From contig DATJWA010000027.1 of the NCBI GenBank assembly GCA_035501555.1, positions 256,156 through 320,155 of the forward strand: a stretch of 64,000 bases of DNA, written 5' to 3'. This document shows positions 1 to 64,000 of this stretch, in pieces. Every line of letters begins with the position of its first letter. Positions within the stretch are counted from its first letter, which is position 1. The position numbers were made by a program, and so were the translations under genes. This stretch comes from Thermoplasmata archaeon. GTDB taxonomy: Archaea; Thermoplasmatota; Thermoplasmata; Lutacidiplasmatales; UBA184. Under the pieces are notes generated by a model. The model made no database searches and had not been told where the DNA came from. It was given only the letters and a program-made list of their open reading frames with translations.

Positions 1-1254
1 GACCGCCCCGTCTGCGTCGACGACCGTGAGGGAAAGGGGAGCGAATCCGCTCGCGTTGGGGGCGACGGGAAGTGTCAGCAGCCCGTCCTCGGTCAGGACC
101 TCCTGACCCGACTCGGCGCCGGCCTCGAACGACCAGGCCAGGGTGAACGGCGGCACTCCTCCGGCGATGCGAAGGTCGAAGAGGGCCGGGGCGCCGACCT
201 CCGCCTCGCCGGTGGGCGCGCTCACCTGGACCGATAGCGCCGCGGCCACCGGCTCCTCGAGCGTCTGCGTCAGAACGGGCGCCTCGCTCCCCGCGAGAGC
301 GAGGAGCGAGATCGGGAGGGGTCCGGCGGTTGTCGGGCGACAGGCGAGCTGGGGTTCCCCGCCCGAGTCGTTGGTGGAGGTCTCGCCGCAGCCGGTAAGG
401 CGCGAGTAGGCGTCGGGGGGCAGCCCGAAGAACGCTCCCGTGAACTGCACCGGCCGACCGACCTCCGCGGTCGTCGCCGAGCCGGTCACCGCGGCGGCGG
501 CCGCAGAGCTCACCTGGAGCGGCTGAGAGGTGGACGACGACGCTGCGTTTCCCAGCGAATCGACGACCGCCAGCTCGGGAGTGTACGTCCCCGTCGCAAA
601 GGTATGGGGCCAGCGGAACGGACCGGCCGCCACTCCGCGGTAGATCCCCTGGCTCCCGTCCCCCCATCGGACCGTGACGTCGTAGGGCGGGAGTCCCCCT
701 TCGATGCGACCGCTCAGGTTGGCCTGTCCTCCGTCGAGGAGGGGAGCAGGGGCCGCGGTCAGGCCGTCGACCGCGAGCGCTGCGACCTCGACCACCGAGC
801 CGAAGGCGGTCAGCAAGAGCCCGTCGGTCTGGTTGCCGCACCGGAGCACCGCCGCCGAACGAACCCCGACCGAGGCGCTCCCGGTTCGCGCGCTGGAACC
901 GGTGAAATTGACGGTCGAGACGTTCTGCCCGCTGAGCAGGCCGCCGACGGACCCCACCCCGACGAACCAGTGGAACCAGACCGGGGTGACCTCGCAGGCG
1001 GGGCTCCCGGAATTCCAGAGCGCCTGGAACGTCGTAGCGTTCCCCGCGTCGGCCCACGTCGAGTTCGGGGAAACCGTCAGGTTCGGCGCGGCCGGGAGGG
1101 GAGCTCCCGTCGAGCCCTCCACCGCGAGGGTCGGCGGCGGTGGGAGGGAGGTGGCCCCGAGGCCCGTGGGTCCGCTCAGGAGAACGAGGACGGGCACCAG
1201 GATGCCGAGGGGCGCGGCTCCGGCGCCCGTCGCTCCCCATCCGGACCCCGCCAC
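1..1254 (-). CDS. PKD-domain repeat surface/secreted protein. The N-terminal part is in the window; the gene runs off the left edge.
   Basis: Own translation of the minus strand. N-terminus has a hydrophobic signal/TM stretch (PLGILVPVLVLLSGP) then PPPP. Repeated PKD-like units follow (GGLPPYDVTVRWGDGS...HTFATGTYTPELAVVDSLGN). No in-frame stop to position 1. Putative GTG start ~1254. The gene is absent from the ORF track because it has no stop in the window. Confidence 0.55.
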   Translation of the reverse strand, partial: MAGSGWGATGAGAAPLGILVPVLVLLSGPTGLGATSLPPPPTLAVEGSTGAPLPAAPNLTVSPNSTWADAGNATTFQALWNSGSPACEVTPVWFHWFVGVGSVGGLLSGQNVSTVNFTGSSARTGSASVGVRSAAVLRCGNQTDGLLLTAFGSVVEVAALAVDGLTAAPAPLLDGGQANLSGRIEGGLPPYDVTVRWGDGSQGIYRGVAAGPFRWPHTFATGTYTPELAVVDSLGNAASSSTSQPLQVSSAAAAAVTGSATTAEVGRPVQFTGAFFGLPPDAYSRLTGCGETSTNDSGGEPQLACRPTTAGPLPISLLALAGSEAPVLTQTLEEPVAAALSVQVSAPTGEAEVGAPALFDLRIAGGVPPFTLAWSFEAGAESGQEVLTEDGLLTLPVAPNASGFAPLSLTVVDADGAV

Positions 1255-1336
1255 GAGACCACCGGCTCCTCCGAGCGGCCCCGGGTATTTCGGGCCGCAT
1301 CGCCCCGCGGAGGATGGAAGCTGGGGCGGCCGCCCT

Positions 1337-1999
1337 TCACGGCGCGAAGGTGACGAGGGCCACGTGATCGCGGGCGAACGGCGCGAGCCCGACCTCCTGA
1401 ACGGTCTGGACGCCCGCGCGCGCCAGCTCGGCCCGGGTCTCCCGGACGACCGAGGTCGCGGGGCGTCGTTGCGTGACCGATCGGACCTTCAACATCAGGA
1501 TCCCTCGGCCGCCAGCGGCGAGCGTCGCCCGGGCGTTCTCGACGAAGATCGCGGCCTGGTTTCGCTGGGCAACGTCCTGGTAGAGGAAGTCGACCTCGCC
1601 GACGTCCGCGCGATACCGCTCGGGGAGCTGGGCGTCGGCGAGGATCGGCAGAAGGTTGCGGCGCCGGCGGGCGAGCGCCAGCAGGGGAGCGAACGAGGTC
1701 GGGCTCTTCTCGACCACGAAGATCGGGGCCGGGTCCAGTACGTCCGATAGGTGGCTCGCGGTCGTCCCGTGGGCGCCTCCGAGGTAGAGGGACTTACGCG
1801 CGCCCCGCCAGAGGTCGGCCGGCGCGCCCTTCACGAGCAGCGCCGCGAGCTTGGAGCGAAACGGGTCCCAGTGGCGGTACTCCACCCCCTCGACCGTGCG
1901 GATCGTCTCGCCGTAGACCCGCTCCCCGGGGGGTCCCCGGTTCGGGGTGTAGAGGTCGCGGCCCTCGCGCAGGACCCCGGGCCAGGCGGTCGCCTCCAC
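1337..1999 (-). CDS. flpA: Fibrillarin (rRNA/tRNA 2'-O-methyltransferase).
   Basis: C-terminal 220 aa of ORF 1337..3379 match fibrillarin (VYGE..EYRHWDPFRSKLAA..LYLGGAHGTTASHLSDV..DVAQRNQAAI..FARDHVALV). Likely GTG start at 1999. The upstream remainder of the ORF is Arg-rich junk. Confidence 0.85.
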   Translation of the reverse strand: MEATAWPGVLREGRDLYTPNRGPPGERVYGETIRTVEGVEYRHWDPFRSKLAALLVKGAPADLWRGARKSLYLGGAHGTTASHLSDVLDPAPIFVVEKSPTSFAPLLALARRRRNLLPILADAQLPERYRADVGEVDFLYQDVAQRNQAAIFVENARATLAAGGRGILMLKVRSVTQRRPATSVVRETRAELARAGVQTVQEVGLAPFARDHVALVTFAP

Positions 2000-2007
2000 G
2001 GAAGCCC

Positions 2008-2472
2008 CTAGCCGACCTCGGCGACGAGCTCGACCTCGACCGGTGCGTTCAACGGGAGGGCGGGCACCCCCACGGCAGCCCGGGCCGGACGCCCGGCCTC
2101 CCCGAAGACCTCGACCAGCAGGTCGGTCGCCCCGTTGGCGACCTCGTGCTGCCGGAAGAACCCGGGGGAGGAGGCGACGAAGACCCCCACCCGAAGGATG
2201 CGGACGACCCGGTCGAGCGAGCCGAGAGCGGCGGCCAAGGCACTGAGCGCTTGAAGCGCGGCGCGCCGGGCGAGCTCGCTCGCGACGGCCGCGGGGACGT
2301 CCCGGTCGACGAGGCCGGGGTGCGCGACCCCGTCCCCCTCCGTGACGATCTGACCGGAAACGAAGGCGAGCCCTCCGTGGACCGTGACCGGGACGTACGT
2401 CCCTTTCGGAGTCGGCGGGGGGGGCAGTGTGAGCCCCAACTCTAGGAGCCGGGCGGAGGGAGAAGAGGGCAT
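2008..2472 (-). CDS. ridA: RidA/YjgF family reactive-intermediate deaminase.
   Basis: C-terminal 154 aa of ORF 2008..3012 (…TYVPVTVHGGLAFVSGQ…RPARAAVGVPALPLNAPVEVELVA) match RidA. ATG at 2472. Confidence 0.75.
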   Translation of the reverse strand: MPSSPSARLLELGLTLPPPPTPKGTYVPVTVHGGLAFVSGQIVTEGDGVAHPGLVDRDVPAAVASELARRAALQALSALAAALGSLDRVVRILRVGVFVASSPGFFRQHEVANGATDLLVEVFGEAGRPARAAVGVPALPLNAPVEVELVAEVG

Positions 2473-2555
2473 GGGCGCCTTCAACCCGCGGGACGGAAAA
2501 CGGGTGCGCCTGTGGGTCGGCAGGGCTAAGAACGGGCCTCGGGTGCCACCGGGCG

Positions 2556-2996
2556 ATGTCCTTCTTCCGCCGGCTTCGCCGGGACAAGGAGGAGCCCTCG
2601 GACGAGCCCGCGCCCAAGGCTCCCTCCGAAAAGCCGGCGCCCGCGCCCTCTGAAGCCCCGGCTCCGGCTCCGACCGCTCCCGACGAGAAGGCGGCGAGCC
2701 CGGCTCCAGTCCCTGCACCTGAGGCGGAAGCGGCCCCCGCGCCGGCCTCCCCGCCCGCTGGGCCGGCCGCCCCGGAACCCGTCGTGCCGAGCGGTGAGCC
2801 CGCCACCCCACCACCGGGTCCGGCGCCTTCCCCCGGGCCGCCGGTCTCGGCGGCCCCACCGCCCCTTCCCAGCCCCGGCCCTGTCTCCCCGGTCGCCCCG
2901 GCGGCGCGGATGACCCCCCTGTCGCTCTGCTTCGTCTGCGGGACTCCGCTCGAAGCCAAGTACTGCCCGACCTGCAAGATCGCCTGGGTCGAGTGA
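2556..2996 (+). CDS. Pro/Ala-rich low-complexity protein with C-terminal CxxC…CxxC zinc ribbon.
   Basis: ORF MSFFRRL… ending CFVCGTPLEAKYCPTCKIAWVE. Divergent from ridA. Low complexity, so only modest support. Confidence 0.4.
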   Translation: MSFFRRLRRDKEEPSDEPAPKAPSEKPAPAPSEAPAPAPTAPDEKAASPAPVPAPEAEAAPAPASPPAGPAAPEPVVPSGEPATPPPGPAPSPGPPVSAAPPPLPSPGPVSPVAPAARMTPLSLCFVCGTPLEAKYCPTCKIAWVE

Positions 2997-3059
2997 GACC
3001 CACGCGTCTCATCGGGCGCGTACTGTTTTGACCTCACTCCGCTGAGGACGCATCGTACC

Positions 3060-4691
3060 ATGGGCACCTCCTCGAGCGTTGCGGAGCTCGCCGTCCTCGA
3101 ACGAGCCGTCGTCGACCACGTGTTCGCCCTCCAGCCGGGGTACGCGGTCGGCCTCGGGTTGCACGAGTACGACGGGCGGGTACCGGACCTCTCCCCGGAG
3201 GGGACGGACCGGTGGGCCCGGGGGGCCGACCAGCTGCTGAGCCGGCTCGCGGCCCTGGACGAGGGCGGGTTGCCCGATGGACAGCGCGTGGACCGGTTCC
3301 TCCTCCGCCTGCTCCTCGAGAGTCCCCTCTTCGACCTCCGGGAGTCGTTCCAGCTCGACCGGAACCCGATGTCGTACATGGGCGGGGTGGCGTTGACGCC
3401 CTACCTCGTCCGAGACTACTCCCCCGTGCCCGACCGGGTCCGATCGATCGTCCAGATCCTCGAGCAGATCCCCCACATCCTCGACGTCGGCCGTCGCCGG
3501 CTCGTCGGGCCGATGCCGAAGCCATACGTCGAGCTCGCGATCTCGATGGGGTCCGGACTGCCCGGCCACCTGGACGAGGTGGAAGCGTTTGCGGCCCGGG
3601 CCGGCCTCGAGACGACGGTGCGCACTGCCCGGATCCCGGCCCAGGCAGCGATCGATGGCTTCCGGAACTGGCTGAAGGAGGACGTGCTCCCCCGGTCGGT
3701 CCCCGATTTCGCGCTCGGCGCGGCCCGCTACCAGCGGCTCCTCTTCGTCCGCGAAGGGCTCGAGACGCCGACCGCCGCCCTCCAGAAGGCGGGTGCGGCG
3801 GACCTGGCCCGCAACCAGGCGCGGCTCGCGGAGATCGCCAAAGAGGAGAAGCTCTCCGTCGACGCGCTGCTCGCGCGCCTCGGGGCGGACCATCCGAACG
3901 CCTCCGAGGTGGTCGCCACCGCCTCCCGGTTCGTGACGGAGACTCGGGAGTTCGTCCGGTCGAAGGGCCTCGTCTCGATCCCCGAGTCGGTGATGGTCCG
4001 GGTCGAGGAGACCCCGTTGTGGGGTCGAGCCCTCTCGACGGCGAGCATGGACTCCCCGGGTCCGTTCGACCCGACCCCCGAGGGGGTCTACTACGTGACC
4101 CCCGTCGACGCCGCGTGGAGCCCGACCCAGCAGGAGGAGTGGCTCCGTTCGTTCAACCGGACCCTTCTGCGGAACATCACGGTCCACGAGGTCTTCCCCG
4201 GCCACTACCTCCAGTTCCTCCACCTTCGTGCGGCCGAGGCGAGCCTCACGCGTCGCGTGTTCCGCTCCTCGTCGTTCATCGAAGGGTGGGCGCACTACAC
4301 CGAGCAGCTCGCGATCGAGGCCGGCCTCGGGGCTCCCCGGCACGACGCCGAGGTCGGGGAAATCCACGACGCCCTCCTGCGGGACTGCCGGCTCCTCTCG
4401 TCCATCGGGCTCCACACCGAAGGCTGGTCGGTCGAGCGGTCGACCCAGCTGTTCATGCACGAGGCCCACTTCGACCGCCTGCCGGCCGAGCGCGAGGCGA
4501 TGCGCGGGACGTTCGACCCGGAGTACTTCTGCTACACGCTCGGGAAGCTCGCGATCCTGAGCGCGCGCTCGAAGCTGCTCGCCTCCCACTTCGGGGGGAG
4601 CTTGCTGCGGTTCCACGATACCCTCCTCGCGCTCGGATGCCCGCCCGTGGGTCTCCTCGAAGGCCTGCTCGAAGGCGCGAAGGCCGGCTGA
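3060..4691 (+). CDS. DUF885 family putative metallopeptidase.
   Basis: 543-aa ORF with HEVFPGHYLQ (HExxPGH) and the overall DUF885 pattern. The overlapping minus ORF 3009..5192 is Arg-rich junk. Confidence 0.8.
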   Translation: MGTSSSVAELAVLERAVVDHVFALQPGYAVGLGLHEYDGRVPDLSPEGTDRWARGADQLLSRLAALDEGGLPDGQRVDRFLLRLLLESPLFDLRESFQLDRNPMSYMGGVALTPYLVRDYSPVPDRVRSIVQILEQIPHILDVGRRRLVGPMPKPYVELAISMGSGLPGHLDEVEAFAARAGLETTVRTARIPAQAAIDGFRNWLKEDVLPRSVPDFALGAARYQRLLFVREGLETPTAALQKAGAADLARNQARLAEIAKEEKLSVDALLARLGADHPNASEVVATASRFVTETREFVRSKGLVSIPESVMVRVEETPLWGRALSTASMDSPGPFDPTPEGVYYVTPVDAAWSPTQQEEWLRSFNRTLLRNITVHEVFPGHYLQFLHLRAAEASLTRRVFRSSSFIEGWAHYTEQLAIEAGLGAPRHDAEVGEIHDALLRDCRLLSSIGLHTEGWSVERSTQLFMHEAHFDRLPAEREAMRGTFDPEYFCYTLGKLAILSARSKLLASHFGGSLLRFHDTLLALGCPPVGLLEGLLEGAKAG

Positions 4692-4761
4692 GGCACCGCC
4701 TCGGCCCCCCTGGACGAGGAGCGAACGGTTATTCCGTGGGCGAGCCCTTCCGCTCGCCGAG

Positions 4762-5859
4762 ATGCCCCGGGCCCCCCGAAAGGCGCCGCTGAGCGTCCAG
4801 GTCGCCGCCGTCGTCCCGCTCTCGCGGACCGAGGCGTTCTCGGTCACCGTCGAGGAGCTCAAGGAGGCCCTCGGCCGCCTCGGGGTCGAGTTCTCCCCGG
4901 GCGCGAAGGGCGGGGTGACCGAGCGCGGGACGAAGGTCGGCGAGGTCGAGGCCTGGGTACCCCGGGAGCGCGTACGCCTCGCGTGGCACCCGGCTCCCTG
5001 GAAACCCGACGAGGCGACGACCGTCGAGCTCCGGTTCGAGGACGTGCCGGGGGGAACGAAGGTCACGGTCGAGCACCGGGGAGGGCAGCCCGTGTTCGGG
5101 GAGGCGAACGAGGCCGCGGGGTGGGTCGCCGGCGGCGCCTTCGCACCGTTCCTGAGAAGCCTGACGCCCTCCGCGCTCGGGGACTGGGTCACCGACCGCG
5201 CGGCCCGGCGCCCTTCCGGTCGGCGGGCCCGGGACGTCTACTCCGACCCGGTGTACCATCGCCCGAACTTCGCGCTCCTCCTCGAGGCCCTGGAGCTCGG
5301 GCCGAAGGACCGTCTCCTCGAGGTCGGATGCGGGGGCGGGGCGTTCCTGCACGAGGCGCTCGAGAGCGGCTGCCGCGCCACGGCGGTCGACCACAGCCCC
5401 GAGATGGTCCGACTGGCGCGGGAGGGCAACCGCGAGGCGGTCGACGCCGGCCGTCTCGAGGTGATCGAGGCGGAGGCGAGCCAGTTGCCGGTTCCCGGGG
5501 ATACGTTCACCTGCGCCGTCTCGACCGGGGTCCTCGGGTTCCTCCCCCATCCTCTCGAGACCCTGCAGGAGGTGCACCGGGCGCTCGTGATGGGCGGCCG
5601 GTTCGCGCTCTTCGCGGGTACCCGCGAGCTCGTGGGGACCCCGGGGTGCCCGGAGCCGATCGCCGCGCGGGTCCGCTTCTACGAGGACGACGAGCTCGAG
5701 CAGCTCGCCCGGTCGGCCGGCTTCCGCGACGCCGAGGTGCGGCGCCCGGACCTGACGCGCTACGCGGTGGCCCTCGGACTTCCCGACGAGGTCGTCGCGG
5801 TCTTCCGCGGGAACTCGCGGGGCGGGCAGCTCCTCCTCGGCCACAAGGCCCGGCTCTGA
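4762..5859 (+). CDS. SRPBCC/AHSA1-like domain fused to a class I SAM-dependent methyltransferase.
   Basis: N-terminal Aha1-like fold. C-terminal motif I LLEVGCGGGAF plus the downstream methyltransferase motifs. Confidence 0.75.
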   Translation: MPRAPRKAPLSVQVAAVVPLSRTEAFSVTVEELKEALGRLGVEFSPGAKGGVTERGTKVGEVEAWVPRERVRLAWHPAPWKPDEATTVELRFEDVPGGTKVTVEHRGGQPVFGEANEAAGWVAGGAFAPFLRSLTPSALGDWVTDRAARRPSGRRARDVYSDPVYHRPNFALLLEALELGPKDRLLEVGCGGGAFLHEALESGCRATAVDHSPEMVRLAREGNREAVDAGRLEVIEAEASQLPVPGDTFTCAVSTGVLGFLPHPLETLQEVHRALVMGGRFALFAGTRELVGTPGCPEPIAARVRFYEDDELEQLARSAGFRDAEVRRPDLTRYAVALGLPDEVVAVFRGNSRGGQLLLGHKARL

Positions 5860-5894
5860 CCGGGGCCCCGGGGGGCGACGGACCCTCGCCGACG

Positions 5895-6437
5895 CTAACG
5901 CCGAGCCATCCAGCCCTGGTGTTCGAGCTCGCGGAGGATGTGCTCGGCCGACTCGGCCGGGCGGAGGAGCACCGTGTCGACGATGATGTCGGGGTGGTCC
6001 GGGGCCTCGTACGGGTCGTCGACCCCGGTGAACGCCGTGATCTCGCCGGCTCGCGCCCGGCGGTACAGCCCCTTCACGTCGCGCTCCTCGCAGACGCCGA
6101 CCGGGGTGGAGACGTACACCTCGACAAACCGGCCGATCTCGGCGCGCGCCGCGGCGCGGGAGGTGCGGTACGGGGAGATGAGCGCGACGATGGGGATCGC
6201 CCCGTTCCGGGCGAGGAGCTTGGCGCAGAAGGCGACGCGCCCCGCGTGCGTCTCCCGCGACTTACGGTCGAAGCCGAGGTCGGCGCTGAGGCCCCGTCGG
6301 ACCTCGTCCCCGTCCAGGAGCTCGGCATACCAGCCCCGGTCTACGAGCCGCGGCAGCAGCTCGCGGGCGATCGTCGTCTTTCCGGCGGAGGGAAGCCCGG
6401 TCAGCCAGATGCAGAATCCTGGTGGTCCTCGTGCCAT
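5895..6437 (-). CDS. cysC: Adenylylsulfate kinase (APS kinase).
   Basis: IWLTGLPSAGKTT P-loop, LDGDEVRRGL..DLGFDR..R.ENIRR, ISPY motif. 180 aa. Confidence 0.9.
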   Translation of the reverse strand: MARGPPGFCIWLTGLPSAGKTTIARELLPRLVDRGWYAELLDGDEVRRGLSADLGFDRKSRETHAGRVAFCAKLLARNGAIPIVALISPYRTSRAAARAEIGRFVEVYVSTPVGVCEERDVKGLYRRARAGEITAFTGVDDPYEAPDHPDIIVDTVLLRPAESAEHILRELEHQGWMARR

Positions 6438-6452
6438 CGATGTTCTCCTTCC

Positions 6453-7607
6453 TCAGACGATCGTCACGTTCGGCCGCCGCAGGATCTCCGCGACCTCGGG
6501 TCGGAGGATCTCGGGCGGAAGGGGAGCGCCGGAGGCGAGCGCCTGGCGGATGCGGCTCTGGCTCGTCTCCGCGCGCTCGGAGACCGGATGGGCGCACGTC
6601 TTGCCGCTCGCCATCCAGCCGCACCTCCGACAGAAGAACGACTCGTCGTACCGCGCCGGCACGACGCCGACGTCGAACGCGTCGAAGATCCGGTGGCAGG
6701 CGTACGGCTCGTAGTACTTTCCGACCCCGGCCTGGTCCCGACCCACGATGTAGACCCCACAGCCGTAGTTCCGGCGGACGATCGCGAGGAAGAGCGCCGC
6801 CTTGGGGCCGCCGTAGCGCATCGTGATCGTCAGCGGGGCCATCATCACTCGATTCGCCGGATAGTAGTGGCGGACGAGCGCGTCGTAGGCCTCGAGGATC
6901 ACCTCCGGGCGGTAGTCCCCCTTCTTGAGGCGCCCGACGACCGGGTGGATCAAGAGGCCGTCCACATCCTCCCGCTCGAGCGTCAGGCGCTGGATGTACT
7001 CGTGGGCGGTGTGCGGGGGGTTCCGGCACTGGTAGGCGGCGACGCGCGACCACCCCCGGCGGGAGAACTCTTCCCGCGTCTCGGCCGGGGTCGGCTCGGC
7101 GCGCTCCCAAGGAGGGAGCAGCCGGTGCACGAGGTCGACCCGCCCGGCCCACGCCGTCTCGCCGCCGGCCAGAAGGTCCGCGACGTTGGGATGGGCCGGG
7201 TCCTCGGTGCCGTAGGTGGCCTGAGCGATCGCCCGTCGGTCGAGCGGGAAGACCTCGTCGACGTGGAGGACGGCGATCAACCGGTCTTGGGCGTCGAGCA
7301 GGCCGACCTCGTCGCCGGCCCGCACGGACGCGGCTGCGGGCGAGTCCGAAGGAACCGGGAAGTGGATCGGGATCGACCACGGGAGGCCGTTCGGCAGCCG
7401 TCCGGTGGTCGTCACGGACCGGACGGTCTCCGAGTCCATGAACCCCTCGAGCGGGCTGTAGGCGCCAATCCCGATCTTCTCCGCGTCGTACAGCTGGTCG
7501 ATCGCCGGGTGGACCGTGACGAGCTGGGCGCGCTCGCCGTCCCGACGGTCTCGCGCGGGCTCGGTCAGCTCCCGCTGGACGAGGCGCCCGCCGTACGGGT
7601 CGATCAT
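6453..7607 (-). CDS. sat: Sulfate adenylyltransferase (ATP sulfurylase).
   Basis: Internal start MIDPYGGRLV at 7607. QCRNPPHTAHE (QTRNxxHRAH-type motif) and GRDQAGVG motif. The upstream part of ORF 6453..8336 is junk. Confidence 0.9.
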   Translation of the reverse strand: MIDPYGGRLVQRELTEPARDRRDGERAQLVTVHPAIDQLYDAEKIGIGAYSPLEGFMDSETVRSVTTTGRLPNGLPWSIPIHFPVPSDSPAAASVRAGDEVGLLDAQDRLIAVLHVDEVFPLDRRAIAQATYGTEDPAHPNVADLLAGGETAWAGRVDLVHRLLPPWERAEPTPAETREEFSRRGWSRVAAYQCRNPPHTAHEYIQRLTLEREDVDGLLIHPVVGRLKKGDYRPEVILEAYDALVRHYYPANRVMMAPLTITMRYGGPKAALFLAIVRRNYGCGVYIVGRDQAGVGKYYEPYACHRIFDAFDVGVVPARYDESFFCRRCGWMASGKTCAHPVSERAETSQSRIRQALASGAPLPPEILRPEVAEILRRPNVTIV

Positions 7608-7651
7608 CGAGCTCCCTCTCCCAGAAAGGCGGGCCACTGAGACCTGGGCGC

Positions 7652-8416
7652 TTAAGAGCCCTCGGGAGCGGAGGGCGGCGGCCAGGTCGAGCTGGGCGGG
7701 TGGCCGGCCGTGAGCGAGTGGATCCCGCACTCGAGTTTCCCACGTCCGCGCCAACGCCCCGCGCGTTCCCCTTCGCCGGGGGCGACGGGCGACGTGCAGG
7801 GGGCGCACCCGACGCTCGAGTACCCCCGGGCCCACAGCGGGTGGCGGGGGAGGTCGTGGGCGTCCAGGTACCCCTCGACCTGCTCGAGCGACCAGGCGAC
7901 CAGGGGATTGACCTTGAAGAGACCGACCCCCGCTTCCAGCTCCTGCCACTCGACCACCGGAGTCCCTTGGCGTCCGGCGTGCTGGCTGCGGCGCAGTCCG
8001 GTCATCCACGCCGTGCGACCGTTCAGCGCCCGGTGGAGGGGTTCGACCTTCCGGATCGCGCAGCAGCGGTCGGGGTCGCGGGCGTACAGGTCGGTTCCGT
8101 ACCGAGCCTCCAGTTCGTCGGCAGAGAGGGCCGGCCGCACGTCCACGAGGTTGAGGTCCCACTCGCAGCGCAGCCGGTCCCGGAACGCGAGCGTTTCGGG
8201 GAAGTGGCAGCCGGTCTCGAGGAATAGGACCGGGATGTCGGGTCGGACCCTCCGGGCGATGTCGAGGACCACGAGACCGTCCTTGCCGAACCCCGAGGCG
8301 ATCACGAGCCCGCGGCCGAACTGCCCGCTCGCCCACCGGATGACCTCGTCCGGCCCGCTCCCCTCGAGCCCGCGCGACCAGTTCGCGGCCTCCTCGACGC
8401 GTCCGAGCGATGCCAT
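7652..8416 (-). CDS. cysH: APS/PAPS reductase (thioredoxin-dependent, Fe-S type).
   Basis: Internal start MASLGRVEE at 8416. PAPS_reduct fold, CC…CAPC cysteine pairs, C-terminal KLECGIH. Confidence 0.85.
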   Translation of the reverse strand: MASLGRVEEAANWSRGLEGSGPDEVIRWASGQFGRGLVIASGFGKDGLVVLDIARRVRPDIPVLFLETGCHFPETLAFRDRLRCEWDLNLVDVRPALSADELEARYGTDLYARDPDRCCAIRKVEPLHRALNGRTAWMTGLRRSQHAGRQGTPVVEWQELEAGVGLFKVNPLVAWSLEQVEGYLDAHDLPRHPLWARGYSSVGCAPCTSPVAPGEGERAGRWRGRGKLECGIHSLTAGHPPSSTWPPPSAPEGS

Positions 8417-8576
8417 GACGCCGGGTTCACGGCCGCCGACGGTATTTGGGGGCGGAGGAACGTGCGGAAACCGCACGGCCCGGCAAAACCGGCGCGCCCG
8501 GGGTCCGTGAGCCCGGACCGTCTCCCAACCAGAACGCCTATGTCGGGGAAGACGACTCCCGCTGCGGGTGTCCGCC

Positions 8577-8774
8577 ATGGTGCAGAAAGTGAGCGAGATC
8601 GTGGGAGTTTCGACCGAAGGATTTGCCCGGGCCGCCGAGAATGCGGTGAAGACCGCCGCCAAGACCGTCCGCAACCTGCGCTGGTTCCGGGTGACCGAGC
8701 TCGAAGGGAGCATCAAGGACCAGAAGGTCGTGGAGTACCACGCGACGGTCAAGATCTACTTCGACCTCGAGTAG
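8577..8774 (+). CDS. Dodecin family flavin-binding protein.
   Basis: MVQKVSEIVGVSTEGF…WFRVTELEGSI…TVKIYFDLE, ~66 aa. An alternative GTG start at 8568 is possible. Confidence 0.8.
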   Translation: MVQKVSEIVGVSTEGFARAAENAVKTAAKTVRNLRWFRVTELEGSIKDQKVVEYHATVKIYFDLE

Positions 8775-8821
8775 TCGTTCGGACGTGGGCACGGCCGAGG
8801 TCCCCGGCTCGCGGCCCTCGC

Positions 8822-9223
8822 CTAGACGGCCGTGCTCCCCGGGCGCGCGGCGGCGAGCGCCGCCTCCTGGGCCACGGTGAACAGGTAGTGCAGGTAGGTG
8901 TAGACGCTCTGCACGTCACTGAGCAGGTCGGGCGAGGCCTGGCCCTCCAGCACCTCCATCGCTTCGAGGAGAAAGGCGCGAGCACACCCCGGACCGCAGA
9001 AGACCTCGGCCCGCAATAGCCCGGTGAGCGCCTCGGGCACGGGGGCGAACTCGAAGCAGAGCGTCCCGGCTGGCAACCGGGTGCCGCAGCGGCAGCGGTG
9101 GCGCGCCCCCACGGCTCGCTTCCTCAGCTGGACCGAAGAAGGCAGCTCCGGGACCGTCCCGACCATCGCTCCCTCGAGCGACCCCGACCTCCGCAGAGCG
9201 GTGCCTCCCATGACGGTTTCGAG
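8822..9223 (-). CDS. Small Cys-rich (TRASH/FCS-like zinc-binding) hypothetical protein.
   Basis: C-terminal part of ORF 8822..9406: CRCG…C…FCGPGC. Placed between dodecin and the divergent ABC operon. Start uncertain (9166 or 9223). Confidence 0.35.
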   Translation of the reverse strand, partial: LETVMGGTALRRSGSLEGAMVGTVPELPSSVQLRKRAVGARHRCRCGTRLPAGTLCFEFAPVPEALTGLLRAEVFCGPGCARAFLLEAMEVLEGQASPDLLSDVQSVYTYLHYLFTVAQEAALAAARPGSTAV

Positions 9224-9341
9224 CGCGCGAGCCGGTTCACCGGGAGGGGGGGTGGGGTCACCGGACGTGACCATTCGCCGTGCGTCCGGGCCTTCCGCCC
9301 GGGCGCCGTTCTCCGGTACGAGGACGGGAACCGGAAGGGAG

Positions 9342-10343
9342 ATGGGCGCCGCGGTGACCTGCGAGAACCTCGGGAAGACCTTCCCGGGCGGCGTGGAGGC
9401 GGTCACCTCGGTCAGCCTCGACGTGGCGCACGGCGAGATCTACGGGTTCCTCGGCCCGAACGGCGCGGGGAAGACCACGATGATCTCGATGCTGACCACC
9501 CTGCTCCGGCCCACCCACGGCACGGCCGAGGTCGAGGGGATCGACGTGGTCCGGGAACCCGAGCGGGTCCGTCGACGGATCGGGCTCGTCTTCCAGCGCT
9601 CGACCTCGGACGACGCACTGACCGGGCGCGAGAACCTCGAGATCATCGCCGGGCTGCACGGGATTTCCCCTCGGGCAGCCCGACCGAGGATCCGGGAGCT
9701 CCTCGAGCGGCTCGACCTGGTCGAGGCGGCGGACCGACGGGTCGGCGCCTACTCGGGGGGAATGCGCCGGCGTCTCGAGATCGCGGCCGGCATCGTCCAC
9801 GCGCCGAGCCTCCTGTTCCTGGACGAGCCGACCCTCGGTCTGGACCCGCAGGGCCGGGCCGGTTTCTGGCAGTACATCCGCGAGCTCCGCTCCGAGAACG
9901 GAATGACGATCTTCCTGACAACCCACTACCTCGACGAGGCCGACCAGCTCTCCGACCGGGTGTCGATCATCGACCACGGCCGGGTCCTCCGGACCGACTC
10001 CCCGGTCGCCCTCAAAGAGTCGCTCGGGAGCGACATCGTCCTCGTCCAGCCGAGCGACCCGTCCCGGGACCTGGCCTCGCTCCTCGGGGCCATACCGGGC
10101 GTCGCCTCGGTCGAGCCGAGGTCACCCGAGGGAGCGTATCGGGTCCGCGTCGCACGGAGCGAGTCGTTCGTGCCGGCGGTCGTGCGGGCGTGCGACGCCG
10201 CCGGGGTCGAGCTCGCCGGGGTCTCGACCCGCAAGCCGAGCCTGGACGAGGTGTTCCTCACGCTCACGGGGCGGGAGTACCGGGAAGAGAGCGAGGCCAA
10301 CCACCACGCCGCACCGGGCGCGAGCTCGCCGGGGGGCCGCTGA
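9342..10343 (+). CDS. ABC transporter ATP-binding protein.
   Basis: Internal ATG 9342 (MGAAVTCENLGKTF). Walker A GPNGAGKTT, signature YSGGMRRR, Walker B LLFLDEPT. GGAAGGGAG Shine-Dalgarno-like sequence upstream. Confidence 0.85.
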   Translation: MGAAVTCENLGKTFPGGVEAVTSVSLDVAHGEIYGFLGPNGAGKTTMISMLTTLLRPTHGTAEVEGIDVVREPERVRRRIGLVFQRSTSDDALTGRENLEIIAGLHGISPRAARPRIRELLERLDLVEAADRRVGAYSGGMRRRLEIAAGIVHAPSLLFLDEPTLGLDPQGRAGFWQYIRELRSENGMTIFLTTHYLDEADQLSDRVSIIDHGRVLRTDSPVALKESLGSDIVLVQPSDPSRDLASLLGAIPGVASVEPRSPEGAYRVRVARSESFVPAVVRACDAAGVELAGVSTRKPSLDEVFLTLTGREYREESEANHHAAPGASSPGGR

Positions 10344-11176
10344 TGTACCGCGAGTTCGTCACCGTGCTGCGTCGGGAGGCCCTCAAGTGGGTCCGGGTCC
10401 CGATCTGGGTCGCGTCGTACTTCGTCGTGCCGATCCTCTACCTCGTCCTCTTCGGCCAGGCATTCGACCTCGCCCGCCTCTTTCCCGCGGGAGAGGACGG
10501 CTCCCTCTACGTTCGCGCGGCCCTGCTCGGGGCCCCGAACTACTTCTCCTACTTCGCGGTCGGGATGGTCGCCTTCGTCACGCTCACCGCCTCCCTCTAC
10601 TCCGGCACGGGCATTCTGTTCGACAAGCAGCTCGGGATCCATCCGCGGATGACCGCGACGCCCGCCCCGCGCAGCGCCCTCTTCGCTGGCAGCTTGACGT
10701 TCCGTGCGTTCTCGGCGGCGTGGCCGGCCTTCCTCGCGCTCGGGTTCGCCCTCGCCTTCGAGGGCGTCCCGGGGCTCGCCGGACTCTCGGTCCGCTCCTC
10801 CGTCTCCGCGCTCGGCGTAGGGGAGATCGTGGCCGCCGAAGTGCTCCTCGCCATCATGTTCACCGCTCTGTTCCTCTCCTTCGGCTACGTCCTGAACTCG
10901 AACGAGGCTTACTTCGGGATCACCTCCCTACTGAACCTCCCGATCCTGTTCACCTCCAACGCGATGTTCCCCCAGGGGACGATGCCTCCGTGGCTCCAGA
11001 CCGTGACCGCCTACAATCCGGCGTCCATGGCGACCAACGTGATGCGCGAGAACCTCTTCCAGACGAGCGGGTACCCGTACCCGCCCGAGGTGTACCTGCT
11101 CGGGCTCCTCGCCTGGGCGGTCGTGCTGGTCGCTCTCGGTCTCTACCTATCGGCGCGCTCCCTCCGCGTTCAGTGA
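10343..11176 (+). CDS. ABC-2 type transporter permease.
   Basis: MYREFVTVLRRE…, 6 predicted TM segments. ATGA start/stop overlap with the preceding ATPase gene. Confidence 0.85.
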   Translation: MYREFVTVLRREALKWVRVPIWVASYFVVPILYLVLFGQAFDLARLFPAGEDGSLYVRAALLGAPNYFSYFAVGMVAFVTLTASLYSGTGILFDKQLGIHPRMTATPAPRSALFAGSLTFRAFSAAWPAFLALGFALAFEGVPGLAGLSVRSSVSALGVGEIVAAEVLLAIMFTALFLSFGYVLNSNEAYFGITSLLNLPILFTSNAMFPQGTMPPWLQTVTAYNPASMATNVMRENLFQTSGYPYPPEVYLLGLLAWAVVLVALGLYLSARSLRVQ

Positions 11177-11243
11177 GTGGAGCCGGGCCCCCGCCAGCCA
11201 ATACTAAGCCTGCCGAGGGGATGCCGGACCGGAGCCGCACGGA

Positions 11244-12665
11244 ATGACGGCCCGCCGGACGCTCGTCCTCGCACTGGTCGTCGTGGTCCTCGTAGTCATC
11301 GCCGGAGCGGTCTCGTACTGGGTGCTCAGCCGCTCCTCCTCCCCAAGTTCCCCGTCCGGTCCGACCGGGGTGGCGAGTTGCCCGTCGAACCCGGCGAACG
11401 GTACCTCCGGGAACTGGACCACGTACCACCAGAACAACCTCCGGGACGGAGTGGAGTCCTCCTCCTCGATCGCATCGGTCACGGCTCGATGGCCCGCGCC
11501 CACGGGACTGGACGGTGAGGTCTACGCTGAGCCCCTCGTCTGCGGTGACTCGGTCTTCGTCGCGACCGAGGACGACTCCGTCTACGCCCTCAACGCCACC
11601 TCCGGCGCCATCCTCTGGCACACCCATCTCGGCACGCCGGCCCCGAGCTCCGCCCTCGCCTGCGCGGGGGACATCAACCCGAGCGGGATCACGGGGACCC
11701 CGGTGATCGACATCGCGACCGGAACCCTCTACACGGTCGCCCTCCTGACCTCCGGCAGCTCGGTAGAGCACATGCTGTTCGGGCTGAACGTGGTCAATGG
11801 TTCGATCCGCTCGCAGGTGGTCGTGGACCCCGCGGGCTCGACCCCGAACGCGGAGCAGCAGCGGGGGGCGCTGGCGATCGCGAACGGCTTCGTCTACGTG
11901 GTCTACGGCGGGTTGTACGGGGACTGCGGCAGCTACCACGGGTGGGTGGTCGGAGCGCCCGTGAACGGTTCGCATGCGCTCATCTCCTACCAGGTGCCCA
12001 CACAGCGGGAGGGAGCGATCTGGGGAACCGCCGGCATGGCGATCGCCCCGGACGGGGACCTCTACGTCGCGACGGGCAACGGCGCCTCCAACACCGTCTT
12101 CGACCACGGGGACAGCGTGATCGAACTCTCCCCCGAGCTGACGGAGCTCGGGTACTTCGCCCCGACGAACTGGGTCCAGCTCAACGAGGACGATCTCGAC
12201 CTCGGCTCGGTGGCCCCGACGTACCTGTCCACCGGGGACCTCTTCCAGATCGGGAAGGGGGGGGTCGGCTACCTCCTGTCGGGGACCGACCTCGGGGGGA
12301 TCGGCGGCCAGCTGTACAACGCGAGCGTCTGCGGAGGCGGGGCCTACGGGGGGACGGCCCACGTGGGCCTCTCCATCCTGGTACCGTGCACCGACGGGCT
12401 CTACGACGTCGTCGTCGCCGGCTCCTCCTTCTCCGTCGCCTGGCAGACCGCGGGCTTCGACTCGGGCTCCCCCATCGTCACCGGGAACGTCGCCTGGGCG
12501 GTCAACATCACGACCTCGGTCCTGATGGGGTTCAACCTGTCGAACGGGCACGTCCTCTTCTCGTTCCCCCTCGGCGCGGACGACCACTTCATCACTCCGG
12601 CGGCGGCCCCCGGCGCGCTGTTCGTCGCGGGAGGGGCGGACCTCTACGCCTTCACCCTGAGCTGA
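11244..12665 (+). CDS. PQQ-like beta-propeller repeat protein with N-terminal TM anchor.
   Basis: N-terminal TM LVLALVVVVLVVIAGAV. Repeated 'VYA…G.ILW' PQQ-repeat motifs and Gly/Thr/Ser-rich beta-strand composition. Confidence 0.8.
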   Translation: MTARRTLVLALVVVVLVVIAGAVSYWVLSRSSSPSSPSGPTGVASCPSNPANGTSGNWTTYHQNNLRDGVESSSSIASVTARWPAPTGLDGEVYAEPLVCGDSVFVATEDDSVYALNATSGAILWHTHLGTPAPSSALACAGDINPSGITGTPVIDIATGTLYTVALLTSGSSVEHMLFGLNVVNGSIRSQVVVDPAGSTPNAEQQRGALAIANGFVYVVYGGLYGDCGSYHGWVVGAPVNGSHALISYQVPTQREGAIWGTAGMAIAPDGDLYVATGNGASNTVFDHGDSVIELSPELTELGYFAPTNWVQLNEDDLDLGSVAPTYLSTGDLFQIGKGGVGYLLSGTDLGGIGGQLYNASVCGGGAYGGTAHVGLSILVPCTDGLYDVVVAGSSFSVAWQTAGFDSGSPIVTGNVAWAVNITTSVLMGFNLSNGHVLFSFPLGADDHFITPAAAPGALFVAGGADLYAFTLS

Positions 12666-12811
12666 CCCCACGCGGAGGGTCTCCGTCGGTTCCCGGGTGG
12701 GAGGTGCCGCACCCCTCCGGCTCCTCGCGAAGGGCGCCCGAGCCCGCGCGGGAGGGTCGGCGTTCGGTCGCAAGTAAATAGCCGAGCCTCCCCATCTCCG
12801 GCTGAGGAGCG

Positions 12812-15184
12812 ATGGCGACCGGGGGCGGGGTCGGTCGCCCGTTCGTGGGTCGGCTCGGGACCGTCGAGGCCCTGCGCCGGCAGTTCGAAGACGCTCGGGG
12901 GGGCGCCGGCGGGTTCACGCTGCTGGTCGGCGACACCGGGGTCGGCAAGTCGACCCTCGTCGCCGAGTTGGTCCAGCACATGCGGACCCGAGGGACGCGC
13001 GTCCTCTTCGGCCAGGCCGCCGCCTCGGACGACCCCGCCCCGTTCTCGCTCGTCAACTCCGCTCTCGACCGCGCTCGGGAGGAGGCGGGGTCGGGGGCGG
13101 GCGATGCGGGCCCGCTCGGGCCGGGCCCGGTGATGATCGGCTTCGCGCCCGGCTTCGCGGACTCGTCGTTCCCCCCGCCCACCGACTTTGACGACCGGCT
13201 GCTCGACGCGCTCGGTGGGCTCTCCTCGCAGGGAGGGGTCTCGCGCGAGCGGGTCCTCTCGGAGAAAGCCGCCGAGTTCGTCGAGCTCGCCCGCCACGGC
13301 CCGACCGCCCTCGTCCTGGAGGACGTCCAGCGGGCGGACGACTCGTCACTCGCGGTGCTCGAGTCCCTCGCCGAGCAGCTACCGGGCCACGCGCTCTGGG
13401 TCCTCGCGACGAGCCGCCGGTCCGACTCCCTGAACGAATCGCAACGCACGCGCGTGGAGAAGCTCGAGGCCTCGGCCCGCCCCCGGCGCCTCGTACTGGA
13501 CCCGTTGACCTCGCAGGAGGTCGCGCTGTACCTGCACGCGGTCGACCCGTCCCGGCGGTTCACGCCCGAGGAGATCGCGCGGCGCCATTCCGAGACGGGC
13601 GGTAATCCGCTCCTCCTCGACCAGCTCGACCGGCGCGCCGCCGTCTCGAGCGGCCTCTCCGACGGCATCGGCCGGGCCCCCGTCAACGAGGCGAGCCGAA
13701 GGGTCCTCGAGGCCGCCGCCGTCCTCGGCTCGGCGTTCCCGTTCGGGACGTTGCTCGCCGCCAGTGGGGAGGAGGAGGAACGGCTCGCCGAGGCGGTCGA
13801 CACCCTGGTCGACCACGGCCTTCTCTTCGAGCGGCCCGGAGAACTACTCGAGTTCCCCGACGACCGGATGCGGGAGGAGGCGTACCTGCAGCTCTCCGAC
13901 GAGCGTCGTCGGGCACTCCACCGCCAGGTCGGGGGAGCGCTGGAAGCGACCGGGGGCCGGGACCCGAGCGCGGTCTTCACCCTCGCGCGTCACTTCTACG
14001 TCGGTCAGGAGTACCGCAAGTCGCTCGAGTACAATCGCCTGGCCGCCCAGGCGGCCGAGCACGCGCTCGCGCCCGACGTCGCCTCCGACTTCCTCCTTCG
14101 GGCGCTCGAGAGCCAGCGCCACCTCGACCCCGAGGACCGGGACGGGGAGGCGGCCCTGGTCGTCGAGATGGGCCGCCTCACGTACGACCTCGGTCTCCTC
14201 GACCAGGCCGAGGCGTTCCTTCGCGGCTACCTCGACCTGCGAGGCGACGACCCACGGCTCGGCCCCCGCTTCCGGGCCGCGACCGAGCTCATCCTCGCTC
14301 GGGTCCTCACCTCGCGGGGGGACTCTCCCGGGGCGGTGCGACTCGCCGAACGGATCCTCTCGAGTCCCGGAATCGAGGGCGACCGCCTCCTTCGGATCGG
14401 CGCCCTCCGCCAGCTCGCCATGTCCCGGTACTACGAGGGGCGCTACACCGAATCGTTGACCTACAACGCCGAAGAGTTTCGGCTCGCCCGGGAGCTGGGG
14501 AACGAGCGGCTCACCGCGCTCGCGCTCATCTTCCAGGTCGGCAACCTGGCGATGCTCGGAGAACCGGACCGGGCGGTCGAGGGCGCGCGCGAGGTCGCCC
14601 GGATCTTCGACCGCCTCGGCACTGCCGGGGACTCGGCCCAGGGGCACCTCTTCCTCGGAAACATGCTGGCCGACAACAAGTCGAACCCGGCCTACCGCGC
14701 GGAGGCGCTCGTCGAGCTGGAGCGGACGATCCGCTTGGCGGAGCAGGCGAACGACCTGCGTCGGGTCGGCTGGGCGTTGTACCACAGCGCCGAGGTGCTC
14801 CGGGTGGAGGGTCGGCTCGAGGCCGCCGACCGGAGCGCCCAGCGGGCGTTCGAGACCCTGGGACAGGTCGGAGACCTCGCCGGCCAGGGAGTCGCGATGA
14901 AGGTGCGGGGGCAGGTCGCCACCGCGCGCGCCGACTACCGCCGGGCCGAGCGCGACCTCCTCGAGGCGCACCGGCTCCTCCAGGGGCTCAAGCATACGCT
15001 CGAGGAGACCGAGGTGCTCCTGCGGCTCGCCGAGCTCTCGGCGGCGCGCGGGGACCTCGCGGGCGCGGCTGGACGGGTCGCTGAGCTCACCCGGATGGAC
15101 CTGCCCAAGACCCGACCGGACCTGCTCGCGGAGTTCGACGCGCTTCGGCGAACTGTCGCGGAGAAGGGGACCGGGGGAACGTAG
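12812..15184 (+). CDS. STAND/AAA ATPase with C-terminal TPR-like repeats. Cyclase-less relative of the downstream paralog array.
   Basis: Walker A GDTGVGKST. The ATPase region aligns with the ATPase modules of genes 39927, 44060 and 52198. C-terminal alpha-helical repeats. Confidence 0.8.
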   Translation: MATGGGVGRPFVGRLGTVEALRRQFEDARGGAGGFTLLVGDTGVGKSTLVAELVQHMRTRGTRVLFGQAAASDDPAPFSLVNSALDRAREEAGSGAGDAGPLGPGPVMIGFAPGFADSSFPPPTDFDDRLLDALGGLSSQGGVSRERVLSEKAAEFVELARHGPTALVLEDVQRADDSSLAVLESLAEQLPGHALWVLATSRRSDSLNESQRTRVEKLEASARPRRLVLDPLTSQEVALYLHAVDPSRRFTPEEIARRHSETGGNPLLLDQLDRRAAVSSGLSDGIGRAPVNEASRRVLEAAAVLGSAFPFGTLLAASGEEEERLAEAVDTLVDHGLLFERPGELLEFPDDRMREEAYLQLSDERRRALHRQVGGALEATGGRDPSAVFTLARHFYVGQEYRKSLEYNRLAAQAAEHALAPDVASDFLLRALESQRHLDPEDRDGEAALVVEMGRLTYDLGLLDQAEAFLRGYLDLRGDDPRLGPRFRAATELILARVLTSRGDSPGAVRLAERILSSPGIEGDRLLRIGALRQLAMSRYYEGRYTESLTYNAEEFRLARELGNERLTALALIFQVGNLAMLGEPDRAVEGAREVARIFDRLGTAGDSAQGHLFLGNMLADNKSNPAYRAEALVELERTIRLAEQANDLRRVGWALYHSAEVLRVEGRLEAADRSAQRAFETLGQVGDLAGQGVAMKVRGQVATARADYRRAERDLLEAHRLLQGLKHTLEETEVLLRLAELSAARGDLAGAAGRVAELTRMDLPKTRPDLLAEFDALRRTVAEKGTGGT

Positions 15185-15266
15185 GTCCCTCGCGAGGCGA
15201 AGGGTATACCTTCCGAGACGGCCCTCGCCCCGCGGCCCCGCGACCGTGGGGCGTGGACGGCAACCG

Positions 15267-15608
15267 ATGGGGTACTACGTGGTCGTGAGCGAACAGGGCC
15301 CGGGCTGGCACCCGGGGCGGTCGATGCGGGAGCAGGAGGGCTGGGGTGCCCACGCTACGTTCATGAACGCCCTCGCCGACGAACGGCTGGTCCTGCTCGG
15401 GGGTCCGCTCAAGGGGGCCGCTCATCACCGGGCGTTGCTGGTGACCCAGGCGCCGAGTGAGCCGGCGCTCCGGGACCGGCTCGCCCAGGACCCGTGGATG
15501 GTCTCGGGGGTGCTTCGCGTCGTATCGGTCGAGCCGTGGGAGCTGCTGCTCGGCGAGCTCGAAGCCCCGGCGCCCGAGCTCCCCGGGGGGACGCGGCCAC
15601 CGGTCTAG
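15267..15608 (+). CDS. YciI-like (Dabb/stress-responsive) small protein.
   Basis: MGYYVVVSEQGPGW… pattern. Internal ATG 15267 preferred over GTG 15246. Confidence 0.65.
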   Translation: MGYYVVVSEQGPGWHPGRSMREQEGWGAHATFMNALADERLVLLGGPLKGAAHHRALLVTQAPSEPALRDRLAQDPWMVSGVLRVVSVEPWELLLGELEAPAPELPGGTRPPV

Positions 15609-17212
15609 GTGGTTCCGCTCTCGGCCGAGGGGGACTCGCCCGGCAGCGGCGACACCGGGGCGCTGCTTCCCGCGCGGGCCCGGCGCGGCAGGGTGGGAAG
15701 GTGGGCGAACTTGGGGTGGCGAGAAGGTCCCAGGACCTCCTGGGCGAACACCACGGCCGCGCCTCCCGCGAGCGTGATGACCGCGGCGATCCAGAAGGCA
15801 TACTGGAAGGCGAGATGGGCCGGCACGCCGGCGCCCGCGAAGGGCCCCGAGGTGAGCACGTAGGTCGCCAGGAGCGAGCCGGCGATCGGCGCCCCGACGC
15901 TCCCGCCCACGTTGCGGAAGACGTTGTTCATCGCGGTCGCCTGGCCCATGTCCTTGGGGTCGACGGTCAGGACCAGCAGGTTGATCACGGACGCGTTGAG
16001 GAGGGCCATGCCCGCGCCGATGACGGTCTCGTAGACGAGCGCCTGGGTGAGCGAGGTCGCGATCGAGACCAGGTAGAAGCCGAGGGCCGTCAACGCCGAG
16101 CCCCCGAGGGCCAGTGGCTTGACGCCGGTCGTCGAGACCACGAAGCTCGCGAGGGCCGCGACCGCGATCATCGCCAAGGCGAGCGGGACGATGTCCAGCC
16201 CAGCGCTCAGGATGTTGTAGCTCGGGAAGGCCCCGTTGTACCCGCCGGAGGCGAACGGGAACTCGAACTGGTAGATCAGCGAGAACAGGGCGAGGTACAT
16301 TCCGAGGCCGGCCACGGTGAGGACGATGTTGGTCACGGCGACGTTCCGCTCCCGGAGCATCTTTTGGTCCACGATCGGCTCCCGGGCCCGGCTCTTCCAC
16401 CACGACTCGTACAGCGCGAAGGGGACGAACAGGAAGAGGCCCGCCCCGAGCGCGACGATCGTCGGGATCGACAGCCAGCCCCAGGCTTCCCCCTGCGACA
16501 AGGCCGTGACGACCCCCGCGAGGGCCCCGCCGAGCAGGGCCGCCCCCACGTAGTCCACCCGGGTGTCGGGACGACGGTACGGGGACTCCCGGATGAGCCA
16601 GACCACGAGGCCCGCGAGGAGGACGACGAACGGGATCGCGGAATGGTAGGTGACCCTCCAGCCGTAGTTCTGCGAGACGAACGAGCCGAGCGGCAGGCTG
16701 ATGACGAACCCGACGCCGAACATCGCGCTGAGGAGCCCCTGCGCGCGGGGGACCAGCTCGCGGGGGAACTCTTCCCGCATGAGCGCCATGCCGAGCGGGA
16801 TGATGGTCAGTCCAATCCCCTGGACGGTCCGGGCCGCGACCATGAAGGAGAAGGTCGGGGAGAAGCCGGTGACCGAGACGGCCGCCGCGTAGCCGAGCAT
16901 CACTCCGATGAGGACCTTGCGCTTGCCGTAGATGTCGCCGAGCTTGCCGACCACGGGCGAGAGCGCGACCCCCGCCGCGGCGTAGGCGGAGATGATGAGG
17001 GTGACCTGCGCCGTGTCGACGTTAAAGTCGGATTGGATCGTGGGGAGCGAGGGCGTCAGCATCCCCTCGATGTACAGCACGACGACGACGATCCCCGCGA
17101 GGAGGATCATCACCCGGTTCGCGTAGTGGCGGTCGAAGTTCTCGAGCGTCTTGGGGACGGGACCGGACGGGGAGAGGGGTGCACCGGGCGGACCGTTCGT
17201 TGGTGAATTCAC
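15605..17212 (-). CDS. MFS transporter, DHA2/EmrB-like (14 TM) efflux permease.
   Basis: Hydrophobic periodicity and MFS motifs (LGDIYGKRKVL, QGIG). Start uncertain: GTG 17212 (VNSPTNG…) or upstream. The upstream part of ORF to 17503 is non-membrane junk. The + ORF 15494..17206 is antisense junk. Confidence 0.8.
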   Translation of the reverse strand: MNSPTNGPPGAPLSPSGPVPKTLENFDRHYANRVMILLAGIVVVVLYIEGMLTPSLPTIQSDFNVDTAQVTLIISAYAAAGVALSPVVGKLGDIYGKRKVLIGVMLGYAAAVSVTGFSPTFSFMVAARTVQGIGLTIIPLGMALMREEFPRELVPRAQGLLSAMFGVGFVISLPLGSFVSQNYGWRVTYHSAIPFVVLLAGLVVWLIRESPYRRPDTRVDYVGAALLGGALAGVVTALSQGEAWGWLSIPTIVALGAGLFLFVPFALYESWWKSRAREPIVDQKMLRERNVAVTNIVLTVAGLGMYLALFSLIYQFEFPFASGGYNGAFPSYNILSAGLDIVPLALAMIAVAALASFVVSTTGVKPLALGGSALTALGFYLVSIATSLTQALVYETVIGAGMALLNASVINLLVLTVDPKDMGQATAMNNVFRNVGGSVGAPIAGSLLATYVLTSGPFAGAGVPAHLAFQYAFWIAAVITLAGGAAVVFAQEVLGPSRHPKFAHLPTLPRRARAGSSAPVSPLPGESPSAESGTT

Positions 17213-17481
17213 GGGGGACCCTCCTCTCGACGCGGCTGCCTGCTCGTCCCGCTCGAGGGCGCTCGACCTGGGTCCGTGCGTGTCCCGGGAGTATAGGAGG
17301 TTGACGGAGCGGCTCCGCTGCGGGTGGGGCGGGGTGGCTCGGGGCCTGCCCCGTTCACTCGATGGACCGGCTCCCTTCCCGCGGCATTCCGCCGGCAAGC
17401 TCGCCCGGCCTCGAACCGTTTCGCCCACCCCCGGGGACGGGGATATACCGACCGAGGGCTGCCGACGTCGAGCGGATCGCC

Positions 17482-18486
17482 ATGGAGCGAAAATCGTCGG
17501 CAAAGAACGACGAGCGGGACACGAGGGTGCTGGACTGGCTGCTCGAACCGGACCAGCCGGCCGTTCGGTACCACGCGCTGATCAACCTTCTGGGCCGTCG
17601 ATTGGATGACCCCGAAGTCAAGGCCGCGAGGTCCCGGATCGCCCGCGTCGGCTGGGCCGCCGACCAGCTGCGTCAGCAGGGGCCGGAAGGGTTCTGGGAG
17701 CGCCGCGGCCCGAAGAACGTGTCGGAGTACGTGGACTTCCTGTACTTCCCTCCGTACCTCTCGACGAACTGGAGGGCCCTCGTCCTCGCCGAGTTCGGTC
17801 TAGATTCCACCACTCCGCAGGTCCGCAAGGTCGCGGACCTGATGTTCCAATACAAACTCCGCACCAGTTCGCCGTTCAACTTCTACCACGAAGAGGTTTG
17901 CATCTCCGCGAACTGCGCGCGCATGCTGACGCGATTCGGGTACGGAGACGACCGCCGGGTCCGGCGCCTGTACGACTGGCTGATCGAGGACCAGCGGGAG
18001 GACGGTGGGTGGAACTGTTCCCCGGATACGCCGGGGACGCTCGACGCATGGGAGGCCCTCGCGGCGTTCGCGACGGTTCCGAAGCGGTCGCGTTCACCGC
18101 AGATGGACCGAGCGGTCGAGCGGGGAGCCGAGTTCTACCTCGCGCGCAACCTGTTCAAGGAGGGGAAGCGGTACGACCCGTGGTTCCGCCTCCACTACCC
18201 GAACCACTACCTCTACGACATCCTCGTGGGACTGGACGTCCTCACCCAGCTCGGGTACGGGGGCGACCGACGTCTCGGGCCGGCGCTCGACCTCCTCCGC
18301 AAGAAGCGTCAGGGCAACGGGACGTGGCGGCTCGACCGGCAGCATCCGGACCTAGGGCCGGGCCTCAAGATCTATTCGGACATGAGCAAGGTCCGACCCC
18401 TCGTGATCGAACCCGCGGGCCGGCCGAGCAAATGGATCACGCTCAAGGCGCTCACGGTGCTGAAGAGGGTCGAAGCCGCCGAATAG
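17482..18486 (+). CDS. Prenyltransferase/squalene-cyclase-like alpha/alpha-toroid repeat protein.
   Basis: Internal ATG 17482 (MERKSSAKND…). Repeated aromatic-rich helical hairpins (DGGWN, NGTWRLD). Confidence 0.65.
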   Translation: MERKSSAKNDERDTRVLDWLLEPDQPAVRYHALINLLGRRLDDPEVKAARSRIARVGWAADQLRQQGPEGFWERRGPKNVSEYVDFLYFPPYLSTNWRALVLAEFGLDSTTPQVRKVADLMFQYKLRTSSPFNFYHEEVCISANCARMLTRFGYGDDRRVRRLYDWLIEDQREDGGWNCSPDTPGTLDAWEALAAFATVPKRSRSPQMDRAVERGAEFYLARNLFKEGKRYDPWFRLHYPNHYLYDILVGLDVLTQLGYGGDRRLGPALDLLRKKRQGNGTWRLDRQHPDLGPGLKIYSDMSKVRPLVIEPAGRPSKWITLKALTVLKRVEAAE

Positions 18487-18615
18487 CGGGGGCGACCACC
18501 CGGTCTCGCTCGAGCCGCGATAGAGTGCAGGTGCACGTCGAACTCGCCGAATTCGGTCGGGGAGCAGGGTCCCGGTCCCCAGTAGAGGTGCGTCCCGGTC
18601 GCCACCCAGAGGGCG

Positions 18616-19200
18616 GTGTTATGGGGTCCCCGGGCGATAGAGGGTACCGTGAGTCCAGCCGACAGCGCCCTGGTCGTTCGAACTCGACGCGCGTTTCCGC
18701 GCCCCGCGGGTACGGTCTGGCCCCTGCTGTGCAATTCCAAGATGGACGGGTCGCATCGCCTGCTCTTCCGGCTGGGCGTTCCGCAACCCCTGGAGTGCCG
18801 GCTACCGGACGGCGAAGGAGTGGGGCACGAGAGGGAGTGCGTCTCCGACCAGGGTGTGGTCCACCAACGGATCCTTACGTGGGCACCCGAGACGAAGCTC
18901 TCCTTCCGCATGGAGTCGAACGACCTGCGTTGGTCCCGCCTTGTGGACGGGATCGAGGATACGTTCGACCTGCAGACCACCCCCACCGGAGTTCGTGTCA
19001 CTCGGACCACCCGCGTGCAGGTCCGCCCGACGGCGTCGCTCTTCCAACGGCTCGGGCTGCGGCTCGGGCTGAAACAGGTCCACCGGTACGTGTTTCGAAA
19101 CTGGGCGCGACTTGCGCGTCTCTCGGACCCGAACGGCCGCCCGACCGCCATGAGGTCCCGGGGCCTGTCGGCCGCCACGGGCTCCGCGAAGACGCGATAG
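18616..19200 (+). CDS. SRPBCC (polyketide cyclase/START-like) family protein.
   Basis: ORF composition and SRPBCC-like N-terminus. The overlapping minus ORFs are junk. Confidence 0.55.
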   Translation: MLWGPRAIEGTVSPADSALVVRTRRAFPRPAGTVWPLLCNSKMDGSHRLLFRLGVPQPLECRLPDGEGVGHERECVSDQGVVHQRILTWAPETKLSFRMESNDLRWSRLVDGIEDTFDLQTTPTGVRVTRTTRVQVRPTASLFQRLGLRLGLKQVHRYVFRNWARLARLSDPNGRPTAMRSRGLSAATGSAKTR

Positions 19201-19336
19201 TTCGGCACCCCCCTCCTCCGGGCCGCGCTGTTCGCGCGAGGAGTGTCGGGTCGGGGGTGCGCGAGCGGAACCGATCGGCCCGTGGCTTCACCGCTCGGGG
19301 GGTTACAAGTAGGTCCGTCGACTTCGGCCCCGAGCC

Positions 19337-20443
19337 ATGGCCAAGGCTCCCTCGAAGCTGCAGCGCGACGCCGCGCGCAATATCGTGACCAAGTACCTCA
19401 AGGTCCGCGCGGGGGAAAACGCGATCATCGAGTCGTGGGACCACACGGTGCCGATGGCCTCGGCGATGGTCGATGAGGTCCGCCGGGTGGGCGGCAAGGT
19501 CCTCTTCGTCTACGGCGACGAGGACGCGTGGTGGCGCGCGATCGACCGCAAGCAGAGCAAGCTCCTCGGCGAGTCGAGCGCGCCAGAGTGGGCGGCGCTG
19601 AAAGCCGCGGAGGTGTACGTGAATTTCTGGGGTCCGGGCGACAGCTACCGACTCGAGAAGTTTCCCGACAGCGCCAACGACGCCTTCGACTGGAACTGGC
19701 CCTGGTACGCCATCGCCCGCAGGGCGGGGCTCCGCGGCGTGCGCATGACCACCGGCTTCGTGACGGAGATACGGGCCCGGCAATGGGGCCTGGACCGCGC
19801 GCACTGGGAGGAAGGCGTGCTGCGGGCATCTCTGGTCGATCCGGAGGAGATCGCGCGACGCGGGGCGCGCCTCAGCAAGGCGCTCTCTCGCGGGAAGAAG
19901 GTGCGGATCACCCATTCGAACGGAACGGACCTGGAAGTCGCCCTGGCCGGGGTGGCTCCTCGCCTCTTCGACGGGAGACCCCACCCGTGGGGCAAGGGAG
20001 ACCCCCCCTCCGGCATGCTGCAGCAGGTCCCCGCCGGAACCCTGGACGTGGCCCTCGACTCCAAGACCGCGGAGGGGAGCTTCCACACGAACCGCCGGAC
20101 CAACATCTGGTGGAACTGGCACGCGGGGGGAGCCCTCGAGTTCTCCGAGGGCAAGCTGACCTCGTACTCCCTCGAGGAGGGAGCGGAGGAGTTTGCCCGT
20201 CAGTACGAGAGCGGCACGGCGGGCAGGGACCGTACCAGCGTTCTCAAGCTCGGGCTGAACCCGGCCGTGCGGGACGTCCCCAACTTGGAGACCGTCGAGA
20301 GGGGCAGCGTTTCCCTGCAGATCGGGGGAAACCGGTATCTCAAGGGGGCTAACCGATCGAATTTCTTCAGCTGGTTCACTCTCGCCGGCTCCGAGGTCGC
20401 GATCGACGGGACTCCGGTCATCCGCGCCGGGAAGCTCCTCTGA
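19337..20443 (+). CDS. Aminopeptidase-like protein (M29/thermophilic metalloprotease-like family, tentative).
   Basis: 368-aa ORF with clean codon usage. ITHSNGTDLEV…GRPHPWGKGD…FHTNRR pattern. Product assignment is tentative. Confidence 0.65.
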   Translation: MAKAPSKLQRDAARNIVTKYLKVRAGENAIIESWDHTVPMASAMVDEVRRVGGKVLFVYGDEDAWWRAIDRKQSKLLGESSAPEWAALKAAEVYVNFWGPGDSYRLEKFPDSANDAFDWNWPWYAIARRAGLRGVRMTTGFVTEIRARQWGLDRAHWEEGVLRASLVDPEEIARRGARLSKALSRGKKVRITHSNGTDLEVALAGVAPRLFDGRPHPWGKGDPPSGMLQQVPAGTLDVALDSKTAEGSFHTNRRTNIWWNWHAGGALEFSEGKLTSYSLEEGAEEFARQYESGTAGRDRTSVLKLGLNPAVRDVPNLETVERGSVSLQIGGNRYLKGANRSNFFSWFTLAGSEVAIDGTPVIRAGKLL

Positions 20444-20746
20444 GCAACGATGCCACGTGCGGGTTGGACTCGCCGACGCCGCTCAAGGTCGCGAAGGTAG
20501 ACCGAGCGGCATTCCCGGGGCCGGGTTGCCGGACCTTGGACCATGGATCGAAGTGCACCCGCCCTCGACGACCCTCGGCGTCGCGTCCAGCGACTCAACG
20601 CTCCGCGACCCCGCAGCGGGTCCGGCCACGAGGCGCCACGCCGGAGCGAGTCGTGCGGCCGATGCGTGGGGGTTCGGCCCCTCGCGGGTGTTCCACGACC
20701 TCTCCGTACGACTTTAAGGCCGAAGTCGATGAGACCTCGGGAACCC

Positions 20747-21136
20747 ATGAGCGGCGAGGTCGGACACTTCGAGCTACCCGCGGACAACACCGAACGAGCC
20801 CGCAAATTCTACGCGGCGGCATTTGGTTGGAAAATGACCCAGGCTCCCGGGATGGACTACACGATGGTCCGCACCGGGCCGGCCGACGAGAAGGGCATGC
20901 CGACCGCGCCGGGGTACGTTGGAGGTGGGATCGTCCCGCGGGGTGGGAATGTGACCCACCCGGTCCTGACGATCGTCGTGGAGGAGATCACGGACGCCGA
21001 GAAGCGGATCGAGAAGAACGGCGGAAAGATCCTCCTCCGAAAGCAGCCGATCGGCGACGGCAGCATGGGGTACATGGGGTACTTCCGGGACAGCGAAGGG
21101 AACGTGATCGGCGTCTACCAAGCACCGAGGCCCTGA
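20747..21136 (+). CDS. VOC/glyoxalase family protein.
   Basis: Internal ATG 20747 (MSGEVGHFELPADN…FYAAAFGW…). beta-alpha-beta-beta-beta VOC pattern. Confidence 0.8.
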   Translation: MSGEVGHFELPADNTERARKFYAAAFGWKMTQAPGMDYTMVRTGPADEKGMPTAPGYVGGGIVPRGGNVTHPVLTIVVEEITDAEKRIEKNGGKILLRKQPIGDGSMGYMGYFRDSEGNVIGVYQAPRP

Positions 21137-21279
21137 GCGCCCGCTCCCTCCGCGCTAGCCGTCGACTCCGCCGGCCGGCCGACCGACCGGATCTCGTGCA
21201 GCTGGGCCGGTTCGCTCGCCCTGCCTCCGGTGTCGTCGTTTAAGTCTCCGCCCCGTCTGACCCGGGTGAGGGTGCCGGG

Positions 21280-21747
21280 ATGCCGGTCGCATCGCTTCGG
21301 TACACGTTCCGCCAGCCGTTCCGCGCTCCCGCGAAGGCCGCGTACGAGTGGTGCACGGATTTCGGTCCCAGCGATGGCGGATTCTTCGAACCGAAGTGGC
21401 GCCGGGTGGTCCAGCGGCTCTCGGACGACGCCTTGATCCTGAGGGATACGACCTACCCGGCGGGAAAGCGGCGTGTGATCGAGCGACTGGTGCGCCTGAA
21501 CCCTACGGACCTCGCCTGGACCAACACCCACATCTCCGGTCCGTTCCGGCACTCGCAGTACTGGTACCGCATCGTGGCCGACGGACCTCGACGCTCCCAT
21601 CTCGAGTTTCTCGGGATGCGACTGCTCCGGACCCCGAAGGCCCTCCGTAGCTCCGAGGTCGCCCGCCTCGCCGAAGAGGAGCGCCGGGTCGACTCGAGAC
21701 TCTGGCGGCAACGGCTCGCGCCGGCCCTCGAACGCGACCTAGCGTGA
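21280..21747 (+). CDS. SRPBCC-like hypothetical protein.
   Basis: 155-aa ORF with a TATA-like TTTAAG ~40 nt upstream. Confidence 0.5.
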   Translation: MPVASLRYTFRQPFRAPAKAAYEWCTDFGPSDGGFFEPKWRRVVQRLSDDALILRDTTYPAGKRRVIERLVRLNPTDLAWTNTHISGPFRHSQYWYRIVADGPRRSHLEFLGMRLLRTPKALRSSEVARLAEEERRVDSRLWRQRLAPALERDLA

Positions 21748-21787
21748 AGGTCGCACCCGAAGCGGCGGGCCGGCCGGACCGACCCTC

Positions 21788-22873
21788 CTACGAAGCGGCC
21801 ACGCGCGCGTCGGGCAGACGCCCGGTCGAAGCCGGTCGGGGTATCCCCAGAGCGCGGTCGGTGACCTCGATCGAGGTGGCGGCGTCGGGGGCGAGGTCGA
21901 GCATCGCCCGGATGGCGTCGATGGTCTCCGGGATCACGATCGACTCCTGGTGGATCGCCTGGAAAAAGTACAGGTTGTCCCGCACGAGGTGGATCCCGTG
22001 CTCCCACAGGACGTTCTCCATCACGTCCGGCCGGCCGTTGAGGGCGCGGTCCCGACCGTACTCCATGACTTGCGGGGTCCCCGTCACGCGGTCCCCCTCC
22101 TTGAAGAGGTGGAACCGGGGTGTGGCACGGAACCGGTCGATGACCCCCTGGGTCGACGCGGGGGGCCGCGAGAGACGCACGTGGTTGGAGTGGACGTGCA
22201 TCATCGTGGTCGAGACCGTCAACGCGGTGGTCGTGATCGAGAGCCCCGGGAAGACCGTTTGGACGTCCGGTCCTTGATGCGAGGGAACCTTGAACGACGG
22301 AAGGATGCCATCGATCGGCCCCTTGCCGACCTCCTGCGGGTCCGCGGCACGACGGACCAAGGTCGCCTCCCAGTGGTCGACCCCGAAGGCGGGGAGCAGC
22401 ACGGCGGCGGCTCGGCAGATCGCCGTGGTGTTGCACGAGACGACGCGCACCTGCTTCTTCCCGCGGGCGGCGTCGTAGTTCGCGAGCGCCGAGAAGGAGA
22501 GGCTCGCCACGTCGGCCTTCTCCCCGCCCTGGAAGACGGAAGGGATCCCCGCGTCCTGGTAGATCTTGGCGTTCACCCGGCCGGTGCTTTCCGGCGAGCA
22601 GTCGACGATGATGTCCGAGGCTCGGATCAGGTCCTCGATCCGGCCGGCGACATTCAACCCCTCACCCTCGAACTGGTCGACCGTCCCGTTCCCCGTGACG
22701 AACACCGGGTAGCCCTTGGCCCGCGCGGTCCGAATCTCATAGTTCGGTCGGATATCCGCGACTCCGGCCAGTTTCATGTCCGGCTGCCGGGCGACAGCAT
22801 CGGCCACGCGCTTCCCGATCGTCCCGTAGCCATTCACACCCACACGAGCGGTCATTTTCCCTGCTTCCTTCAC
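21788..22873 (-). CDS. gap: Glyceraldehyde-3-phosphate dehydrogenase, archaeal type II.
   Basis: VNGYGTIGKRVADA…SCNTT…, 361 aa. An archaeal hallmark. Confidence 0.9.
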   Translation of the reverse strand: MKEAGKMTARVGVNGYGTIGKRVADAVARQPDMKLAGVADIRPNYEIRTARAKGYPVFVTGNGTVDQFEGEGLNVAGRIEDLIRASDIIVDCSPESTGRVNAKIYQDAGIPSVFQGGEKADVASLSFSALANYDAARGKKQVRVVSCNTTAICRAAAVLLPAFGVDHWEATLVRRAADPQEVGKGPIDGILPSFKVPSHQGPDVQTVFPGLSITTTALTVSTTMMHVHSNHVRLSRPPASTQGVIDRFRATPRFHLFKEGDRVTGTPQVMEYGRDRALNGRPDVMENVLWEHGIHLVRDNLYFFQAIHQESIVIPETIDAIRAMLDLAPDAATSIEVTDRALGIPRPASTGRLPDARVAAS

Positions 22874-23138
22874 CGTAGAAGGTGTGCCGAGTGTGATAAG
22901 GTCACCATAGGGCCGGATTGACTTCGCCCCCGGTTCGATCGGCCGAGCGGAGCGAAAGGGGGGATTTCATCGAGGAAGCGATCCCCCTTCCCGCCCGCTC
23001 GAGCCGAGCTCGGATTCCCGACACGATAAAGTACGGTCGGACCGGTCCCCCTCGTGGTCCCCGCCGCCCGGCGGCCCCGTCCGCGGCGCCCCCGACTCGC
23101 GGCGGGTACGGCCGGCCGTTCAGCGGGGACAGGGAACT

Positions 23139-24920
23139 ATGGCACGCGCCTCTCGGACTCGGGAGAGGGCCGCGTCGGCGCCCGCGCGCGGGCGGCGAAC
23201 CGCTCCGGAGGGCTCCCGGCCGCGGGCGATTCAGCCCTTCCTTCACCGGACCCACACGGCGTACTTCTCGATGGAGCTGGCGGTCCGACCCGAGATGCAC
23301 ACCTATTGCGGGGGACTCGGACTTCTGGCGGGCGACACGGCCCGAGAGTGCGCAGACCTCGAGCTACCCGTGGTCTTCGTGACGATGCTGAGCCGGCTAG
23401 GGTACCTTCGACAGGAGATCGGTCCGAGCGGGGAGCAGCTCGAGCTTCCGGACCGGTGGGACCCGAAGAGGTGGTGCCTGCCGCTCCCGACCAGGGTCGC
23501 GGTGGAGGTCGAGGGAAGGTCCGTCGTGGTTCGATCCTGGCTGACCGTCCTCACGGGCTCGCAGGGATTCCGGGTGCCGGTGCTCCTGCTCGACACCGAC
23601 CTGAGCGAGAACTCCGAGGCGGACCGGAAACTCACCGACGCCCTCTACGGGGGGGACGTGACCTACCAGCTCAAGCAGGAGATCGTCCTCGGGCTCGGCG
23701 GGCTGAGGGTACTTCGGGCCCTGGGCTTCGACCTGCGGACGTACCACATGAACGAGGGCCACGCCGCCCTCCTGACGCTCGACCTCCTCCGCGACGCAGT
23801 GAGGGGTCCCCGGAAGTCGACCGCTGGGCGTGCGCTCTCCCCGGTGGAAGAGATCCGCCGGCGGTGTGTGTTCACGACGCACACGCCGGTCAAGGCGGGA
23901 CACCACCAGTACGGCTACTCCCTCTTCGAGCAGTTGCTCCCGGGGGAGGTCGACCCCACCACGCTGAGGAGTCTAGCGGGGGCCTCCCGCCTCAACCTGA
24001 CCCTGCTCGGCATGAACCTCTCCGGCTACATCAACGGGGTATCCCGACAACATGCCGACACCGCGCGCCAGATGTTCCCCCGTCACCGCATCCACGCGGT
24101 GACGAACGGCGTCCACCTGGGCACGTGGACGCACCGCTCGTTCGCGCGGCTGTACGACCGGAGAATCCCGAGGTGGCGGGAGGAGCCTGAGCTCCTCGTT
24201 CGGGCGCACCAGCTGGTGGAGCGGGAGGTGTGGGATTGCCACCAGGTCGCCAAGCGAGAGCTCCTCCAGCGTGTCCGCCGAGCGACCGACGTGTCGCTCG
24301 AGCCGGGGGCCATGACGATTGGATTCGCGCGACGGATGACCGCCTACAAGCGCCCCCTCCTGCTCTTCGAGGAGCCCGATCGGCTGGCCCTCTTGGCTTC
24401 CCGGCGGCGCTTTCAGGTGCTCCTCGCCGGGAAGGCTCACCCTCACGACAAGGCGGGCCGGGAGGCCGTGCAGCGGCTCCACGAGCTCGCGCGCAAGCTG
24501 GACGGACGGCTCTCCTGCGTGTTCCTGGCCAACTACGACATGGAGTGGGCGAAAGCCCTCGTGGCGGGGTGCGACGTCTGGCTCAACACTCCCATGCCCC
24601 CGATGGAGGCCTCCGGGACCAGCGGCATCAAGGCGGCCCTCAACGGGGGGCTCAACCTGAGCATCCTGGACGGGTGGTGGGCCGAGGGGTGTGTCGAGGG
24701 GGTCAACGGATGGTCCATCCCCCACTCGAAGGGGACCCACACCGATCGACGGGACGCCGCGTCGCTCTACGACCGACTGGAGAACGTCGTCCTGCCGTGC
24801 TTCTACGACGAGCCCCTACGCTGGCGCGTGATGATGAAGCAGGCCATCGGCCACATGGGTTCGTACTTCAACACCCGGCGGATGCTGCACCAGTACGCCA
24901 CCGAGGCCTACCTCCACTGA
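23139..24920 (+). CDS. glgP: Alpha-glucan phosphorylase (short GT35 'GlgP-like' type).
   Basis: AYFSMELAV…YCGGLGLLAGD…, and the motif HTPV…NGVHLGTW. Start may lie slightly downstream of 23139. Confidence 0.85.
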   Translation: MARASRTRERAASAPARGRRTAPEGSRPRAIQPFLHRTHTAYFSMELAVRPEMHTYCGGLGLLAGDTARECADLELPVVFVTMLSRLGYLRQEIGPSGEQLELPDRWDPKRWCLPLPTRVAVEVEGRSVVVRSWLTVLTGSQGFRVPVLLLDTDLSENSEADRKLTDALYGGDVTYQLKQEIVLGLGGLRVLRALGFDLRTYHMNEGHAALLTLDLLRDAVRGPRKSTAGRALSPVEEIRRRCVFTTHTPVKAGHHQYGYSLFEQLLPGEVDPTTLRSLAGASRLNLTLLGMNLSGYINGVSRQHADTARQMFPRHRIHAVTNGVHLGTWTHRSFARLYDRRIPRWREEPELLVRAHQLVEREVWDCHQVAKRELLQRVRRATDVSLEPGAMTIGFARRMTAYKRPLLLFEEPDRLALLASRRRFQVLLAGKAHPHDKAGREAVQRLHELARKLDGRLSCVFLANYDMEWAKALVAGCDVWLNTPMPPMEASGTSGIKAALNGGLNLSILDGWWAEGCVEGVNGWSIPHSKGTHTDRRDAASLYDRLENVVLPCFYDEPLRWRVMMKQAIGHMGSYFNTRRMLHQYATEAYLH

Positions 24921-25228
24921 GCCGGGCCCACTGTCAGAGCACGGGCACGACGGGTGGGGGCGCAAGGTCGGCGACGTCGGAAGGCCTGTAGGCCGCGGGA
25001 GTGGTGTCTCGTTGCGGCCTTTTCTCGTACCAGCGTCAGGGCGTCACCCCTCCCGGAGATCCCACCAACGCCTCGACCCGGGCGGGATCCTATCGCCGGC
25101 GTGGGGGGAGGTGCGGCTACCGGTGGGCGACCCGTTCGCCGGGCTCCGAACGAAGGACGGCGTGAGGTAGTCGCGGAGACCATCCTACTTTCGTTCCCCA
25201 ACTGAACTATATCCCGCGCTGTCGATGC

Positions 25229-25699
25229 ATGGCACCGAAGCGGAACCCGATGTCTCCTCCAACCAGCCGAGCCGTGAGCCACCAGTACTTCATCCGAGCG
25301 TCGCCCGAGAAGGTCTTCGCCGCCATCACCGAACCGCAGTGGCTGGTCAAGTGGCTCGCCGACCACGCCGAGATCTCTCCTCGGGCGGGAGGCAGCTGCA
25401 CGCTGGGGTGGAAGGACGGGCCGACGCACACCGGGACGATCATCGAATTCGTCCCGGGAAGGAGCATCACGTTCGCCTGGGAGTGGCCCGGCGTCGACCT
25501 GCGCGGGACGGAGTTCAAGCTCTCCGTCGAGGCGAAGGAGGACGGGACCCTCCTCGCCGTCGAGCACACCGGGTTTCCGAAGCTGGCCAAGTGGGTGGAC
25601 CTGTACGGGGGGGCCGAGTGGGGCTGGACCTACTTCGCCGTGAACCTCAAGTCGGTCCTGGAGCAAGGGCACGACCTCCGCTCGAGGTACGACGGGTGA
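25229..25699 (+). CDS. SRPBCC/AHSA1 (Aha1-like) domain protein.
   Basis: IRASPEKVFAAITEPQWLVKW…KLSVEAKEDGTLLAVEHTGF. Confidence 0.8.
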   Translation: MAPKRNPMSPPTSRAVSHQYFIRASPEKVFAAITEPQWLVKWLADHAEISPRAGGSCTLGWKDGPTHTGTIIEFVPGRSITFAWEWPGVDLRGTEFKLSVEAKEDGTLLAVEHTGFPKLAKWVDLYGGAEWGWTYFAVNLKSVLEQGHDLRSRYDG

Positions 25700-25860
25700 C
25701 AGCGGGGTCAGGGGAGGACCGACGCGGGACTCCCGGAATGGCCCGAGTCCCGCGGCCGGCCATACCGGCCCCGACCAGCGGTCCAAGCCATCTCCGCGGG
25801 CTCGCGGGAGGATTCGGCGACGCGCACGGTTAAGTAGCGCGTTGCGCCCGAGGGTGGCAC

Positions 25861-26301
25861 ATGCCGGCCAAACGCGACACCGGGGGGTTCTCGGCCGAAG
25901 AACGCGCCGCGATGCGGGCGCGCGCCCAGGAGCTGAGGGCGCGTCCGAAGGCGGTCGAGACCGAGGGGGAGGCCCCCGTGCTCGCCGCGATCACGAAGAT
26001 GCCAGAACCGTACCGTTCCATGGGGAGGCGACTCCACGCGATCATCACCGCCAATGCCCCGACCCTCTCGCCTAGAACCTGGTACGGGATGCCCGCCTAT
26101 TCCGGCGGAGGCGAGGTCGTCTGCTTCTTCCGCGGAGGGGAGAAGTTCAAGGAGAGATACATGACGCTCGGCTTCAACGATGCAGCAAAGCTCGACGAGG
26201 GTCATATGTGGCCCGTCGTGTTCGCGCTGACGGGGATCACCGAGGCCGACGAAGCAAGGATCGCCGCGCTGGTGAAGCGGGCGATAGGGGAGCGAAGTTG
26301 A
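25861..26301 (+). CDS. DUF1801/YdhG-like protein.
   Basis: 146-aa ORF: …[14 protein letters not shown]…[13 protein letters not shown]…. Confidence 0.6.
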
Positions 26302-26395
26302 CGCCCAGTGTGCGAGGGCCCCGCCCCCGACGACCCCTGCCTGGTTCTTGCCCAGGGAGGAGCTTGATCCCTCCCCGACCGATCCAGGGGTGGCG

Positions 26396-26995
26396 ATGAG
26401 GGGCTCCCGCAATGCCCATCCCGTGGACTACTCCGGCACGGTGATACGACGGGTCGACTGGTCGAAGGAGCTACCGGTCGTCCGTCGACTCTTCCGTGAC
26501 TACCGAGATTGGCTGGCGGAGCACGCAGGCGCGTCGACCGGGTCGACCTCGGCCGTTCCCGTCGGACTCGCTGGGTTGGACCAAGACATTGCGGGCCTGC
26601 CCGGGGTGTTCGGCCCTCCAGCCGGTGACGTCGTTCTCGCCTTCAAGGGCTCGGACCTCGTGGCCTGCGGGGCGGTCCGGGAGCTGGAGCCTCACGTGGG
26701 GGAGATCAAGCGGATCTACGTGCGGGCCGACCACCGCGGACCGGTCTTCGGACCTCGGTTCGCCGACGCGTGCCGCCAGCGGGCGCGCGAGCTCGGCCAC
26801 GACCGAGTTCGAGTCGACGCCTTGCCGACGATGGCGTCCGCGATCCAGTTCTACCAGGAAATAGGGTTCAAACCGATCCCGGCGTACTGGGCTCATCCGG
26901 TCCCCGGGGCGCTCTTCTTCGAGTGGACCGCGGGGGACCGTGCAGCGCCCGACCGTGCCTCGAGACGTGCGAGGCCCCGCCGCGCCGGCCGCTAA
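26396..26995 (+). CDS. GNAT family N-acetyltransferase.
   Basis: Internal ATG 26396. Acetyl-CoA binding-like segment VRADHRGPVFGPRF…LG…. Confidence 0.7.
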   Translation: MRGSRNAHPVDYSGTVIRRVDWSKELPVVRRLFRDYRDWLAEHAGASTGSTSAVPVGLAGLDQDIAGLPGVFGPPAGDVVLAFKGSDLVACGAVRELEPHVGEIKRIYVRADHRGPVFGPRFADACRQRARELGHDRVRVDALPTMASAIQFYQEIGFKPIPAYWAHPVPGALFFEWTAGDRAAPDRASRRARPRRAGR

Positions 26996-27046
26996 CCCCA
27001 GACGGACTGTTGGTACGAACCTCGTCGTGGTCTCGTCCACAGCGAC

Positions 27047-27463
27047 TCACGCCTTGTGTTCCCCCTTTCGGCGTTCGGCCCACCGCCGATCGCGCTCGGC
27101 CAACCACTCGAAGTTCCCTGCGTAGTCGGGTCCCAGTTCTCGACGGTCTTGTTCGATCGTGGGTCGCAGAAAGTCCCAGGGAGCGCGAGTCAGCCAGCGC
27201 TCGTGGACGAGCTCCTCGTTCAACACTCCCAGCTTGACCAAGGTGCCCAACGTTTCGAACAGTTCGATGAACCGCTGGACATGCTCGTACTCGGGAGAGT
27301 CGTGGGGGAAGCGGACCGGAGGTGCCCCCACTACCCCGAGATGATTCTTCCGGAACCAGTCGAGCGCAGCCCTCGTCTCCGGCCTCGCGGCCAGGTCGTC
27401 GATTCGAAGAAGGATGTCGGCGTCTTCCCAGGTGGGCTTCCGCGGCATGGTCGCAGGGGACAT
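27047..27463 (-). CDS. Hypothetical protein.
   Basis: C-terminal 138 aa of ORF 27047..27805 look protein-like (MSPATMPRKPTWEDADILLRIDDLAARPETRAALDWF…). The upstream part of the ORF is junk. Confidence 0.45.
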   Translation of the reverse strand: MSPATMPRKPTWEDADILLRIDDLAARPETRAALDWFRKNHLGVVGAPPVRFPHDSPEYEHVQRFIELFETLGTLVKLGVLNEELVHERWLTRAPWDFLRPTIEQDRRELGPDYAGNFEWLAERDRRWAERRKGEHKA

Positions 27464-27659
27464 CTGCAGGTCTATTGGACCTTGGGGGGGAGGCCGCACC
27501 ACACCCCCCCATCCAATCCCGGCCCACCGAAGGGCCAGGGCAGCGGCCCTCCCGACCGGGAGCGCGCTCCAGAGAACACACAACCGAGCGTGCGAACGCT
27601 CCTTGGGCGAGTCCACGCGCTGAACCTTCGTAGCGGTACATAACCCAACGGGCTCCTCG

Positions 27660-28460
27660 GTGAAACTTGCGGGTGGGGACCATGTCGACATTGAAGAGTC
27701 CCGCGGAGTTGTCGTGACGACCGGAGCGGCCGTGGTACCTGCGAGTGAGGACGACGGCGACCGGCGAGCCCGGTCCACGGAGCGGGGGTCCGAGAACGCG
27801 GTCACCTCGGGCGTCGCGCTTCTGAGCCACGCCGCGGACCGGGCGTTGACGTTCCAGAGCTACTTGATCCGTCGTGCGTGGGGAGTCTACTACGCGATCT
27901 GGGCCGCGGCGCTGGTGACTTTCTTCGTATTCCCCGCTCTCGTCGCCGAAGCCTACCCCTCGTTGTCGTTCCTCGGAGAGATCACCTACTACGCGCTCAT
28001 CCTCGCGGTCCTCGGCCTCGCGACGTGGGCGACCTCCTGGTCGTTCGGCCAGACCTTCCGCGCCCTGAATTTTCGTAGAGCTGTCCACCGGGAAGGCCCC
28101 CACCACTGGCACTTCTACCTCTTCCTCACGATTGGACTGGCAACCTTCGTCGCCATCCTCGCGGTTGCCTACCTGAGCTCCTTTGCCGGGCTGTTGGCCC
28201 TCGATGCTGCTCTTGCGGTCATCAACATCTGGATCCTCGTCGCGGTACGGGACACGTTCGCGCGGGTCCCGCCGGAGGGTTCCATCGCGGTGGGCACGTA
28301 CGCCGTGAGCGTCGTGGGCTCCGCGACCGCGCTCGTCCTCACGCACAGTCAGAGCTGGTTCGGTGCCTTCTGGGTCGTGGCGATCATCGGGTGGTCGTTC
28401 AGCGCGGTCTACGCCCTCTACCATGCACCCGAGGAGATGACCCTTGAGTCCGACTTCTGA
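27660..28460 (+). CDS. Polytopic membrane protein (hypothetical), first gene of an ABC module.
   Basis: Multiple TM helices. Start uncertain: GTG 27660 or TTG 27846 (MTFQSYLIRRAW…). Confidence 0.55.
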   Translation: MKLAGGDHVDIEESRGVVVTTGAAVVPASEDDGDRRARSTERGSENAVTSGVALLSHAADRALTFQSYLIRRAWGVYYAIWAAALVTFFVFPALVAEAYPSLSFLGEITYYALILAVLGLATWATSWSFGQTFRALNFRRAVHREGPHHWHFYLFLTIGLATFVAILAVAYLSSFAGLLALDAALAVINIWILVAVRDTFARVPPEGSIAVGTYAVSVVGSATALVLTHSQSWFGAFWVVAIIGWSFSAVYALYHAPEEMTLESDF

Positions 28461-28833
28461 GGGGGAGTCGTCCATCCGGGGCGACCTCAAGGTCCTCGGA
28501 GACTTTCTGCGCCAAGAGCCCCTGAAGAACTCGGTGAGGGTGCTGATTCTGATGTCGTTGGGCATGAATCGGCATCTCGGATTCACCGACCTGCTCGAAC
28601 TCACCAGCGTCTCGAAAGGGAGTCTCAGCCATCACCTGGACCAATTGGCGGCGGCCGGGTATGTCCGCTCGCGAATGGTCTTCACCCTAGCGGGTCCGCG
28701 CCTGCGTGTGGAGATCACGGCTCAGGGTCTCGAGGTCTTCGAGCGCCTCACTCAATCCCTCTCCCAGGTCGCCTCGCACGATGGCGGCGAACGGGAGTCA
28801 GCAGGTTCAGCGACTGAACCTTCGTCGCGATAG
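28444..28833 (+). CDS. Winged-helix transcriptional regulator (ArsR/PadR-like).
   Basis: VRVLILMSLGMNRHLGFTDLLELTSVSKGSLSHHLDQLAAAGYV. TTG start overlapping the stop of the upstream membrane gene. Confidence 0.6.
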   Translation: MSPTSEGESSIRGDLKVLGDFLRQEPLKNSVRVLILMSLGMNRHLGFTDLLELTSVSKGSLSHHLDQLAAAGYVRSRMVFTLAGPRLRVEITAQGLEVFERLTQSLSQVASHDGGERESAGSATEPSSR

Positions 28834-28860
28834 ATACCGCGGGACGTCCATCGGGTCTTC

Positions 28861-29646
28861 GTGCTACGGGTCGAGCGCCTGTCGGTGCAGTTTGCCGAGA
28901 CGAAGTCCCCCGCTCTTCGAGGGGTCGACCTCACGCTGCAGAACGAGAAGATGGTCGTAGTCGGCGCCAACGGGAGCGGGAAGACGACACTGCTCCGGGC
29001 GATCCTTGGGTTCGTCCGAGCCCAGTCCGGACGGGTGAGCGTATTCGGCGAGGAAGTTCCCTCGATCCGCGGCATGGCGGGGGTCACGACGAACCTTCCG
29101 GAGGTGTACCGGCTGATCTCCCTGCCCGTTCGGGACCTGGTCGCGCTCTACGCGCGAATCAAGGGCGCCGCGGAGACCGAGTTGCTCGAGCGCCTCCACG
29201 AGTTCGAGCTGGACGAGACCCTCGGAAGGAAGAGCTACCAGCTCTCGACCGGCCAGCAGAAGATGCTCGGCAACCTGTTCTCCGTATGCTTCGCACCGAA
29301 GCTAGTCCTTCTGGACGAGCCGTTCGACAACGTTGACTTCACTCGGCGGCGTCGCTTCGTGCGCCTCCTGCGCGAGCTACCAGCCGAGATCCTGCTCAAC
29401 ACGCATGAGCTCGACCTCCTCCCTCAGTTCATCGGTTGGCGTCTGGCGTTCATGTTCGACGGCCAGTTGTTCGGGCCGTTCGGAGTTGAGGACCTCGACC
29501 GACTGTATCTCTCGAGGGGAAGGGTTCCCGGGGCCGTCTCGGTCCTCGAGACCAGCCTCGGGGAGTTCTCGATCACTCTGGACGGCGGTGACCGCCCGAT
29601 CAAGAGCGCCACCAGCATGAGTTCGCTCGTGGAGGCCCTCGCATGA
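28861..29646 (+). CDS. ABC transporter ATP-binding protein.
   Basis: GTG start. Walker A GANGSGKTT, signature LSTGQQK, Walker B LVLLDEPF. Confidence 0.8.
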   Translation: MLRVERLSVQFAETKSPALRGVDLTLQNEKMVVVGANGSGKTTLLRAILGFVRAQSGRVSVFGEEVPSIRGMAGVTTNLPEVYRLISLPVRDLVALYARIKGAAETELLERLHEFELDETLGRKSYQLSTGQQKMLGNLFSVCFAPKLVLLDEPFDNVDFTRRRRFVRLLRELPAEILLNTHELDLLPQFIGWRLAFMFDGQLFGPFGVEDLDRLYLSRGRVPGAVSVLETSLGEFSITLDGGDRPIKSATSMSSLVEALA

Positions 29647-30449
29647 ACGTCCTGAAATGGTACGCGAAGGCGATGCTCACGAACCGGTCGATCTGGTCGT
29701 GGGGCGTTGGGTTCATGCTGTTCTGGCTCGTGATCGGTGCGTTCGTGGAGTCCCAGGGCCAGGACCTCAGCGGGTCCGGAACGGTTGTCTACACCGCATC
29801 GTGGTTCGTTGTCATCGTGCTCTTCTCACTGAGCATGTTCGCGGTGGCCGTCGCGAACTCCCTCACCTACGGGTCGGCGGCCCTCTCGTACTCGTTCCGG
29901 TTCTCCAATCTCACCCCGCGCAGCTTCTTCGGGTCGGTCGTGGGCGGCTCCGCGTTGGTTGGTACCGTCCTCTCCTTTGTCATGCTGGGGAGCACGGTGG
30001 CGGTCTTCGGAGCGAAGTTCGACACCCGGTTCACGCCCGCCAACCTACCCGCGCTGGTCGGGACCTCGGTCGGGGCCGGCGTGTTCTACATGGCGTGCTC
30101 GATGACGCTGATGCTGGTGGTGATCAACTACCTCGGACTGAAGAGCGCGTCCTTCGCGGGCTTTCTCCCTCTGCTCTTGTCGTACACCTTCGGGCTCGGA
30201 CAGATTTACGTGCAGCTGCCCGCGTGGTTGGTTTACGGGTCTCCGTACAATGACATCGCCTCGCTCCTCTACCAGGGATTCACGGGACACCCCGCCGCGA
30301 TCCAGCTCGCCGGTTCGGGAGCCGAAGTTCTCGCCTGGCCCTACCTCGCGGCGGGGCTCGTCGTGTGGACCCTCCTCCTGTCCACTTCCGCCGCTTGGCT
30401 GCTGGGCAGGGTAAGGGTGCGCCAGATCGAGGAGGGGCGCCAGATCTAG
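29643..30449 (+). CDS. ABC transporter permease (membrane).
   Basis: ATGA overlap with the preceding ATPase gene. 6 predicted TM segments. Confidence 0.75.
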   Translation: MNVLKWYAKAMLTNRSIWSWGVGFMLFWLVIGAFVESQGQDLSGSGTVVYTASWFVVIVLFSLSMFAVAVANSLTYGSAALSYSFRFSNLTPRSFFGSVVGGSALVGTVLSFVMLGSTVAVFGAKFDTRFTPANLPALVGTSVGAGVFYMACSMTLMLVVINYLGLKSASFAGFLPLLLSYTFGLGQIYVQLPAWLVYGSPYNDIASLLYQGFTGHPAAIQLAGSGAEVLAWPYLAAGLVVWTLLLSTSAAWLLGRVRVRQIEEGRQI

Positions 30450-30712
30450 CGGAGCACGGTGGTCGACTGACCTGGGCTCGTCTGAGGCGGTGTTGGAAGG
30501 GGGCACGCTTGGATCGTCCACGCAACCGGCTTGGCGCGCCGATGCCCCTCCCGCTTCGGCTCGTGGGCCCCTCCGGCGGCAGGCAGCGATCCTGTGCTGA
30601 CACCGGAGACGTCGTCGGGAGTTCCTCAGGAGGACCCGAGAGTGCTCCTTCGCTAGAGCACCTTGCAACGTACTAACCGTCCGTTTAAGGCCGACCTCCG
30701 AATCCAACCGCG

Positions 30713-31171
30713 ATGCCTCCGCGCCGGACCTGGCTCACGCTGGTCCTGGTCGTCGCCGGGGTCGAGATGGTCCTCCTCGTGGCCCAGTACTTTCTGGGCC
30801 TCTGGGCGAACGTCTACGCCCCCTCGATGTTCACGTCCAACTCGTCGTTTCCGTCGCTCGACTGGCACTACAACCTTGGCTTCATCCTCTTCTTTGCCGG
30901 AATAGCCCTACTGATTCTCACAGCGCTCGCCCGAGACTGGCGCCTCGTCCTCTGCGGCATCGTGGTGGTCGGTGCGGTGTACGGCGCCGGGCAATTCGGG
31001 GCAGCCTACGTGAGCAGCACCCCGAACAACCCCCTCGACTCCTTCGGCATGGGCGCGTTGTTCCTCGTCGCGCTGTTCGCGAACTCCGCGACCCTGATGC
31101 TTGCCTCGCGGGCTCGTCGTCCAACGGGGTGGCCCGTGCCGGTCTCCCGAGCCGAGCCCGGTCCCGCGTGA
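30713..31171 (+). CDS. Small membrane protein (4 TM), hypothetical.
   Basis: Hydrophobic helices. TTTAAG TATA-like ~28 nt upstream. Confidence 0.55.
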   Translation: MPPRRTWLTLVLVVAGVEMVLLVAQYFLGLWANVYAPSMFTSNSSFPSLDWHYNLGFILFFAGIALLILTALARDWRLVLCGIVVVGAVYGAGQFGAAYVSSTPNNPLDSFGMGALFLVALFANSATLMLASRARRPTGWPVPVSRAEPGPA

Positions 31172-31215
31172 GTGCCGGGCGGGGCACCGGGGGACGGGCG
31201 ACCGCCCAGCCACGG

Positions 31216-31593
31216 CTACCGGGAAGGCACCGTGGGCACGGCCCGTTGGTGGTACTTCAGTCCGTACTTCAGGAACGCGAGCAGGACAAAGATGGCGTCC
31301 TGACCCCGGGGGGTTAGGGCGTAGCCGATGTTGCGGCCGGTCCCCGAACGGACGATCAGACCCTCCAGCTGCATCTCTTTGAGACGACGGGAGAGCACTC
31401 GCGGGGTGAGCCCGGGATTGTTGCGGAGCAGGTCCGAGAAGCGCCCCAGCTTGAGAAATGCCATGTCCCTCAGGAGCAGCAAAGTCCACTTCGTGCTGAG
31501 GGCACGGAGGCTGCGTCGCAGCGGGTCGGTCTGGTAGGCGAGGCGGGCCGGAGGATTGGACCGAAGCCAGGCCGGCCGCGACTCCCCGTCCAT
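31216..31593 (-). CDS. HxlR-family winged-helix transcriptional regulator.
   Basis: Internal ATG 31593. TKWTLLLLRDMAFLKLGRFSDLLR…GLTPRVLSRRLKEMQLEGLI…. Confidence 0.8.
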   Translation of the reverse strand: MDGESRPAWLRSNPPARLAYQTDPLRRSLRALSTKWTLLLLRDMAFLKLGRFSDLLRNNPGLTPRVLSRRLKEMQLEGLIVRSGTGRNIGYALTPRGQDAIFVLLAFLKYGLKYHQRAVPTVPSR

Positions 31594-31641
31594 CGATATC
31601 CTTCGTGACCCTGCCCGGTATATAATATCCAAAGGATATCG
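31594..31641. promoter_or_regulatory. Divergent promoter/operator between the HxlR regulator and the VOC gene. It contains GATATCC … GGTATATAATATCC … GGATATC half-sites and a TATA box.
   Basis: Read directly from the sequence. The inverted GATATCC (31595–31601) and GGATATC (31634–31640) repeats flank TATATAATAT (31619–31628). Confidence 0.6.
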
Positions 31642-32081
31642 TGCTCGCTGGAGGAGTTTCGCCCTTGGCCGATCCGGCTTCGGGGAGACCGCCCGACGAG
31701 GGCGGGCTGGCATTCACCGAACTCGCCAGTGAGGACCCGGCCGCCACCCGACGATTCCTCGAGAAGGTCTTCGGGTGGAGGTTCCGGTCGATCCAGATGC
31801 CGATGGGGGAGTATCTCGCCTACGAGACGCCCGACGGGCGCGGAGGGGTCCGCCCCGTCCAACCGGCCGAACGGCCGTCCAGCCTCTCGTACATCCGGGT
31901 CCGCGACATCGAGGAGGCCCGGATGCGTATCCAATCGGCCGGCGCCCAGATCGTCCTCCCTCGGGTCGACGTTCCGGGCATGGGGTGCTTCTTCTGGTTC
32001 CGGGTCCCGGGAGGACCCCTGCTAGCGTGCTGGCAGGACGTTGCCCCAGGCTCCGGAACCGAGAAGGAGGAACCTCGATGA
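31641..32081 (+). CDS. VOC/glyoxalase family protein, divergent from HxlR.
   Basis: LAFTELASEDPAATRRFLEKVFGW… VOC fold. The real start may be TTG ~31665, given the TATA position. Confidence 0.75.
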   Translation: MLAGGVSPLADPASGRPPDEGGLAFTELASEDPAATRRFLEKVFGWRFRSIQMPMGEYLAYETPDGRGGVRPVQPAERPSSLSYIRVRDIEEARMRIQSAGAQIVLPRVDVPGMGCFFWFRVPGGPLLACWQDVAPGSGTEKEEPR

Positions 32082-32434
32082 AGCAGGCGAAGGACGTTGT
32101 GATGGGCTACCAAGAGGCGATGGGGAACGGCGATTGGAAGAAGGCCCGGGCCTTCCTGAAGGACGACCTCGAGTTTCACGGGCCGCTGGACACGTTCCAC
32201 AAAGCGGACGACTACATCGCGGCGCTGCACCGTCTCTACCCGATGGTGGAGAAGGTCGACGTCAAGCGGGTCTTCGCGGAGGGAAACGACGTGGCCATCC
32301 TCTGTGACCTGCATTTCAAGCCACCGATGCCCACGATGTACGTCGTGGAGTGGTACTCTGTCGCGGGAGAGAAGATTTCCCGGGTCCAGGTCGTCTTCGA
32401 CCCACGGCCGATGGCCGCCATGCAACCCAAGTAG
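32078..32434 (+). CDS. NTF2/SnoaL-like small protein.
   Basis: MKQAKDVVMGYQEAMGNGDW… ATGA overlap with the VOC gene. GAGAAGGAGG Shine-Dalgarno-like sequence upstream. Confidence 0.7.
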   Translation: MKQAKDVVMGYQEAMGNGDWKKARAFLKDDLEFHGPLDTFHKADDYIAALHRLYPMVEKVDVKRVFAEGNDVAILCDLHFKPPMPTMYVVEWYSVAGEKISRVQVVFDPRPMAAMQPK

Positions 32435-32455
32435 GGGAACTCGGGCTCACCCTCG

Positions 32456-33145
32456 ATGACGGACCGCCGGATCTTCGAACCCGACCTGCTTCGCTTCCTC
32501 GGCGAGCTGCGGACCCACAACAACAAGGCGTGGTTCGAGAGGAATCGGCCGCGGTACGAACGGGTCTACAAGGAGGCCTTCGCATCGTTCATCACGGAGT
32601 TCGGACCCCGTCTGAGTCGCATCAGTCCGTACCTCGTCGCCGACCCTCGGCCGGTGGGGGGCTCGGTCATGAGGATCTTTCGTGACACCCGGTTCTCGAA
32701 GGACAAGTCCCCGTACCGCAGCTATACGGTAGTGCACTTTGGTCACCAGGAGAGCGGCGAAGGCCGAGCGCCGGGACTCTTCCTCTACGTGGCCCCCGAC
32801 GAGATATCCGCCGGAGGCGGGCTGTGGCACCCGGAGCCGGCAGTGGCGGCCAAGATCCGAACGGCGATCGCGCGCGAACCCCGCGGATGGCTTGACGCGA
32901 CGGCATCCCCGTCCTTTCGGAAGCGATTCGAGCTCACCGGCGAATCGCTGAAGAGGCCCCCGCCTGGGTTCGCTCGGGACCATCCCCAGATCGCCGAGTT
33001 GATGCGGCGAGACTTCGTGGCCTCGACGGACGTTCCCCGGTCCGAGTTCACTTCGGCCCGCTTCCTGGGGTACTTCGAGACGGTCGGCCGAGACCTGCGA
33101 CCCCTCCTAAAGTTCCTGTGCGACGCGGTGGGGCTCCCCTTCTGA
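32456..33145 (+). CDS. DUF2461 (TIGR02453) family protein.
   Basis: MTDRRIFEPDLLRFLGELRTHNNKAWFERNRPRYE… is a typical DUF2461 N-terminus. Confidence 0.8.
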   Translation: MTDRRIFEPDLLRFLGELRTHNNKAWFERNRPRYERVYKEAFASFITEFGPRLSRISPYLVADPRPVGGSVMRIFRDTRFSKDKSPYRSYTVVHFGHQESGEGRAPGLFLYVAPDEISAGGGLWHPEPAVAAKIRTAIAREPRGWLDATASPSFRKRFELTGESLKRPPPGFARDHPQIAELMRRDFVASTDVPRSEFTSARFLGYFETVGRDLRPLLKFLCDAVGLPF

Positions 33146-33202
33146 GTTGGGATCGCCCCGATGGGCCCGGTCGGCCGCGATGGGGCGTAGGTCGAGTCAG
33201 GT

Positions 33203-33242
33203 CCCGGAGGGTGGAATTGCGAGAATGTTGAAATCCGCCACG
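33203..33242 (+). repeat. tRNA-3'-end-like hairpin repeat, degenerate copy.
   Basis: cggagggtggaattgcgagaatgttgaaatccgcca, compared against the consensus rTGTCGGAGGGGGrAC…GAATTsTTCAwATCCCCgAC. Confidence 0.45.
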
Positions 33243-33266
33243 CGGCCGCCGAGCGTGCCCTCAGGG

Positions 33267-33302
33267 CGGGATTAATCTAACAGGTGTCGGTTACAGCCCG
33301 TG
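33267..33302 (+). promoter_or_regulatory. Conserved paralog promoter block GGGCGGGATTAATCTAAC, 18 nt before the GTG start of cyclase A.
   Basis: The same block occurs upstream of five other paralogs at identical spacing. Confidence 0.6.
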
Positions 33303-35231
33303 GCCGAGACTCGGCGGCTCGCTGCCATCATGTTCACCGACATGGTGGGATTCACCGCGCTGGGCCAACGGAACGAAACGCTCTCGCTGGAGCTGCTCGA
33401 GGAGCAGCGAGCACTGCTCCGACCGATCTTCTCGCGGCACGGGGGCAAGGAGGTCAAGACCCTCGGAGATGGCTTCCTCGTGGAGTTCACGAATGCGCTC
33501 GAGGCGGTGCGGTGCGCCTACGAGATTCAGCGAGTAAGTCGCGAGTCAAACTACTCTCGTCCCTCGGACCGGCGGGTACTCCTCCGGGTCGGGGTCCATC
33601 TGGGAGACGTGGTGGAGGCGGACGGCGACATCTCCGGGGACGCAGTGAACGTTGCGTCGCGGATAGAGCCTCTCGCGGAAGCCGGAGGGGTTTGTATCAG
33701 TCGCCAGGTTTACGACCAAGTCCACAACAAGTTCGAGCTGCCACTAATGAGCCTGGGTCCACGCCGGCTCAAGAACGTAAGTACGCCCATCGAACTGTTC
33801 AAAGTGGGGATGCCCTGGACGGAAGGGGGTGGCGCCGGATTGTCCGAAGCCGACCGGAACCGGATTGCGATCCTTCCTCTCGCCAACTTCAGCCCAGCCC
33901 CCGGCGACGACTACTTCGCCGATGGCATGACAGATGAGATCATCTCCACCGTGTCGGGGATCAGTGGCCTCAGCGTGATCTCGCGCACCTCCGCGATGCG
34001 CTACAAGCAGTCCACGAAGAGTATGACCGAGATCGGACGCGAACTGAAGGCAGGAAAGCTGCTGGAAGGGAGTGTTCGGAAGTCCGGAAACCGGGTTCGG
34101 ATCACCGTCCAGCTGATCGACAGCGAAAGCGATGCCCATCTCTGGGCCAAGAGCTACGACGGCAGCTTGGACGACGTCTTCGAGACCCAGTCGGACATCG
34201 CGCGCAAGATCGCCGAGGCGCTGAAACTGCCCTCCCCTCGACCGGGGGGTCGGGCCACGAGTCCCGAGGTGCTTGCCCTCTGCCTTCAGGCACGCACGTT
34301 ATGGAACCGGTTCACCCCGGAAGCGAACGAGCAGGCGATCGTCCTGTACGAGGACGCGCTGAAGATCGACCCGGAATCCGCCCGTGCGATCGCCGAGCTT
34401 GCGGACTGTTACGCTTCCGCGGCGAACATCGGCTGGATGGACAAGAAAGAGGGTTACGAGAAGGCCCGGTCGCTGGCACGCCGTGCTCTCGAGCTGGACG
34501 AGTCGCTGCCCGAGGCCCACTTCGCCCTAGCTCACATGTTGATGGACGACGACTACCCCGCGGCGGAGATCGAGCTCAAGAAAGTCCTCTCACTGAACCC
34601 GAGCCACGCCGACGCCCATGAATGGTACGGAAGTGTTCTGCGGGGCCTCGGCCGCCTGGAGGAGTCGCTGGAGGAAGCCAGGAAAGCCTACGAACTGGAC
34701 CCGCTTCCGCCGGCGCGCGCCTTTTTCCTGGCCACAGAGTACTTCTTTGCCGGACGGAACGACGAAGCGCTCGCCATCTGCCAGAAGGTCATTCAGACCG
34801 AGCCCGGATACTCCCCGGCGTACTACGGCCGGGCCATTCTGAATGCCATCCGGGGATTGAGAGAGGAGGCCTACCGGGACCTGCGCAGTTACCGGAGGCT
34901 TACCAACGACATCCAGCACAAGAGCATCCAGGCCCGGATCGAAGCTCACCTGGGGAACAAGCAAGAAGCAACCCGGCTCATCGAGGAGACGCTGGCGCTC
35001 GTCGCCGCGAGCAACTCCCCGAAGGCTTGGAGCGACAGCGACCAGCTGTCGTACACCTATGCCCTAATCCAGGATCGAGAGCGGTTCTTTCCGTTCGTGG
35101 AATATTTGATTGATCACAAACTCATGAGCCCCGGTGAACTTCGGGACCCCTCGTACCAGAACATGGCGGGGGATCCTCGGTTTCCGGAACTGCGCAGAAA
35201 GCTTCGGGCGTCGTATGGGATCCCCGACTGA
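33300..35231 (+). CDS. Class III adenylate/guanylate cyclase (CHD) – TolB-N-like – TPR protein (paralog A, C-terminal subtype 1).
   Basis: GTG start. RRLAAIMFTDMVGFT, KTLGDGFL and GDAVNVASR cyclase motifs. ILPLANFS…YFADGMTDE TolB-N-like segment, then TPR repeats. Confidence 0.9.
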   Translation: MAETRRLAAIMFTDMVGFTALGQRNETLSLELLEEQRALLRPIFSRHGGKEVKTLGDGFLVEFTNALEAVRCAYEIQRVSRESNYSRPSDRRVLLRVGVHLGDVVEADGDISGDAVNVASRIEPLAEAGGVCISRQVYDQVHNKFELPLMSLGPRRLKNVSTPIELFKVGMPWTEGGGAGLSEADRNRIAILPLANFSPAPGDDYFADGMTDEIISTVSGISGLSVISRTSAMRYKQSTKSMTEIGRELKAGKLLEGSVRKSGNRVRITVQLIDSESDAHLWAKSYDGSLDDVFETQSDIARKIAEALKLPSPRPGGRATSPEVLALCLQARTLWNRFTPEANEQAIVLYEDALKIDPESARAIAELADCYASAANIGWMDKKEGYEKARSLARRALELDESLPEAHFALAHMLMDDDYPAAEIELKKVLSLNPSHADAHEWYGSVLRGLGRLEESLEEARKAYELDPLPPARAFFLATEYFFAGRNDEALAICQKVIQTEPGYSPAYYGRAILNAIRGLREEAYRDLRSYRRLTNDIQHKSIQARIEAHLGNKQEATRLIEETLALVAASNSPKAWSDSDQLSYTYALIQDRERFFPFVEYLIDHKLMSPGELRDPSYQNMAGDPRFPELRRKLRASYGIPD

Positions 35232-35369
35232 GCTCGCGATCGGTCATCCGTAACCAGACCGAGACGCTCCGAGAGGATCCGGATTCGACGCGGAGTAGAC
35301 TTCGGGATGTTATACACCGAGAGTGCCTAGCACGTAGGGGCCGGCAACGGTCTCAGGGGCAGTGCCACC

Positions 35370-35651
35370 ATGTCGGCATACTTGGTCGCGGACGTCGAGT
35401 GGAAGGACGAGGAGCAGTTGGCAAAGTACGGCGAGGGGCATTCCGAGCTCCTCGCCAGGTACGGTGGCCGGATCTTGGTCGGGTCTAAGGACGTCGAAGT
35501 TGTCGAGGGTAGCTGGAAGCCTCGCCAGCTGGTGATCTTCGAGTTCCCAACTCGGGAGGCGTTCCACGCTTGGTACGACTCGGCCGAGTATGCCCCTCAA
35601 CTCGCCCGACGCAAGCAGCATGCGGACTCGAACGTTGTAGTGGTCGAGTGA
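35370..35651 (+). CDS. DUF1330 family protein.
   Basis: MSAYLVADVEWKDEEQLAKYGEGH…, 93 aa. Confidence 0.8.
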   Translation: MSAYLVADVEWKDEEQLAKYGEGHSELLARYGGRILVGSKDVEVVEGSWKPRQLVIFEFPTREAFHAWYDSAEYAPQLARRKQHADSNVVVVE

Positions 35652-35684
35652 TGGGGTCGATCGAACGGCGACGATTGCCGAAAC

Positions 35685-35725
35685 GTGTCGGAGAGGGACC
35701 CAACTGAGTTCTTCCGCCTCCTAAG
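35685..35725 (+). repeat. tRNA-3'-end-like hairpin repeat.
   Basis: gtgtcggagagggacccaactgagttcttccgcctcc. Confidence 0.5.
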
Positions 35726-35841
35726 AGCGCGGCGCGGACGGATTCTGGGAGGGCTGAGACCCGGCCCAGTCTCCCTCGTCCGGTGCGGCGTCGGCGTGGA
35801 CGACCCAGGGGCGAACTGCCGATCCGGGCCAAACTGCCCAC

Positions 35842-35850
35842 TTTTATATT
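35842..35850 (+). promoter_or_regulatory. TATA box (TTTTATATT) 22 nt upstream of the peroxiredoxin ATG, implying a leaderless transcript.
   Basis: Seen in the sequence. The position is the archaeal −26/−27 convention relative to a transcription start site at or near the ATG. Confidence 0.55.
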
Positions 35851-35871
35851 GGAAAGCCCAAGGCGGACCTA

Positions 35872-36387
35872 ATGACGAACGCCGGCGGGAGCCGAACGAT
35901 CTCGATCTTGAAGCCGGGGATCCGGGCACCTGATTTCACGCTCAAGAGTACTCCTGATCAGAGCGTGTCTCTTCGAGATTTCCGGGGCCGGCCGGTCGTG
36001 ATCGCCTTCTATCCTGCCGACTGGAGCCCAGTCTGCAGCGACCAGATGGGACTTTACGCGCAGGTCATGCCCGAGTTCAAAAAATTCAATGCAGAAGTAC
36101 TGGGGATTTCCGTCGACGGTATATGGACCCATCTCGCCTTCGCGAAGGACCGCAAGCTGAACTTCCCGCTCCTCTCTGACTTCGAACCGAAGGGTGCGGT
36201 TTCCCGTTCGTACGGGGCATACGAGGCGCACGTCGGCGAGTCCGCGCGAGCTCTCTTCGTGGTTGATGCAAGAGGCTCCATCGCGTGGAGCATGCTCTCT
36301 CCCGACGGCGTCAATCCCGGAGCGGACGGGATTCTCTCCGCGCTCGAACGGCTCGAGCGAGACGCCCCTCGGAGTAAGTCCGCATGA
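35872..36387 (+). CDS. Peroxiredoxin (AhpC/TSA family).
   Basis: FYPADWSPVC peroxidatic Cys motif. 171 aa. Confidence 0.85.
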   Translation: MTNAGGSRTISILKPGIRAPDFTLKSTPDQSVSLRDFRGRPVVIAFYPADWSPVCSDQMGLYAQVMPEFKKFNAEVLGISVDGIWTHLAFAKDRKLNFPLLSDFEPKGAVSRSYGAYEAHVGESARALFVVDARGSIAWSMLSPDGVNPGADGILSALERLERDAPRSKSA

Positions 36388-36938
36388 CGCAGCAATACCA
36401 AGCGCCGCGACTCACGGTGCCCGTCGGGGCCAGGGACCATGCGGAGGGCCCACCGGGGGCCCGGGTAGTTCTCCTCGAGTACGGGGACTATCAGTGCCCG
36501 TACTGCGGGGCAGCCTACCCCATCGTGAAACGGATCCAGAAGCACCTGGGGGAGAGGCTGCGATTCGTCTTCCGGAATTTTCCGATCACGAACGCCCACC
36601 CCCAGGCGCAGTGGGCAGCAGAACATGCGGAGGCGTCGGCCGCTCAGGGTAGGTTCTGGCAGATGCACGACTACCTCTACGAGCACCAGGATTCGTTAGG
36701 GGACGAGGCGTTCTTCGCCCGGTTCGAACAAAAGCTCAAGCTCGACCTGGCCCGACTCGACCGGGAAGTCGCCCAGCATGTCCACCTGGACCGGATCCAG
36801 GAGGACTTCATGAGCGGGGTACGAAGCGGCGTGAACGGAACGCCAACGTTCTTCATCAACGGCGTGAGGTACGACGGATATCCCGAGTTCGCACCTCTGG
36901 TTTCCGCGCTCGAGACGGCCGAAAAGGGGTCGCGATAA
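36384..36938 (+). CDS. DsbA-like thioredoxin-fold thiol:disulfide oxidoreductase.
   Basis: CPYC active site. ATGA overlap with the peroxiredoxin gene. Confidence 0.85.
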   Translation: MTQQYQAPRLTVPVGARDHAEGPPGARVVLLEYGDYQCPYCGAAYPIVKRIQKHLGERLRFVFRNFPITNAHPQAQWAAEHAEASAAQGRFWQMHDYLYEHQDSLGDEAFFARFEQKLKLDLARLDREVAQHVHLDRIQEDFMSGVRSGVNGTPTFFINGVRYDGYPEFAPLVSALETAEKGSR

Positions 36939-37194
36939 CCTCGAGTCCACCGGCCGGGATACCGCCCCCTTTCAACGAGCGGGGCCGGCGGAGTCTGTCG
37001 GAGGGGGGCGACGTGATTTTTAAACCCTCCACTTAGGGGTGCCGGGGTTCAGACGAGTTGGGACCGGCACTGGGCGAGCGAGGGCTAACACCCCTGACGA
37101 TCGACGGAGCCGCTCCCGTCTTCCCGGCGGCGCGACGGGGAGCGATCGTCGGCCCGGGGTCGGAGTATTAACGAAGATTTCGGTGGCCTCGGCC

Positions 37195-37833
37195 ATGAGT
37201 TCACCCCCGACGGGCGGAACCCATGAGTCGAGGTTCTCCGCCCAGGACTACGCGCAAGCGATCCGAGCGGACTACATCGCGGGAGAGACCCCATGGGACA
37301 CAGGAGTCCCCAACCCCGAACTTATTCGGGTGGTCGAGAAGGGAGGATTCCCGGGAACCGCTGTACTCGAAATGGGTTGCGGAACGGGGACGAACTCGGT
37401 CGAGCTTGCTCGACGAGGTTATCGCGTCACCTCGGTGGACCTCGCGGACGTCGCGATCTTCAAGGCGCGGGAAAAGGCGAAAAGCGCGGGCGTGAACGTC
37501 GACTTCCGCGTCGGCGACCTCACGCAGACGGAACTCGGCGGTCCGTACGATTGTCTTCTCGACATTGGCGTCTATCATGGGATCCGGAATCGAGACCTGA
37601 CTGGATTTCTGCGCGCCGTGGTGCGTCTGTCTCGACCGGGAACGAGGTGGCTATGTATCGCCGGGAGCGCCAACTCACCCCAGCGAGATGGCCCGCCAAT
37701 GGTCCGGGAAGAAGAGTTTCGCGCGGAGCTCGGGTCGGCCTTCAAGATCCTCGACGCGCACGAGTTCACCTATCTGGAGCTCGCACCGAACTTTCGACCG
37801 CCGTTCTGGTCGATCCTGATGGAACGTCGTTGA
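37195..37833 (+). CDS. Class I SAM-dependent methyltransferase.
   Basis: Internal ATG 37195. VLEMGCGTGTN motif I and the DIGVYH motif. Confidence 0.75.
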   Translation: MSSPPTGGTHESRFSAQDYAQAIRADYIAGETPWDTGVPNPELIRVVEKGGFPGTAVLEMGCGTGTNSVELARRGYRVTSVDLADVAIFKAREKAKSAGVNVDFRVGDLTQTELGGPYDCLLDIGVYHGIRNRDLTGFLRAVVRLSRPGTRWLCIAGSANSPQRDGPPMVREEEFRAELGSAFKILDAHEFTYLELAPNFRPPFWSILMERR

Positions 37834-37965
37834 GGAAACCTGGGAGTTCCGACGCTTCTCGAGGCGTGAGCGCTCTCCGGCTCGGTGACAGGTCGAGCTG
37901 GGCGCCTGGCGGGACCCGTCTCCCGACCGAATCTCCCGACGGGCTTGCACCCGCTCGGAGCGGAC

Positions 37966-38463
37966 CTACTTCCGATTCTCGGGGAGCTCTCGTGCGGCGC
38001 GTTCGAGGCTGCCCAGGCACTCGGTCCAGCCGGCGACGAGCCGAACATAGATGTGCGGAGCGCCGCGCTGGAGTTCCTCCAGCTTCTCGTGGACGACGTA
38101 GACGTGCGTCCGACCCTCGGACTCCGGTCGAAGTCGGATCGTGACCAGCGTGTCGAAGTACTCTCCCTCCTTCTCCGGTTCGGTCCCCACAAACGCCCAG
38201 CGGTACACAAGTTCCCGCGGCGGGTCGATCTTAAGGAAAAGTCCTTCGAACTTTCCCGTGCTGACTCCATTCTGTGAGTGCCAGACCTCGATCCGGCCAC
38301 CTACCCTGGGCTCTACCGTGACCTGCTCAACGATGAGGTCGCTGGGCGCGATCCACTGGCGGAGCAGGTCCGGTTCAAGAAAGGCACGGAAGACCTGATC
38401 GGGCGGTGCGTGCAGGATCCGCTCCACACGAACGACGGCCGTCGGCTCGTCCGCTTGGATCAT
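37966..38463 (-). CDS. SRPBCC/AHSA1-like protein, co-transcribed with ArsR.
   Basis: Internal ATG 38463 (MIQADEPTAVVRVERILHAPPDQVFRAF…). Confidence 0.8.
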   Translation of the reverse strand: MIQADEPTAVVRVERILHAPPDQVFRAFLEPDLLRQWIAPSDLIVEQVTVEPRVGGRIEVWHSQNGVSTGKFEGLFLKIDPPRELVYRWAFVGTEPEKEGEYFDTLVTIRLRPESEGRTHVYVVHEKLEELQRGAPHIYVRLVAGWTECLGSLERAARELPENRK

Positions 38464-38789
38464 CGCGTTTCCCGCCCTTCCGGGCGGGCCCCTTTCGTGA
38501 GGACCTCGTCCATCCGGGTCAGGCCCTCGTCCCAGAACCGCTGGTAGTACGAGAGCCACTCGGAAGCCTCTCGAAGCGGCCGGCCCTGAATCGAGTACAA
38601 GTGCTGACGCCCCGCCTTTCGAAGACTGACCACGCCCGAGTCCAGGAGCAGCCGCAGCTGCTTCGAGACGGAGGGCTGGGACATGCGGGTCCGACCCACC
38701 AGGTCGTTGACCGACCGCTCACCTTGACGGAGGGCCTCGAGGAGGTGGCGCCGCGACGGTTCTGCGAGGATCTGGAAGACGTCGCTCAC
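38460..38789 (-). CDS. ArsR/SmtB family transcriptional regulator.
   Basis: LAEPSRRHLLEALRQGERSVNDLV…MSQPSVSKQLRLL. Its stop overlaps the start of the SRPBCC gene. Confidence 0.9.
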   Translation of the reverse strand: MSDVFQILAEPSRRHLLEALRQGERSVNDLVGRTRMSQPSVSKQLRLLLDSGVVSLRKAGRQHLYSIQGRPLREASEWLSYYQRFWDEGLTRMDEVLTKGARPEGRETR

Positions 38790-38890
38790 AGAAAACGAAT
38801 GCCTAAAGGGATATATGTCCTTTTGTACATGTGTTCGACCGGGGCGGGGTACCGGTATCGCGAACCGCCGAAGACTGGGGTGTCAGGAAG

Positions 38891-39481
38891 ATGCGAAAAG
38901 TGACGGCGAATGTGTACATGACTCTGGACGGCCGCGGCGAGTTTCCGAAGTACCCGGAGAAGAAACGGAAGCTGACGGAGCCCAACGCGCTCTTCCGCTA
39001 CATGTGGTACGACCGGTTCGACGATGTCACGACGGTCGTCATGGGCCGTCGATCCTTCCTAGGTCACCAGCGCACCTGGAGCGAGAAGGCGGTAAAGCCC
39101 GGTGAGGCGACCTGGCTACTCGACTACCGACGGTATCTTGACCGCGTGGAGAAGATTTGCCTCTCCCACCGCCTCAAGTCCACCGACTGGGAGAACTCGA
39201 GGATCCTGAGCGGAGACCTTGCCAAGATCCTGAGCAAACTGAAGCGGGAGAAAGGCGGAAACATCATGCTGGAAGGCGGACCCGCGGTGGTCCGTGAATG
39301 CCTGAGGCGCAATCTCGCCGACGACTACTGGTTCTTCGTCATGCCCGTGGTGTACGGGAGAGGTCCTCGATATTGGGACCCGATGAAGACCCAGACCACG
39401 CTCAACCTCATCGAAACGAAGCCCGGAGAGGACAAGGAGATCATGCTCCACTACGAGGCGGTCAAGGGATTCTCGCCCTAA
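38891..39481 (+). CDS. Dihydrofolate reductase family (RibD_C-like) protein.
   Basis: Internal ATG 38891 (MRKVTANVYMTLDGRGEF…). Divergent from arsR. Confidence 0.8.
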   Translation: MRKVTANVYMTLDGRGEFPKYPEKKRKLTEPNALFRYMWYDRFDDVTTVVMGRRSFLGHQRTWSEKAVKPGEATWLLDYRRYLDRVEKICLSHRLKSTDWENSRILSGDLAKILSKLKREKGGNIMLEGGPAVVRECLRRNLADDYWFFVMPVVYGRGPRYWDPMKTQTTLNLIETKPGEDKEIMLHYEAVKGFSP

Positions 39482-39711
39482 GCGGTCCTCAGCCCTCCGC
39501 AACTGCTCCGGTCCAACCTCTTCACCGCCCCCCCCCCAGTTGCATCGTTCGGGGACGATCCGGTTGACAATCTCGAGGCCTTCCGTCGCAGCGTCGCGGG
39601 ATGTGCCCTGGACGGGCTCCCGCAGGGTGGATTTCGGTCGCGCTGCCAACCCGGCCGCACGGGCAGGAGGCTGGAACGGTAGTTGCGACCCCTCGACCTC
39701 GAGTCACCATA

Positions 39712-39752
39712 GTGTCGGAGGGGGACACTGCTAAACTGCTCACATCCCCGAT
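39712..39752 (+). repeat. tRNA-3'-end-like hairpin repeat.
   Basis: gtgtcggagggggacactgctaaactgctcacatccccgat. Confidence 0.6.
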
Positions 39753-39893
39753 CTGACCGAGACCGGGAACACGCGAGTACAGGGCCGCACGTGATCAAGA
39801 CATCGCGATGGCAAGACGACCCGACGCGGTCGGGATTTCTGGCCGCCAGGTATGCCTGATCAGGTAGCCCGCCCGGCGCCGCCTCGATGAACT

Positions 39894-39929
39894 GGGGCTT
39901 AATCTAACCGAAGACGGTTACGCCCTGTG
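39894..39929 (+). promoter_or_regulatory. Conserved paralog promoter block GGGGCTTAATCTAAC upstream of cyclase B.
   Basis: Identical motif and spacing as in the other paralogs. Confidence 0.6.
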
Positions 39930-42900
39930 GCCGAAACCCGACGACTCGCCGCCATCATGTTCACCGACATGGTGGGGTACTCGGCTCTCGCCCAGCGGGA
40001 TGAATCCCTGGCCCTTCGGCTCTTAGACGAACACCGAGGGCTCCTTCGCACCATCTTTGGTGCCTATGCGGGTCGCGAGGTCAAGACCATCGGAGACGCG
40101 TTCCTCGTGGAGTTTCCAAGCGCCCTCCAGGCGATGGAGTGCGCCGTGGCCATTCAAAGAGAGCTTCGAGAGCGCAACGAACAATCCGGGGGAGGGCACA
40201 TCGAGCTCCGGATCGGTATTCACCTCGGAGACGTCATTGAACGGGCCGGGGACCTTCTCGGCGACGCCGTCAACATAGCCTCGCGCATCGAACCCCTGGC
40301 CGAAACCTCGGGGATCTGCATCAGCGGCCCGGTCTTCGACCAAGTCCGAAACAAGGTGCCCTACTCCTGCACCCAGCTCGAGCACGCGTTCCTGAAGAAC
40401 ATCGATACGCCCATGTCCGTGTACAGCCTGGATCTCCCGTGGGTCGTTCCTCCCGCAGCTCGGCTCACCCCGTGGACTGACCGAGAGTCGGAACTCGGAA
40501 CGATAGAGCGCATCATCGAAGCGGCCGCCCGCGGCCAGGGCAATGTCGTCGCGTTCACCGGCGAATCGGGAATCGGCAAGACCCGCCTCGCGGACGAAGG
40601 GATCCGCAAAGCGGAAGGGAAGGGATTCCGCACCCTACGAGGTCGGGGTCATCAGGACGAGCAACCGATTCCCTACTCACTGTGGGTCCAAGTGGCCCGA
40701 GGCGTGCTCCGGGACATTCCGGCCCCCCTCCTCTACAAGCTCTCCGCCGGTTGCGCGGCATCGCTCGTGAAGCTCGTTCCCGAGGTGGGCGAACGACTTG
40801 GCCAACTCCCTTCGGCGGGGGAGAATATTCCCGATGCTGCGCGACTCCAGTTCTTTGAGGGGATCGCCCAATTCCTGATCAACCTGAGCCGTGAGTCTCC
40901 ACTCCTGGTTCTGCTCGACGATCTGCAGTGGGCTGACCCCGGGTCGCTCCGACTGCTGGATTACTTGGCCGAACCTATCCGGAGCCAGTCGGTACTGCTG
41001 TTCCTCACGTTTCGAGACTCCTTGGAGGATGAAACCCCGCTATTGAAGACGGTCATTCAGGATCTCACCCACTCGCGGGCAGTCGTTCGGATCCCCGTGA
41101 GGCGCATGGAGGGGGGTCCCGCTCGCCAATTAGTGGGGGCCATCCTCGGAACCAAGGATCCTCCACCCGAACTCGTGGGTCTGGTTCGGCAGAAGACCGG
41201 CGGGAACCCACTCTTCGTGGAGGAACTCCTCCGGTCGTTGACGGAAGAGCGCCAACTGGTCCGTCGGGGCGAGAACTGGGACTCCTCGGCGATCGCCGAT
41301 GTAGGAGTCCCCTCCACCATGCGGGATGTTATTCTCAAGAGGGCGGCTCGCGCCGGCGAGCAAGCCAAGGACGTCCTCTCCGTCGCCGCGGTGCTGGGGA
41401 TGGAGTTCGACTTCGAGCTCCTCCAACGGGTGAGCGGTGTGGACCCCGATCGCTTGCTGGCGCAGGTCGAGGGTCTTCTCCGGGCCCGGCTCCTGCGAGA
41501 GCGGGAGATCGCTCCGGGTCGGTCGGTCTACACGTTCGCCGACGATCAGACGAGAGAGGTCCTCTACCGCGAGCTCTCACTGGTCCGACGTCAACGCTAC
41601 CACCTCAAAACGGCCCAAGCACTCGAAGGGCGGTTCGCGCGTGGGGGCGACGCAGTTGCGGGAGAACTCTCCCTGCACTATCATCGGGGCAACGACCTTT
41701 CGAGCGCGCTCAAGTGGACCCTCTTGGCGGGCGAGAACTCAGCCAGTAGCTACGCGCGGGAGCAGGCCGTCATGTACTACCGTACGGCGCTCGAAATCCT
41801 GAAGGAGGCTCCCAACGAGCGTACTCGGGCCGAAGTTCTCGAGAGATTGGGGACCGAGTTGGAGATCCTCGGGCAGTACGAGGAGTCGGTACGTAGAAGG
41901 ACCGAGGCGTCGGAGGTGTACGAACGGCTGGGAGATCGACTGCGCGCCGGGGCGGCCCTCCACCAAGCCGCGTCCCACTCGGGCTGGACGCTCCTCGGTG
42001 AGTTTCCCTTCGCGGAGGCGCCGCTCACCAAGGCCAAGGAGCTGCTGGAGTCCGTTCCTCCCAGTCCGGAACTCGCGAGGTTGTACCTGGACTACGCGGC
42101 GTACTTGGGAGGAGCCGGCCGGACGAAGGAGGCCCGGGCCCTGTGGTCCCGGTCCCTGGAGCTCGCCGATAGCGTGGGAGCCCCGGTCGTGAAGGCCGCC
42201 ATATGCCTCGAACTCGCGAAGACCGCTCCCTCCGGGGCCCGAGACGAGGTCCGACGCAACATTGACCTGGCCCTCGAGATCGGCCTCGAGCACGACCCTC
42301 CGACGGCGCTGGAGGCGTACTTTCACGGGGCTTGGTACGCCGCGACGGGACTGGGCGACATGGACGGCTGTCAAGAGTGGATTCGAAGGGCGGTCGAGTA
42401 CGCCCGGAAGGTGAAGGCCCCGAACTTCGAGGTGGCGATCCAGGGAAGCCTCGGCTCGTTCGCCCGGATATGGGTCTCGGACCTCGACGAGTCGCTCCGC
42501 TTGGCGGTGGAGCATCAAAAGTCCATTCGAGCACTCAACCAGGCACAAACGGCACACAATCTCTATCACCTCATCGCAGTCCCGTTGCTTCGGGGAGAGC
42601 TCGACGGTTTGCCGGACCTGCTCCACCAGGCCGAGGAAATCCTTTCGAAGGAGATGGCGTTGTATCAGGAGATCTGGTTCTCCTTCATTTCCGGGCTGAT
42701 AGGCCTCGTGAGCGGAGATCCCTCCGGCGGCGAGAAGCAATTGCTGCGAGGTATGAAGGCCCTCCGAAAGCGGGGAGAGGTAGAGTTCGACGGCTTCATT
42801 CCGATCTGGCTCCAGACGCTGCTCTTCGATGCCGCCATTTCTCAACAGGCATTGCAGCGAGCCGAAGACTACCTGGCGGGGCTCGCCGGATCGGTCGAGC

Positions 42901-43217
42901 GCGTGGGGGGAGCTCCGGCGCTCGCATACCTCGCTCGCGCACGAGGTCTGCTTGCCCTGCACACCGGCCGCGAGCCAGAAGCCTTCGAACGACTCCTGGA
43001 GAGCACCCAACTCTGGCGGAAGGCCGGTTGGAAGATCGAATTGGCCCGGACCTGCGTGGACCTTGCGGGGGTCGAGATTAAGCGTGGCTCGCTTGACCGT
43101 GCGACTTCTCTCCTCGACGAAGCCATCGGGCAATTCCGTTCCCAGGGCGCCGATAGAGCAGTACACCAGCTCCTAGAGCTTCGCCAGAGCCTCGGAACGA
43201 GCCCGATCTCTTCCTAG
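39927..43217 (+). CDS. Class III cyclase (CHD) – STAND/AAA ATPase – TPR protein (paralog B, Rv0386-like architecture without an obvious LuxR HTH).
   Basis: GTG start. Cyclase motifs. Walker A FTGESGIGKTRL. Long C-terminal TPR/helical repeat region. 1096 aa. Confidence 0.9.
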   Translation: MAETRRLAAIMFTDMVGYSALAQRDESLALRLLDEHRGLLRTIFGAYAGREVKTIGDAFLVEFPSALQAMECAVAIQRELRERNEQSGGGHIELRIGIHLGDVIERAGDLLGDAVNIASRIEPLAETSGICISGPVFDQVRNKVPYSCTQLEHAFLKNIDTPMSVYSLDLPWVVPPAARLTPWTDRESELGTIERIIEAAARGQGNVVAFTGESGIGKTRLADEGIRKAEGKGFRTLRGRGHQDEQPIPYSLWVQVARGVLRDIPAPLLYKLSAGCAASLVKLVPEVGERLGQLPSAGENIPDAARLQFFEGIAQFLINLSRESPLLVLLDDLQWADPGSLRLLDYLAEPIRSQSVLLFLTFRDSLEDETPLLKTVIQDLTHSRAVVRIPVRRMEGGPARQLVGAILGTKDPPPELVGLVRQKTGGNPLFVEELLRSLTEERQLVRRGENWDSSAIADVGVPSTMRDVILKRAARAGEQAKDVLSVAAVLGMEFDFELLQRVSGVDPDRLLAQVEGLLRARLLREREIAPGRSVYTFADDQTREVLYRELSLVRRQRYHLKTAQALEGRFARGGDAVAGELSLHYHRGNDLSSALKWTLLAGENSASSYAREQAVMYYRTALEILKEAPNERTRAEVLERLGTELEILGQYEESVRRRTEASEVYERLGDRLRAGAALHQAASHSGWTLLGEFPFAEAPLTKAKELLESVPPSPELARLYLDYAAYLGGAGRTKEARALWSRSLELADSVGAPVVKAAICLELAKTAPSGARDEVRRNIDLALEIGLEHDPPTALEAYFHGAWYAATGLGDMDGCQEWIRRAVEYARKVKAPNFEVAIQGSLGSFARIWVSDLDESLRLAVEHQKSIRALNQAQTAHNLYHLIAVPLLRGELDGLPDLLHQAEEILSKEMALYQEIWFSFISGLIGLVSGDPSGGEKQLLRGMKALRKRGEVEFDGFIPIWLQTLLFDAAISQQALQRAEDYLAGLAGSVERVGGAPALAYLARARGLLALHTGREPEAFERLLESTQLWRKAGWKIELARTCVDLAGVEIKRGSLDRATSLLDEAIGQFRSQGADRAVHQLLELRQSLGTSPISS

Positions 43218-43344
43218 CCACCGATGCTTAGCGTCGAACTTTGAATGTCGGAGCCCGTGACAGGCGAGAGACCACTCCGCTCCGAACCGAGTAGGTGGGT
43301 TGCTCAGGATTTCCTCAATACCGACCGCGTTGGCTCGGCGGGAC

Positions 43345-43385
43345 GTGTCGGAGGGGGACACTACGGAATTCTTCGTATCATCACC
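43345..43385 (+). repeat. tRNA-3'-end-like hairpin repeat.
   Basis: gtgtcggagggggacactacggaattcttcgtatca. Confidence 0.55.
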
Positions 43386-43907
43386 ATACGGCGGGCGGAC
43401 GGCCGCTCCGTCCCTATGGCTCGAAGCAAGAAGGCGGGCGCTCGGGGCCACCCAATCTCAAATGCCCTCGACTTTAGATCTGCGTGATTGAAAGCAGCGC
43501 GGGTTCGCTTCCCACATTCCGGGTTGAGTGACCTTTCCCGGAAGTGTCTTCCAGAATGGCAAAGTCCCCTGTCGCGAAACGTCGCCCCTCTCCGTCACTG
43601 GCCTTAACCTCGAGAGTTTCTCGGAGCACGGAAAATATCTGGCGGGTTGGCGATGGGTGCGGTTGCCCGTACCAACCCACCGGCACCACGAGAAACAGGT
43701 GGCGCTCGGCCTTCATCGGAGGCGAGACGCAGAGGGGAGGCGCTGGTGGGGCGAAATCCACGGAAGAAGTAGTAACCACGACCTCGGCAAAATGGGACTC
43801 GCTTTGCGCGTCCGAGACCAACCGACCCATCGTGATATCCGGACATTGCGGCATGCTATGCTCCGAGCCGATTGTGCTCGACCCGGCAGCGAAGGCGGGC
43901 CAAGAAG

Positions 43908-43947
43908 GTGTCGGAGGGGGGAACTACGAATGGTTCAAATCCCTCAC
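43908..43947 (+). repeat. tRNA-3'-end-like hairpin repeat.
   Basis: ggtgtcggaggggggaactacgaatggttcaaatccctcac. Confidence 0.6.
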
Positions 43948-44026
43948 AGGGCAAATGCGGCCCAGTGGCCACTTTCGACCCGCGAATGAACCCGGTCTGA
44001 GTACGTGGCCAGAGCCCTCCGTGAAG

Positions 44027-44062
44027 GGGTCTTAATCTAACGAATGCCCTTCTCGCGCCGTG
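44027..44062 (+). promoter_or_regulatory. Conserved paralog promoter block GGGGTCTTAATCTAAC upstream of cyclase C.
   Basis: Same motif and spacing. Confidence 0.6.
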
Positions 44063-47000
44063 GCCTCCCGCCGACGACTTGCTGCCATCATGTTCACTGA
44101 CCTCGTGGATTTCTCCGCCCTCGCCCAGCAAGACGAGGCGCTCGCGCTTCGGACCGTGGACGAAATCTCGAGCCTTCTGCGGCCCCTCTTTGCCGCCCAC
44201 GACGGGCGTGAGGTGAAAGCCCTCGGCGATGGATTCCTGGTGGAGTTCGACAGCGCGCTCGACGCGACCGAGTGCTCGATTGAGATTCAGCGTCGTCTGT
44301 TTCACCGAAATCAATCGGCCGGTGTCCGGCCCGCGGAGATGCGGATCGGCATTCACCTCGGAGACGTCGTTCGGAAGGACGGGGACATCCTCGGGGACGC
44401 GGTCAACATCGCCTCGCGGATCGAACCGCTCGCCGAGGCGTCGGGGATCTGCATCAGCGGGCCGGTCTTCGAACAAGTGAGCAACAAGATTCCCTACCTG
44501 TGTGTGCAACTGGACCACGCATTTCTCAAGAACATCGGCACCCCCATCACGGTCTTCAGCGTGGACCTTCCGTGGCACGCTCCCCCGGCCGCGAGGGTCA
44601 CCCCGTGGACCGACCGAACCGCGGAGCTCGGGAGCCTCCGGGAAGCTCTTCGAGGGGCTGCCCACGGCGAGGGAGCCATCATCGCTCTCGGTGGCGAGTC
44701 CGGCATCGGAAAGACCCGACTGGCGGAGGAGGCCGTACGCAAAGCAGAGAGCACGGGAGTTCGAGTTCTTCGAGGGCGGCGGTTCCAGGAGGAGCTCAAC
44801 GCCCCCTATTCCCACTGGGCCCAGGCCGCGCGGTTCTTCGTGCGCGAGGCGCCGCCATCCATGGTCTTCAAGGTCTGTGACGGGTGCCAGCGAGAGGCGA
44901 TAGGGCTCGTTCCCGAACTGTCGGACCGGCTCGGCCCGCAACCTCCGGCCCCCTCGCTAGGACCGAAGCAAACCCGCCTCCGATTCTTCGAAGGGGTCGC
45001 TCGGTTCTTTCAAAACCTTGCCAAAGAAACGCCCCTCGTGCTCCTGCTGGACGACTTCCAATGGGCCGATCCCGACTCGGTCTCGCTCCTCGAGTACTTC
45101 GGTGCCCAAATCAAGGAACGGCCGATTCTCGTGATCCTAACGTATCGAGATACCGAGCTGGACCCCCGGGGAGCCCTCGGAAAGGCACTGTTCGACCTCC
45201 GACGGCATGGGATCCTTCGAGAAATCTCGTTGAAGCGCTTCGACCCAGACAATAGTCGGGACTTGGTCGGGGCAGTCCTCGGGGGGACGACTCCACCCCG
45301 CGACGTGATCGAGCCTCTTCTCGAAAAGACCGGAGGCAATCCCCTCTTCGTCGAGGAGCTGTGCCGGTCTCTCGTAGAGGACCGATCGTTAGTACGCACG
45401 TTCGACGGCTGGCAGGCAAAACCCGACGCACGCATTGAAGTTCCCCCGACGGTTCGGGAGGTGATTCGGCGGCGGGTTGACTGGATCGGCCCCGAGGCCG
45501 AGAGCGTCCTCGCGATTGCATCTGTCTTTGGGAACGAGTTCGAATTCGAGCGCCTCAAGGAAGTGAGTGAGGTCGATTCCGACCGGCTGCTGCTCCTGGT
45601 CGAGGCGATGCTGCGCGCCCGGTTGCTCCGGGAGAAGGAGACCGCGCCCGGGCGGTCGATCTACCAGTTCGGCGACGAGCAGACTCGGGACGTCCTTTAT
45701 GCCGGGCTTTCTCTCGTCCGGCGCCAACGGTACCACCTCAGGGCCGGCCAGGTGCTGGAGCGGGCCTGGGGGAACCTCGCAAATGAGCGCGCGGAGGAGC
45801 TCGCTTACCATTTCCGGCAAGGAAATGCCCCGGACCGGGCGCTGGAGTACTACGTTCGGGCCGGGGACCGCGCCAACCAGGTGTACGCCCGTGAGGACGC
45901 TGCGTCGGCGTATGAGAAGGCGCTCAACCTCCTGGAGGAAGCCATCGCCCACAAGGAGGACGAGCGGGCGCTCCGGGAACGCGCTCTCAGTGTTTCCGGA
46001 CGATTGGGAGATACCCAATGGAACCTCGGTCGGCATTCCGATTCGATTGCGACGTACTTGCGAGGGACCCGGCTTGCCGCTGGACTGGACTCCATTACGC
46101 AGGCCAAGGCCTGGGTCACCCTAGGATGGGGCTACGATGGGAACCACGACTACGACGCTGCGCTCGCGAGCTGTGACGCGGCCGAGCGGGCACTCGGAGC
46201 TCCCCCACCCGCCCTAGAAGCAGACCCCTGGTCGGCGGAGTGGATCGGGATTCAGCGGCTCCGGATGGACGTGTACTACTGGAGCCCGGACCGGCACAGA
46301 AACGCCGCGCGTTACGCGGAGACGCTCGCTCGCATTCGGCCGATCCTCGAGCACAGCCCCAACCCCCTCGACCGGGTCCGCCTCTACCATGACCTACGGA
46401 GCCTGGACTGGATGCAGAATCGCGGTTGGATTTCCGACGAGGGTCTGGCGTACGACCGTATGGCCCTCGCGGCCGCGAATGAATCCGGAGACCCCGAGTG
46501 GATCAACGGCTCCGTCTTCTGCGTGGGCTTTAGTCACTTCTGGCGCGGTGAAGTGGAACAGGCTCGCGCACATCTCACTACATCCCTCCGAGAATCCGAG
46601 AGGATGGGTCTGACTACCGAACGCTCCCGGGCGATCACCTACCTGATGGCGACGGAGCGACGGTCGGGCGACGTGATGGCCGCCGAACGACTCATCCCCG
46701 GGGTCCTCTCGGCTGCCGAGGCTGCCGAACTTCCGGAGTACGTGGCGATGGCCCTCGCAACGGCCTCCTGGGTGGCATGGCGCGCGGGCGACCTGAATAG
46801 GGCCGCCGCGGAGGGGGAAAGGGCGCTCAAGATCTGGCACGAGATCCCGAACTCCTACCCCTGCGACTGGATGGCGATCTGGCCGCTCATCGGAGTGGCT
46901 ATCCGGCGGGGAGAGATTCCGCGGGCGGTCCACCTCGCACGGGGGTTGCTCCCCCTGTCACAAAATCCCCTTCCCCCCGAGCTCGAAGGGCTGGTCCGCC

Positions 47001-47095
47001 AAGCGATTGCCAGCGAGGAGGTCGGTGACACGAAAGCCGCCGCACGGTCTGTCGAGATGGCGTTGCAAAGAGCGCGCGGACTGAACTATGCATAG
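44060..47095 (+). CDS. Class III cyclase (CHD) – STAND/AAA ATPase – TPR protein (paralog C).
   Basis: GTG start. RRLAAIMFTDLVDFS, Walker A LGGESGIGKTRL. 1011 aa. Confidence 0.9.
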   Translation: MASRRRLAAIMFTDLVDFSALAQQDEALALRTVDEISSLLRPLFAAHDGREVKALGDGFLVEFDSALDATECSIEIQRRLFHRNQSAGVRPAEMRIGIHLGDVVRKDGDILGDAVNIASRIEPLAEASGICISGPVFEQVSNKIPYLCVQLDHAFLKNIGTPITVFSVDLPWHAPPAARVTPWTDRTAELGSLREALRGAAHGEGAIIALGGESGIGKTRLAEEAVRKAESTGVRVLRGRRFQEELNAPYSHWAQAARFFVREAPPSMVFKVCDGCQREAIGLVPELSDRLGPQPPAPSLGPKQTRLRFFEGVARFFQNLAKETPLVLLLDDFQWADPDSVSLLEYFGAQIKERPILVILTYRDTELDPRGALGKALFDLRRHGILREISLKRFDPDNSRDLVGAVLGGTTPPRDVIEPLLEKTGGNPLFVEELCRSLVEDRSLVRTFDGWQAKPDARIEVPPTVREVIRRRVDWIGPEAESVLAIASVFGNEFEFERLKEVSEVDSDRLLLLVEAMLRARLLREKETAPGRSIYQFGDEQTRDVLYAGLSLVRRQRYHLRAGQVLERAWGNLANERAEELAYHFRQGNAPDRALEYYVRAGDRANQVYAREDAASAYEKALNLLEEAIAHKEDERALRERALSVSGRLGDTQWNLGRHSDSIATYLRGTRLAAGLDSITQAKAWVTLGWGYDGNHDYDAALASCDAAERALGAPPPALEADPWSAEWIGIQRLRMDVYYWSPDRHRNAARYAETLARIRPILEHSPNPLDRVRLYHDLRSLDWMQNRGWISDEGLAYDRMALAAANESGDPEWINGSVFCVGFSHFWRGEVEQARAHLTTSLRESERMGLTTERSRAITYLMATERRSGDVMAAERLIPGVLSAAEAAELPEYVAMALATASWVAWRAGDLNRAAAEGERALKIWHEIPNSYPCDWMAIWPLIGVAIRRGEIPRAVHLARGLLPLSQNPLPPELEGLVRQAIASEEVGDTKAAARSVEMALQRARGLNYA

Positions 47096-47238
47096 AGATG
47101 GTTTCCCGGCCTCTTCCCCTACGTTGGGCCGGGCGTCCCGATCCTGATAGTTCGAAGTGGAGAATAGTTCTCAGCAGTAAGGTCCCCGGCCGGCAGGCGG
47201 GGTCCGACGAACGTTCCTCGGTGAGACATCGGCCGAAG

Positions 47239-47279
47239 ATGTCGGAGGGGGGAACTCTGGAATTGTTCAAATCCCCCAC
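47239..47279 (+). repeat. tRNA-3'-end-like hairpin repeat.
   Basis: atgtcggaggggggaactctggaattgttcaaatcccccac. Confidence 0.6.
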
Positions 47280-47414
47280 GTGAGGTCGGGGGTCGGTCGG
47301 AACCCCCCCGTACACAAGTCCATCGCTAGAAACCGGTCCGACCAGCCGGATCCAAGCCGGCCGTCGGGGAACCCGCCTAATTCGAACCCTTCTTCAAAAG
47401 GAGCGGAAGGTATG

Positions 47415-47450
47415 GGAGTTTAATCTAACTGAAGCAGCTCTCGACTCGTG
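47415..47450 (+). promoter_or_regulatory. Conserved paralog promoter block GGGAGTTTAATCTAAC upstream of cyclase D.
   Basis: Same motif and spacing. Confidence 0.6.
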
Positions 47451-49364
47451 GCCTCCACTCGGCGCCTCTCCGCCATCATGTTTACGGACATGGTTGGTTC
47501 GACGGCATCGGCCCAGGCCAACGAGGCCCAGGCCCTCAAGCTCAGGGACGAGCAGGCGGCTCTCCTCCGGCCTCTATTCGCCGTTCATCAGGGGCGCGAA
47601 GTCAAGTCGATGGGCGACGGGTTTCTCACGGAGTTCGACAGTGCGCTCCGGGCCGTTCAGTGCTCCATCGACATCCAGCAACATCTGCACGAGCGAAATT
47701 CGCAACCCGGGGTGGCCCCGATTCGGCTTCGAATCGGGATCCACCTCGGCGATGTCGAGCAGCGCGAGAGCGACATTTTTGGAGACGCGGTGAACATCGC
47801 CTCACGAATCGAATCGATCGCCGAGCCCAGCGGCATTTGTGTCTCAGGAGCCGTCCACGAGCAGGTACGGAACAAGATTGCCGACCGGTTCGAGAAGCTC
47901 CCGCCCACGCTGCTCAAGGGATTGGAACGCTCGATGGACCTGTACCGGGTTCTCCTGCCCTGGACCCGTGGCGAAGCCCCCGTGAGGGGCACCGGACCTC
48001 CACGACTGGCGGTGCTTCCGTTCTCCAACATCAGCCCGGACCTGAAGGACGAGTACTTCGCAGACGGTCTTACGGAGGAACTGATCACCGTCCTCTCGCA
48101 GTTGCGCGAGATTCGAGTCATTGCCCGAACCTCAGTCGCCCAGTACAAATCGACGAACAAGTCGGCGGCCCAGATCGGGGCCGAGTTGGGCGTCGATGCT
48201 ATTTTGGAGGGCAGCGTCAGAAAGTCAGGGGATGATCTCCGTATCACCGTCCAACTCATCGATGGTGCGACGCAGGAGCACACGTGGGCGAACACCTACG
48301 ACCGGAAGCTCGAGAAAGTATTCGCGGTCCAGGCAGAGATTGCGAAGCAGGTGGCGGAAGGGCTCAGAATCAAGCTTCGGCCAACGGAGACGGCGCGGCT
48401 CGAGAGTCAATCCCCGGTGATGCCGGATTCCTACCTCGCGTATCTTAGAGGCCGTTCCCTACTGGTATCACAATGGTCCGACAAGGGCTTCAGAGCGGCA
48501 AAACAACACTTCGAGGTTGCGCTTTCAATAGACGAGACAAACGCGAGGGCCCACTCCGGATTGGCGGATGCACTCAAGCATATCGCGTGGGCTGAGAACG
48601 AACCTCTAACCAACGACCAGGAGTCCGTGGTTAGGGACCACGTCGCTCGGGCCCTGCAACTCGACCCCAACCTTGCGGAGGCTCACTGCTCGCTCGGACT
48701 GATTCTCTGGGACGAGAATGATCACCGGGGCGCCGCGAAGGAGATGGAACTCGCCCTGTCCATCAATCCGAGTTTGTCCTACGCGCACTTCGAGTACGCG
48801 CTCATCCTCCTGTGCTTTGCCCGATCCGAGGACGGCCTCCGAGAGCTCGCGCTGGCCGAGGAACTGGACCCGATCTCGGTGCAGTACGCGGATTGGCACG
48901 CGTTTTTGCTCATCATGCTTCGAAGACTCGACGAGGCGGCGGTCAGACTGGACAGGCTCAAGGAGTTGGATAAAGCCGGCATCGTCTACAGCGGCACACT
49001 CAGCTACTATCTGTGGGCGAGGGGCGATTTCGATGGCGCCCTTCAGGCATGTGACCGACTCGCAGAGCTCAGAGGCGAACCCGCATGGACCGGCCGCGTC
49101 ATGTCACTTTCGAGTATGGGCAAGAAAGAGGAGGCTTGGAAGTTAATCCGGGAAGCGGAAGCATTGCCGAAAAAGCCACTCCTAGAAGAACGGGCGATGT
49201 GGCGGGCGTTTGTCGGTGATGTCGATGGCTGTTTCCAGTACCTGGATGAGTCATTCGAGAGTCACCAGCTCACCACTCAGGTCTGGATGTTCGAACCGGC
49301 GCTCGGACCAATTCGGTCTGACCCCAGGTTCGCTCAACTCCTGAAGAAGCTGAATCTCGCGTAA
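47448..49364 (+). CDS. Class III cyclase (CHD) – TolB-N-like – TPR protein (paralog D, C-terminal subtype 2).
   Basis: GTG start. Cyclase motifs. LAVLPFSNISPDLKDEYFADGLTEE segment. TPR repeats. Confidence 0.9.
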   Translation: MASTRRLSAIMFTDMVGSTASAQANEAQALKLRDEQAALLRPLFAVHQGREVKSMGDGFLTEFDSALRAVQCSIDIQQHLHERNSQPGVAPIRLRIGIHLGDVEQRESDIFGDAVNIASRIESIAEPSGICVSGAVHEQVRNKIADRFEKLPPTLLKGLERSMDLYRVLLPWTRGEAPVRGTGPPRLAVLPFSNISPDLKDEYFADGLTEELITVLSQLREIRVIARTSVAQYKSTNKSAAQIGAELGVDAILEGSVRKSGDDLRITVQLIDGATQEHTWANTYDRKLEKVFAVQAEIAKQVAEGLRIKLRPTETARLESQSPVMPDSYLAYLRGRSLLVSQWSDKGFRAAKQHFEVALSIDETNARAHSGLADALKHIAWAENEPLTNDQESVVRDHVARALQLDPNLAEAHCSLGLILWDENDHRGAAKEMELALSINPSLSYAHFEYALILLCFARSEDGLRELALAEELDPISVQYADWHAFLLIMLRRLDEAAVRLDRLKELDKAGIVYSGTLSYYLWARGDFDGALQACDRLAELRGEPAWTGRVMSLSSMGKKEEAWKLIREAEALPKKPLLEERAMWRAFVGDVDGCFQYLDESFESHQLTTQVWMFEPALGPIRSDPRFAQLLKKLNLA

Positions 49365-49403
49365 CACGACCCGATTGTGCCCCCGTTCGGCAAGCGACCC
49401 TTT

Positions 49404-49440
49404 TTCGGAAGGGGGGTTGACGGGTTCAAATCCCCGCCAG
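49404..49440 (+). repeat. Divergent T-arm-like element (GGGTTCAAATCCCCGCC) after a T-run. It lies between convergent genes D and H.
   Basis: ctttttcggaaggggggttgacgggttcaaatccccgccagagagg. It carries a GTTCAAATCC T-loop signature on the plus strand. Confidence 0.4.
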
Positions 49441-49461
49441 AGAGGAGGCGGGGTCCAGGAA

Positions 49462-50814
49462 TCACCGCGATACCGCGAGGAACGTCTCCCAGTTCCCCTC
49501 CACGCCCTTGAACCGGCGGGACCCCCGTTCCTCAAACCGCACCTCTGAGCCTACGGATAGGTCACGGACAGTTCGTGAGGTCACGATCTCGCCGCCGCCA
49601 GCGGAATCGCAGATCCGGGACGCAAGGTGGACCGCCATCCCGACGACGTCGTTGTCTGCCACGAGGCACTCACCGGTGTGAACTCCGGCCCGAAGCTCGA
49701 GGCCCCGTTGTTTCGCCTGGTCCCGAGCGGATTGTGCGAAGCGTACCGCCCGGGTCGGTCCGTCGAAGGTGGCGAGGAACCCATCGCCAGTCGTCTTCAC
49801 CAATCGACCCCGGAAGCGGGTGATTTCGGCGCGGGACCCAGCGAGGAAGGACTCCAGAATCTCCCTCCAACTGTGATCACCCAGCCGGGAGGCGAGTCGG
49901 GTCGAATCGACGATGTCGGCGAAGACTACGGTCTTGAGTACTCGGTCCTCGTCAGGCAAACCCGATGGTAGGCTGGTGAGGAACGATTTCTGGGCACGGA
50001 GGGAGGCGGCGCTCGCTTCGGGGTTCGCCCAGAAGAAGTGGTCTCGTCCCGGAATGGAAACAATCCGAGACCCAGCCACGCGGGAGGCGACGTAATCCGC
50101 GTTCTCCTCACGAACGGCCCTGTCGCCCGGGCATTTCAGGATGAGCGTCGGGACGTGAACCGCCGGAAGAGTCGCCCGAACGTCAATTTCAAGGTTCATC
50201 CGCGCGAGGGAGGCGGCCGCGGAGGGCGACGAACCAAACCGGATCACCCGCCCGTACCATCGTTTGAAATCGGGATCCGCTACCCGGCTCGGGGCCTGTG
50301 TCGACAAAAGTCGGTCGATGTGCGGAGGCGTCCCCCAATCCTCGTCCGAAAGTCGGATGGACTCCTCCACCTCTTCGCGCGTGGGGGCGAAGGCGAAGTC
50401 GGGAGCCCACGCACCTCGGACCGTCGGAGCGATAAGGATGAGGCCCAAGGTTCGTTCCGGGTAGGTCGCCGCGAACAGGAGGGCCATCGCCGCCGTGTCG
50501 GTGGCTCCAAAAATCACCGCACGATGACTCTTCGCCGCGTCCATGACGGCCCGGAGATCATCCATCCGGTCCTCGAGCGTCGGCGTCCCAACCGCTCGGT
50601 CCGAGAGACCCACACCGCGCTTGTCCCACAGGATCACCCGGGCGGCGCTCCCTAGATCCCGGAAGTATCCCGCGACCGCTGGCTGCTCCCAGACGAGTTC
50701 GAGATGAGAGATTGCCGTACGACCGTAGACCAGGTCGACGGGACCCGCCCCGAACACCTCGTAGGCGATGCGAAGGTCGCCGCTACGGGCGTACCGGACT
50801 TCGGGAACCTCCAT
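49462..50814 (-). CDS. Alpha/beta-hydrolase – class III cyclase fusion (LipJ/Rv1900c-like, paralog H).
   Basis: N-terminal alpha/beta-hydrolase fold. C-terminal CHD (FADIVDSTRLASRLGD…KTTGDGFLATF…GECLVADNDVVGMAVHLASRI). Confidence 0.9.
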   Translation of the reverse strand: MEVPEVRYARSGDLRIAYEVFGAGPVDLVYGRTAISHLELVWEQPAVAGYFRDLGSAARVILWDKRGVGLSDRAVGTPTLEDRMDDLRAVMDAAKSHRAVIFGATDTAAMALLFAATYPERTLGLILIAPTVRGAWAPDFAFAPTREEVEESIRLSDEDWGTPPHIDRLLSTQAPSRVADPDFKRWYGRVIRFGSSPSAAASLARMNLEIDVRATLPAVHVPTLILKCPGDRAVREENADYVASRVAGSRIVSIPGRDHFFWANPEASAASLRAQKSFLTSLPSGLPDEDRVLKTVVFADIVDSTRLASRLGDHSWREILESFLAGSRAEITRFRGRLVKTTGDGFLATFDGPTRAVRFAQSARDQAKQRGLELRAGVHTGECLVADNDVVGMAVHLASRICDSAGGGEIVTSRTVRDLSVGSEVRFEERGSRRFKGVEGNWETFLAVSR

Positions 50815-50925
50815 CGCCCACCGGCCGGAATCGAACGCGAACGGGGTATATCGACTGTCCGGGGGGCCGATGCGAAGAGACCTTTGGCCCCCGTGCGAAG
50901 ACGACCCCTCGGAAATCTCAAAAGA

Positions 50926-50964
50926 GGTCGGAGGGGGGAACTCCCAGTTTGTTCAAGTCCCCCA
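50926..50964 (+). repeat. tRNA-3'-end-like hairpin repeat.
   Basis: ggtcggaggggggaactcccagtttgttcaagtcccccac. Confidence 0.55.
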
Positions 50965-50975
50965 CCGAAGTACGG

Positions 50976-51713
50976 TCACTCAATCTCCTTCGCTGACCCG
51001 TCGCGCGCGCGGAAGGAATTCCATCCATCGGTAGCGTCCAAACTGAGCGTCCCCTTCAACAGCGCTCGCTTCGTACCGTTCGAGACGGCGAACTCGACCT
51101 CCAGCGGGTGTGAGAGGGCCTCGTGACCGGCCGCTTGGAGGAGACCGTCCCGGATCGCCGGATTGCGGGTCCAATGAATCTCAGTGAAGGCGCCGGCCAA
51201 AAGCGCCGGCTCGTAGGCCACCTCCACCCCTCCCACTTTGGCCCGAAGTTCCCGCACGACCTCAGCGGAACAGTTGTAGAGGAACAATCGATGGGAAGCG
51301 CGCCGAGAGCTCGCGCGAGCGATGTACGAGGATTCGACGGCCTCGCGTTGCTTCTCGCCCATCGGCCAGAGGAAGGTGTAGGCGAGTCGTGTCCGGGGGG
51401 ATCGTCCGCCCCCACGCGACCCACTCCGCCATCGCTGCACCTGGCGCAAGCGGGCGCGAAGGTTCGGAGTGTCGGCTTTCCAGCTACCGTGGGAGGCCGG
51501 CGCCCATTCGGCGAGCCCGCGTTCGATGTCGCTCGCGGACCAGTCGGGATGCTGCCGCTCAAGAACAAAGACAAGTCGCTCTAACTCCGCCCGGTCCGCC
51601 TTCGTCACGGCCCGCCCTGCGACAGTTGTCGCACTCCTTCTGGAGCGCCGGAACGCGTTCCCTCCGATAAGAAGCCCGTTGGTCGCGCGACAGCCGGACC
51701 GAAACGTCGACAC
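50976..51713 (-). CDS. Hypothetical protein (weak support).
   Basis: ORF with partly protein-like composition in its C-terminal half. No recognisable domain. Confidence 0.3.
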   Translation of the reverse strand: MSTFRSGCRATNGLLIGGNAFRRSRRSATTVAGRAVTKADRAELERLVFVLERQHPDWSASDIERGLAEWAPASHGSWKADTPNLRARLRQVQRWRSGSRGGGRSPRTRLAYTFLWPMGEKQREAVESSYIARASSRRASHRLFLYNCSAEVVRELRAKVGGVEVAYEPALLAGAFTEIHWTRNPAIRDGLLQAAGHEALSHPLEVEFAVSNGTKRALLKGTLSLDATDGWNSFRARDGSAKEIE

Positions 51714-52197
51714 AATTGGTTGTTGTGGCTAGAATGCCACGAAGAGAGAGAACATGGAGGCGAAAGCGGTGGTGGACGCGGCGGGGGCGATCGTGGGACT
51801 GTGCCGAATGGGCGTGGTGGCGGCGATGACCGACACCCTCCGGGGGACGGAGGTAGTTTTGGGCATGGCCCGAGGATTCCTGGCAACGACGATCGGGGGG
51901 AGATGTGGTCCGGCCAGCTCCTGCCCGAGATTCCCGTATTAAACGACCGAGACTCCCTCGTCGGTCCGGGGCCCCTCGCCGAAGCGAGGGGCCCCGATGC
52001 AGCCGGTCGACGTACTCGAGGAAGGGAGAGGCGTACAGCCGGCGGCGCTAGGGCGCTTAATGCTGTGAAGGCTATTCATGGGATGTGCTCCCGACTCCCG
52101 CTCCCGGTCGATTGGCCGCCTTCCTCGGGCGTCGAGCCTGGCGGTTTCCGGCGTCCGATGACTTCCCCTCCCTGATTGCTCCTCCGGCGGTTGGGTC

Positions 52198-54660
52198 ATG
52201 CGAGACCCCGTGTGGTTCTCGGTTCTCCATCGCCGGACCTTGTCGCGCCCGTCCAAACGCATGAGGCCCGCAGGTCAACAGTCAGACTCGGCGAACGGCA
52301 CGACTTCGTCCACGACCCGCATTGAAGGGATCTCTTCCCCGTCGGCCCCGCCCGCCGATATCGGTGTCCCGACCCGGACGGTCGGCCGGGAAGGCGAAAT
52401 CCGCACAATCGCCGACTTTCTTGGACGAATTGAAAGGAGGTCGGAGAGCGTTCTTCTCTTCTCCGGAGAAGCCGGGGTCGGTAAAACACGTCTCCTCCGT
52501 GAGGCCGAGTCGAGGGCCACGAAGATCGGAATGACGGTCCTCTCGGTCGATTGTGGTGCCCTGGACCACGGGGTCGCCTACGGTCCATGGGTCGAATTGC
52601 TTCGGCACTACCTTGAAACGACTCCTCGGAAGCAGGCGTATTCAACGGTCCAGCCGCACCTGCGTGCCCTCAGCTCCATCGCGCCGGGGTTGAACGACCT
52701 TGTGTGGCTCTTTGACCCGAGCCACAGGTCCGGCACCGACGGGCGTGAGACTCGGGTCGAACCGATTGGCCGTTTCTTTGTCGCCATCGCGGACGAACGT
52801 CCGCTGCTGCTCGCGATAGACGACCTCGGCAGTGCGGACAACTCTTCGCTAGAGCTCTTGGGGAGTGTCGCGCGCTTGGGTCGACCGTTCCCCCTCGGAA
52901 TCGTGGGCACCTATCGCGACACGCAACCGGAGGAGAACAAACCGCTGCGGCACCTGCTGTCGAACCTCGAGAGTCAGAAGTCTTGCACCACCGTGACTGT
53001 CCGCCCCCTCGACCGAGATCACCTGGGTGTGCTCATCGGCGAGGTGCTCCAAACGAAGGAGGTCCCGACCGCGTTGCGGGATGCCGTGTTCGAGAAGTCC
53101 CGAGGCAACCCGTACTATGCCGCGGAGATTGCCCAATGGCTGCTGGAGGCGGGTACCCTCCGTGCGACGTCCGCGGGCCGGTCGTGGGACTCGGACTCGA
53201 AATTGGAGCTACCCGCCCCCTTCGAGCGAGCGATCGAGGTCCGTCTCGGTCGGACCCCGAGCCTGAACCTCCCCGTCGGGAGTATCCAGGATCGACTTGC
53301 GATTCTGCCGTTTGCCAACCTCAGTCCGGACCCGGGTGACGCGTATTTCGCCGACGGACTCACCGAGGAGATGATTGGCGTGGTCTCCCAGGTGAAGGGG
53401 TTCCAGGTGATTGCCCGCACCTCAGTGATGCCCTACAAATCTGCCTCGAAAGGGGTCTTCCAGATCGGGCTCGAACTGGGCGTCTCATCGATCCTCGAAG
53501 GAAGCGTTCGTCGAGCCGGAGATCGGTTGCGGATCGCGGTGCAATTGATCGACGTACGATCCCAGGCCCACCTCTGGGCGCACACCTTCGAGCGCGCGCT
53601 CGGCGACGTGTTTGCCGTGCAGTCCGAGATCGCGAGAAAGGTGGCGAATGCACTCAAGATCAAATTGGGCCCGGCCGAGAGGAGTCGGCTGGAATCCAGA
53701 CGCTCGGTGCGGCCGGATTCGTACCTTGCCTACCTGAGGGGCCGGATCTCGTTGCATACCCATACCCAGGCATCCTTGGAGACCGCGAAGAACGAATTCG
53801 AACGGTCCATTTCGCTCGACCCGATGAACGCCGCCGCTCATGCCGGACTCGCCGCTGTAACGGAGATGATAGCGTGGTGGTTCCCAGGACCAGGCTTCAA
53901 GAGATCGACCCGAGGGAGCCGGGGATTGGCGGCGCGGGCGCTCGACCTCGACCCAGACCTCGCGGAGGCGCATGAGGCGGTCGCGTTGGTCCTGGAAGCC
54001 GAGTACGACTATCGGGGGGCGGAAAAGGAATTCAAGTTGGCTCTGGAGCTGAGTCCGAGCTACTCGATCGCGCACCATAACTACGCCTCTATTCTGGAGG
54101 AGATGGGACGGCCCGAAGAAGCGCTCTTGCAGTACTCACTCGCCGAGGGAGCCGACCCTCTTTGGGCGAGGAACCTCTTCTGGTTCGCCACCTTACTCGT
54201 CTGGTCGGGTCGGCCGGACGAAGCTCTCGTGAAGATCCGAGCGCTCGGCCAACTGGAACCCGACGGGGTGGACTATCACGCCGCCCTCACCACCTACTAC
54301 CTTTCCCAGTCCAAACCCCAGGAAGCTCTCGACGAGCTTCGTAAGGTCGTCGAGCTGGAGCCAGAACCTCGTCGCAAGTCGGTCTATCGGGCTCGCTACC
54401 TCGCGCTTTCGGGCAGGAAGAAGGAGGCCGAGGCCCAACTTCGGCACGAAGAATCGTTGCCCGTAGTTGGCGTCATCACGTGGGCCATCGCGCTGACGTA
54501 CGCCGAAATGGGGAACCTCGATGACTGTTTTCGTCTGATGGAGCAGGCCGCCGACGCTGGGTACGTTGCGTTCCAGCAACCGAGGCTGAATCCGATTTAC
54601 GAAAACGTCCGAACCGACCCGAGACTCCAGCAATTGTTAGCAAAGTTGGGCATCCCATGA
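52198..54660 (+). CDS. STAND/AAA ATPase – TolB-N-like – TPR protein lacking the cyclase domain (paralog E).
   Basis: Walker A FSGEAGVGKTRL. ILPFANLSPDPGDAYFADGLTEE segment. TPR repeats. No CHD and no TTAATCTAAC promoter block. Start uncertain: 52198 or 52261. Confidence 0.8.
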   Translation: MRDPVWFSVLHRRTLSRPSKRMRPAGQQSDSANGTTSSTTRIEGISSPSAPPADIGVPTRTVGREGEIRTIADFLGRIERRSESVLLFSGEAGVGKTRLLREAESRATKIGMTVLSVDCGALDHGVAYGPWVELLRHYLETTPRKQAYSTVQPHLRALSSIAPGLNDLVWLFDPSHRSGTDGRETRVEPIGRFFVAIADERPLLLAIDDLGSADNSSLELLGSVARLGRPFPLGIVGTYRDTQPEENKPLRHLLSNLESQKSCTTVTVRPLDRDHLGVLIGEVLQTKEVPTALRDAVFEKSRGNPYYAAEIAQWLLEAGTLRATSAGRSWDSDSKLELPAPFERAIEVRLGRTPSLNLPVGSIQDRLAILPFANLSPDPGDAYFADGLTEEMIGVVSQVKGFQVIARTSVMPYKSASKGVFQIGLELGVSSILEGSVRRAGDRLRIAVQLIDVRSQAHLWAHTFERALGDVFAVQSEIARKVANALKIKLGPAERSRLESRRSVRPDSYLAYLRGRISLHTHTQASLETAKNEFERSISLDPMNAAAHAGLAAVTEMIAWWFPGPGFKRSTRGSRGLAARALDLDPDLAEAHEAVALVLEAEYDYRGAEKEFKLALELSPSYSIAHHNYASILEEMGRPEEALLQYSLAEGADPLWARNLFWFATLLVWSGRPDEALVKIRALGQLEPDGVDYHAALTTYYLSQSKPQEALDELRKVVELEPEPRRKSVYRARYLALSGRKKEAEAQLRHEESLPVVGVITWAIALTYAEMGNLDDCFRLMEQAADAGYVAFQQPRLNPIYENVRTDPRLQQLLAKLGIP

Positions 54661-54745
54661 CAATCCGTTGATTTCGACCTCCCGTCGACGGTGAACCCCC
54701 CCTTTCGGAGAGGAGACCGGGATTGCGAAGGGCGTTGCACGATGA

Positions 54746-54786
54746 ATGTCGGAGGGGGACATTACTGAATTGTTCATATCCCCGAC
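54746..54786 (+). repeat. tRNA-3'-end-like hairpin repeat.
   Basis: atgtcggagggggacattactgaattgttcatatccccgac. Confidence 0.65.
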
Positions 54787-54927
54787 TTGGGGGTCAGCGA
54801 GAAAGCACGATTGCGAGACCACCGGTAGTCGGGTTATCGCGGTTACCGGACTACCCGGAGCGGCTGGGCTCCCGACACGCCAGATGCCCACAGTCGACCA
54901 GGTAAATCGCGGGCTTTTCCGCGAACC

Positions 54928-54963
54928 GGGGCTTAATCTAACGAATACCGTTTCCGGGCCATG
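54928..54963 (+). promoter_or_regulatory. Conserved paralog promoter block GGGGCTTAATCTAAC upstream of cyclase F.
   Basis: Same motif and spacing. This gene uses an ATG start. Confidence 0.6.
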
Positions 54964-56892
54964 GCCTCCAGTCGCCGACTCGCCGCCATCATGTTCACGG
55001 ACATGGTCGGCTCCACGGCTTCAGCGCAGGCCAATGAGGCAAGGGCCCTCCGGTTGCGGGACGAGCAGGCCGGACTGGTCCGTCCCCTCTTCGCCGCCCA
55101 TCAAGGGCGCGAAGTCAAGTCAATGGGCGATGGCTTCCTAGCCGAGTTCGATAGCGCACTCCGAGCCGTGCAGTGTGCGATTGACATCCAACAGCATTTG
55201 CACGAACGGAATTCCCAGCCAGGCGTGGCACCGATTCAACTTCGTATTGGAGTTCATTTGGGGGACGTCGAAGAACGCGAGCGCGACATCTTCGGCGACG
55301 CAGTCAACATCGCCTCACGCATCGAGCCGCTCGCGCCCCCCGGAGGCGTCTGCATCTCGGGAGAGGTATCCAGTCAGATCAGAAACAAGATCCCGAACCG
55401 GCTCGAGAAACTGCCGCCGACGGCGCTGAAGGGGTTGCAGGCATCGATCGACATCTATCAAGTGGTATTGCCTTGGACGGAAGCGGGCGGCGCTGGGTTG
55501 TCCGAAGTCAATCGGAACCGGATCGCGATCCTTCCCCTCGCCAACTTCAGTCAAGCCGCCGGCGACGAGTACTTCGCGGACGGGATGACAGACGAGATCA
55601 TTTCGACGGTGTCAGGGATCAGCGGCCTCAGCGTGATCTCGCGGACATCTGTAATGAGATACAAACAGACCTCCAAGAGCATGACCGAGATCGGACGCGA
55701 ACTAAAGGCAGGAAAGCTCCTGGAAGGGAGCGTTCGGAAGTCCGGAAATCGGGTGCGGATCACCGTCCAACTGATCGACGCCGAGAGCGACGCCCATCTC
55801 TGGGCCCAGAGCTACGACGGGAGCATCGACGACGTCTTCGAGACCCAGTCCGAAATCGCTCGCAAGATTGCAGAGGCGCTGAAGCTACCCTCGCCTCGGG
55901 GCGGAGGCCGGGCTGAGAGTCCTGAGGTCTACCCGCTCTGCCTCCAGGCCCGCACATTGTGGCATAAGTTCACCCGCGAAGCGAACGAGCAGGCGATGCT
56001 CCTGTTGGAAGGCGCCCTAAAGATCGATCCCGAGTCCGCTCGGGCGACGGCCGGGCTCGCGGATTGTTACGTTACCGCAGCTAACGCCGATTGGGTTGAG
56101 AAGGACGAAGGTTACGGCAAAGCTAGAACGCTGGCCAGACGTGCGCTCGAGCAGGACGCCTCGCTGCCCGAGGCCCATTTCGCCCTAGGCCATGTGTTGA
56201 TAGTGGACGACTACCCCGCAGCCGAGGCCGAACTCAAAAAAGCGCTCACGCTGAACCCCAGTCACGCGGACGCCCACGAGTGGTACGCGGAAATCCTGCG
56301 AGGCATGGGTCGAGTGGCTGAGGCGACGCGGGAAGTCGAGAGGGCCCTCGAACTGGACCCGCTCCCGCCCAGTCGGGCGTTTTTCTTGGCGACCCAATAC
56401 TACTTCGAAGGGCGTAATGACGAGGCGATCGCAGTCTGCAACAAGATCATCCAGACGGAGCCGGGGTATGCCTGGGCGTATGCCGGGCGGGCCGTGCTGA
56501 CTTCCATCAACGGAGAGAGGGAGAGAGCCTACCGGGATTTGCAAACCTACAGACGACTACAGCGGGACGAGATCGCGTACAAGAGCCTCCAGGCTCGGAT
56601 CGAAGCTCACCTGGGAAACAAGGAAGAAGCGTCACGCCTCATCGATGAGGTGCTCGCGCTCGAGGCAGCGAGTGAATCCCCGAATGCGCGAAGCGAAACT
56701 TACCAGCTATCCTTTGCGTATGCCCTCATCGATGATCGAGCGAGATTCTTTCCGTTCGTGGAAGGTCTGATCGACCACAATAAGATGGATCCCGGTGAAC
56801 TTCGGGACCCCGCGTACCAAAACATGGCGAGTGATCTTCGATTCGCATCCCTCCTCCAGAAACTCCGCAAATCCTACGGCATTTCCAACTGA
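54961..56892 (+). CDS. Class III cyclase (CHD) – TolB-N-like – TPR protein (paralog F; mosaic of a D-like CHD and an A-like C-terminus).
   Basis: The CHD is ~85% identical to paralog D. The C-terminal 450 aa are ~80% identical to paralog A. Confidence 0.9.
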   Translation: MASSRRLAAIMFTDMVGSTASAQANEARALRLRDEQAGLVRPLFAAHQGREVKSMGDGFLAEFDSALRAVQCAIDIQQHLHERNSQPGVAPIQLRIGVHLGDVEERERDIFGDAVNIASRIEPLAPPGGVCISGEVSSQIRNKIPNRLEKLPPTALKGLQASIDIYQVVLPWTEAGGAGLSEVNRNRIAILPLANFSQAAGDEYFADGMTDEIISTVSGISGLSVISRTSVMRYKQTSKSMTEIGRELKAGKLLEGSVRKSGNRVRITVQLIDAESDAHLWAQSYDGSIDDVFETQSEIARKIAEALKLPSPRGGGRAESPEVYPLCLQARTLWHKFTREANEQAMLLLEGALKIDPESARATAGLADCYVTAANADWVEKDEGYGKARTLARRALEQDASLPEAHFALGHVLIVDDYPAAEAELKKALTLNPSHADAHEWYAEILRGMGRVAEATREVERALELDPLPPSRAFFLATQYYFEGRNDEAIAVCNKIIQTEPGYAWAYAGRAVLTSINGERERAYRDLQTYRRLQRDEIAYKSLQARIEAHLGNKEEASRLIDEVLALEAASESPNARSETYQLSFAYALIDDRARFFPFVEGLIDHNKMDPGELRDPAYQNMASDLRFASLLQKLRKSYGISN

Positions 56893-56929
56893 GATCTCGT
56901 TCGGTGGTTCGGCGCCCTGGCTTGGAAGG

Positions 56930-56970
56930 GTGTCGGAGGGGGACACTACTGAATTCTTCATATCCCCGAC
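56930..56970 (+). repeat. tRNA-3'-end-like hairpin repeat.
   Basis: gtgtcggagggggacactactgaattcttcatatccccgac. Confidence 0.65.
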
Positions 56971-57114
56971 AACCCCCGTTTCTCGATGAAAGCCCGATTA
57001 CGCAACTACCTGTAGTCGGGAAAGTGCGATTGTGAGACTACACGAAGCGCTCGGCCTTCTAGGGGTTTGGATACATCAAATCAACTGGGCGGAACAAGAC
57101 CTCCGCGTTGAGCC

Positions 57115-57150
57115 GGGGCTTAATCTAACAAGTGCCGTTCCCGGGGAGTG
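57115..57150 (+). promoter_or_regulatory. Conserved paralog promoter block GGGGCTTAATCTAAC upstream of cyclase G.
   Basis: Same motif and spacing. Confidence 0.6.
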
Positions 57151-59073
57151 GCCGCGACCCGCCGCCTTGCCGCCATCATGTTCACCGACACAGTCGGCTA
57201 CACCGCCTCCGCGCAGGCGGACGAGGGCCGAACGCTCGACCTGCTCCGACAGCAGGCGGAGCTGGTTCGTCCGCTCCTGGTGGTCCACCAGGGCCGAGAG
57301 ATCAAGACAACCGGGGACGGTTTCCTGGTCGAGTTCGACAGCGCACTCAAGGCTACCCAGTGTGCGGTGAGCATTCAGCGACGAATCTACGAGCGAAACT
57401 CCGAAGGCGGCCTCGCCCCGATCCAGATCCGGATCGGCATCCACTTGGGAGATGTCGTGCAGAGTGGCGCGGACATCCTCGGAGACGCGGTGAACATCGC
57501 GGCTCGGATCGAACCGATTGCCGAGCCCGGGGGCATCTGCCTGTCGGGCGCCGTTTACGAGCAAGTCCGGAACAAGGTACTCGAGAAGTTCGAGAAGCTC
57601 CCACCTGCCGCGCTCAAGGGGGTGGAGGCGCAGATCGACCTTTACCGAGTGGCGCTGCCGTGGAACGCTCTTCCGTCCTCAGCACACGACCTGGTTCCCG
57701 CGGGGATTGCCGTCCTCCCATTCTCCAACATCAGTCCGGATCCGAACGACGCCTACTTCGCAGACGGGCTGACCGAGGAATTAATCTCCGTGCTCTCTCA
57801 GTTTCGAGAGCTTCGGGTGATTGCGCGGACCTCGGTGACGCCCTACAAATCCACCTCAAAGGGGGTCAGTCAAATCGGGGCTGAGCTGGGCGTTTCCTCG
57901 ATCCTGGAAGGGAGTGTGCGAAAGGCGGGGAATCAGCTTCGGATTACTGCACAGCTGATCGATGTGCCTTCCCAGGGACACGTCTGGGCCAACTCCTACA
58001 ACCGAGAGCTCGATGATGTTTTCGTGGTCCAAGCCGAGCTCGCGAAGCAAGTCGCGGAGGCGCTGAAGATCGAACTCCAAGCCACCGAGAGGGCGAAACT
58101 CGAAGCGCGGCCGGCGGTGAGGCAGGACTCGTATCTCGCCTATCTGAAAGGACGCACGCTCCTGCACCGGTGGTCGCCGGAGACACTCAAGGCGGCGAAA
58201 GAGCAGTTCGAGCTTGCGATATCTCTGGATGGCCGAAATGCGTCGGCTTATTCAGGACTATCCGAGGTAATTCTACTGGACGGACTTTGGTTTTCTAGCA
58301 GTCCCCGAGTGGAGTGGAACGACTCAAGCCGGAAACTCGCCACTCGGGCGTTAGAAATCGACCCGAATCTCGCGGAAGCCCACTGCTCGCTCACCTTGGT
58401 TTTGTGGGACGAGTACCAATATGTGGAGTCCGAAACAGAGTTCAATCGAGCAACAGCTCTCAACCCCAGCCTCGCCGTAGCACACCGACACTACGGCCTC
58501 TTCCTGGCGGAGGAAGCTCGACCCGACGAGGCCCTACGCGAATTCGAGCTGGCCGAGGCCTTGGACCCGCTGTCAATAATCGTCCTCGCCAATCATGGCA
58601 TGTTGCTCATTCGTCTCCGGCAGCTGGACAAAGCGAGAGTCGCGATTGAGAAGCTGGGCCGGTTGGACGAATCCACCAGAGCATACCACGCCCTCCTGGG
58701 TGACTACTTCTGGGCGAAGGGCGATCACGCAGCGCAAATCGAACAACTTGACCTTACAATCAGAAGTTCGCCACAAGACCCACTGAATCCGATGTTTCGC
58801 GCGGCGGTCTATGCCTCGGCGGGCCGAGCGGACCAAGCACGGGAGTTGCTTCCCTTAGTAGAAGCGATGCCAGAAACCGCTCTCAAGTTCGCTACTCTTA
58901 TGGAAATCCACGCGGACCTGAACGACCTAGATGAATGCTTTAGGGTCATCGAGAAGGCAGTCGACGCTCACAAGTTCGGTGCGATCATATTGTTCCGGCT
59001 GGACCCCAGCTACGAGCAGGTGCGTCAGGACCCAAGGTTCAAGAGGATTCTTCAGAGGATGCACCTCGCCTGA
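57148..59073 (+). CDS. Class III cyclase (CHD) – TolB-N-like – TPR protein (paralog G, subtype 2).
   Basis: GTG start. Cyclase motifs. IAVLPFSNISPDPNDAYFADGLTEE segment. TPR repeats. Confidence 0.9.
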   Translation: MAATRRLAAIMFTDTVGYTASAQADEGRTLDLLRQQAELVRPLLVVHQGREIKTTGDGFLVEFDSALKATQCAVSIQRRIYERNSEGGLAPIQIRIGIHLGDVVQSGADILGDAVNIAARIEPIAEPGGICLSGAVYEQVRNKVLEKFEKLPPAALKGVEAQIDLYRVALPWNALPSSAHDLVPAGIAVLPFSNISPDPNDAYFADGLTEELISVLSQFRELRVIARTSVTPYKSTSKGVSQIGAELGVSSILEGSVRKAGNQLRITAQLIDVPSQGHVWANSYNRELDDVFVVQAELAKQVAEALKIELQATERAKLEARPAVRQDSYLAYLKGRTLLHRWSPETLKAAKEQFELAISLDGRNASAYSGLSEVILLDGLWFSSSPRVEWNDSSRKLATRALEIDPNLAEAHCSLTLVLWDEYQYVESETEFNRATALNPSLAVAHRHYGLFLAEEARPDEALREFELAEALDPLSIIVLANHGMLLIRLRQLDKARVAIEKLGRLDESTRAYHALLGDYFWAKGDHAAQIEQLDLTIRSSPQDPLNPMFRAAVYASAGRADQARELLPLVEAMPETALKFATLMEIHADLNDLDECFRVIEKAVDAHKFGAIILFRLDPSYEQVRQDPRFKRILQRMHLA

Positions 59074-59202
59074 CCCGCCACACTCCGCGCCTTGCCACCA
59101 GTACACAACCCACCCGTTTCCGGAGGGGCAGATGGCGGGTTCAAATCCCTTACACCCGTAGGGTCAAGTGTTGGCGTTTCTCGGCGAGAAATTGCCAAAG
59201 GA

Positions 59203-59304
59203 TGTCGGAGGGGGGATTTGAACCCCCGACCCCAGGATCTCTCCCGGGACGCCCGCGGCGGCCCGCTATGAGTCCCGTGCTCTACCAGGCTGAGCCACTC
59301 CGAC
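59203..59304 (-). tRNA. tRNA with CAU anticodon (elongator Met or Ile2). It contains a ~16-nt intron in the anticodon loop and an unusually long region before the T-arm, possibly a second intron.
   Basis: Minus-strand read: GTCGGAG-TG-GCTCAGCCTGGTAGAGC-A-CGGGA-CTCATA[GCGGGCCGCCGCGGGC]G-TCCCG-…-GGGGGTTCAAATCCCCC-CTCCGAC-A. Canonical acceptor, D-arm and T-arm are present. No CCA is encoded. Confidence 0.6.
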
Positions 59305-59330
59305 AGGGATCGGAGGCACCACGGCCGCAC

Positions 59331-60059
59331 CTACGCGCCCGCGTCCTCGTCGCCGCCCGCGGTCGCCGCGACCGGAGGCGGGCCCGACGGACCTTCCGGG
59401 GCCGGGCTCTCGGTCGGGGGCGGGCTGGTGGGGATTTCCTCCGCGATCGCCCCGAGGACCTCGGAGCGGCGGATCTCGATCTTCTTCAGCGGGTACAGGG
59501 TGCGGACCCCGTGAGCCAGGATCTTCGACAGTTCCCCCTGGATCATCTCGCGGACGAACTCGGGGGCGGTCCGCTGGGCCGCCTCCTCCCGGAGGATGTC
59601 GACCATCTTGTGCCGCAGTTCCGCGCGCAGCCGCGTCTGGAGGCGTTGCTCGCCGACCGCGACCGGCTTGAGCACGATCTCGATCCCGTCCTTCGTCGTC
59701 ACGTGGAGCGAGGTGTCGATCTTGGAGCGCTTGCGACGGGCGAGGCGTCGGACGTAATCGGAGGTAAGGTCGTGGCCGATGAACCGGGTCTCGGCGACCC
59801 CGTCCCCGCCCACGCGCTCCACGCGGAACCGCATCTTGATGTGGGCCTTGCCGGCGTCTTGGCCCCCCGAGAGCTCGGGGACCGTCATCTCGAGCGTCCG
59901 GCCGATCAACTGCTCGGGTTCGGTCGCCACGGTCTCCCCGAGGTCGGCGTGCTGGAAGAGGCCCGGCGCACGGACCTTGTAAAAGTGCTTGGCCCTCCAC
60001 TTGTCCTTGACGGTCCGGGCGACCGTGGTCTTCTTCCCGGACGTCTCCTTCTCGGCCAT
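59331..60059 (-). CDS. rps3ae: 30S ribosomal protein S3Ae (S1e family).
   Basis: Internal ATG (MAEKETSGKKTTVARTVKDKWRAKHFYKVRAP…). The upstream TTG-initiated part of the ORF is spurious. Confidence 0.85.
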   Translation of the reverse strand: MAEKETSGKKTTVARTVKDKWRAKHFYKVRAPGLFQHADLGETVATEPEQLIGRTLEMTVPELSGGQDAGKAHIKMRFRVERVGGDGVAETRFIGHDLTSDYVRRLARRKRSKIDTSLHVTTKDGIEIVLKPVAVGEQRLQTRLRAELRHKMVDILREEAAQRTAPEFVREMIQGELSKILAHGVRTLYPLKKIEIRRSEVLGAIAEEIPTSPPPTESPAPEGPSGPPPVAATAGGDEDAGA

Positions 60060-60190
60060 GGGTCGCGGGGCCGCCGAGCGGGGTACCCTACTTAACCGTG
60101 TCGAGGCGGCGGAGGTCGATTCCCTGACGGAGGCTCCCGCGGAGCGCTCCCGTTGGCAAAGTACATAACCCGAGCCCAACTCCGCGCGCC

Positions 60191-61720
60191 GTGGCGGCGG
60201 CCAAGGAACCGGCGAAGGGTGCGCGGTCGACCGCGGCCGAGCTCCGCACCCTCCATCCGGCGGCCGAGTCCCCCGGGGAGCGCTTCCGGGGCGAGGTCCT
60301 CCGCCGGCTCGACGCGGCCCGAACCCGAGGTCTTTCCCGGGACGAGGCGATCCGGTCCCTCTTCCCGCACACGGTCCTCCCGTCCCAGACCTACGAGGAC
60401 GTGGTCGCGGCGGTCGTCTCGGGCGCGCACGTCCTCTTCTTCGGCCCGTCCGGCGCGGGCAAGACGAGCCTCGCCAAGGACCTCTGGGGCCTCTTCCCGA
60501 AGGGAGCCTGGGTGGTCGACGGCTGCCCGGTCCTGGACGACCCTCTCTCGATCATCGACCCGGCATCGGCCGACCGGTTCCCCCCGTGCCCGATCTGCAC
60601 CCGTCGCTTCGCTCCGGGCGGGGACCCGGTCCGCTTCGAACCCGCGGCCGTGGACGGCACCAAGGTCCCGGCCCAGTACGTGCACCTGCACGAAGGGTTC
60701 GGGTTCGCCCGGCTCCAGGGGAGCTCGGAGGTCTTTCCCGACCATCTGACCGGCAACATCAACCTCCGAAAGCTCGAGGAGGTCGGGGACCCGATGAGCC
60801 CCCTGGTCCTCGAACCGGGCAAGCTCCTCCAGGCGAACCGGGGGTTCCTCCTCGTCGATGAGATTGGGAAGCTGCCGCTCGGCACCCAGAACGTGCTCCT
60901 CCAGGCCCTCCAGGAGGGGGTGGTCACCCCCTCGAAGTCCCGGGAGAGCTTCCCCGGCTCGTTCGTCGCGGTCGGGACCTCGAACCTCTCCGACCTCGAC
61001 AACATCAACGACCCGCTCTCCGACCGCCTCACCAGCCTGTACGTCGGGTACAACGAACGGCACGCCGACAACCGACGGATCGTCGCGCTGGCGCGGGTGG
61101 AGGAAGGGGGCGGGTGGGTCCCCGAGATCCTCACGGACGCCGGCGTGCGGGTCATCGAGGCGTGGCGGCTGAGGACGAGCGACGACAACCCGGACATCGG
61201 GGAGGTCGGCTCGAACCGCACCCTGCTCGACGTCGCCAGCCGGACCCACGCGATCGCCACGCTCGCCGAGCGGACGATCCCCGTCTCGGCCGACCTCAAG
61301 GCGGGCCTGTTGCATGCGATGCGGGGCCGACTGCGCGCCCGCAGCGGAGAGTCGTTCCGCCAGAACGAGAAGCGGGTCGGCGAGTTCATCGAGCAGTACC
61401 TGGGCCCCTCGCTGAAGCGGAGTGCGGGCGTCTACTGGTGCCGCTACTACCGGGACTCACTGAAGGAGAGCGCCACCGAGGCCGAGGCGCTGGTCGGGGA
61501 GGGTCGTCGCCTGAAGGACGACGCGGCCCTGCTCACGCAGTCGGCGGGCGACCCCACCCTCTTCCCCCGCTTCCGCTCCTTCGCCCGATTCGTGGGCGAG
61601 CGCGAGCACCCCGGGGACGGGGTCGCCCCGTTCGACGCGGCGCTGGGCGTCTTCCGCCTCCTGGAGGAGCACTCCCTCTTCTCGTGCCGCGACGAGGACG
61701 ACGACGACGCCCCCGTCTAG
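60191..61720 (+). CDS. MoxR/ChlI-like AAA+ ATPase.
   Basis: Walker A FFGPSGAGKTSL, Walker B GFLLVDEIGKLP, sensor region QNVLLQALQEGVVT. Confidence 0.8.
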   Translation: MAAAKEPAKGARSTAAELRTLHPAAESPGERFRGEVLRRLDAARTRGLSRDEAIRSLFPHTVLPSQTYEDVVAAVVSGAHVLFFGPSGAGKTSLAKDLWGLFPKGAWVVDGCPVLDDPLSIIDPASADRFPPCPICTRRFAPGGDPVRFEPAAVDGTKVPAQYVHLHEGFGFARLQGSSEVFPDHLTGNINLRKLEEVGDPMSPLVLEPGKLLQANRGFLLVDEIGKLPLGTQNVLLQALQEGVVTPSKSRESFPGSFVAVGTSNLSDLDNINDPLSDRLTSLYVGYNERHADNRRIVALARVEEGGGWVPEILTDAGVRVIEAWRLRTSDDNPDIGEVGSNRTLLDVASRTHAIATLAERTIPVSADLKAGLLHAMRGRLRARSGESFRQNEKRVGEFIEQYLGPSLKRSAGVYWCRYYRDSLKESATEAEALVGEGRRLKDDAALLTQSAGDPTLFPRFRSFARFVGEREHPGDGVAPFDAALGVFRLLEEHSLFSCRDEDDDDAPV

Positions 61721-61727
61721 CGACGCC

Positions 61728-63521
61728 GTGCGCCTTCCGGATTGCTCGACGTACGACGACGACGTCGGCTCGGACGACCTGGTGGACGCCCTCGACGCGG
61801 GCGCGCTCGTCCGGGCGCTCGCTGAGGAAGGGGTCGACGGGGCCCGGCGCCTCCTCCAGTCGAAGGCCGCGGAGGATGCCGAGCTGCGGGCCCGCCTGGA
61901 CCGGCTCCGTGCCCAGCTGCGCCGGCAGGACCAGCGCCGGGTGGGCCGGGTCAGGGCCGAGTACGACCGGCAGGTCGAGGCGCTCGACGAGGTCCGAATG
62001 CGGTCCGACGTGGAGGTGCAGCAGCGTCTCGCCGCGCTCGAAGCCCGACTCGCGGCCGCGCGCCAGGTCGACTGGTCCCGGTTGCCACCCTCCGACCTCC
62101 TGAGCGACGTTTCCGCGGCGCTCCTACTTCCGGACGCCTCGTGGAACCAGCCCCCGCCGCGGCCGGGGCTCGGGGCGCGCATCCGTGCGTTCTTTGCACG
62201 GATCGCGGCCTGGTTCCGCTCCCTCTTCTCCCGGAAGCGCGGCTCCGGAAAGGCCGCCCCTCCCGAGGGACGAACGGTCGCATTCGCCTACGCGAGCCCC
62301 GACGGTCGGGGCCTCGGGGCCTCGGAGCTCGGGGAGGCGCTCGCCCGGCTGTCGCCCGCCCAGCAGCAGGAGCTCTCAGGCAGCGTCGCGAACTCTCTCA
62401 AGGCCAAGGAGCGGGCCCTCGAGCGGGAGGCCGAGGAGAAGCGGAAGGCGGTCGAGGCCCAGCGGCGACGGCTCGAGGAGGAACGGGCCGAGGCGGCCCG
62501 CCGGGCCGCGGCCGAGACCGAGAACCGGGTGAAGGAGGGGGAGGCGCGCCGCCTCGAGCGGGAGCTCAAGGAGCGCGGGTTCGTGGCGGAGCGGGGCGAG
62601 AGCCTGGTCGTGACGTTCGGCCTCGTCCAGCGGTTCGCCCGCCTCCTGCTCGAGGAGGAGACGAAGCGCCTGCCGACCGACGTGCGGCTCTCGCTCAAGG
62701 GCGAGGGAGCGACCGGGGTCTACGAGAAGGCCCGGCTGCGCCGGGCCGAGGAGATCGCACACCTCGACGTGCCCGGCTCGCTCCTGGCCGCGCGAATGGC
62801 CGGCCAGCGCCACATCGAGGAGTCCACCAGCTACGTCTACCGGGAGGTGACGAGCGAGCGCGTCCACGTGGTGCTCGCCTTCGACCGCTCGGGCAGCATG
62901 GCCGAGGCCGGCAAGCTCGACGCGGCGAAGAAGGCCCTCCTCGCGCTCTACGTGGCGATCCGGCGCCGGTACCCGGACGCCACGATCGACCTCCTCGCGT
63001 TCGACAACGAGGTCGAGGTGCTCGACCTGGTGACGCTCTGGGAGTGCCGGGCGGGGTCGTTCACGAACACCGCGGAGGCGCTCCGGGCGGCCCACCTGCT
63101 CCTCCAAACCTCCCGGGCGAACCGGCGCGAGCTCTACCTCATCACGGATGGGTTGCCGGAGGCGTACACGGGGGAGGACGGACGGGTCCATTCTGGCCAA
63201 CTGGACCGGGCGATGGAGCAGGCGCTCGTCCGGGCGACCGAGGTCGCGACCGTGCGGCCCCTGCGCAGCACGATGATCCTCCTCAAGTCCCCGAACCCCG
63301 AGTACGAGCCGGCGGCCCGCCTCATCGCACGGACGATGGGCGGCGAGCTCGTCGTGACCGACCCGGGCCGCCTCGGGGTCGAGCTGCTGGTCCGGTGGGC
63401 CCACGGGGTCGAGACCGAACGGCGCCTGATGCCTCCGGCCCCGGCGGTCGTCGCGACCCCCCCGGGCTCCCCGGGAGGGCGGGGCCGCCGGCGGCGGGCC
63501 GACCGTCGGATGGGCGGCTGA
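61728..63521 (+). CDS. von Willebrand factor A (VWA) domain protein with N-terminal coiled-coil, partner of the MoxR ATPase.
   Basis: MIDAS motif VLAFDRSGSM. Long Glu/Arg/Ala coiled-coil. GTG start 7 nt after the ATPase stop. Confidence 0.75.
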   Translation: MRLPDCSTYDDDVGSDDLVDALDAGALVRALAEEGVDGARRLLQSKAAEDAELRARLDRLRAQLRRQDQRRVGRVRAEYDRQVEALDEVRMRSDVEVQQRLAALEARLAAARQVDWSRLPPSDLLSDVSAALLLPDASWNQPPPRPGLGARIRAFFARIAAWFRSLFSRKRGSGKAAPPEGRTVAFAYASPDGRGLGASELGEALARLSPAQQQELSGSVANSLKAKERALEREAEEKRKAVEAQRRRLEEERAEAARRAAAETENRVKEGEARRLERELKERGFVAERGESLVVTFGLVQRFARLLLEEETKRLPTDVRLSLKGEGATGVYEKARLRRAEEIAHLDVPGSLLAARMAGQRHIEESTSYVYREVTSERVHVVLAFDRSGSMAEAGKLDAAKKALLALYVAIRRRYPDATIDLLAFDNEVEVLDLVTLWECRAGSFTNTAEALRAAHLLLQTSRANRRELYLITDGLPEAYTGEDGRVHSGQLDRAMEQALVRATEVATVRPLRSTMILLKSPNPEYEPAARLIARTMGGELVVTDPGRLGVELLVRWAHGVETERRLMPPAPAVVATPPGSPGGRGRRRRADRRMGG

Positions 63522-63586
63522 CCCCCGTTGCCGCTGGCGCCGAAGGTTTATCTTGCGAACCCGCGGTCGTTCGCCCGGTGGACACC

Positions 63587-63994
63587 ATGAGCGACGGTTC
63601 AGACCAGGCCCGGTTCCGCGAACACCTGGCCCAGATGCGCCAGGCGGCCCGCGGTCTCGGCGGGGATTTCGTTTCGGAGTTCAGCGACCTCGACACGAAG
63701 ATCGAGCGGTTCGGCCACGCGACGGCCCGGGACGCGCGGGAGCTCGGCTCGGAGATCGAGGACGGGATCTCCCACCTCGGTAAGCAGATCGACGACCAGA
63801 TGCGGCGCCTTCCCGGACGGATCGCCGACGGGGCCTCCCGCGCGGGCGGGGCGACCCGGGACGCCTTCGTCGCGGTCGGTCACAAGACGAAGGAAGGAAC
63901 GAAGAACGCGCTCGCCTCGGCCGCGGGGGTCAACCGCAAGCCGATCAAGACCTGGAGCCCCCCCGAGGGGCCGGACGAGAACCGACCCTCGTAG
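63587..63994 (+). CDS. Small hypothetical protein (helical, DUF883/LEA-like composition).
   Basis: The last 135 aa of the long junk ORF 62141..63994 start at ATG 63587 (MSDGSDQARFREHLAQMRQAARGL…). TTTATCT ~34 nt upstream. Confidence 0.5.
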   Translation: MSDGSDQARFREHLAQMRQAARGLGGDFVSEFSDLDTKIERFGHATARDARELGSEIEDGISHLGKQIDDQMRRLPGRIADGASRAGGATRDAFVAVGHKTKEGTKNALASAAGVNRKPIKTWSPPEGPDENRPS

Positions 63995-64000
63995 GAGGGG

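Follow-up and report, generated by a model that had tools for sequence, protein, structure and literature searches.

The stretch of DNA analysed here (the window, 64,000 nucleotides) is bounded by two groups of conserved archaeal genes. The proximal anchor includes a methionine tRNA gene and the gene for ribosomal protein S3Ae (rps3ae; 59331–60059, minus strand; PF01015, E = 1.6e-55; NF003142 above its cut-off). Genes for an AAA+ (MoxR/Mg-chelatase-like) ATPase and a VWA protein (60191–63521, plus strand) adjoin rps3ae in nearly all relatives; this pair is a part of the lineage core, outside the island. The ATPase is named only MoxR-like because its score against AAA_3 (MoxR) is just under the cut-off. 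The distal anchor includes fibrillarin (flpA; 1340–1999, minus strand; PF01269, E = 5.6e-56; equivalog NF003276, 211 bits with a cut-off of 113), which in two relatives (L012 and L034) is found beside YjgF and DUF885 genes. The DUF885 protein (3060–4691, plus strand; PF05960, E = 8.5e-76) is the first conserved gene beyond the variable region. The distance between the S3Ae–tRNA and DUF885–YjgF–fibrillarin blocks is only 4–5.5 kb in these two relatives versus 54.5 kb in the window.

The distal part of the variable region contains the sulfate-assimilation operon cysC-sat-cysH (5895–8416, minus strand; PF01583, PF01747 with PF14306, and PF01507; NF002537 and NF003166 above cut-offs; GC3 about 0.9), a STAND-like AAA_16-TPR protein without a cyclase domain (12812–15184, plus strand; PF13191, E = 2.1e-21; TPR_MalT, E = 4.5e-9, below the gathering cut-off), an MFS transporter (15605–17212, minus strand), whose best NCBIfam model, DHA2 TIGR00711, scores below its cut-off, and a type II (archaeal) GAPDH (21788–22873, minus strand; NF003251, 430 bits, and TIGR01546, 384 bits, both above cut-offs) with homologues named 'type II GAPDH [Thermoplasmata archaeon]'. 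Profile matches also identified ArsR regulators at 28444 and 38460 (the latter on the minus strand) and an HxlR regulator at 31216 (minus strand). Of the archaeal markers named in the original prediction, flpA, rps3ae, type II gap and an intron-containing tRNA were confirmed with Pfam, NCBIfam and Rfam. From its list of bacterial-type genes, the class III cyclase (CHD), LipJ-like, DsbA, ArsR, HxlR and cysH-sat-cysC genes were recovered, and the matches for MoxR and DHA2 stay below cut-offs. The TATA-box leaderless promoters and SD-led genes that it proposed are plausible: TTAAGT-like boxes precede rps3ae and some further genes by approximately 26–38 nt, and an SD-like motif is found in four of 11 short-gap genes.

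The tRNA-Met(CAU) gene (59203–59304, minus strand, 102 nt; Rfam RF00005, 57 bits) was missed by ARAGORN in the default mode and detected by aragorn -i; by manual reading, its intron of 28 nt occupies the canonical 37/38 position. Together with 25 nt of downstream sequence it constitutes the putative anchoring att site (59179–59304, minus strand). The tRNA-proximal 23.5 kb (35.7–59.2 kb) are composed of about nine small cassettes of 0.5–4 kb, mostly with one to three called genes each, separated by repeats of approximately 40–65 nt. Eight significant copies of the att-like repeat were found with nhmmer: 35669–35714 (E = 7e-7, the most distal significant copy), 39694–39757 (1.8e-12), 43334–43379 (3e-10), 43905–43950 (7e-10), 47217–47284 (2e-17; repeat family D13, 28 nt of it homologous to the immediate downstream flank of the tRNA), 50914–50966 (1.4e-7), 54726–54790 (7e-17) and 56910–56972 (1.5e-17). 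All eight are on the plus strand and intergenic, and share a single orientation that matches that of the tRNA. The att-like elements all repeat the 3′-terminal 13–14 nt of the tRNA, and better-preserved copies also include the sequence just downstream of it. The 12-mer TGTCGGAGGGGG, with at most one mismatch allowed, occurs 12 times against 1.28 expected. A 40-mer of the copy at 56910–56972 is identical in one relative (L015) and near-identical in two others (L038, L040). The distal 31 kb (4.7–35.7 kb) hold only sub-significant traces of the repeat, at 30.5 and 33.2 kb. The repeats were initially discovered by a plain pattern search on both sides and both strands; the HMMs for the window, 38 relatives and metagenome contigs were built from elements on the tRNA side. 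As single strands, the repeats fold no more stably than shuffled sequences do (z = −0.2 to −1.7). Profile searches of the window's genes identified no integrase, including in any of the nine cassettes.

The cargo of the cassettes includes class III cyclase (CHD) proteins. The window encodes seven of them, six fused to putative TPR or AAA_16-TPR sensor modules and the seventh a LipJ-like fusion. The most distal clear cassette is formed by the CHD-TPR adenylyl-cyclase-type protein g37 (33300–35231, plus strand; PF00211, E = 2.7e-15, and TPRs) together with a DUF1330 gene (35370–35651). AhpC/TSA and DsbA-like thioredoxin-fold genes (35998–36938, plus strand; PF00578, PF13462/PF01323) are further cargo. 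Toward the tRNA, these are followed by the CHD-AAA_16-TPR proteins g45 (39927–43217, plus strand, 1096 aa; PF00211, E = 3.4e-16; PF13191, E = 1.7e-23), with complete catalytic residues, and g47 (44060–47095, plus strand; PF00211, PF13191), whose probable GTG start at 44060 was chosen to fit where the promoter motif lies. The remaining members are the CHD-TPR protein g48 (47448–49364, plus strand; PF00211, E = 1.9e-16), the alpha/beta-hydrolase–CHD fusion g49 (49462–50814, minus strand; PF12146, PF00211), and the CHD-TPR proteins g53 (54961–56892, plus strand; PF00211; 71% identity to g37) and g54 in the cassette nearest the tRNA (57148–59073, plus strand; PF00211, E = 5.3e-14); an AAA_16-TPR protein without CHD, g52, lies among them (52198–54660, plus strand; PF13191, E = 1.3e-21, and TPRs).

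The CHD paralogues show 38–71% mutual identity, and none of the catalytic residues D, K, D, D, N, R and K varies among the six N-terminal CHDs. Bacterial class III cyclases of comparable kind include rhizobial CHD-AAA-TPR proteins and Rv0386-type cyclases. The window proteins resemble bacterial class III adenylyl cyclases in the CHD family itself (PF00211), in the completeness of the metal-binding, substrate-binding and transition-state residues, and in the order of an N-terminal CHD, AAA_16 and TPR; they differ by the absence of a LuxR-type HTH output domain and by their archaeal setting with TATA/leaderless promoters. Since the full adenylyl-cyclase catalytic set is retained, they most likely produce cAMP, and could do so when the TPR/STAND part binds ligands or partners. 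A conserved TATA-like motif, GGGCTTAATCTAAC, precedes six CHD start codons by 22–31 nt, and leaderless transcription from archaeal TATA boxes is plausible for these genes of bacterial-type architecture. The fusion protein g49 matches the CHD of M. tuberculosis LipJ (Rv1900c; PDB 1ybt) with E = 3e-37, and shares with it the alpha/beta-hydrolase–CHD order and an Asn-to-His substitution. Over the full length, g49 is 45–47% identical to proteins of Sinorhizobium, Microvirga and Paraburkholderia in a plasmid collection. The CHD-AAA16-TPR proteins have only 25–27% identity to any plasmid-borne bacterial homologue versus 35–74% to other Thermoplasmata proteins. All eight named entries among the best 120 matches of g45 are from Thermoplasmata, and an NCBI protein of a 'Thermoplasmata archaeon', encoded on a 426-kb contig, matches g45 with 100% identity. 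Orthologues of the CHD genes are present in other species.

Base composition changes steeply along the window. In 2-kb windows, GC is 0.69–0.73 at 1–16 kb, 0.68 at 16–26 kb, 0.60–0.65 at 28–60 kb and 0.72–0.73 at 60–64 kb. Toward the tRNA, GC drops from 0.73 to 0.60. GC3 declines in the same direction, from approximately 0.92 to 0.75 (Spearman rho = −0.84, p = 1e-13, 47 genes). Mean GC3 is 0.756 in 35.7–59.1 kb versus 0.90 and 0.93 in the core flanks (Mann–Whitney p = 6e-6). Genes at 4.7–17 kb resemble the core, with a GC3 of about 0.91.

In related genomes, too, the repeats are confined to one side of the tRNA. The 216 kb that lie 3′ of it in 38 relatives contain 37 elements, and the 310 kb on its opposite side contain none. 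An independent pattern scan of metagenomes retrieved 26 contigs; half of them contain the tRNA-Met 3′ end in full or in part (eight of these 13 also with rps3ae), and the other 13 are short, with either homologous cassettes or only the elements themselves. The cassettes differ in position and neighbourhood. Orthologues of the g37–DUF1330 pair, the ninth cassette in the window, lie directly beside the tRNA in L007 (89% and 88% identity), L074 and L076. An 87% identical orthologue of g47 in L059 is flanked by att repeats and other neighbours, and the neighbours of the g47 and g44 cassettes differ in L059 and L075. L012 has an orthologue of g49 with 87% identity, versus 57–77% for flanking core proteins. 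Repeats in relatives also flank genes for a Zn-ADH, an SDR, Acr3/SBF, PHA synthase, a beta-lactamase-family protein, a citrate transporter and an IS630 transposase. No integrase was found in the examined cassettes of relatives or in the 26 metagenome contigs, with the sole exception of L035, where the sequence directly 3′ of the same tRNA encodes a tyrosine integrase (PF00589) and then low-GC3 genes. Viral contigs, scanned twice, yielded no excised circle or attP-bearing element. A strain-variant junction was located inside an AHSA1 gene (37952–38425) by comparison with L053: all 49 mismatches fall within 37959–38425, and the sequences upstream of the junction are unrelated. In the assembly ERZ27256612, an ars-type block (ArsR-methyltransferase-LMWPc-SBF) replaces the upstream DsbA/methyltransferase segment.

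Judging from sequence similarity, the host is an uncultured soil or peat member of Thermoplasmata, in or next to Ca. Lutacidiplasmatales/Terrestrial Miscellaneous Euryarchaeota Group. Its S3Ae is 97% identical to that of JOPF143 and 96% to that of MFD00991.bin.2.14, a single chromosome of 2.18 Mb; both of these nearest MAGs are labelled only 'Thermoplasmata archaeon'. S3Ae identity is 75% to UBA184 and 70–79% to the Lutacidiplasmatales MAGs AcS1-67, SubAcS10-22 and SubAcS15-31 (PMC9287336). Further similarities to this order are the GC content (66.8% in the window; 65–71% in Sheridan et al. 2022, PMC9287336), genomes of about 2 Mb, and the origin of related sequences from acid forest, grassland, marsh and peat soils. 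The word 'cyclase' does not occur in the text of PMC9287336.

The co-occurrence of archaeal and bacterial-type genes could in principle result from a mis-joining of bacterial and archaeal contig parts. The GC step at the tRNA (59.2 kb) is sharp, with gentler steps at about 16 and 27 kb, 12 of 38 related contigs stop less than 2 kb from the tRNA, and ERZ27256612 has the region as two contigs overlapping at 37,952–39,043. A strain allele present alongside accounts for this split, with all 49 mismatches confined to one gene. The independent 118.5-kb contig k141_2478968 (ENA ERZ27256501) has at least 99.9% identity to all parts compared within 22,456–62,651, and its coordinates imply that it covers the left end as well; Logan SRR8881005 contigs match pieces of the window at 100% and JGI contigs at 97–99.99%, and the internal junctions are also bridged by contigs of two further samples. 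The order AAA+/VWA–S3Ae–tRNA–CHD is found again in related MAGs, including the 2.18-Mb chromosome, and the S3Ae–tRNA–CHD adjacency in many MAGs, including Mb-scale contigs of other projects. The CHD genes have archaeal promoters, and their nearest named homologues are all from Thermoplasmata. A chimera is therefore highly improbable and already contradicted; the contig is an authentic chromosomal segment, as the original prediction had suggested. On that prediction, the mixture would stem from long-past and fully ameliorated actinobacterial transfers, with the acquired genes spread among the core genes of an archaeon unusual for its high GC. CHD-ATPase-TPR and LipJ-like architectures are indeed classic in mycobacteria, LipJ is the best PDB match of g49, the CHD paralogues are old, and GC3 is core-like at 4.7–17 kb. 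Bacterial-type genes are established in this lineage, with archaeal promoters on CHD genes and orthologues in other species, but the other elements of the proposal do not hold. The GC3 profile along the window replaces the supposed uniformity of GC and codon style with a gradient; within the plasmid collection, the bacteria with the best full-length matches are Alphaproteobacteria and Burkholderiales rather than Actinobacteria; and the host, given the published GC range of Ca. Lutacidiplasmatales, is not unusual. The signalling genes are not simply long-resident and scattered but clustered in a tRNA-Met-anchored, att-delimited, strain-variable array, and we regard actinobacterial transfers as a distinctly unlikely explanation.

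Slightly better placed, and still improbable, is a local origin by tandem duplication and homologous recombination, with the repeats acting as a regulatory or terminator element or as portable homology that resembles the tRNA end by chance. Six cassettes have paralogous CHD genes with a common promoter motif and 5′ sequence (repeat families D1 and D2), no integrase was found in or near the array, and the only resolvable strain difference is a homologous-recombination junction within a gene, not at a repeat. Yet the repeats contain the tRNA terminus and many also the approximately 25 nt beyond it, are always tRNA-oriented and confined to the tRNA 3′ side, are conserved although the paralogues are too diverged for recent tandem copies, and flank unrelated cargo in relatives; L035 carries an integrase-bearing element at the same tRNA. 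The tRNA-derived, same-orientation repeats, found only on the 3′ side in relatives, point to serial site-specific capture, and we consider it probable that this authentic segment of a soil Thermoplasmata genome contains a tRNA-Met-anchored cassette array formed by repeated integration. The AAA+/VWA–rpS3Ae–tRNA-Met and DUF885–YjgF–fibrillarin blocks flank the variable region. We infer that repeated tyrosine-recombinase-type integration into the tRNA-Met 3′ end built the array, whereby each event would restore the tRNA and shift older cassettes outward; later, strains would exchange segments by homologous recombination and distal sites would decay. The distal 31 kb may have arrived by ordinary rearrangement and not by att-mediated capture, because they contain only sub-significant repeat traces and the housekeeping type II GAPDH. 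The mixture of archaeal and bacterial-type genes is thus real and would have a cause of an ordinary, well-understood kind, a gene-swapping hotspot beside a tRNA gene. 'Gene capture' by archaeal integrated elements was reportedly described by She et al. in 2001.

Similar arrangements include the tRNA-anchored tycheposon islands of Prochlorococcus, built by serial integration (Hackl et al., bioRxiv 10.1101/2020.12.28.424599), and archaeal integrated elements arrayed at a single, repeatedly used att site (Krupovic et al. 2019, PMC6563490). A limited literature search found no described island of tRNA-anchored cassettes in soil Thermoplasmata, the host of the present one. The window's island differs from those systems by very small units (0.5–4 kb, one to three genes), none of the nine with an integrase or replication module, and by an att-like repeat conserved across species whose S3Ae is only 70–75% identical. 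Shared features are the intact tRNA at one end, partial tRNA copies spread through the island in direct orientation, newer insertions that would lie beside the tRNA with older ones displaced outward, niche-adaptive cargo, GC below that of the core genome, and variable content between conserved flanks among strains and species. Compared with integrons, including archaeal ones (Ghaly et al. 2022, PMC9668308), the array has no adjoining IntI gene, its repeats derive from the tRNA 3′ end and not attC and fold no better than shuffled single strands, and its genes lie on both strands with their own promoters. Similarly to integrons, it strings together cassettes that lack an integrase and mostly contain a single gene, each delimited by a conserved repeat resembling a recombination site, with one fixed anchoring site and cassette shuffling between genomes.

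The window combines archaeal core genes with genes of bacterial type. Genes were called with a codon-usage (codon-log-odds) model, and the proteins were scanned against Pfam and NCBIfam. Fibrillarin (1340-1999), type II GAPDH (21788-22873) and ribosomal protein S3Ae (59331-60059), all encoded on the minus strand, match NCBIfam equivalog models above their cut-offs. An intron-bearing tRNA-Met(CAU) of 102 nt on the same strand (59203-59304) scores 57 bits in Rfam and is recovered by ARAGORN only in intron mode (aragorn -i); the default run without this mode reports zero tRNAs in the window. The fold drawn by ARAGORN, with a 16-nt intron and a long variable arm, was dropped in favor of a 28-nt intron at the canonical position 37/38, because in our manual reading the latter leaves a normal 74-nt tRNA. 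Insert sequences at the intron position differ among relatives. Fibrillarin, S3Ae and a tRNA with an intron beside the anticodon identify the window as part of a Thermoplasmata (Archaea) chromosome.

The bacterial-type genes include proteins with a class III cyclase domain (CHD). According to Pfam, there are four CHD-TPR proteins (genes g37, g48, g53 and g54, starting at 33300, 47448, 54961 and 57148), two CHD-AAA_16-TPR proteins (g45 at 39927 and g47 at 44060), two AAA_16-TPR proteins without the cyclase domain (g14 at 12812 and g52 at 52198) and one fusion of an alpha/beta-hydrolase with a CHD (g49, minus strand, 49462). Other genes of this kind encode AhpC/DsbA, two ArsR-type regulators, an HxlR regulator, a DHA2-like MFS transporter, the cysH-sat-cysC products and an AAA+/VWA pair. 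The archaeal and bacterial-type gene list of the original prediction is thus borne out by the Pfam, NCBIfam and Rfam searches and by aragorn -i, and two of its labels need correction. The name CHD-STAND-TPR is right about CHD and TPR, but the four CHD-TPR proteins of 640 aa lack AAA_16 and hence are not STAND proteins. The domain combination of STAND NTPases with a TPR sensor (MalT-like) is found in g14, g45, g47 and g52, where AAA_16 scores 78-96 bits (cut-off 32.6) and is accompanied by TPR matches. In the pair described as MoxR/VWA, the AAA+ member scores 26.6 bits with AAA_3 (MoxR), narrowly under the cut-off of 27, and matches AAA_PrkA and Mg_chelatase more strongly; its VWA partner scores 32.2 bits with VWA_2 (cut-off 27), and no NCBIfam model exceeds its cut-off for either protein.

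Several intergenic regions deserve mention. A 71-nt spacer (31594-31664) separates the divergently oriented genes for HxlR and a glyoxalase-family protein; its AT-rich palindrome-like sequence GGATATCCTTTGGATATTATATACC is probably an operator with two TATA boxes. A 575-nt gap between the YjgF and DUF885 genes (2485-3059) holds no confident gene, and the same is true of the region upstream of g52 (51837-52197), approximately 360-690 nt long depending on whether g52 starts at 52198 or 52531.

The contig is authentic, as the original prediction held in rejecting a chimeric assembly: independent assemblies, recovered through exact-protein look-ups, match it at 97-100%. The g45 protein is 100% identical to an NCBI protein labelled 'MAG TPA: Thermoplasmata archaeon' on a 426-kb contig, probably the source of the window itself. 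The 118.5-kb contig k141_2478968 of the ENA assembly ERZ27256501 is 99.93-99.96% identical to the window in every fetched part of 22,456-62,651, and, judging from its coordinates, it extends to the left end as well, which lies outside the fetched parts. Contigs of the Logan run SRR8881005 are 100% identical over 24,650-38,095, 39,947-48,325 and 59,277-60,970, and JGI contigs are 97-99.99% identical. In the ENA assembly ERZ27256612 the region is split into two contigs overlapping at 37,952-39,043. All 49 mismatches of the second contig (L053) to the window fall within 37,959-38,425, in a single AHSA1 gene whose allele is approximately 10% diverged, and from 38426 onward the two sequences are 100% identical for 18.7 kb. 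Upstream of AHSA1 (L053:1-3862) an ars-type block of genes for an SCO4226-like protein, ArsR, a SAM-methyltransferase, a low-molecular-weight phosphatase (LMWPc) and an SBF/Acr3-type transporter replaces the DsbA-methyltransferase segment of the window. The split reflects the allele of a second strain in the sample, joined through homologous recombination at the junction that the boundary at 38426 marks, and not an assembly error in the window. The mixture of domains in this soil-metagenome contig is therefore genuine, and it can be explained mechanistically.

The host lineage was assigned with S3Ae. A scan of GTDB species representatives yielded 41 loci, all from MAGs labelled 'Thermoplasmata/Thermoplasmatota archaeon' that come from projects of soil, peat and permafrost type. 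The MAGs JOPF143 (97%) and MFD00991.bin.2.14 (96%; a single-contig chromosome of 2.18 Mb) match best, followed by AcS1-67, SubAcS10-22 and SubAcS15-31 (70-79%) and UBA184 (75%). These latter MAGs define Ca. Lutacidiplasmatales, formerly TMEG, whose published MAGs have a GC content of 65-71% and genomes of about 2 Mb (PMC9287336). The nearest relatives of S3Ae, GAPDH and g45 are all labelled Thermoplasmata. Judging from one marker, S3Ae, and GC content, the host is likely a member or close neighbour of Ca. Lutacidiplasmatales (TMEG, GTDB UBA184). The window averages 66.8% GC, and the organism, earlier described as an unusual high-GC archaeon, belongs to or adjoins an order for which such values are published. 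A haloarchaeal origin of the high GC content was dropped, since the proteome is not acidic (D+E 12.3%, K+R 11.6%) and all relatives are Thermoplasmata.

GC content and codon style had been described as uniform along the contig; the profiles contradict this. In 2-kb windows GC is 0.69-0.73 at 1-16 kb, falls to approximately 0.68 at 16-26 kb and further to 0.60-0.65 at 28-60 kb, and returns to 0.72-0.73 directly past tRNA-Met. Averaged per gene, GC3 stands at 0.90 and 0.93 in the two flanks; between them it steps from 0.91 (4.7-17 kb) through 0.85 (17-27 kb) and 0.83 (27-36 kb) to 0.756 (35.7-59.1 kb), and GC3 declines with position (Spearman rho = -0.84, p = 1e-13, n = 47 genes). The block with the lowest GC3 coincides with the cyclase genes. 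The offset is a property of a shared cassette pool, since cassette genes of relatives also have GC3 of about 0.70-0.86 versus 0.88-0.96 in their core flanks. This is a warning for binning procedures and chimera filters: the drop of about 0.17 in GC3 at the tRNA is biology, not a mis-join.

The core genes at both ends of the window are the flanks of one variable region. At the protein level, the order hyp138-VWA-AAA+-S3Ae-tRNA-Met is kept in almost every relative, and the genes past tRNA-Met vary from genome to genome. Two related loci, L012 (DATJNY01) and L034 (JBKQPJ01), have the DUF885-YjgF-fibrillarin-hyp block only 4-5.5 kb from tRNA-Met, whereas the window has 54.5 kb between these blocks (4.7-59.2 kb). 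The part distal to tRNA-Met, 31 kb at 4.7-35.7 kb, has no significant repeats of the kind described below. At its far end GC3 resembles that of the core, and among its genes is housekeeping GAPDH, whose neighbourhood, traced via GAPDH homologues, varies between genera; this part may be cargo that is old and eroded, or ordinary rearrangement may have brought it in. Twelve of 38 related tRNA-bearing contigs (L006, L008, L009, L014, L017, L026, L029, L032, L033, L039, L041 and L043) stop less than 2 kb past tRNA-Met, and the site is a recurrent break point of short-read assemblies in this lineage.

To the left of the window, downstream of fibrillarin, L047:10746-18484 has a run of proteins without Pfam matches (729, 137, 373, 259 and 115 aa) and, after it, a DUF87/HerA-like ATPase and an N6/N4 DNA methylase; this could be another mobile or defence module. 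The first gene in the window (1-1254) corresponds to the beginning of the 729-aa protein. To the right of the window, past VWA, two T2SSE-type ATPases, two T2SSF-type membrane proteins and an N6/N4 methylase (L001:1-6115) form a type IV pilus or archaellum-like cluster.

A search for possible att sites in the form of tRNA-end copies uncovered a family of intergenic repeats. On the plus strand they read TGTCGGAGGGGG(G)A, the reverse complement of the last 13-14 nt of tRNA-Met, and continue with a conserved arm of about 27 nt, ACTACTGAATTSTTCAWATCCCCNAC; in many copies this is preceded by a stretch of approximately 25 nt with homology to what lies immediately downstream of tRNA-Met (TCTCGGCGAGAAATCGGYGAAA). 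The 12-mer of this family, with at most one mismatch, occurs 12 times in the window versus 1.28 expected, a count reached in 0 of 100 shuffles. An HMM built from 20 copies recovers the tRNA-Met junction and eight significant repeats (35669-35714, 39694-39757, 43334-43379, 43905-43950, 47217-47284, 50914-50966, 54726-54790 and 56910-56972; E-values from 7e-7 to 1.5e-17), all on the plus strand and all intergenic. Weak traces are found at 49404, 36985, 33205 and 30489. A second form, type B, keeps the entire T-arm of the tRNA and is common in relatives. A further repeat family (D17) has copies 54 nt downstream of tRNA-Met (59093-59149) and between g48 and g49 (49378-49434), with the T-arm-like sequence GGGTTCAAATCCC on the strand opposite tRNA-Met; several relatives have similar inverted T-arm pieces, type-B elements, a short distance downstream of the tRNA.

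In the relatives examined, the repeats are confined to one side of the tRNA. Among 38 tRNA-bearing relatives there are 37 elements in 216 kb 3' of the tRNA versus none in 310 kb on the opposite side. This asymmetry was not produced by the HMM, since the original plain-pattern search covered both sides and both strands. The tRNA orientation is shared by 29 of the 37 elements; the remainder are mostly type-B matches on the other strand, which we suspect to stem from the type-B sequence being partly palindromic. JGI metagenomes, scanned independently with an exact pattern, yielded 26 contigs, of which 13 have a full or partial tRNA-Met 3' end (eight of them together with rps3ae, the S3Ae gene); the other 13 are short fragments carrying homologous cassettes or bare elements.

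The repeats divide 35.7-59.2 kb into approximately nine units of 0.5-4 kb each, and these units are found in other contexts elsewhere. The unit of g37 and a DUF1330 gene, the ninth in the window, is the nearest to the tRNA in the related loci L007 (89% and 88% identity) and L074. An ortholog of g47 (87%) is flanked by repeats in L059 and has other neighbours there. The neighbours of the g44-ArsR-AHSA1 unit (93-95% identity) are likewise different in L075. In L012 the g49 ortholog is 87% identical, versus 57-77% for the flanking core proteins. The cargo of relatives includes enzymes (a recurrent Zn-ADH, SDR, PhaE/PhaC with enoyl-CoA hydratase, thiolase, esterase and a beta-lactamase-family protein), transporters (Acr3/SBF, citrate, MFS), GNAT proteins, HTH regulators and an IS630 transposase. 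The acquired genes, originally predicted to be long-resident among the core, thus sit instead in a dynamic, strain-variable array of cassettes anchored at a tRNA.

One relative carries a recombinase at this site. In L035 (MAG MFD09222.bin.1.10) a 427-aa tyrosine recombinase (PF00589) lies directly 3' of tRNA-Met, which shows that an integrase-bearing element in this lineage uses the tRNA-Met end as attB. At L035:10923-20675 at least 8 kb of genes, with GC3 of 0.57-0.64, lie beyond the integrase gene; the insertion is probably an intact integrated element, with its far end beyond the fetched DNA. Neither PF00589 nor another recombinase was found by Pfam among the 58 window proteins, and apart from the L035 enzyme no integrase occurs in 30 cassette proteins (20 from relatives, 10 from metagenomes). 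A tblastn search with the L035 integrase against the 26 metagenome loci gave no match.

The best-supported reading of the array is the standard mechanism of tRNA islands. Site-specific recombination would take place between the 3' end of tRNA-Met and a copy of it borne by the element; each integration would restore the tRNA and leave a displaced partial copy, and repeated integrations would push earlier insertions outward. The locus is bordered on one side by an intact tRNA whose 3' part recurs inside as direct repeats, and has conserved flanks around content that varies between relatives and strains, and a composition deviating from the core (GC3 0.756 in the array versus 0.90-0.93). Arrays arising from re-use of one att site were also noted for archaeal integrated elements (PMC6563490). 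Bacterial-type accessory genes would thus enter and circulate in soil Thermoplasmata via a single tRNA-Met hotspot between two core blocks. Less usual are the tiny size of the units, the lack of an integrase in all nine units of the window and the strong conservation of the repeat across species. In two pattern scans of IMG/VR viral contigs no attP-bearing virus was detected, and no excised form of a cassette was found.

The array possibly consists of decayed remnants. It is also possible that cassettes are mobilised in trans, as in integrons, or that they are exchanged by homologous recombination, with the repeats as portable homology. Integrons have IntI and attI beside the array, whereas here the tRNA, rps3ae and the AAA+/VWA pair adjoin the array, with no integrase in the window. 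The idea that the repeats act as attC-like single-strand substrates gains no support from folding, since single-strand DNA folds of the repeats are not more stable than those of shuffles (z from -0.2 to -1.7), and no GTTRRRY core was seen in them by eye. Structured repeats, whether attC-like hairpins or small RNAs, are likewise unsupported at these z-scores. We speculate, and consider it rather unlikely, that the repeats are working sites of a cassette-exchange platform spanning an order of soil Thermoplasmata, with catalytically intact class III adenylyl cyclases, joined to TPR/STAND sensors, as the commonest cargo in the window. Such a platform would capture and reshuffle integrase-less cassettes of one to three genes at the 3' end of tRNA-Met, using a recombinase encoded elsewhere and acting in trans, and would be a functional analogue of the integron built on a tRNA gene. 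If so, its cargo would include a bona fide family of cAMP-synthesising enzymes, which in archaeal models is so far unidentified (PMC10249747, PMC8233210).

The integrase-less cassette array and the expansion of class III cyclases in archaea are of main interest here. PF00211 is found in seven proteins with 43-61 bits (gathering cut-off 21.9). The residues D14, K53, D57, D110, N117, R121 and K158 (g37 numbering) are invariant in the six N-terminal CHDs, which thus keep both metal-binding Asp, the ATP-specifying Lys/Asp, the transition-state Asn and Arg and the C-terminal Lys; by these residues the class III cyclases are apparently active. The best PDB match of g45 is the Ruegeria-type 'cyclase/hydrolase' CHD (3mr7), followed by Ma1120 of M. 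avium. In g49 the hydrolase domain PF12146 (residues 59-256) precedes PF00211 (residues 295-446). The latter has its best PDB match in the LipJ CHD of M. tuberculosis (1ybt, E = 3e-37), with which it shares AVH(L/I) for AVN, that is, His in place of the transition-state Asn.

The six cyclase genes starting at 33300, 39927, 44060, 47448, 54961 and 57148 have a common motif GGGCTTAATCTAAC, in its fuller form GGG(C/A)TTAATCTAAC, 22-31 nt upstream of the start codon. An archaeal TATA box for a leaderless mRNA is expected at such an upstream distance, and from this position the TTAATCTAA box is a candidate TATA box. Leaderless transcripts are predicted to start approximately 25 nt downstream, and the six genes are thus predicted to be expressed in the archaeal manner. 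The motif position also suggests that g47 starts at GTG 44060 rather than at ATG 44090. The bacterial-type genes are domesticated in this archaeon, and to that extent the original prediction is supported.

The CHD paralogs are only 38-71% identical, which rules out recent tandem duplication and points to old copies or separate capture. Bacterial origin was probed by tblastn against a plasmid collection, a biased substitute for per-gene taxonomic binning. In this collection the identity of g45 is no higher than 25-27%, with matches in Rhizobium, Sinorhizobium, Streptomyces and Embleya, and the full-length matches of g49, at 45-47%, are to Sinorhizobium, Microvirga, Bradyrhizobium and Paraburkholderia. 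Among the best 120 homologs of g45, all eight named entries are Thermoplasmata, down to 34-40% identity. The signalling genes had been called actinobacterial-flavoured, which these matches do not show; 'soil-bacterial type' is a fair description.

According to reviews, the cAMP-making enzyme of archaeal model organisms is unidentified, and the annotated archaeal class IV 'cyclase' is a triphosphatase (PMC10249747, PMC8233210). Class III cyclases were noted in genomes of soil Nitrososphaeraceae (PMC13577086), and our search of the literature turned up no account of such enzymes from Thermoplasmatota. With the enzymatic source of cAMP in archaea unsettled, the class III adenylyl cyclases that are apparently active and expanded across this lineage, recognized by domain and residue conservation, offer biochemists a concrete target. 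The cyclase family is not confined to the tRNA-Met array, since in MFD09222-type genomes of another genus (L056:1313-3262 and L057:1268-3262) a CHD-TPR gene lies 7 kb from type II GAPDH and far from rps3ae.

What the first reader, a model, noticed from the sequence alone, without database searches (positions are those of the whole stretch)
33203..59304. Eleven-copy family of ~40-nt hairpin repeats whose arms match the 3' end of the adjacent tRNA(CAU)
Intergenic spacers throughout the array contain copies of (A/G)TGTCGGAGGGGG(A/G)AC…GAATT(C/G)TTCA(A/T)ATCCCCGAC.
Copies start at 33203, 35685, 39712, 43345, 43908, 47239, 49404, 50926, 54746 and 56930. All are in the same orientation. Most lie 35–230 bp downstream of a plus-strand gene and ~190 bp upstream of the next TTAATCTAAC promoter.
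The first 12 nt (TGTCGGAGGGGG) and the final CCCCGAC are identical to the antisense of the tRNA 3' end at 59203–59232 (acceptor 3' strand plus T-stem). The repeat looks like the tRNA T-arm hairpin with an enlarged loop.
Possible explanations: (a) tRNA-derived terminator or RNA-stability hairpins; (b) eroded att-like scars from serial integration next to the tRNA; (c) a MITE/SINE-like element driving duplication and recombination of the paralogs.
Basis: seen in the sequence. Interest (0 to 1): 0.7.

Follow-up and report, generated by a model that had tools for sequence, protein, structure and literature searches.

The report
tRNA-anchored gene-cassette array recombination sites
The repeats mark the boundaries of about eleven small gene cassettes stacked one after another at the 3' end of an archaeal tRNA gene, and they look like recombination sites built from that tRNA end; this resembles an integron, but uses different sites and has no recombinase gene nearby.

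Summary
The repeat family is real. The 12-mer TGTCGGAGGGGG gives 12 hits against 1.3 expected, all good copies lie on the + strand between 33.2 and 59.2 kb, and it equals the last 12 nt of an intron-containing archaeal tRNA(CAU) at 59203-59304 (-). It is not a selected hairpin: there is no covariation and folding is no better than shuffles. It is a lineage-wide site, with 107 copies in 64 loci from uncultured soil and peat Thermoplasmata. Orientation is never mixed within a locus, and all 34 repeat-tRNA pairs place the repeat on the 3' side of the orthologous tRNA(CAU)-S3Ae locus. Genome comparisons put homology breakpoints on both edges of the 12-nt core. A relative (L021) has cassette-core-tRNA where the window has the same cassette, the core, and then 23.5 kb of further cassettes before the tRNA. 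A 99.9%-identical strain (L091) diverges completely just past the tRNA 3' end. The same cassettes occur in different orders in different genomes, and cargo is diverse. No recombinase was found in the window or in about 600 kb of related loci. Best reading: integrase-less cassettes inserted serially at the tRNA 3' end by an unlinked site-specific recombinase. The recombination mechanism is inferred, not shown.

The parts
59203..59304 (-). tRNA(CAU) gene with a 30-nt intron in the anticodon loop. It anchors the array, and its 3' end faces the cassettes.
   Evidence: Rfam RF00005 scores 57 bits, E 1e-9. ARAGORN in bacterial mode misses it. The ortholog sits next to the S3Ae gene in at least 23 related loci.
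59203..59214 (+). Core TGTCGGAGGGGG inside the tRNA (discriminator base, 3' acceptor strand and start of the T stem, read antisense). Proposed crossover region, playing the role of attB or attI.
   Evidence: Identical to the first 12 nt of the repeats. Homology between genomes breaks at its right edge or its left edge.
59117..59202 (+). Left ('P') arm of the last cassette, abutting the tRNA. It holds the type-2 element at 59117-59149 (TTTCCGGAGGGGCAGATGGCGGGTTCAAATCCC) and the trailer at 59177-59202 (TTTCTCGGCGAGAAATTGCCAAAGGA).
   Evidence: The same arm precedes the tRNA end in L002, L009, L010, L019, L026 and L029, and precedes internal repeats in many loci. It is absent next to the tRNA in L015, L022 and L028.
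56930..56972 (+). Type-1 repeat (core plus conserved right arm), the left boundary of the tRNA-proximal cyclase cassette.
   Evidence: nhmmer 58.2 bits. Alignments with other genomes start at 56925-56929.
54746..54790 (+). Type-1 repeat.
   Evidence: nhmmer 56.8 bits. Eight alignments with other genomes start at 54744-54747.
50926..50966 (+). Type-1 repeat, diverged (GGTCGGAGGGGGGAACTCC...).
   Evidence: nhmmer 18.6 bits. Homology of the hydrolase-cyclase cassette with L006 ends inside its core at 50937.
49401..49440 (+). Variant site resembling type 2 (TTCGGAAGGGGGGTTGACGGGTTCAAATCCCCGCCA) at the left boundary of the inverted hydrolase-cyclase cassette.
   Evidence: Partial nhmmer hit at 49424-49439. 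L006 has a degenerate type-1 repeat at the same position.
47239..47284 (+). Type-1 repeat, preceded by a P-arm trailer at 47213-47239.
   Evidence: nhmmer 46.4 bits. Homology with L030 over 3.3 kb ends at 47283. Trailer coordinates.
43908..43951 (+). Type-1 repeat.
   Evidence: nhmmer 39.6 bits.
43345..43387 (+). Type-1 repeat. The 563-bp unit that follows contains none of the annotated genes.
   Evidence: nhmmer 43.6 bits. Unit table.
39712..39757 (+). Type-1 repeat.
   Evidence: nhmmer 35.9 bits. Seven alignments with other genomes start at 39708-39713.
36995..37034 (+). Degenerate repeat with an exact core and an eroded right arm.
   Evidence: Exact 12-mer at 36996. nhmmer 4.5 bits. Homology of the AhpC-DsbA cassette with L005 ends at 37001.
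35685..35724 (+). Degenerate repeat (core with 1 mismatch). This is the junction where L021 runs into its tRNA instead.
   Evidence: nhmmer 14.7 bits. Three-way alignment.
33203..33242 (+). Very degenerate, most distal repeat-like element.
   Evidence: nhmmer 1.9 bits, E 8. L021 has a good repeat at the equivalent position, 1022-1060.
33272..57129 (+). Six cassette-borne TATA-type promoters, TTAATCTAAC, at 33272, 39899, 44032, 47420, 54933 and 57120. Each starts 28 nt upstream of a cyclase start codon, which implies leaderless mRNAs.
   Evidence: 6 found, 0.2 expected. Start codons.
33300..59073 (+). Cassette cargo:
- cyclase-TPR at 33300, 47448, 54961 and 57148
- cyclase-AAA_16-TPR at 39927 and 44060
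- AAA_16-TPR at 52198
- hydrolase-cyclase at 49462-50814 (minus strand)
- DUF1330 at 35370
- AhpC at 35872 and a DsbA-like gene at 36384
- TPMT-like methyltransferase at about 37195-37833
- ArsR at 38460-38789 (minus strand)
- RibD_C at 38831
   Evidence: Pfam and precomputed Pfam hits. GC is 62.5% in the array against 72% in the flanks.

Best explanation
The repeats are the recombination sites of a tRNA-anchored gene-cassette array in an uncultured soil or peat Thermoplasmata archaeon.

Anatomy. Each unit runs as follows:
- a core, identical to the last 12-14 nt of tRNA(CAU) read antisense
- a conserved 28-nt right arm
- a spacer of variable class
- the unit's own TATA promoter, then the cargo gene or genes
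- a left arm, often TTTCTCGGCGAGAAATCGGCGAAAGAT, sometimes preceded by a related type-2 element

Proposed mechanism. A circular cassette carrying left arm, core and right arm recombines, within the core, with the core at the 3' end of the tRNA gene, or with an internal core. This regenerates the tRNA and pushes older cassettes away from it. Recombination between two cores in direct orientation would excise or delete cassettes. The enzyme is not encoded in the cassettes or beside the array, so it must act in trans. A tyrosine recombinase from elsewhere in the genome or from a helper element is the most likely candidate.

Shown:
- the anatomy of the units
- the restriction to this tRNA and to one orientation
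- homology breakpoints on both edges of the core
- the same cassettes in different orders in different genomes
- turnover of the tRNA-proximal unit between near-identical strains
- gradients of composition and of site erosion along the array

Inferred:
- site-specific recombination as the mechanism
- a circular intermediate
- insertion mainly at the tRNA end
- the identity of the recombinase
For: 1. Specificity. 107 repeats of at least 25 bits lie in 64 loci. No locus has mixed orientation. All 34 repeat-tRNA pairs, in 23 loci, have the repeat antisense to the orthologous tRNA(CAU)-S3Ae and on its 3' side. On six of the eight contigs longer than 270 kb, the strict motif hits fall in 8-kb stretches that hold, or directly adjoin, the tRNA or a fragment of it. 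This includes the only hit on a 2.18-Mb chromosome.

2. Break at the right edge of the core. Window 33309-35697 matches L021 1188-3577 at 85% identity, up to GTGTCGGAG(A/G)GGG. After that, L021 continues as the tRNA body, while the window continues into a repeat arm and 23.5 kb of cassettes before its own tRNA.

3. Break at the left edge of the core.
- L091 is 99.9% identical to window 60111-59202 and then unrelated.
- L089, which carries the same array as L053, is 97% identical down to 59179 and then different.
- L002, L015 and L036 share 88-94% identity on the tRNA-S3Ae side and nothing on the cassette side.

4. Shuffled cassettes, bounded by repeats, with different neighbours.
- AhpC plus DsbA: window against L005 at 82% and L006 at 85%.
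- Hydrolase-cyclase: L006 at 85% and L028 at 79%.
- Cyclase-AAA_16-TPR: L030 at 84.8% over 3.3 kb.
- DUF1330 and RibD_C also recur.

5. Diverse cargo. It includes ABC and MFS transporters, MarR, AsnC and ArsR regulators, an alcohol dehydrogenase, an epimerase, Pirin, DinB, methyltransferases, an NHL propeller and GvpD-like plus Roadblock proteins. Duplication of a single gene cannot produce this.

6. Sequence constraint, not structure constraint. The core is nearly invariant and the right arm is strongly conserved, while the flanks are not.

7. Polarity along the window. Repeat score falls with distance from the tRNA (rho -0.85, p 0.0016). GC3 rises toward the host value (rho 0.76, p 2e-6). 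The array is 62.5% GC against 72% in the flanks.

8. Hint of horizontal transfer. The cassette shared with L030 is 84.8% identical, while housekeeping DNA from the same genome bin (L009) is 73.3% identical.

9. Precedent. In tycheposons, successive integrations at one tRNA site push older elements inward and leave partial tRNA copies (bioRxiv 10.1101/2020.12.28.424599).
Against: - No recombinase was found. Pfam on 50 window ORFs and Pfam or PHROGs on about 150 ORFs from related loci gave none. A tyrosine-recombinase motif scan over 607 kb was negative apart from its positive control.
- No circular cassette or excision junction was seen. No contig had overlapping ends and viral contigs gave no hits.
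- The identity with the tRNA is only 12-14 nt, and the two GGGG/CCCC half-sites lie about 21 nt apart. That is not a textbook tyrosine-recombinase core site.
- The loci were collected with a pattern that demands the conserved motifs, so the measured conservation is inflated.
- The GC3 gradient is partly confounded with gene family, because the cyclase genes cluster near the tRNA.
- The L030/L009 comparison depends on correct metagenomic binning.
- Deletions between direct repeats of the core could explain some of the differences between genomes without any dedicated enzyme.
Confidence: 0.68

Rival explanations
1. Homologous recombination and duplication only. The repeat is a conserved intergenic element, for example a protein-binding or regulatory site, that travels with each gene unit. 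Arrays grow by unequal crossing-over. Cassettes are swapped between strains by double crossovers in the conserved repeats after DNA uptake. No dedicated site-specific recombinase is involved.
For: No recombinase was found anywhere near the arrays. Repeats plus arms offer 40-100 bp of homology. Many cassettes are paralogous cyclase genes sharing the right arm and promoter, consistent with local duplication.
Against: It does not explain why the element starts with exactly the tRNA's last 12-14 nt, or why arrays always abut that tRNA in one orientation. At the tRNA junction the shared sequence is only the core (at most about 19 nt in the L002/L015 comparison), yet the breaks are precise and the tRNA stays intact. 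Unrelated cargo genes carry the same site.
Confidence: 0.13
2. Scars of ordinary integrative elements. Each unit is the remnant of a full-size, integrase-carrying plasmid or provirus that integrated into the tRNA and later lost most of its genes. On this view the repeats are decaying attL or attR copies with no present function.
For: Tandem integration at tRNA genes, and loss of the integrase afterwards, are documented in archaea (PMC8371274) and for tycheposons. Repeats erode with distance from the tRNA. The type-P sites contain a longer 24-nt copy of the tRNA T arm plus acceptor strand.
Against: The 28-nt right arm does not come from this tRNA, yet it is nearly identical in about 100 copies across genomes whose housekeeping DNA is only 73-79% identical. 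Units are 0.6-3.8 kb, each with a promoter and usually one to a few cargo genes (the 563-bp unit has none). No integrase, replication or capsid remnants were seen.
Confidence: 0.09
3. RNA element. The repeat is transcribed at the 3' end of each mRNA and acts as a tRNA-like processing signal, a terminator or a stability hairpin.
For: It lies 33-230 nt downstream of + strand genes and in the same orientation as them. It contains T-loop-like TTCAAATCC and G/C runs able to pair.
Against: Folding is not better than shuffles: RNA z-scores run from +1.0 to -1.9 and DNA z-scores from +0.3 to -1.5. There are no compensatory changes, and the G of CCCCGAC varies freely while its partner is invariant. No tRNA or other Rfam match appears at E up to 10. 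No T-run follows the stem. Homology between genomes begins at the repeat and continues into the downstream gene, so the repeat belongs to the downstream unit rather than to the upstream mRNA. Junctions with the tRNA show exchange at the DNA level.
Confidence: 0.06
4. MITE- or SINE-like transposable element derived from the tRNA, which inserted repeatedly into intergenic DNA.
For: It is short, non-coding, multi-copy, related to a tRNA and present in many genomes.
Against: Orientation is single in all 64 loci and copies are always on the 3' side of the tRNA. There are no terminal inverted repeats and no target-site duplications. On six of the eight contigs longer than 270 kb the strict motif stays at the tRNA locus. 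Cassette-sized blocks, not the repeat alone, differ between genomes.
Confidence: 0.03

Closest known systems
Integrons (IntI, attI and attC cassette arrays), including the archaeal integrons of Ghaly et al. 2022 (PMC9668308)
   Same: Arrays of small, mostly single-gene cassettes in one orientation, each bounded by a conserved recombination site. One fixed insertion point with older cassettes further away. Diverse accessory cargo. Arrays without a neighbouring integrase (CALINs) are common in integrons too.
   Different: - The fixed site here is the 3' end of a tRNA gene, not an attI next to intI.
- The cassette site has no attC features: no R''/L''-L'/R' architecture, no GTTRRRY, and no supported hairpin.
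- Cassettes carry their own TATA promoters.
- No IntI-like gene was found.
- The archaeal integron paper does not mention tRNA or Thermoplasmata (0 occurrences).
tRNA-targeting integrative elements in tandem arrays (Islander-type genomic islands; tycheposons of Prochlorococcus)
   Same: Integration into the 3' part of a tRNA gene regenerates the gene. Partial tRNA copies act as direct repeats between units. Successive integrations push older units inward. Remnants are scattered through the island.
   Different: Those units are multi-gene elements that each carry a tyrosine recombinase, often with replication or packaging genes. Here the units are 0.6-3.8 kb and have no recombinase. The site is a dedicated, conserved 40-nt sequence, and only 12-14 nt of it come from the tRNA.
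Cis-mobilizable elements and elements that borrow a host or helper recombinase (CIMEs, IMEX elements, pdif modules).
   Same: Cargo flanked by recombination sites and lacking its own recombinase, mobilised in trans.
   Different: Those are bacterial systems that use att sites of a resident integrative element or the XerC/D dif sites. No link to a known recombinase or to a dif-like sequence was shown here.

Membership tests
Integron | An integron integrase gene (intI) next to the insertion site attI | tested here: not met
   The genes next to the tRNA are S3Ae, an AAA ATPase and a VWA protein. No integrase domain appeared among 50 window ORFs or about 150 ORFs of related loci. The motif scan was negative over 607 kb, with a working positive control.
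Integron | attC sites: imperfect inverted repeats R''-L''...L'-R' with a conserved GTTRRRY R' box, folding as a hairpin | tested here: not met
   The consensus GTGTCGGAGGGGGACACTACTGAATTCTTCATATCCCCGACA contains no GTTRRRY or RYYYAAC boxes. Stem pairs show no compensation. DNA folds are not better than shuffles. The IntegronFinder attC model itself was not available.
Integron | Array of cassettes in one orientation, each ending in a recombination site, with variable content between strains | tested here: met
   Eleven units in the window. One orientation in all 64 loci. Cassette order differs between genomes and between near-identical strains.
Integron | Promoterless cassettes expressed from a common Pc promoter | tested here: not met
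   Six cassettes carry TTAATCTAAC starting exactly 28 nt before the start codon.
tRNA-integrating genomic island or integrative element | Direct repeat of the tRNA 3' segment at the far end of the element, with an intact tRNA regenerated | tested here: met
   The 12-14-nt core is repeated at each unit boundary. The tRNA scores 57 bits. Type-P sites carry a 24-nt tRNA copy.
tRNA-integrating genomic island or integrative element | An element-encoded integrase next to one att site | tested here: not met
   Same searches as for intI.
tRNA-integrating genomic island or integrative element | Occupied versus differently occupied site in close relatives, with the break at the att core | tested here: met
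   Window against L021. Window against L091 and L089. L002 against L015 and L036.
tRNA-integrating genomic island or integrative element | Excision to a circular form and integration catalysed by the recombinase | not testable with these tools
   This needs read-level or experimental data. No contig with overlapping ends was found.
MITE or SINE | Dispersed copies in both orientations with terminal inverted repeats and target-site duplications | tested here: not met
   Single orientation and a single locus. No target duplications at the boundaries.
Structured RNA (terminator hairpin or tRNA-like element) | A conserved secondary structure supported by covariation or by stability above background | tested here: not met
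   No Rfam match, tRNA included, at E up to 10.

The most novel reading that the evidence does not exclude
This is a previously undescribed archaeal gene-capture platform that works like an integron but evolved independently. The 3' end of tRNA(CAU) serves as the fixed insertion site. A dedicated 40-nt site (tRNA-derived core plus conserved arm, with a palindromic type-P variant) marks mobile, promoter-bearing cassettes. An unlinked recombinase moves the cassettes within and between soil Thermoplasmata genomes.
Probability: 0.4. Interest if true: 0.8.

Novelty: new variant of a known kind. Interest (0 to 1): 0.66.

Why it matters
If the reading is right, soil and peat Thermoplasmata keep a hot spot where small accessory-gene cassettes are stacked and exchanged. 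Signalling cyclase and STAND-type proteins dominate, alongside redox enzymes, transporters and regulators. The architecture is so far associated with integrons, but the site chemistry is borrowed from tRNA-targeting integrases, and the cassettes carry no recombinase.

That would add a second, independent route to cassette-based gene capture in archaea. It would also explain the expansion of class III cyclase paralogs in this lineage. And it would provide a short, well-defined DNA site (core plus arm) with which to search for the recombinase.

It has a practical side as well. The arrays break metagenome assemblies exactly at the tRNA (short contigs L089-L091). The tRNA itself is missed by bacterial-mode tRNA finders because of its intron.

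Tried and rejected
- ARAGORN found no tRNA. The gene has an archaeal intron, and Rfam finds it.
- Rfam at E up to 10 over 32-59.4 kb gave nothing for the repeats. It returned only chance hits to a c-di-GMP-II riboswitch and to mir-42.
- Hairpin or RNA structure was rejected on fold z-scores and lack of covariation.
- Primer-binding-site idea (the repeat is complementary to the tRNA 3' end, as in retroelements). The bases upstream of the core are AGG or AGA rather than the TGG needed to pair with CCA. No reverse transcriptase is present, and the junctions show DNA-level exchange. Rejected.
- Integrase hunt, all negative:
  - Pfam on 50 window ORFs
  - Pfam on 40 array ORFs of related loci
  - Pfam and PHROGs on a 114-ORF set. 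Only the 25 commonest families are listed, so single hits could be hidden. One transposase and one FtsK-like hit were not located.
  - Two motif scans. The first was too strict. The second recovered the positive control.
  - A DUF87/HerA-like cluster left of the window was scanned with PHROGs.
- Viral contigs. There were no copies of the repeat. The one hit to the tRNA-end pattern (L079) is a different, bacterial-type tRNA next to a prophage integrase and is unrelated.
- Strain variation in the distal part of the array. Five other contigs are collinear with the window at 99.6% identity or more. The apparent gene differences were gene-calling differences only.
- Circular contigs: none.
- The minus-strand 1-mismatch hits at 16489 and 20004 are not part of the family by profile search.
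- L013, L016 and L017 are bacterial chance matches to the pattern.

Full report
**What the window is.** The flanks are 72% GC and the stretch from 33.2 to 59.2 kb is 62.5% GC. A ribosomal protein S3Ae gene lies at 59331-60179 (-). A tRNA(CAU) lies at 59203-59304 (-). Rfam scores it at 57 bits, and it has a 30-nt intron in the anticodon loop. ARAGORN in bacterial mode misses it. Both features mark the organism as an archaeon. The closest public DNA comes from uncultured Thermoplasmata genomes assembled from soil and peat. The window itself is part of the ENA contig ERZ27256612 k141_3116965, which is 142.9 kb long.

**Checking the observation.** TGTCGGAGGGGG with up to one mismatch occurs 12 times against 1.3 expected, and none of 100 shuffles reaches 12. 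A profile built from related loci finds six strong copies at 39712, 43345, 43908, 47239, 54746 and 56930. It finds two weaker ones at 50926 and 35685, and marginal ones at 49404, 36995 and 33203. All copies are on the + strand and none lies outside 33.2-59.2 kb. The first 12 nt equal the antisense of the tRNA's last 12 nt.

Two of its descriptors do not hold.
- The 'hairpin' is no more stable than shuffled sequence as RNA or DNA.
- Across 97 distinct family members there is not one compensatory change. The G of the trailing CCCCGAC varies freely (G 37, A 28, C 23, T 6) while its supposed partner is invariant.

What is conserved is sequence. The core is nearly invariant. The next 28 nt, ACACTACTGAATTCTTCATATCCCC, do not come from this tRNA and are strongly conserved. 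The flanks are not conserved.

**The family outside the window.** An exact-pattern scan of one genome per species gave 31 stretches. Twenty-eight are from Thermoplasmata genomes, often several per contig. A metagenome scan added 45 contigs. A scan of viral contigs found none. A profile search of all this DNA finds 107 repeats of at least 25 bits in 64 loci. No locus has mixed orientation. In the 23 loci that also contain the orthologous tRNA(CAU), usually next to S3Ae, all 34 repeat-tRNA pairs have the repeat antisense to the tRNA and on its 3' side.

On large contigs the strict motif is mostly confined to this locus. On six of the eight contigs longer than 270 kb, the hits fall in 8-kb stretches that hold or directly adjoin the tRNA or a fragment of it. 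That includes the only hit on a 2.18-Mb chromosome, which lies in the stretch holding the tRNA. On CAVVLW010000006.1 the two stretches that were hit are contiguous and end at the tRNA.

**Anatomy of a unit.** Alignment of about 40 copies shows a longer module.
- A left arm, often TTTCTCGGCGA(G/T)AAATCGGCGAAAGAT, which contains two TCGGCGA direct repeats 11 nt apart.
- The core.
- The conserved right arm.
- One of several spacer classes, some with repeated GAAAGCGNGATTGCG-like motifs.
- A promoter.

In the window, TTAATCTAAC occurs six times against 0.2 expected. Each copy starts exactly 28 nt before a cyclase start codon, which implies TATA boxes driving leaderless mRNAs. The same left arm lies directly before the tRNA's 3' end in the window (59177-59202) and in L002, L009, L010, L019, L026 and L029. 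It is absent there in L015, L022 and L028, so it belongs to the cassettes and not to the tRNA gene.

Two related site types exist.
- Type 2 (TTTCCGGAGGGGCAGATGGCGGGTTCAAATCCC) sits within left arms, at window 59117-59149 and 49401-49435.
- Type P is palindromic (GTCGGAGGGGGTATTCGAACCCCC followed by CGGGGGTTCAAATC) and has about 20 copies. It reads as the antisense T arm plus acceptor strand followed by a sense T arm.

Type 1 can be read the same way. It starts with the antisense tRNA end and finishes with a sense T-loop and T-stem half (TTCA(A/T)ATCCCC).

**Evidence that the core is a recombination point.**

Break at the right edge of the core. Window 33309-35697 (a cyclase plus DUF1330 cassette) aligns with L021 at 85% identity. 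That is the same level as the housekeeping flank, at 85.9%. The alignment runs up to GTGTCGGAG(A/G)GGG. After that, L021 continues as the tRNA body, matching window 59215 onward. The window instead continues into a repeat arm and 23.5 kb of further cassettes.

Break at the left edge of the core.
- L091 is 99.9% identical to the window from S3Ae through the last base of the tRNA (60111-59202) and then becomes unrelated.
- L089 is 97% identical and has the same tail as L053. It diverges 24 nt beyond the tRNA, and L053 shows a different 14-kb array there.
- L002, L015 and L036 share 88-94% identity on the tRNA side and nothing on the cassette side.

Breaks on both edges of the same 12 nt place the exchange inside the core.

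**Cassettes behave as units.** Many alignments between genomes start within 5 nt of a repeat start, for example seven at 39708-39713 and eight at 54744-54747. The same cassettes occur with different neighbours.
- AhpC plus DsbA: window, L005 and L006.
- The inverted hydrolase-cyclase: window, L006 and L028.
- A cyclase-AAA_16-TPR gene: window and L030, 84.8% identical over 3.3 kb.
- DUF1330 and RibD_C also recur.

Housekeeping DNA from the genome bin that holds L030 is only 73.3% identical to the window. This hints at horizontal transfer, with the caveat that it depends on correct binning.

Cargo elsewhere is diverse. It includes ABC and MFS transporters, MarR, AsnC and ArsR regulators, an alcohol dehydrogenase, an epimerase, Pirin, DinB, methyltransferases, a cNMP-binding oxidoreductase, an NHL propeller and GvpD-like plus Roadblock proteins.

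**Polarity.** In the window, repeat quality falls with distance from the tRNA (rho -0.85, p 0.0016). GC3 rises from 0.72 next to the tRNA to about 0.9, the host level, by 16-25 kb (rho 0.76, p 2e-6). This fits the youngest cassettes lying nearest the tRNA. The gradient is partly confounded with gene family.

**What is missing.** No recombinase turned up in any of these searches:
- Pfam on 50 window ORFs.
- Pfam on 40 array ORFs from other loci.
- Pfam and PHROGs summaries of 114 further ORFs. Only the top 25 families are listed, so single hits could be hidden.
- A tyrosine-recombinase motif scan over 607 kb, which did recover the one true integrase present, in an unrelated viral contig.

No circular contig was seen. 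The enzyme and the intermediate are therefore inferred.

**Interpretation.** The best-supported model is a tRNA-anchored array of integrase-less cassettes. The repeats are its recombination sites and an unlinked recombinase serves it. I give this a confidence of about 0.68. The rivals are:
- exchange by homologous recombination alone (0.13)
- scars of full-size elements (0.09)
- an RNA element (0.06)
- a MITE (0.03)

**Comparison with known systems.** The architecture is integron-like, but three of four integron criteria tested are not met: there is no intI, the sites are not attC, and the cassettes have their own promoters. The archaeal integron paper mentions no tRNA link. The chemistry resembles tRNA-targeting islands and tycheposon tandem arrays. 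Those units carry their own integrases and are much larger. A review of archaeal tyrosine recombinases notes tandem integration but describes no cassette arrays. I therefore rate this a new variant of a known kind. There is a substantial chance, about 0.4, that it is a distinct archaeal gene-capture platform.

Noticed in passing
window 59203-59304 (-): The tRNA(CAU) carries a 30-nt intron in the anticodon loop and has G1:C72, so it is not an initiator. ARAGORN in bacterial mode reports no tRNA in the whole window. Whether it is an elongator Met or an Ile2 tRNA was not resolved.
   Followed up: partly
window 33272, 39899, 44032, 47420, 54933, 57120 (+): Six cyclase paralogs share TTAATCTAAC starting exactly 28 nt upstream of the start codon, implying a TATA box and leaderless mRNA. 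Public gene calls place some starts 30 nt downstream (57178 rather than 57148; in two of the five contigs also 33330 rather than 33300), which would break this regularity.
   Followed up: partly
window 59117-59149 and 49401-49435; also L009, L010, L026 and L029, upstream of the tRNA end: A second, related 'type-2' element (TTTCCGGAGGGG...GGGTTCAAATCCC) sits about 50-90 nt upstream of the core inside many left arms. It could be an accessory binding site or the fossil of an older site.
   Followed up: partly
L005 3057 and 6917; L018 5244; L022 4849; L028 2198 and 3325; L047 3017; L051 14257; L053 11990; L069 3208: A palindromic 'type-P' site class, GTCGGAGGGGGTATTCGAACCCCC followed by CGGGGGTTCAAATC, has about 20 copies. 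It reads as an antisense T arm plus acceptor strand directly followed by a sense T arm. It occupies the same positions in arrays as type-1 repeats.
   Followed up: partly
window 9000-59200: GC and GC3 form a gradient. GC3 is about 0.72 next to the tRNA, about 0.8 at 33-40 kb, 0.81-0.91 at 16-33 kb, and 0.90-0.94 in the flanks. Genes at 9-33 kb (ABC, MFS, a prenyltransferase-like protein) have homologs inside arrays of other genomes. The island may therefore extend well beyond the recognisable repeats.
   Followed up: partly
window 54790-54870 and 56975-57050; L031 around 7010-7080: Right-arm spacers of one class contain two or three direct repeats of a GAAAGCGNGATT(G/A)CG-like motif about 25 nt apart. 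These could be arm-type protein-binding sites.
   Followed up: no
window 43345-43908: A 563-bp unit lies between two good repeats and contains none of the annotated genes. It may be an empty or decayed cassette.
   Followed up: no
L035 910-2634 (-): One cassette in a related array encodes a cNMP-binding domain fused to a pyridine-nucleotide disulfide oxidoreductase. It is a possible effector for the many cyclase cassettes.
   Followed up: no
L080 457-8195 (about 1-9 kb left of the window start on the source contig): A cluster of a DUF87/HerA-like ATPase, an N6/N4 DNA methyltransferase and six proteins with no family match lies between the fibrillarin and OMP-decarboxylase genes. It may be a mobile or defence element. 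PHROGs found no integrase.
   Followed up: partly
window 12812-15184 (+): A STAND-type AAA_16 plus MalT-TPR protein with host-like GC3 (0.91) lies outside the recognisable array. It is related in architecture to the cassette-borne AAA_16-TPR proteins.
   Followed up: no
L089, L090, L091 (1.2-3.1 kb contigs): Several metagenome assemblies break within about 300 nt of the tRNA 3' end. This is consistent with strain-level heterogeneity of the proximal cassette confusing the assemblers.
   Followed up: partly
L079 1-420: An IMG/VR contig carries a bacterial-type long-arm tRNA with the same acceptor and T-arm sequence next to a tyrosine integrase. It is unrelated to the Thermoplasmata arrays. It shows that short matches to a tRNA end can arise from tRNA conservation alone.
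   Followed up: yes

Follow-up and report, generated by a model that had tools for sequence, protein, structure and literature searches.

Clustered class III cyclase genes with interchangeable sensor modules in a soil Thermoplasmata archaeon

Introduction

Bacterial cyclases that join a CHD cyclase domain to a 'TolB-like' segment and TPRs (COG2114 + COG5616-type) occur in Mesorhizobium, a Verrucomicrobia MAG and a Gemmatimonadota MAG, and TIGR04510, 'putative peptide modification system cyclase', is the comparison entry for them. To our knowledge, no member of this group, archaeal or bacterial, has been characterised. A second design is represented by Rv0386, Rv1358 and Rv2488c of M. tuberculosis (CHD, STAND ATPase, TPR), in which a LuxR HTH forms the C-terminus and, in Rv0386, the substrate residues are Gln/Asn, and by the TOMM kinase/cyclase fusion TIGR03903. 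LipJ (Rv1900c) couples an alpha/beta-hydrolase domain to a CHD; it is an active cyclase in which His occupies the position of the transition-state Asn, and promiscuity is seen in some mycobacterial cyclases whose residues are atypical. According to reviews, none of the enzymes that make cAMP in archaea has been characterised. Here we describe a cluster of such genes in an archaeon; the protein types are known from bacteria, and the cluster offers testable candidates for the makers of archaeal cAMP.

Results

Layout of the cluster

We analysed a window of 64,000 nucleotides from a Thermoplasmata MAG from soil, in which a 26-kb cluster comprises eight genes, seven with a CHD and one, gene E, with a STAND NTPase but no CHD (Table 1). 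The first-pass annotation had proposed eight modular genes and a ninth STAND-TPR member elsewhere in the window; their coordinates and modules were borne out by Pfam and by module HMMs built in-house, and the CHD and TolB-like motifs that it quoted are present. Guanylate_cyc was found in seven genes (43-61 bits; gathering score 21.9), AAA_16 in B, C, E and the ninth gene, and TPR families in every member except H. A whole-window tblastn search recovered exactly seven CHDs and no CHD remnant 5' of gene E, whose architecture is common to full-length homologs at 36-55% identity; since its NCBI product has 799 aa, the start is probably at 52261. The ninth gene has neither CHD nor TolB-like domain, and its NTPase shares 20-29% identity with those of B, C and E. 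Contrary to the proposal, the array is not 'tandem' in the strict sense, because six unrelated genes interrupt it. Neighbouring genes belong to redox and stress metabolism, and the window contains no cNMP-binding protein, phosphodiesterase or CRP-like regulator.

Table 1. Features of the cyclase cluster (window coordinates)
Feature	Position	Strand	Evidence
Ninth member: STAND NTPase, MalT-like TPR	12812..15184	+	AAA_16 77.6, TPR_MalT 36.5 bits (Pfam)
Gene A: CHD, TolB-N-like, TPR	33300..35231	+	Guanylate_cyc 56.9 bits, TPR families (Pfam); CHD-TOLB by module HMMs
Interrupting genes: DUF1330, AhpC/TSA, DsbA-like, methyltransferase, AHSA1, RibD_C	35370-39481
Gene B: CHD, STAND NTPase (AAA_16), TPR	39927..43217	+	Guanylate_cyc 59.8, AAA_16 84.4 bits (Pfam)
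Gene C: CHD, STAND NTPase, TPR (MalT-like match weak)	44060..47095	+	Pfam
Gene D: CHD, TolB-N-like, TPR	47448..49364	+	Pfam; module HMMs
Gene H: alpha/beta-hydrolase, CHD (LipJ-like)	49462..50814	-	Hydrolase_4, Guanylate_cyc (Pfam)
Gene E: STAND NTPase, TolB-N-like, TPR, no CHD	52198..54660	+	AAA_16 78 bits (Pfam)
Gene F: CHD, TolB-N-like, TPR; chimera	54961..56892	+	Guanylate_cyc (Pfam); paralog identities
Gene G: CHD, TolB-N-like, TPR; modelled in full	57148..59073	+	Guanylate_cyc (Pfam)
Promoter-like box GGGNTTAATCTAAC	57116..57129	+	19-32 nt 5' of start codon of G
Further box copies	33268, 39895, 44028, 47416, 54929
40-nt intergenic repeat, consensus TGTCGGAGGGGGACACTACTGAATTSTTCATATCCCCGAC	56930..56970	+	Repeat search (family D7); nhmmer hits
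Further repeat copies	39712-39751, 43345-43383, 43908-43947, 47239-47279, 50927-50965, 54746-54786
Degenerate repeat copies (starts)	33203, 35687, 36997		
tRNA(CAU), 30-nt intron	59203..59304	-	Rfam RF00005, 57 bits, full length
Ribosomal protein S3Ae	59331-60179	-

Catalytic residues of the cyclase domains

Both metal-binding Asp residues, the adenine-specifying Lys/Asp pair and the Arg are kept in all seven window CHDs, so that the lack of metal ligands by which the first-pass annotation would have recognised pseudo-cyclases was seen in none, and the inspection of purine-specifying residues that it had suggested gave the adenine type throughout. The hexad D-K-D-D-N-R is present in six CHDs, including that of gene A; gene H reads D-K-D-D-H-R, and the Rv1900c chain 1ybt also aligns a His at the Asn position. 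At related archaeal loci, 88 of 89 CHDs retain the Lys/Asp pair and 83 the Asn, and every hydrolase-CHD gene has His. Conservation of six catalytic positions across paralogs and species is not expected without selection for catalysis. Adenylyl cyclases are the nearest solved structures to the CHD, whose fold is closer to these than to cUMP/cCMP synthases. Judged by their residues, the window CHDs are apparently active adenylyl cyclases of the homodimeric type, with a full catalytic set.

Gene H is colinear with the entire NCBIfam LipJ model NF058673 (343 bits), but stays under the equivalog cutoff of 800 and, unlike 1ybt, which has Asn, keeps the substrate Lys. The nucleophile of its hydrolase domain is replaced by Thr (elbow GATDT); at this position, two orthologs also have Thr, two others Ser and a further one Arg.

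Regulatory modules

In the cyclase-sensor genes, the CHD lies at the extreme N-terminus, followed by a disordered linker (~10 residues) and then by a regulatory module of one of two kinds. In one kind, an alpha/beta domain, TolB-N-like on the basis of its fold, packs on helical (TPR) repeats; this domain and the first of the repeats jointly match the complete periplasmic domain with which CadC (3ly7) senses ligands and pH, at 13% sequence identity. Profile matches are weak (CadC to E; the middle region of HilA/EilA to G and E). The CadC sensor works in the periplasm and is combined with a ToxR-type DNA-binding domain. Its counterpart in the cluster is predicted to reside in the cytoplasm; with additional TPRs it reaches ~460 residues, more than the CadC domain, and its fusion partner is a cyclase or STAND NTPase. 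The cluster proteins have no membrane segment, nor any hydrophobic 19-mer of the sort expected for a membrane helix.

The other kind consists of a MalT-type STAND NTPase, in which both Walker motifs are intact (GESGIGKT and LLVLLDDL in B), and the TPRs that follow it. B and C resemble the Rv0386 type in their N-terminal CHD, AAA_16-type STAND domain and TPRs, and B matches TIGR03903 across the cyclase-NTPase-TPR part (profile positions 358-935; 200 bits, curated cutoff 706); however, neither B nor C has an HTH match in Pfam or a kinase domain match, and their Lys/Asp pair is canonical. Among 55 family members, mean pairwise identity is 0.73 for the TolB-like domain, 0.64 for the CHD, 0.43 for the TPRs and 0.22 for the linker.

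Host and relatives

The contig is archaeal and non-chimeric, as had been supposed: the G/tRNA/S3Ae junction recurs in two ENA assemblies from different samples (100% and 99.94% identity), and a locus of another species from another study (L005) keeps the synteny of CHD genes, tRNA, S3Ae and a PrkA-like gene. Within the window itself, S3Ae and the tRNA intron are the only informational-gene evidence. The tRNA(CAU) gene, which the first-pass annotation had placed beside the array, was identified by Rfam (ARAGORN reported no tRNA in the window) and forms the right edge of a low-GC island (GC 0.60-0.65 against 0.72-0.73 beyond, ~9 points lower; GC3 0.72-0.79 within, at least 0.90 outside). This deficit leaves room for some lateral movement of genes.

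Dozens of Thermoplasmata MAGs from soil and peat carry close relatives, often in clusters; homologs lie on megabase-scale contigs and one 2.18-Mb chromosome record, and every paralog has orthologs elsewhere (gene C in L057: 86% identity, full length). The family is already auto-annotated as adenylate/guanylate cyclase, some homologs bearing the JGI name 'TolB-like protein/class 3 adenylate cyclase/PilF'. The statement that no archaeal description is established holds in that we found none of the expansion in the literature searched, but the uniqueness of the family was overstated. Full-length archaeal relatives are 41-61% identical, bacterial ones, with the same module order, 36-40%. CHD-TolB-TPR and CHD-STAND genes are likewise clustered in Mesorhizobium and a Verrucomicrobia MAG; one bacterial locus (L064) has five CHD-TolB-TPR genes in tandem, and in another (L065) they are mixed with a CHD-STAND gene. 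The actinobacterial flavour once ascribed to the cluster is accordingly imprecise. In several of the bacterial relatives in L064 and L065, the substrate-specifying positions hold Glu/Lys, Arg or Ser, unlike the uniform archaeal pair.

Exchange of modules

The modules are real and can be exchanged. In gene F, the CHD shares 80% identity with D and 55% with A, whereas the TolB-like domain is 92% identical to A and 51% to D, and the TPRs 71% and 29%, respectively. DNA identity flips between windows 55398 and 55458, and gene F is a clear chimera of a D-type CHD and an A-type sensor, joined at ~55440-55470 in the interdomain linker. Mosaicism is also found between genomes (D vs L037: CHD 82%, TolB-like 49%, TPR 31%). 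CHD identity to orthologs in other MAGs is 82-91%, against 53-69% among most window paralogs; the paralogs are old, with orthologs and partly kept synteny in other species. The repertoire probably diversifies by recombination at the CHD/sensor linker and by whole-gene rearrangement between genomes.

Discussion

We consider that soluble class III adenylyl cyclases have expanded in this region in a lineage-specific way, and that the result is most likely (probability about 0.7) a multi-input cAMP signalling repertoire comparable to those of mycobacteria and rhizobia. As in other class III cyclases, the regulatory module would govern whether two CHDs form an active dimer. A ligand or partner bound to the CadC-like module would do so in A, D, F and G, and in B and C the STAND core would oligomerise in a nucleotide-dependent way when triggered by a ligand. 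The TPRs, as the least conserved part, may set input specificity, and the TolB-like domain, as the most conserved, could be a common transducer; E and the ninth gene would reuse the same sensor parts without a cyclase, and H would be a LipJ-like cyclase with the hydrolase domain (Ser to Thr) as ligand-binding regulator. The cAMP might be read by cNMP-binding-domain proteins such as a thioredoxin-reductase-like fusion (cNMP_binding + Pyr_redox_2), which lies between CHD-TolB and CHD-STAND genes in L083 and L087, closely related metagenome contigs placed in the lineage by context only (CHD genes and the repeat in common); all named homologs of the fusion come from bacteria.

The first-pass annotation also raised an antiviral role, in which the STAND-TPR proteins would sense phage proteins like Avs and the CHDs would raise a Pycsar-like cyclic-nucleotide alarm. 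The order of N-terminal enzymatic domain, STAND NTPase and variable, fastest-evolving TPRs would suit such a system, as would a low-GC, repeat-bearing island next to a tRNA gene; but the weak, generic PycC matches in PADLOC reach 17-32 bits against 43-61 for the general cyclase model, no Avs model matches the STAND genes, the Lys/Asp pair specifies purines, the fold leans away from cUMP/cCMP synthases, and neither an effector gene beside any cyclase nor a cNMP-binding-domain effector is present in the window, where the ORFs scanned include no known defence gene. With old paralogs whose orthologs and partial synteny extend to other species, redox and stress-metabolism neighbours, and the same gene sets in free-living rhizobia, we regard defence as very unlikely. 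Somewhat less improbable, though still unlikely, are active cyclases that make cGMP, a pyrimidine cNMP or another nucleotide, because two residues cannot fix substrate choice with certainty, the relatives in L064 and L065 deviate and atypical mycobacterial enzymes can be promiscuous; the near-invariant archaeal Lys/Asp and the adenylyl cyclases as nearest structures speak for cAMP.

The CHDs might instead be ATP-binding pseudo-enzymes, with the proteins serving a scaffolding or regulatory role comparable to that of the class III cyclase-like 6yii, given that inactive members are frequent in large paralog families and that H deviates at both the Asn and the hydrolase nucleophile; the conserved catalytic positions and the activity of Rv1900c, with the same His, make this highly doubtful. 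A bacterial fragment misjoined to or misbinned with an archaeal contig could explain the lower GC and the architectures best known in bacteria, but is extremely improbable in view of the recurrent junction, the synteny in L005, the homologs on long Thermoplasmata contigs, the closer archaeal relatives and an archaeal-style promoter box.

Promoter-like box and intergenic repeat

The array had been described as filled with repeats. These are real and comprise segments of the paralogous genes, a conserved box resembling a promoter and an intergenic element of 40 nt. The box GGGNTTAATCTAAC has six matches in the window (0.02 expected), one 5' of each CHD-first gene, and other window genes have AT-rich boxes at equal distance. 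With at most one mismatch it precedes 46 of 84 archaeal CHD-first genes at other loci but none of 12 bacterial ones; the bacterial CHD-TolB-like-TPR genes are without the TTAATCTAAC box, which precedes archaeal ones only. The promoter-like box is probably the TATA/BRE of leaderless mRNAs.

The core of the 40-nt repeat, GTCGGAGGGGG, occurs nine times (0.25 expected), always on the + strand and within 36997-59214. These repeats mark the boundaries of gene "cassettes" throughout the island. As in integron cassette arrays, including archaeal ones (PMC9668308), same-strand repeats 1.7-4 kb apart enclose 1-3 genes, and homology between genomes stops at the repeat. The array differs from integrons in that the repeat, by inspection, contains no attC core sites (RYYYAAC...GTTRRRY), the ORFs scanned included no integrase, and the cassettes have their own promoters; it also abuts the tRNA gene, from whose 3' end the shared core comes, the first 14 nt of the repeat being the reverse complement of that end.

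Results

Open reading frames, translations and Pfam searches bear out, in coordinates and in modules, the eight large modular genes (A to H) and the ninth, separate member that had been described by the first-pass annotation. tblastn over the whole window gave exactly seven class III cyclase domains (CHDs) and no degraded CHD upstream of E. The genes are clustered, but the array is not strictly tandem, because unrelated genes interrupt the series.

Features of the window, with positions counted within it
Feature	Position	Strand	Content or context	Basis
Gene A	33300-35231		CHD N-terminal, TPRs C-terminal	ORF list, translation, Pfam
Gene B	39927-43217		CHD, AAA_16 STAND NTPase, TPRs	Pfam
Gene C	44060-47095		CHD, AAA_16 STAND NTPase, TPRs	Pfam
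Gene D	47448-49364		CHD N-terminal, TPRs C-terminal	ORF list, translation, Pfam
Gene E	52198-54660		AAA_16 and TPRs, without CHD	Pfam
Gene F	54961-56892		CHD N-terminal, TPRs C-terminal	ORF list, translation, Pfam
Gene G	57148-59073		CHD N-terminal, TPRs C-terminal	ORF list, translation, Pfam
Gene H	49462-50814	-	alpha/beta-hydrolase, then CHD	Pfam
Ninth gene	12812-15184		AAA_16 and MalT-like TPR	Pfam
Unrelated genes	35370-39481		DUF1330, peroxiredoxin, DsbA-like, methyltransferase, AHSA1, RibD_C	Pfam
Box GGGNTTAATCTAAC	33268-33281, 39895-39908, 44028-44041, 47416-47429, 54929-54942, 57116-57129	+	before each CHD-first gene	
40-nt repeat TGTCGGAGGGGGACACTACTGAATTSTTCATATCCCCGAC	39712-39751, 43345-43383, 43908-43947, 47239-47279, 50927-50965, 54746-54786, 56930-56970	+		
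Degenerate copies of the 40-nt repeat	starts 33203, 35687, 36997	+		
Second repeat	49378-49434, 59093-59149	+	directly 3' of the D and G stop codons	
Second repeat, further match	43931-43943			
Segment between adjacent 40-nt repeats	43384-43907		no family-matched gene	
ORF	43528-43989		no match	Pfam
tRNA(CAU)	59203-59304	-	between G and the S3Ae gene	Rfam, 57 bits
PrkA-like/MoxR-type AAA ATPase and VWA-domain pair	60191-63521	+	directly beyond tRNA and S3Ae	

The N-terminal or fused domains of A, B, C, D, F, G and H score 43-61 bits against the Pfam profile Guanylate_cyc (PF00211; gathering score 21.9 bits) and have the cyclase fold, which confirms them as CHDs. Aspartates occupy both metal-binding positions in all seven and in 89/89 related archaeal CHDs, so the loss of these residues that would mark pseudo-cyclases was not seen. 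The purine-specifying residues form the Lys/Asp substrate pair of adenylyl cyclases in each of the seven and in 88 of the 89 archaeal relatives. The transition-state Asn and Arg are present in six window CHDs, and H has His and Arg at these positions, as does the aligned chain of Rv1900c. The CHDs of the window thus look catalytically complete and are candidate producers of cAMP, and a role of the cluster in cAMP signalling, as predicted from sequences and models, is well supported. The AAA_16 domains of B, C, E and the ninth gene score 78-96 bits (Pfam), contain Walker A (GxxGxGK[ST]) and Walker B (hhhhDD; ED in the ninth gene) motifs, and are followed by a C-terminal TPR sensor region. The TolB-like middle domain matches the TolB N-domain in fold; the TolB_N sequence profile gave no match in Pfam, nor did the isolated domain match anything in NCBIfam. 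Gene H aligns colinearly with the LipJ model NF058673 (model positions 6-446 of 449) with a score of 343 bits, under the equivalog cutoff of 800, and differs from LipJ in its hydrolase nucleophile elbow, which reads GATDT instead of a Ser-type GxSxG; in the orthologs of H, the nucleophile position is occupied by Thr (two), Ser (two) or Arg (one).

All six CHD-first genes are preceded at fixed spacing by the box GGGNTTAATCTAAC, which lies 19-32 nt before the start codon and whose core TTAATCTAAC (19-28 nt before it) has 6 matches in the window against 0.02 expected. Of 84 CHD-first genes in other species of Thermoplasmata, 35 have an identical copy of the core upstream; when up to one mismatch is allowed, it is found upstream of 46/84 archaeal CHD-first genes elsewhere and of none of 12 bacterial ones. 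Its conservation is far above that of the proteins. Since other genes of the window have AT-rich boxes at equal distance from the start, TTAATCTAAC is probably the TATA/BRE element of leaderless transcripts, conserved unusually well. The box as a whole is likely to be a promoter that these genes share, and it may also be bound by one regulator common to them.

The modules are interchangeable, as had been proposed, and gene F is a clear case within the window: its CHD is of the D type (80% identity to D, 55% to A), its sensor module is of the A type (92% identity to A in the TolB-like domain, 71% in the TPRs), and the DNA identity switches at about 55440-55470, in the interdomain linker. Mosaicism like that of F recurs between genomes: D and its counterpart at locus L037 share 82% identity in the CHD, 49% in the TolB-like domain and 31% in the TPRs, and A and its counterpart at L032 share 49%, 86% and 74%, respectively. 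In homologs of E, the TolB-TPR module stands behind AAA_16, DUF87 or AAA heads, or without any head. Orthologs of all window paralogs except A (best CHD match elsewhere, 61%) occur in other genomes with 82-91% CHD identity, compared to mostly 53-69% among the paralogs themselves (80% for the recombinant D/F pair), which indicates that the paralogs are old. With its repeated exchange, at one linker, of cyclase heads and of sensors that are either CadC-like or STAND modules, the family is a clean example of modular evolution in signalling proteins.

The contig is archaeal and no bacterial or chimeric artefact. Ribosomal protein S3Ae is encoded in the right flank of the island, the tRNA(CAU) gene contains an intron, and the junction from G over the tRNA to S3Ae is found in two ENA assemblies from different samples with 100% and 99.94% identity. 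Furthermore, gene order is conserved at locus L005 of another species for two CHD genes, the tRNA, S3Ae and the pair of PrkA-like ATPase and VWA genes. NCBI labels the identical proteins 'Thermoplasmata archaeon'. The conserved pair of PrkA-like ATPase and VWA genes keeps its position in L005 and in a further locus, L089. Searching one genome per species, we found full-length relatives of G with 41-61% identity at about 60 loci in dozens of soil and peat Thermoplasmata MAGs, and in bacteria only at 36-40% identity. Using module HMMs built here, clustered CHD-TolB, CHD-STAND and hydrolase-CHD genes were detected in other Thermoplasmata, and bacterial clusters in a Verrucomicrobia MAG (five genes in tandem) and in Mesorhizobium delmotii.

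The GC content is 0.60-0.65 in about 26000-59200, compared to 0.72-0.73 in the flanks (GC3 0.72-0.79 against 0.90 or more), and on its right side the low-GC region ends exactly at the tRNA gene. The block at 16-33 kb is intermediate and contains many small genes of stress or accessory type (AHSA1, SnoaL, YCII, glyoxalase, DUF2461). Low GC is not a trait of the gene family as a whole: the mean difference from the flanks was -0.009 in 33 loci, as against about -0.09 in the window.

Discussion

Detection of cAMP in archaea dates back to 1986. A census from 2005 stated that archaea encode neither class 1 nor class 3 adenylate cyclases, with class III cyclases essentially lacking in archaeal genomes (PMC1183210). 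According to a review from 2023, no protein for the synthesis, degradation or binding of cAMP has been characterised in archaea, and their so-called 'class IV cyclases' are no cyclases (PMC10249747). In sponge-associated Thaumarchaeota, COG2114 genes have been reported (PMC9289680). Our literature searches on Thermoplasmata cyclases returned no description of the present expansion, in agreement with the first-pass annotation. The CHD architectures are known from bacteria, and the novelty lies in their distribution and testability, not in the mechanism. The window and dozens of related MAGs show an archaeal lineage that is rich in class III cyclases of complete catalytic appearance with promoters of archaeal style, which provides concrete enzyme candidates for heterologous expression and for research on archaeal cAMP, and a natural system in which to follow how a second-messenger network of bacterial type is built and rewired in an archaeon.

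Two metagenome contigs that share the 40-nt repeat of the island may add a receiving partner. They encode a cNMP-binding domain fused to a thioredoxin-reductase-like oxidoreductase (L083:910-2634 and L087:3332-4822, both on the minus strand), in a gene located exactly between two 40-nt repeats with a CHD-TolB gene on one side and a CHD-STAND gene on the other. A homolog with 53% identity (L075:16277-17920) is found in Mesorhizobium, at a distance of about 5 kb from a TolB-TPR gene. The closest database relative of the fusion gene (L090) has transposases and small ORFs as neighbours, which give no hint of its taxonomy. All named relatives are bacterial, so the assignment of the fusion gene to this lineage rests on its context. 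The fusion protein is a candidate cAMP receptor. The island also has peroxiredoxin and DsbA-like genes, and a possible connection of cAMP with redox stress is a lead to follow. In the window, neither Pfam scans of the neighbouring genes nor tblastn with a cNMP-binding domain revealed a cNMP-binding gene.

The layout of the proteins, the tRNA and the repeats had also been read as possible signs of a defence island, with Avs-like sensors and cyclic-nucleotide-based logic. The tRNA (by Rfam) and the repeats are real, but this meaning finds no support. PADLOC gave only weak matches to PycC, of 17-32 bits (E-values 1e-8 to 1e-3), and none to the Avs models, and no Pycsar-type effector was seen adjoining the cyclases. 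Moreover, the active sites are of the purine type (Lys/Asp) and less similar to cUMP/cCMP synthases than to adenylyl cyclases, and the cyclase genes are conserved, with orthologs in other species.

How the island was assembled is a separate question. Copies of the 40-nt repeat TGTCGGAGGGGGACACTACTGAATTSTTCATATCCCCGAC mark nearly all boundaries between its gene units and are absent outside 33-59 kb. The first 14 nt of the repeat are the reverse complement of the 3' end (at 59203) of the adjacent tRNA(CAU), at which the array terminates and whose outer flank is similar to the sequence on the left of one element (repeat family D15). This tRNA has a 30-nt intron after the anticodon, because of which, as Rfam showed, ARAGORN in default mode found no tRNA in the window. 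At L015 and L028, ARAGORN called a tRNA-Leu(CAA) instead, and the call at L015 overlaps the orthologous tRNA. Only some of the related loci have the element, and its strand is always that of the CHD genes; in metagenome contigs it forms arrays with a spacing of 1.7-3 kb, in which SDR, transporter, amidohydrolase and cNMP-binding genes are also enclosed. In three comparisons (window against L057 twice, L083 against L090 once), a homologous block ends in or at the element and the neighbouring genes differ. An E-value scan of 33000-59400 with Rfam gave nothing except the tRNA, thus the repeat belongs to no known RNA family. A conserved hairpin was dropped as its explanation, as the outer stem pairs are lost in some copies (those at 47241 and 50927 end in CCCCCAC).

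The repeat may be a recombination site of the att kind, or else an intergenic repeat specific to the lineage. The island might consist of tRNA-anchored mobile cassettes, each with one to three genes under promoters of their own, and the site that bounds them would stem from the tRNA(CAU) 3' end. Copies on one strand at unit boundaries, the 14-nt core shared with the tRNA and the ends of the homologous blocks are consistent with such cassettes, and the pattern would fit a series of site-specific insertions at the tRNA as well as recombination between repeats. The logic would be similar to that of integrons, from which the proposed system would differ in having neither attC nor IntI: no integrase or recombinase was found among about 70 larger ORFs of the window and related loci (12 of them repeat-carrying), and on inspection the repeat has no RYYYAAC/GTTRRRY attC cores, on which grounds a classical integron was rejected. 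Overall, we regard mobile cassettes as an unlikely reading, with a probability of roughly 0.15. If it were true, soil Thermoplasmata would own a site-specific system for the capture and shuffling of cassettes, which would assemble and exchange sets of sensor cyclases along with stress genes and a redox enzyme that has a cNMP-binding domain.

The segment at 43384-43907, flanked by neighbouring 40-nt repeats, may be an emptied or decayed unit. The second repeat contains a T-arm-like sequence, GGGTTCAAATCCC, in the orientation opposite to that of the real tRNA; similar inverted T-arm fragments lie beside the orthologous tRNA in L005, L015 and L032, and these sequences may be decayed copies of tRNA 3' ends.
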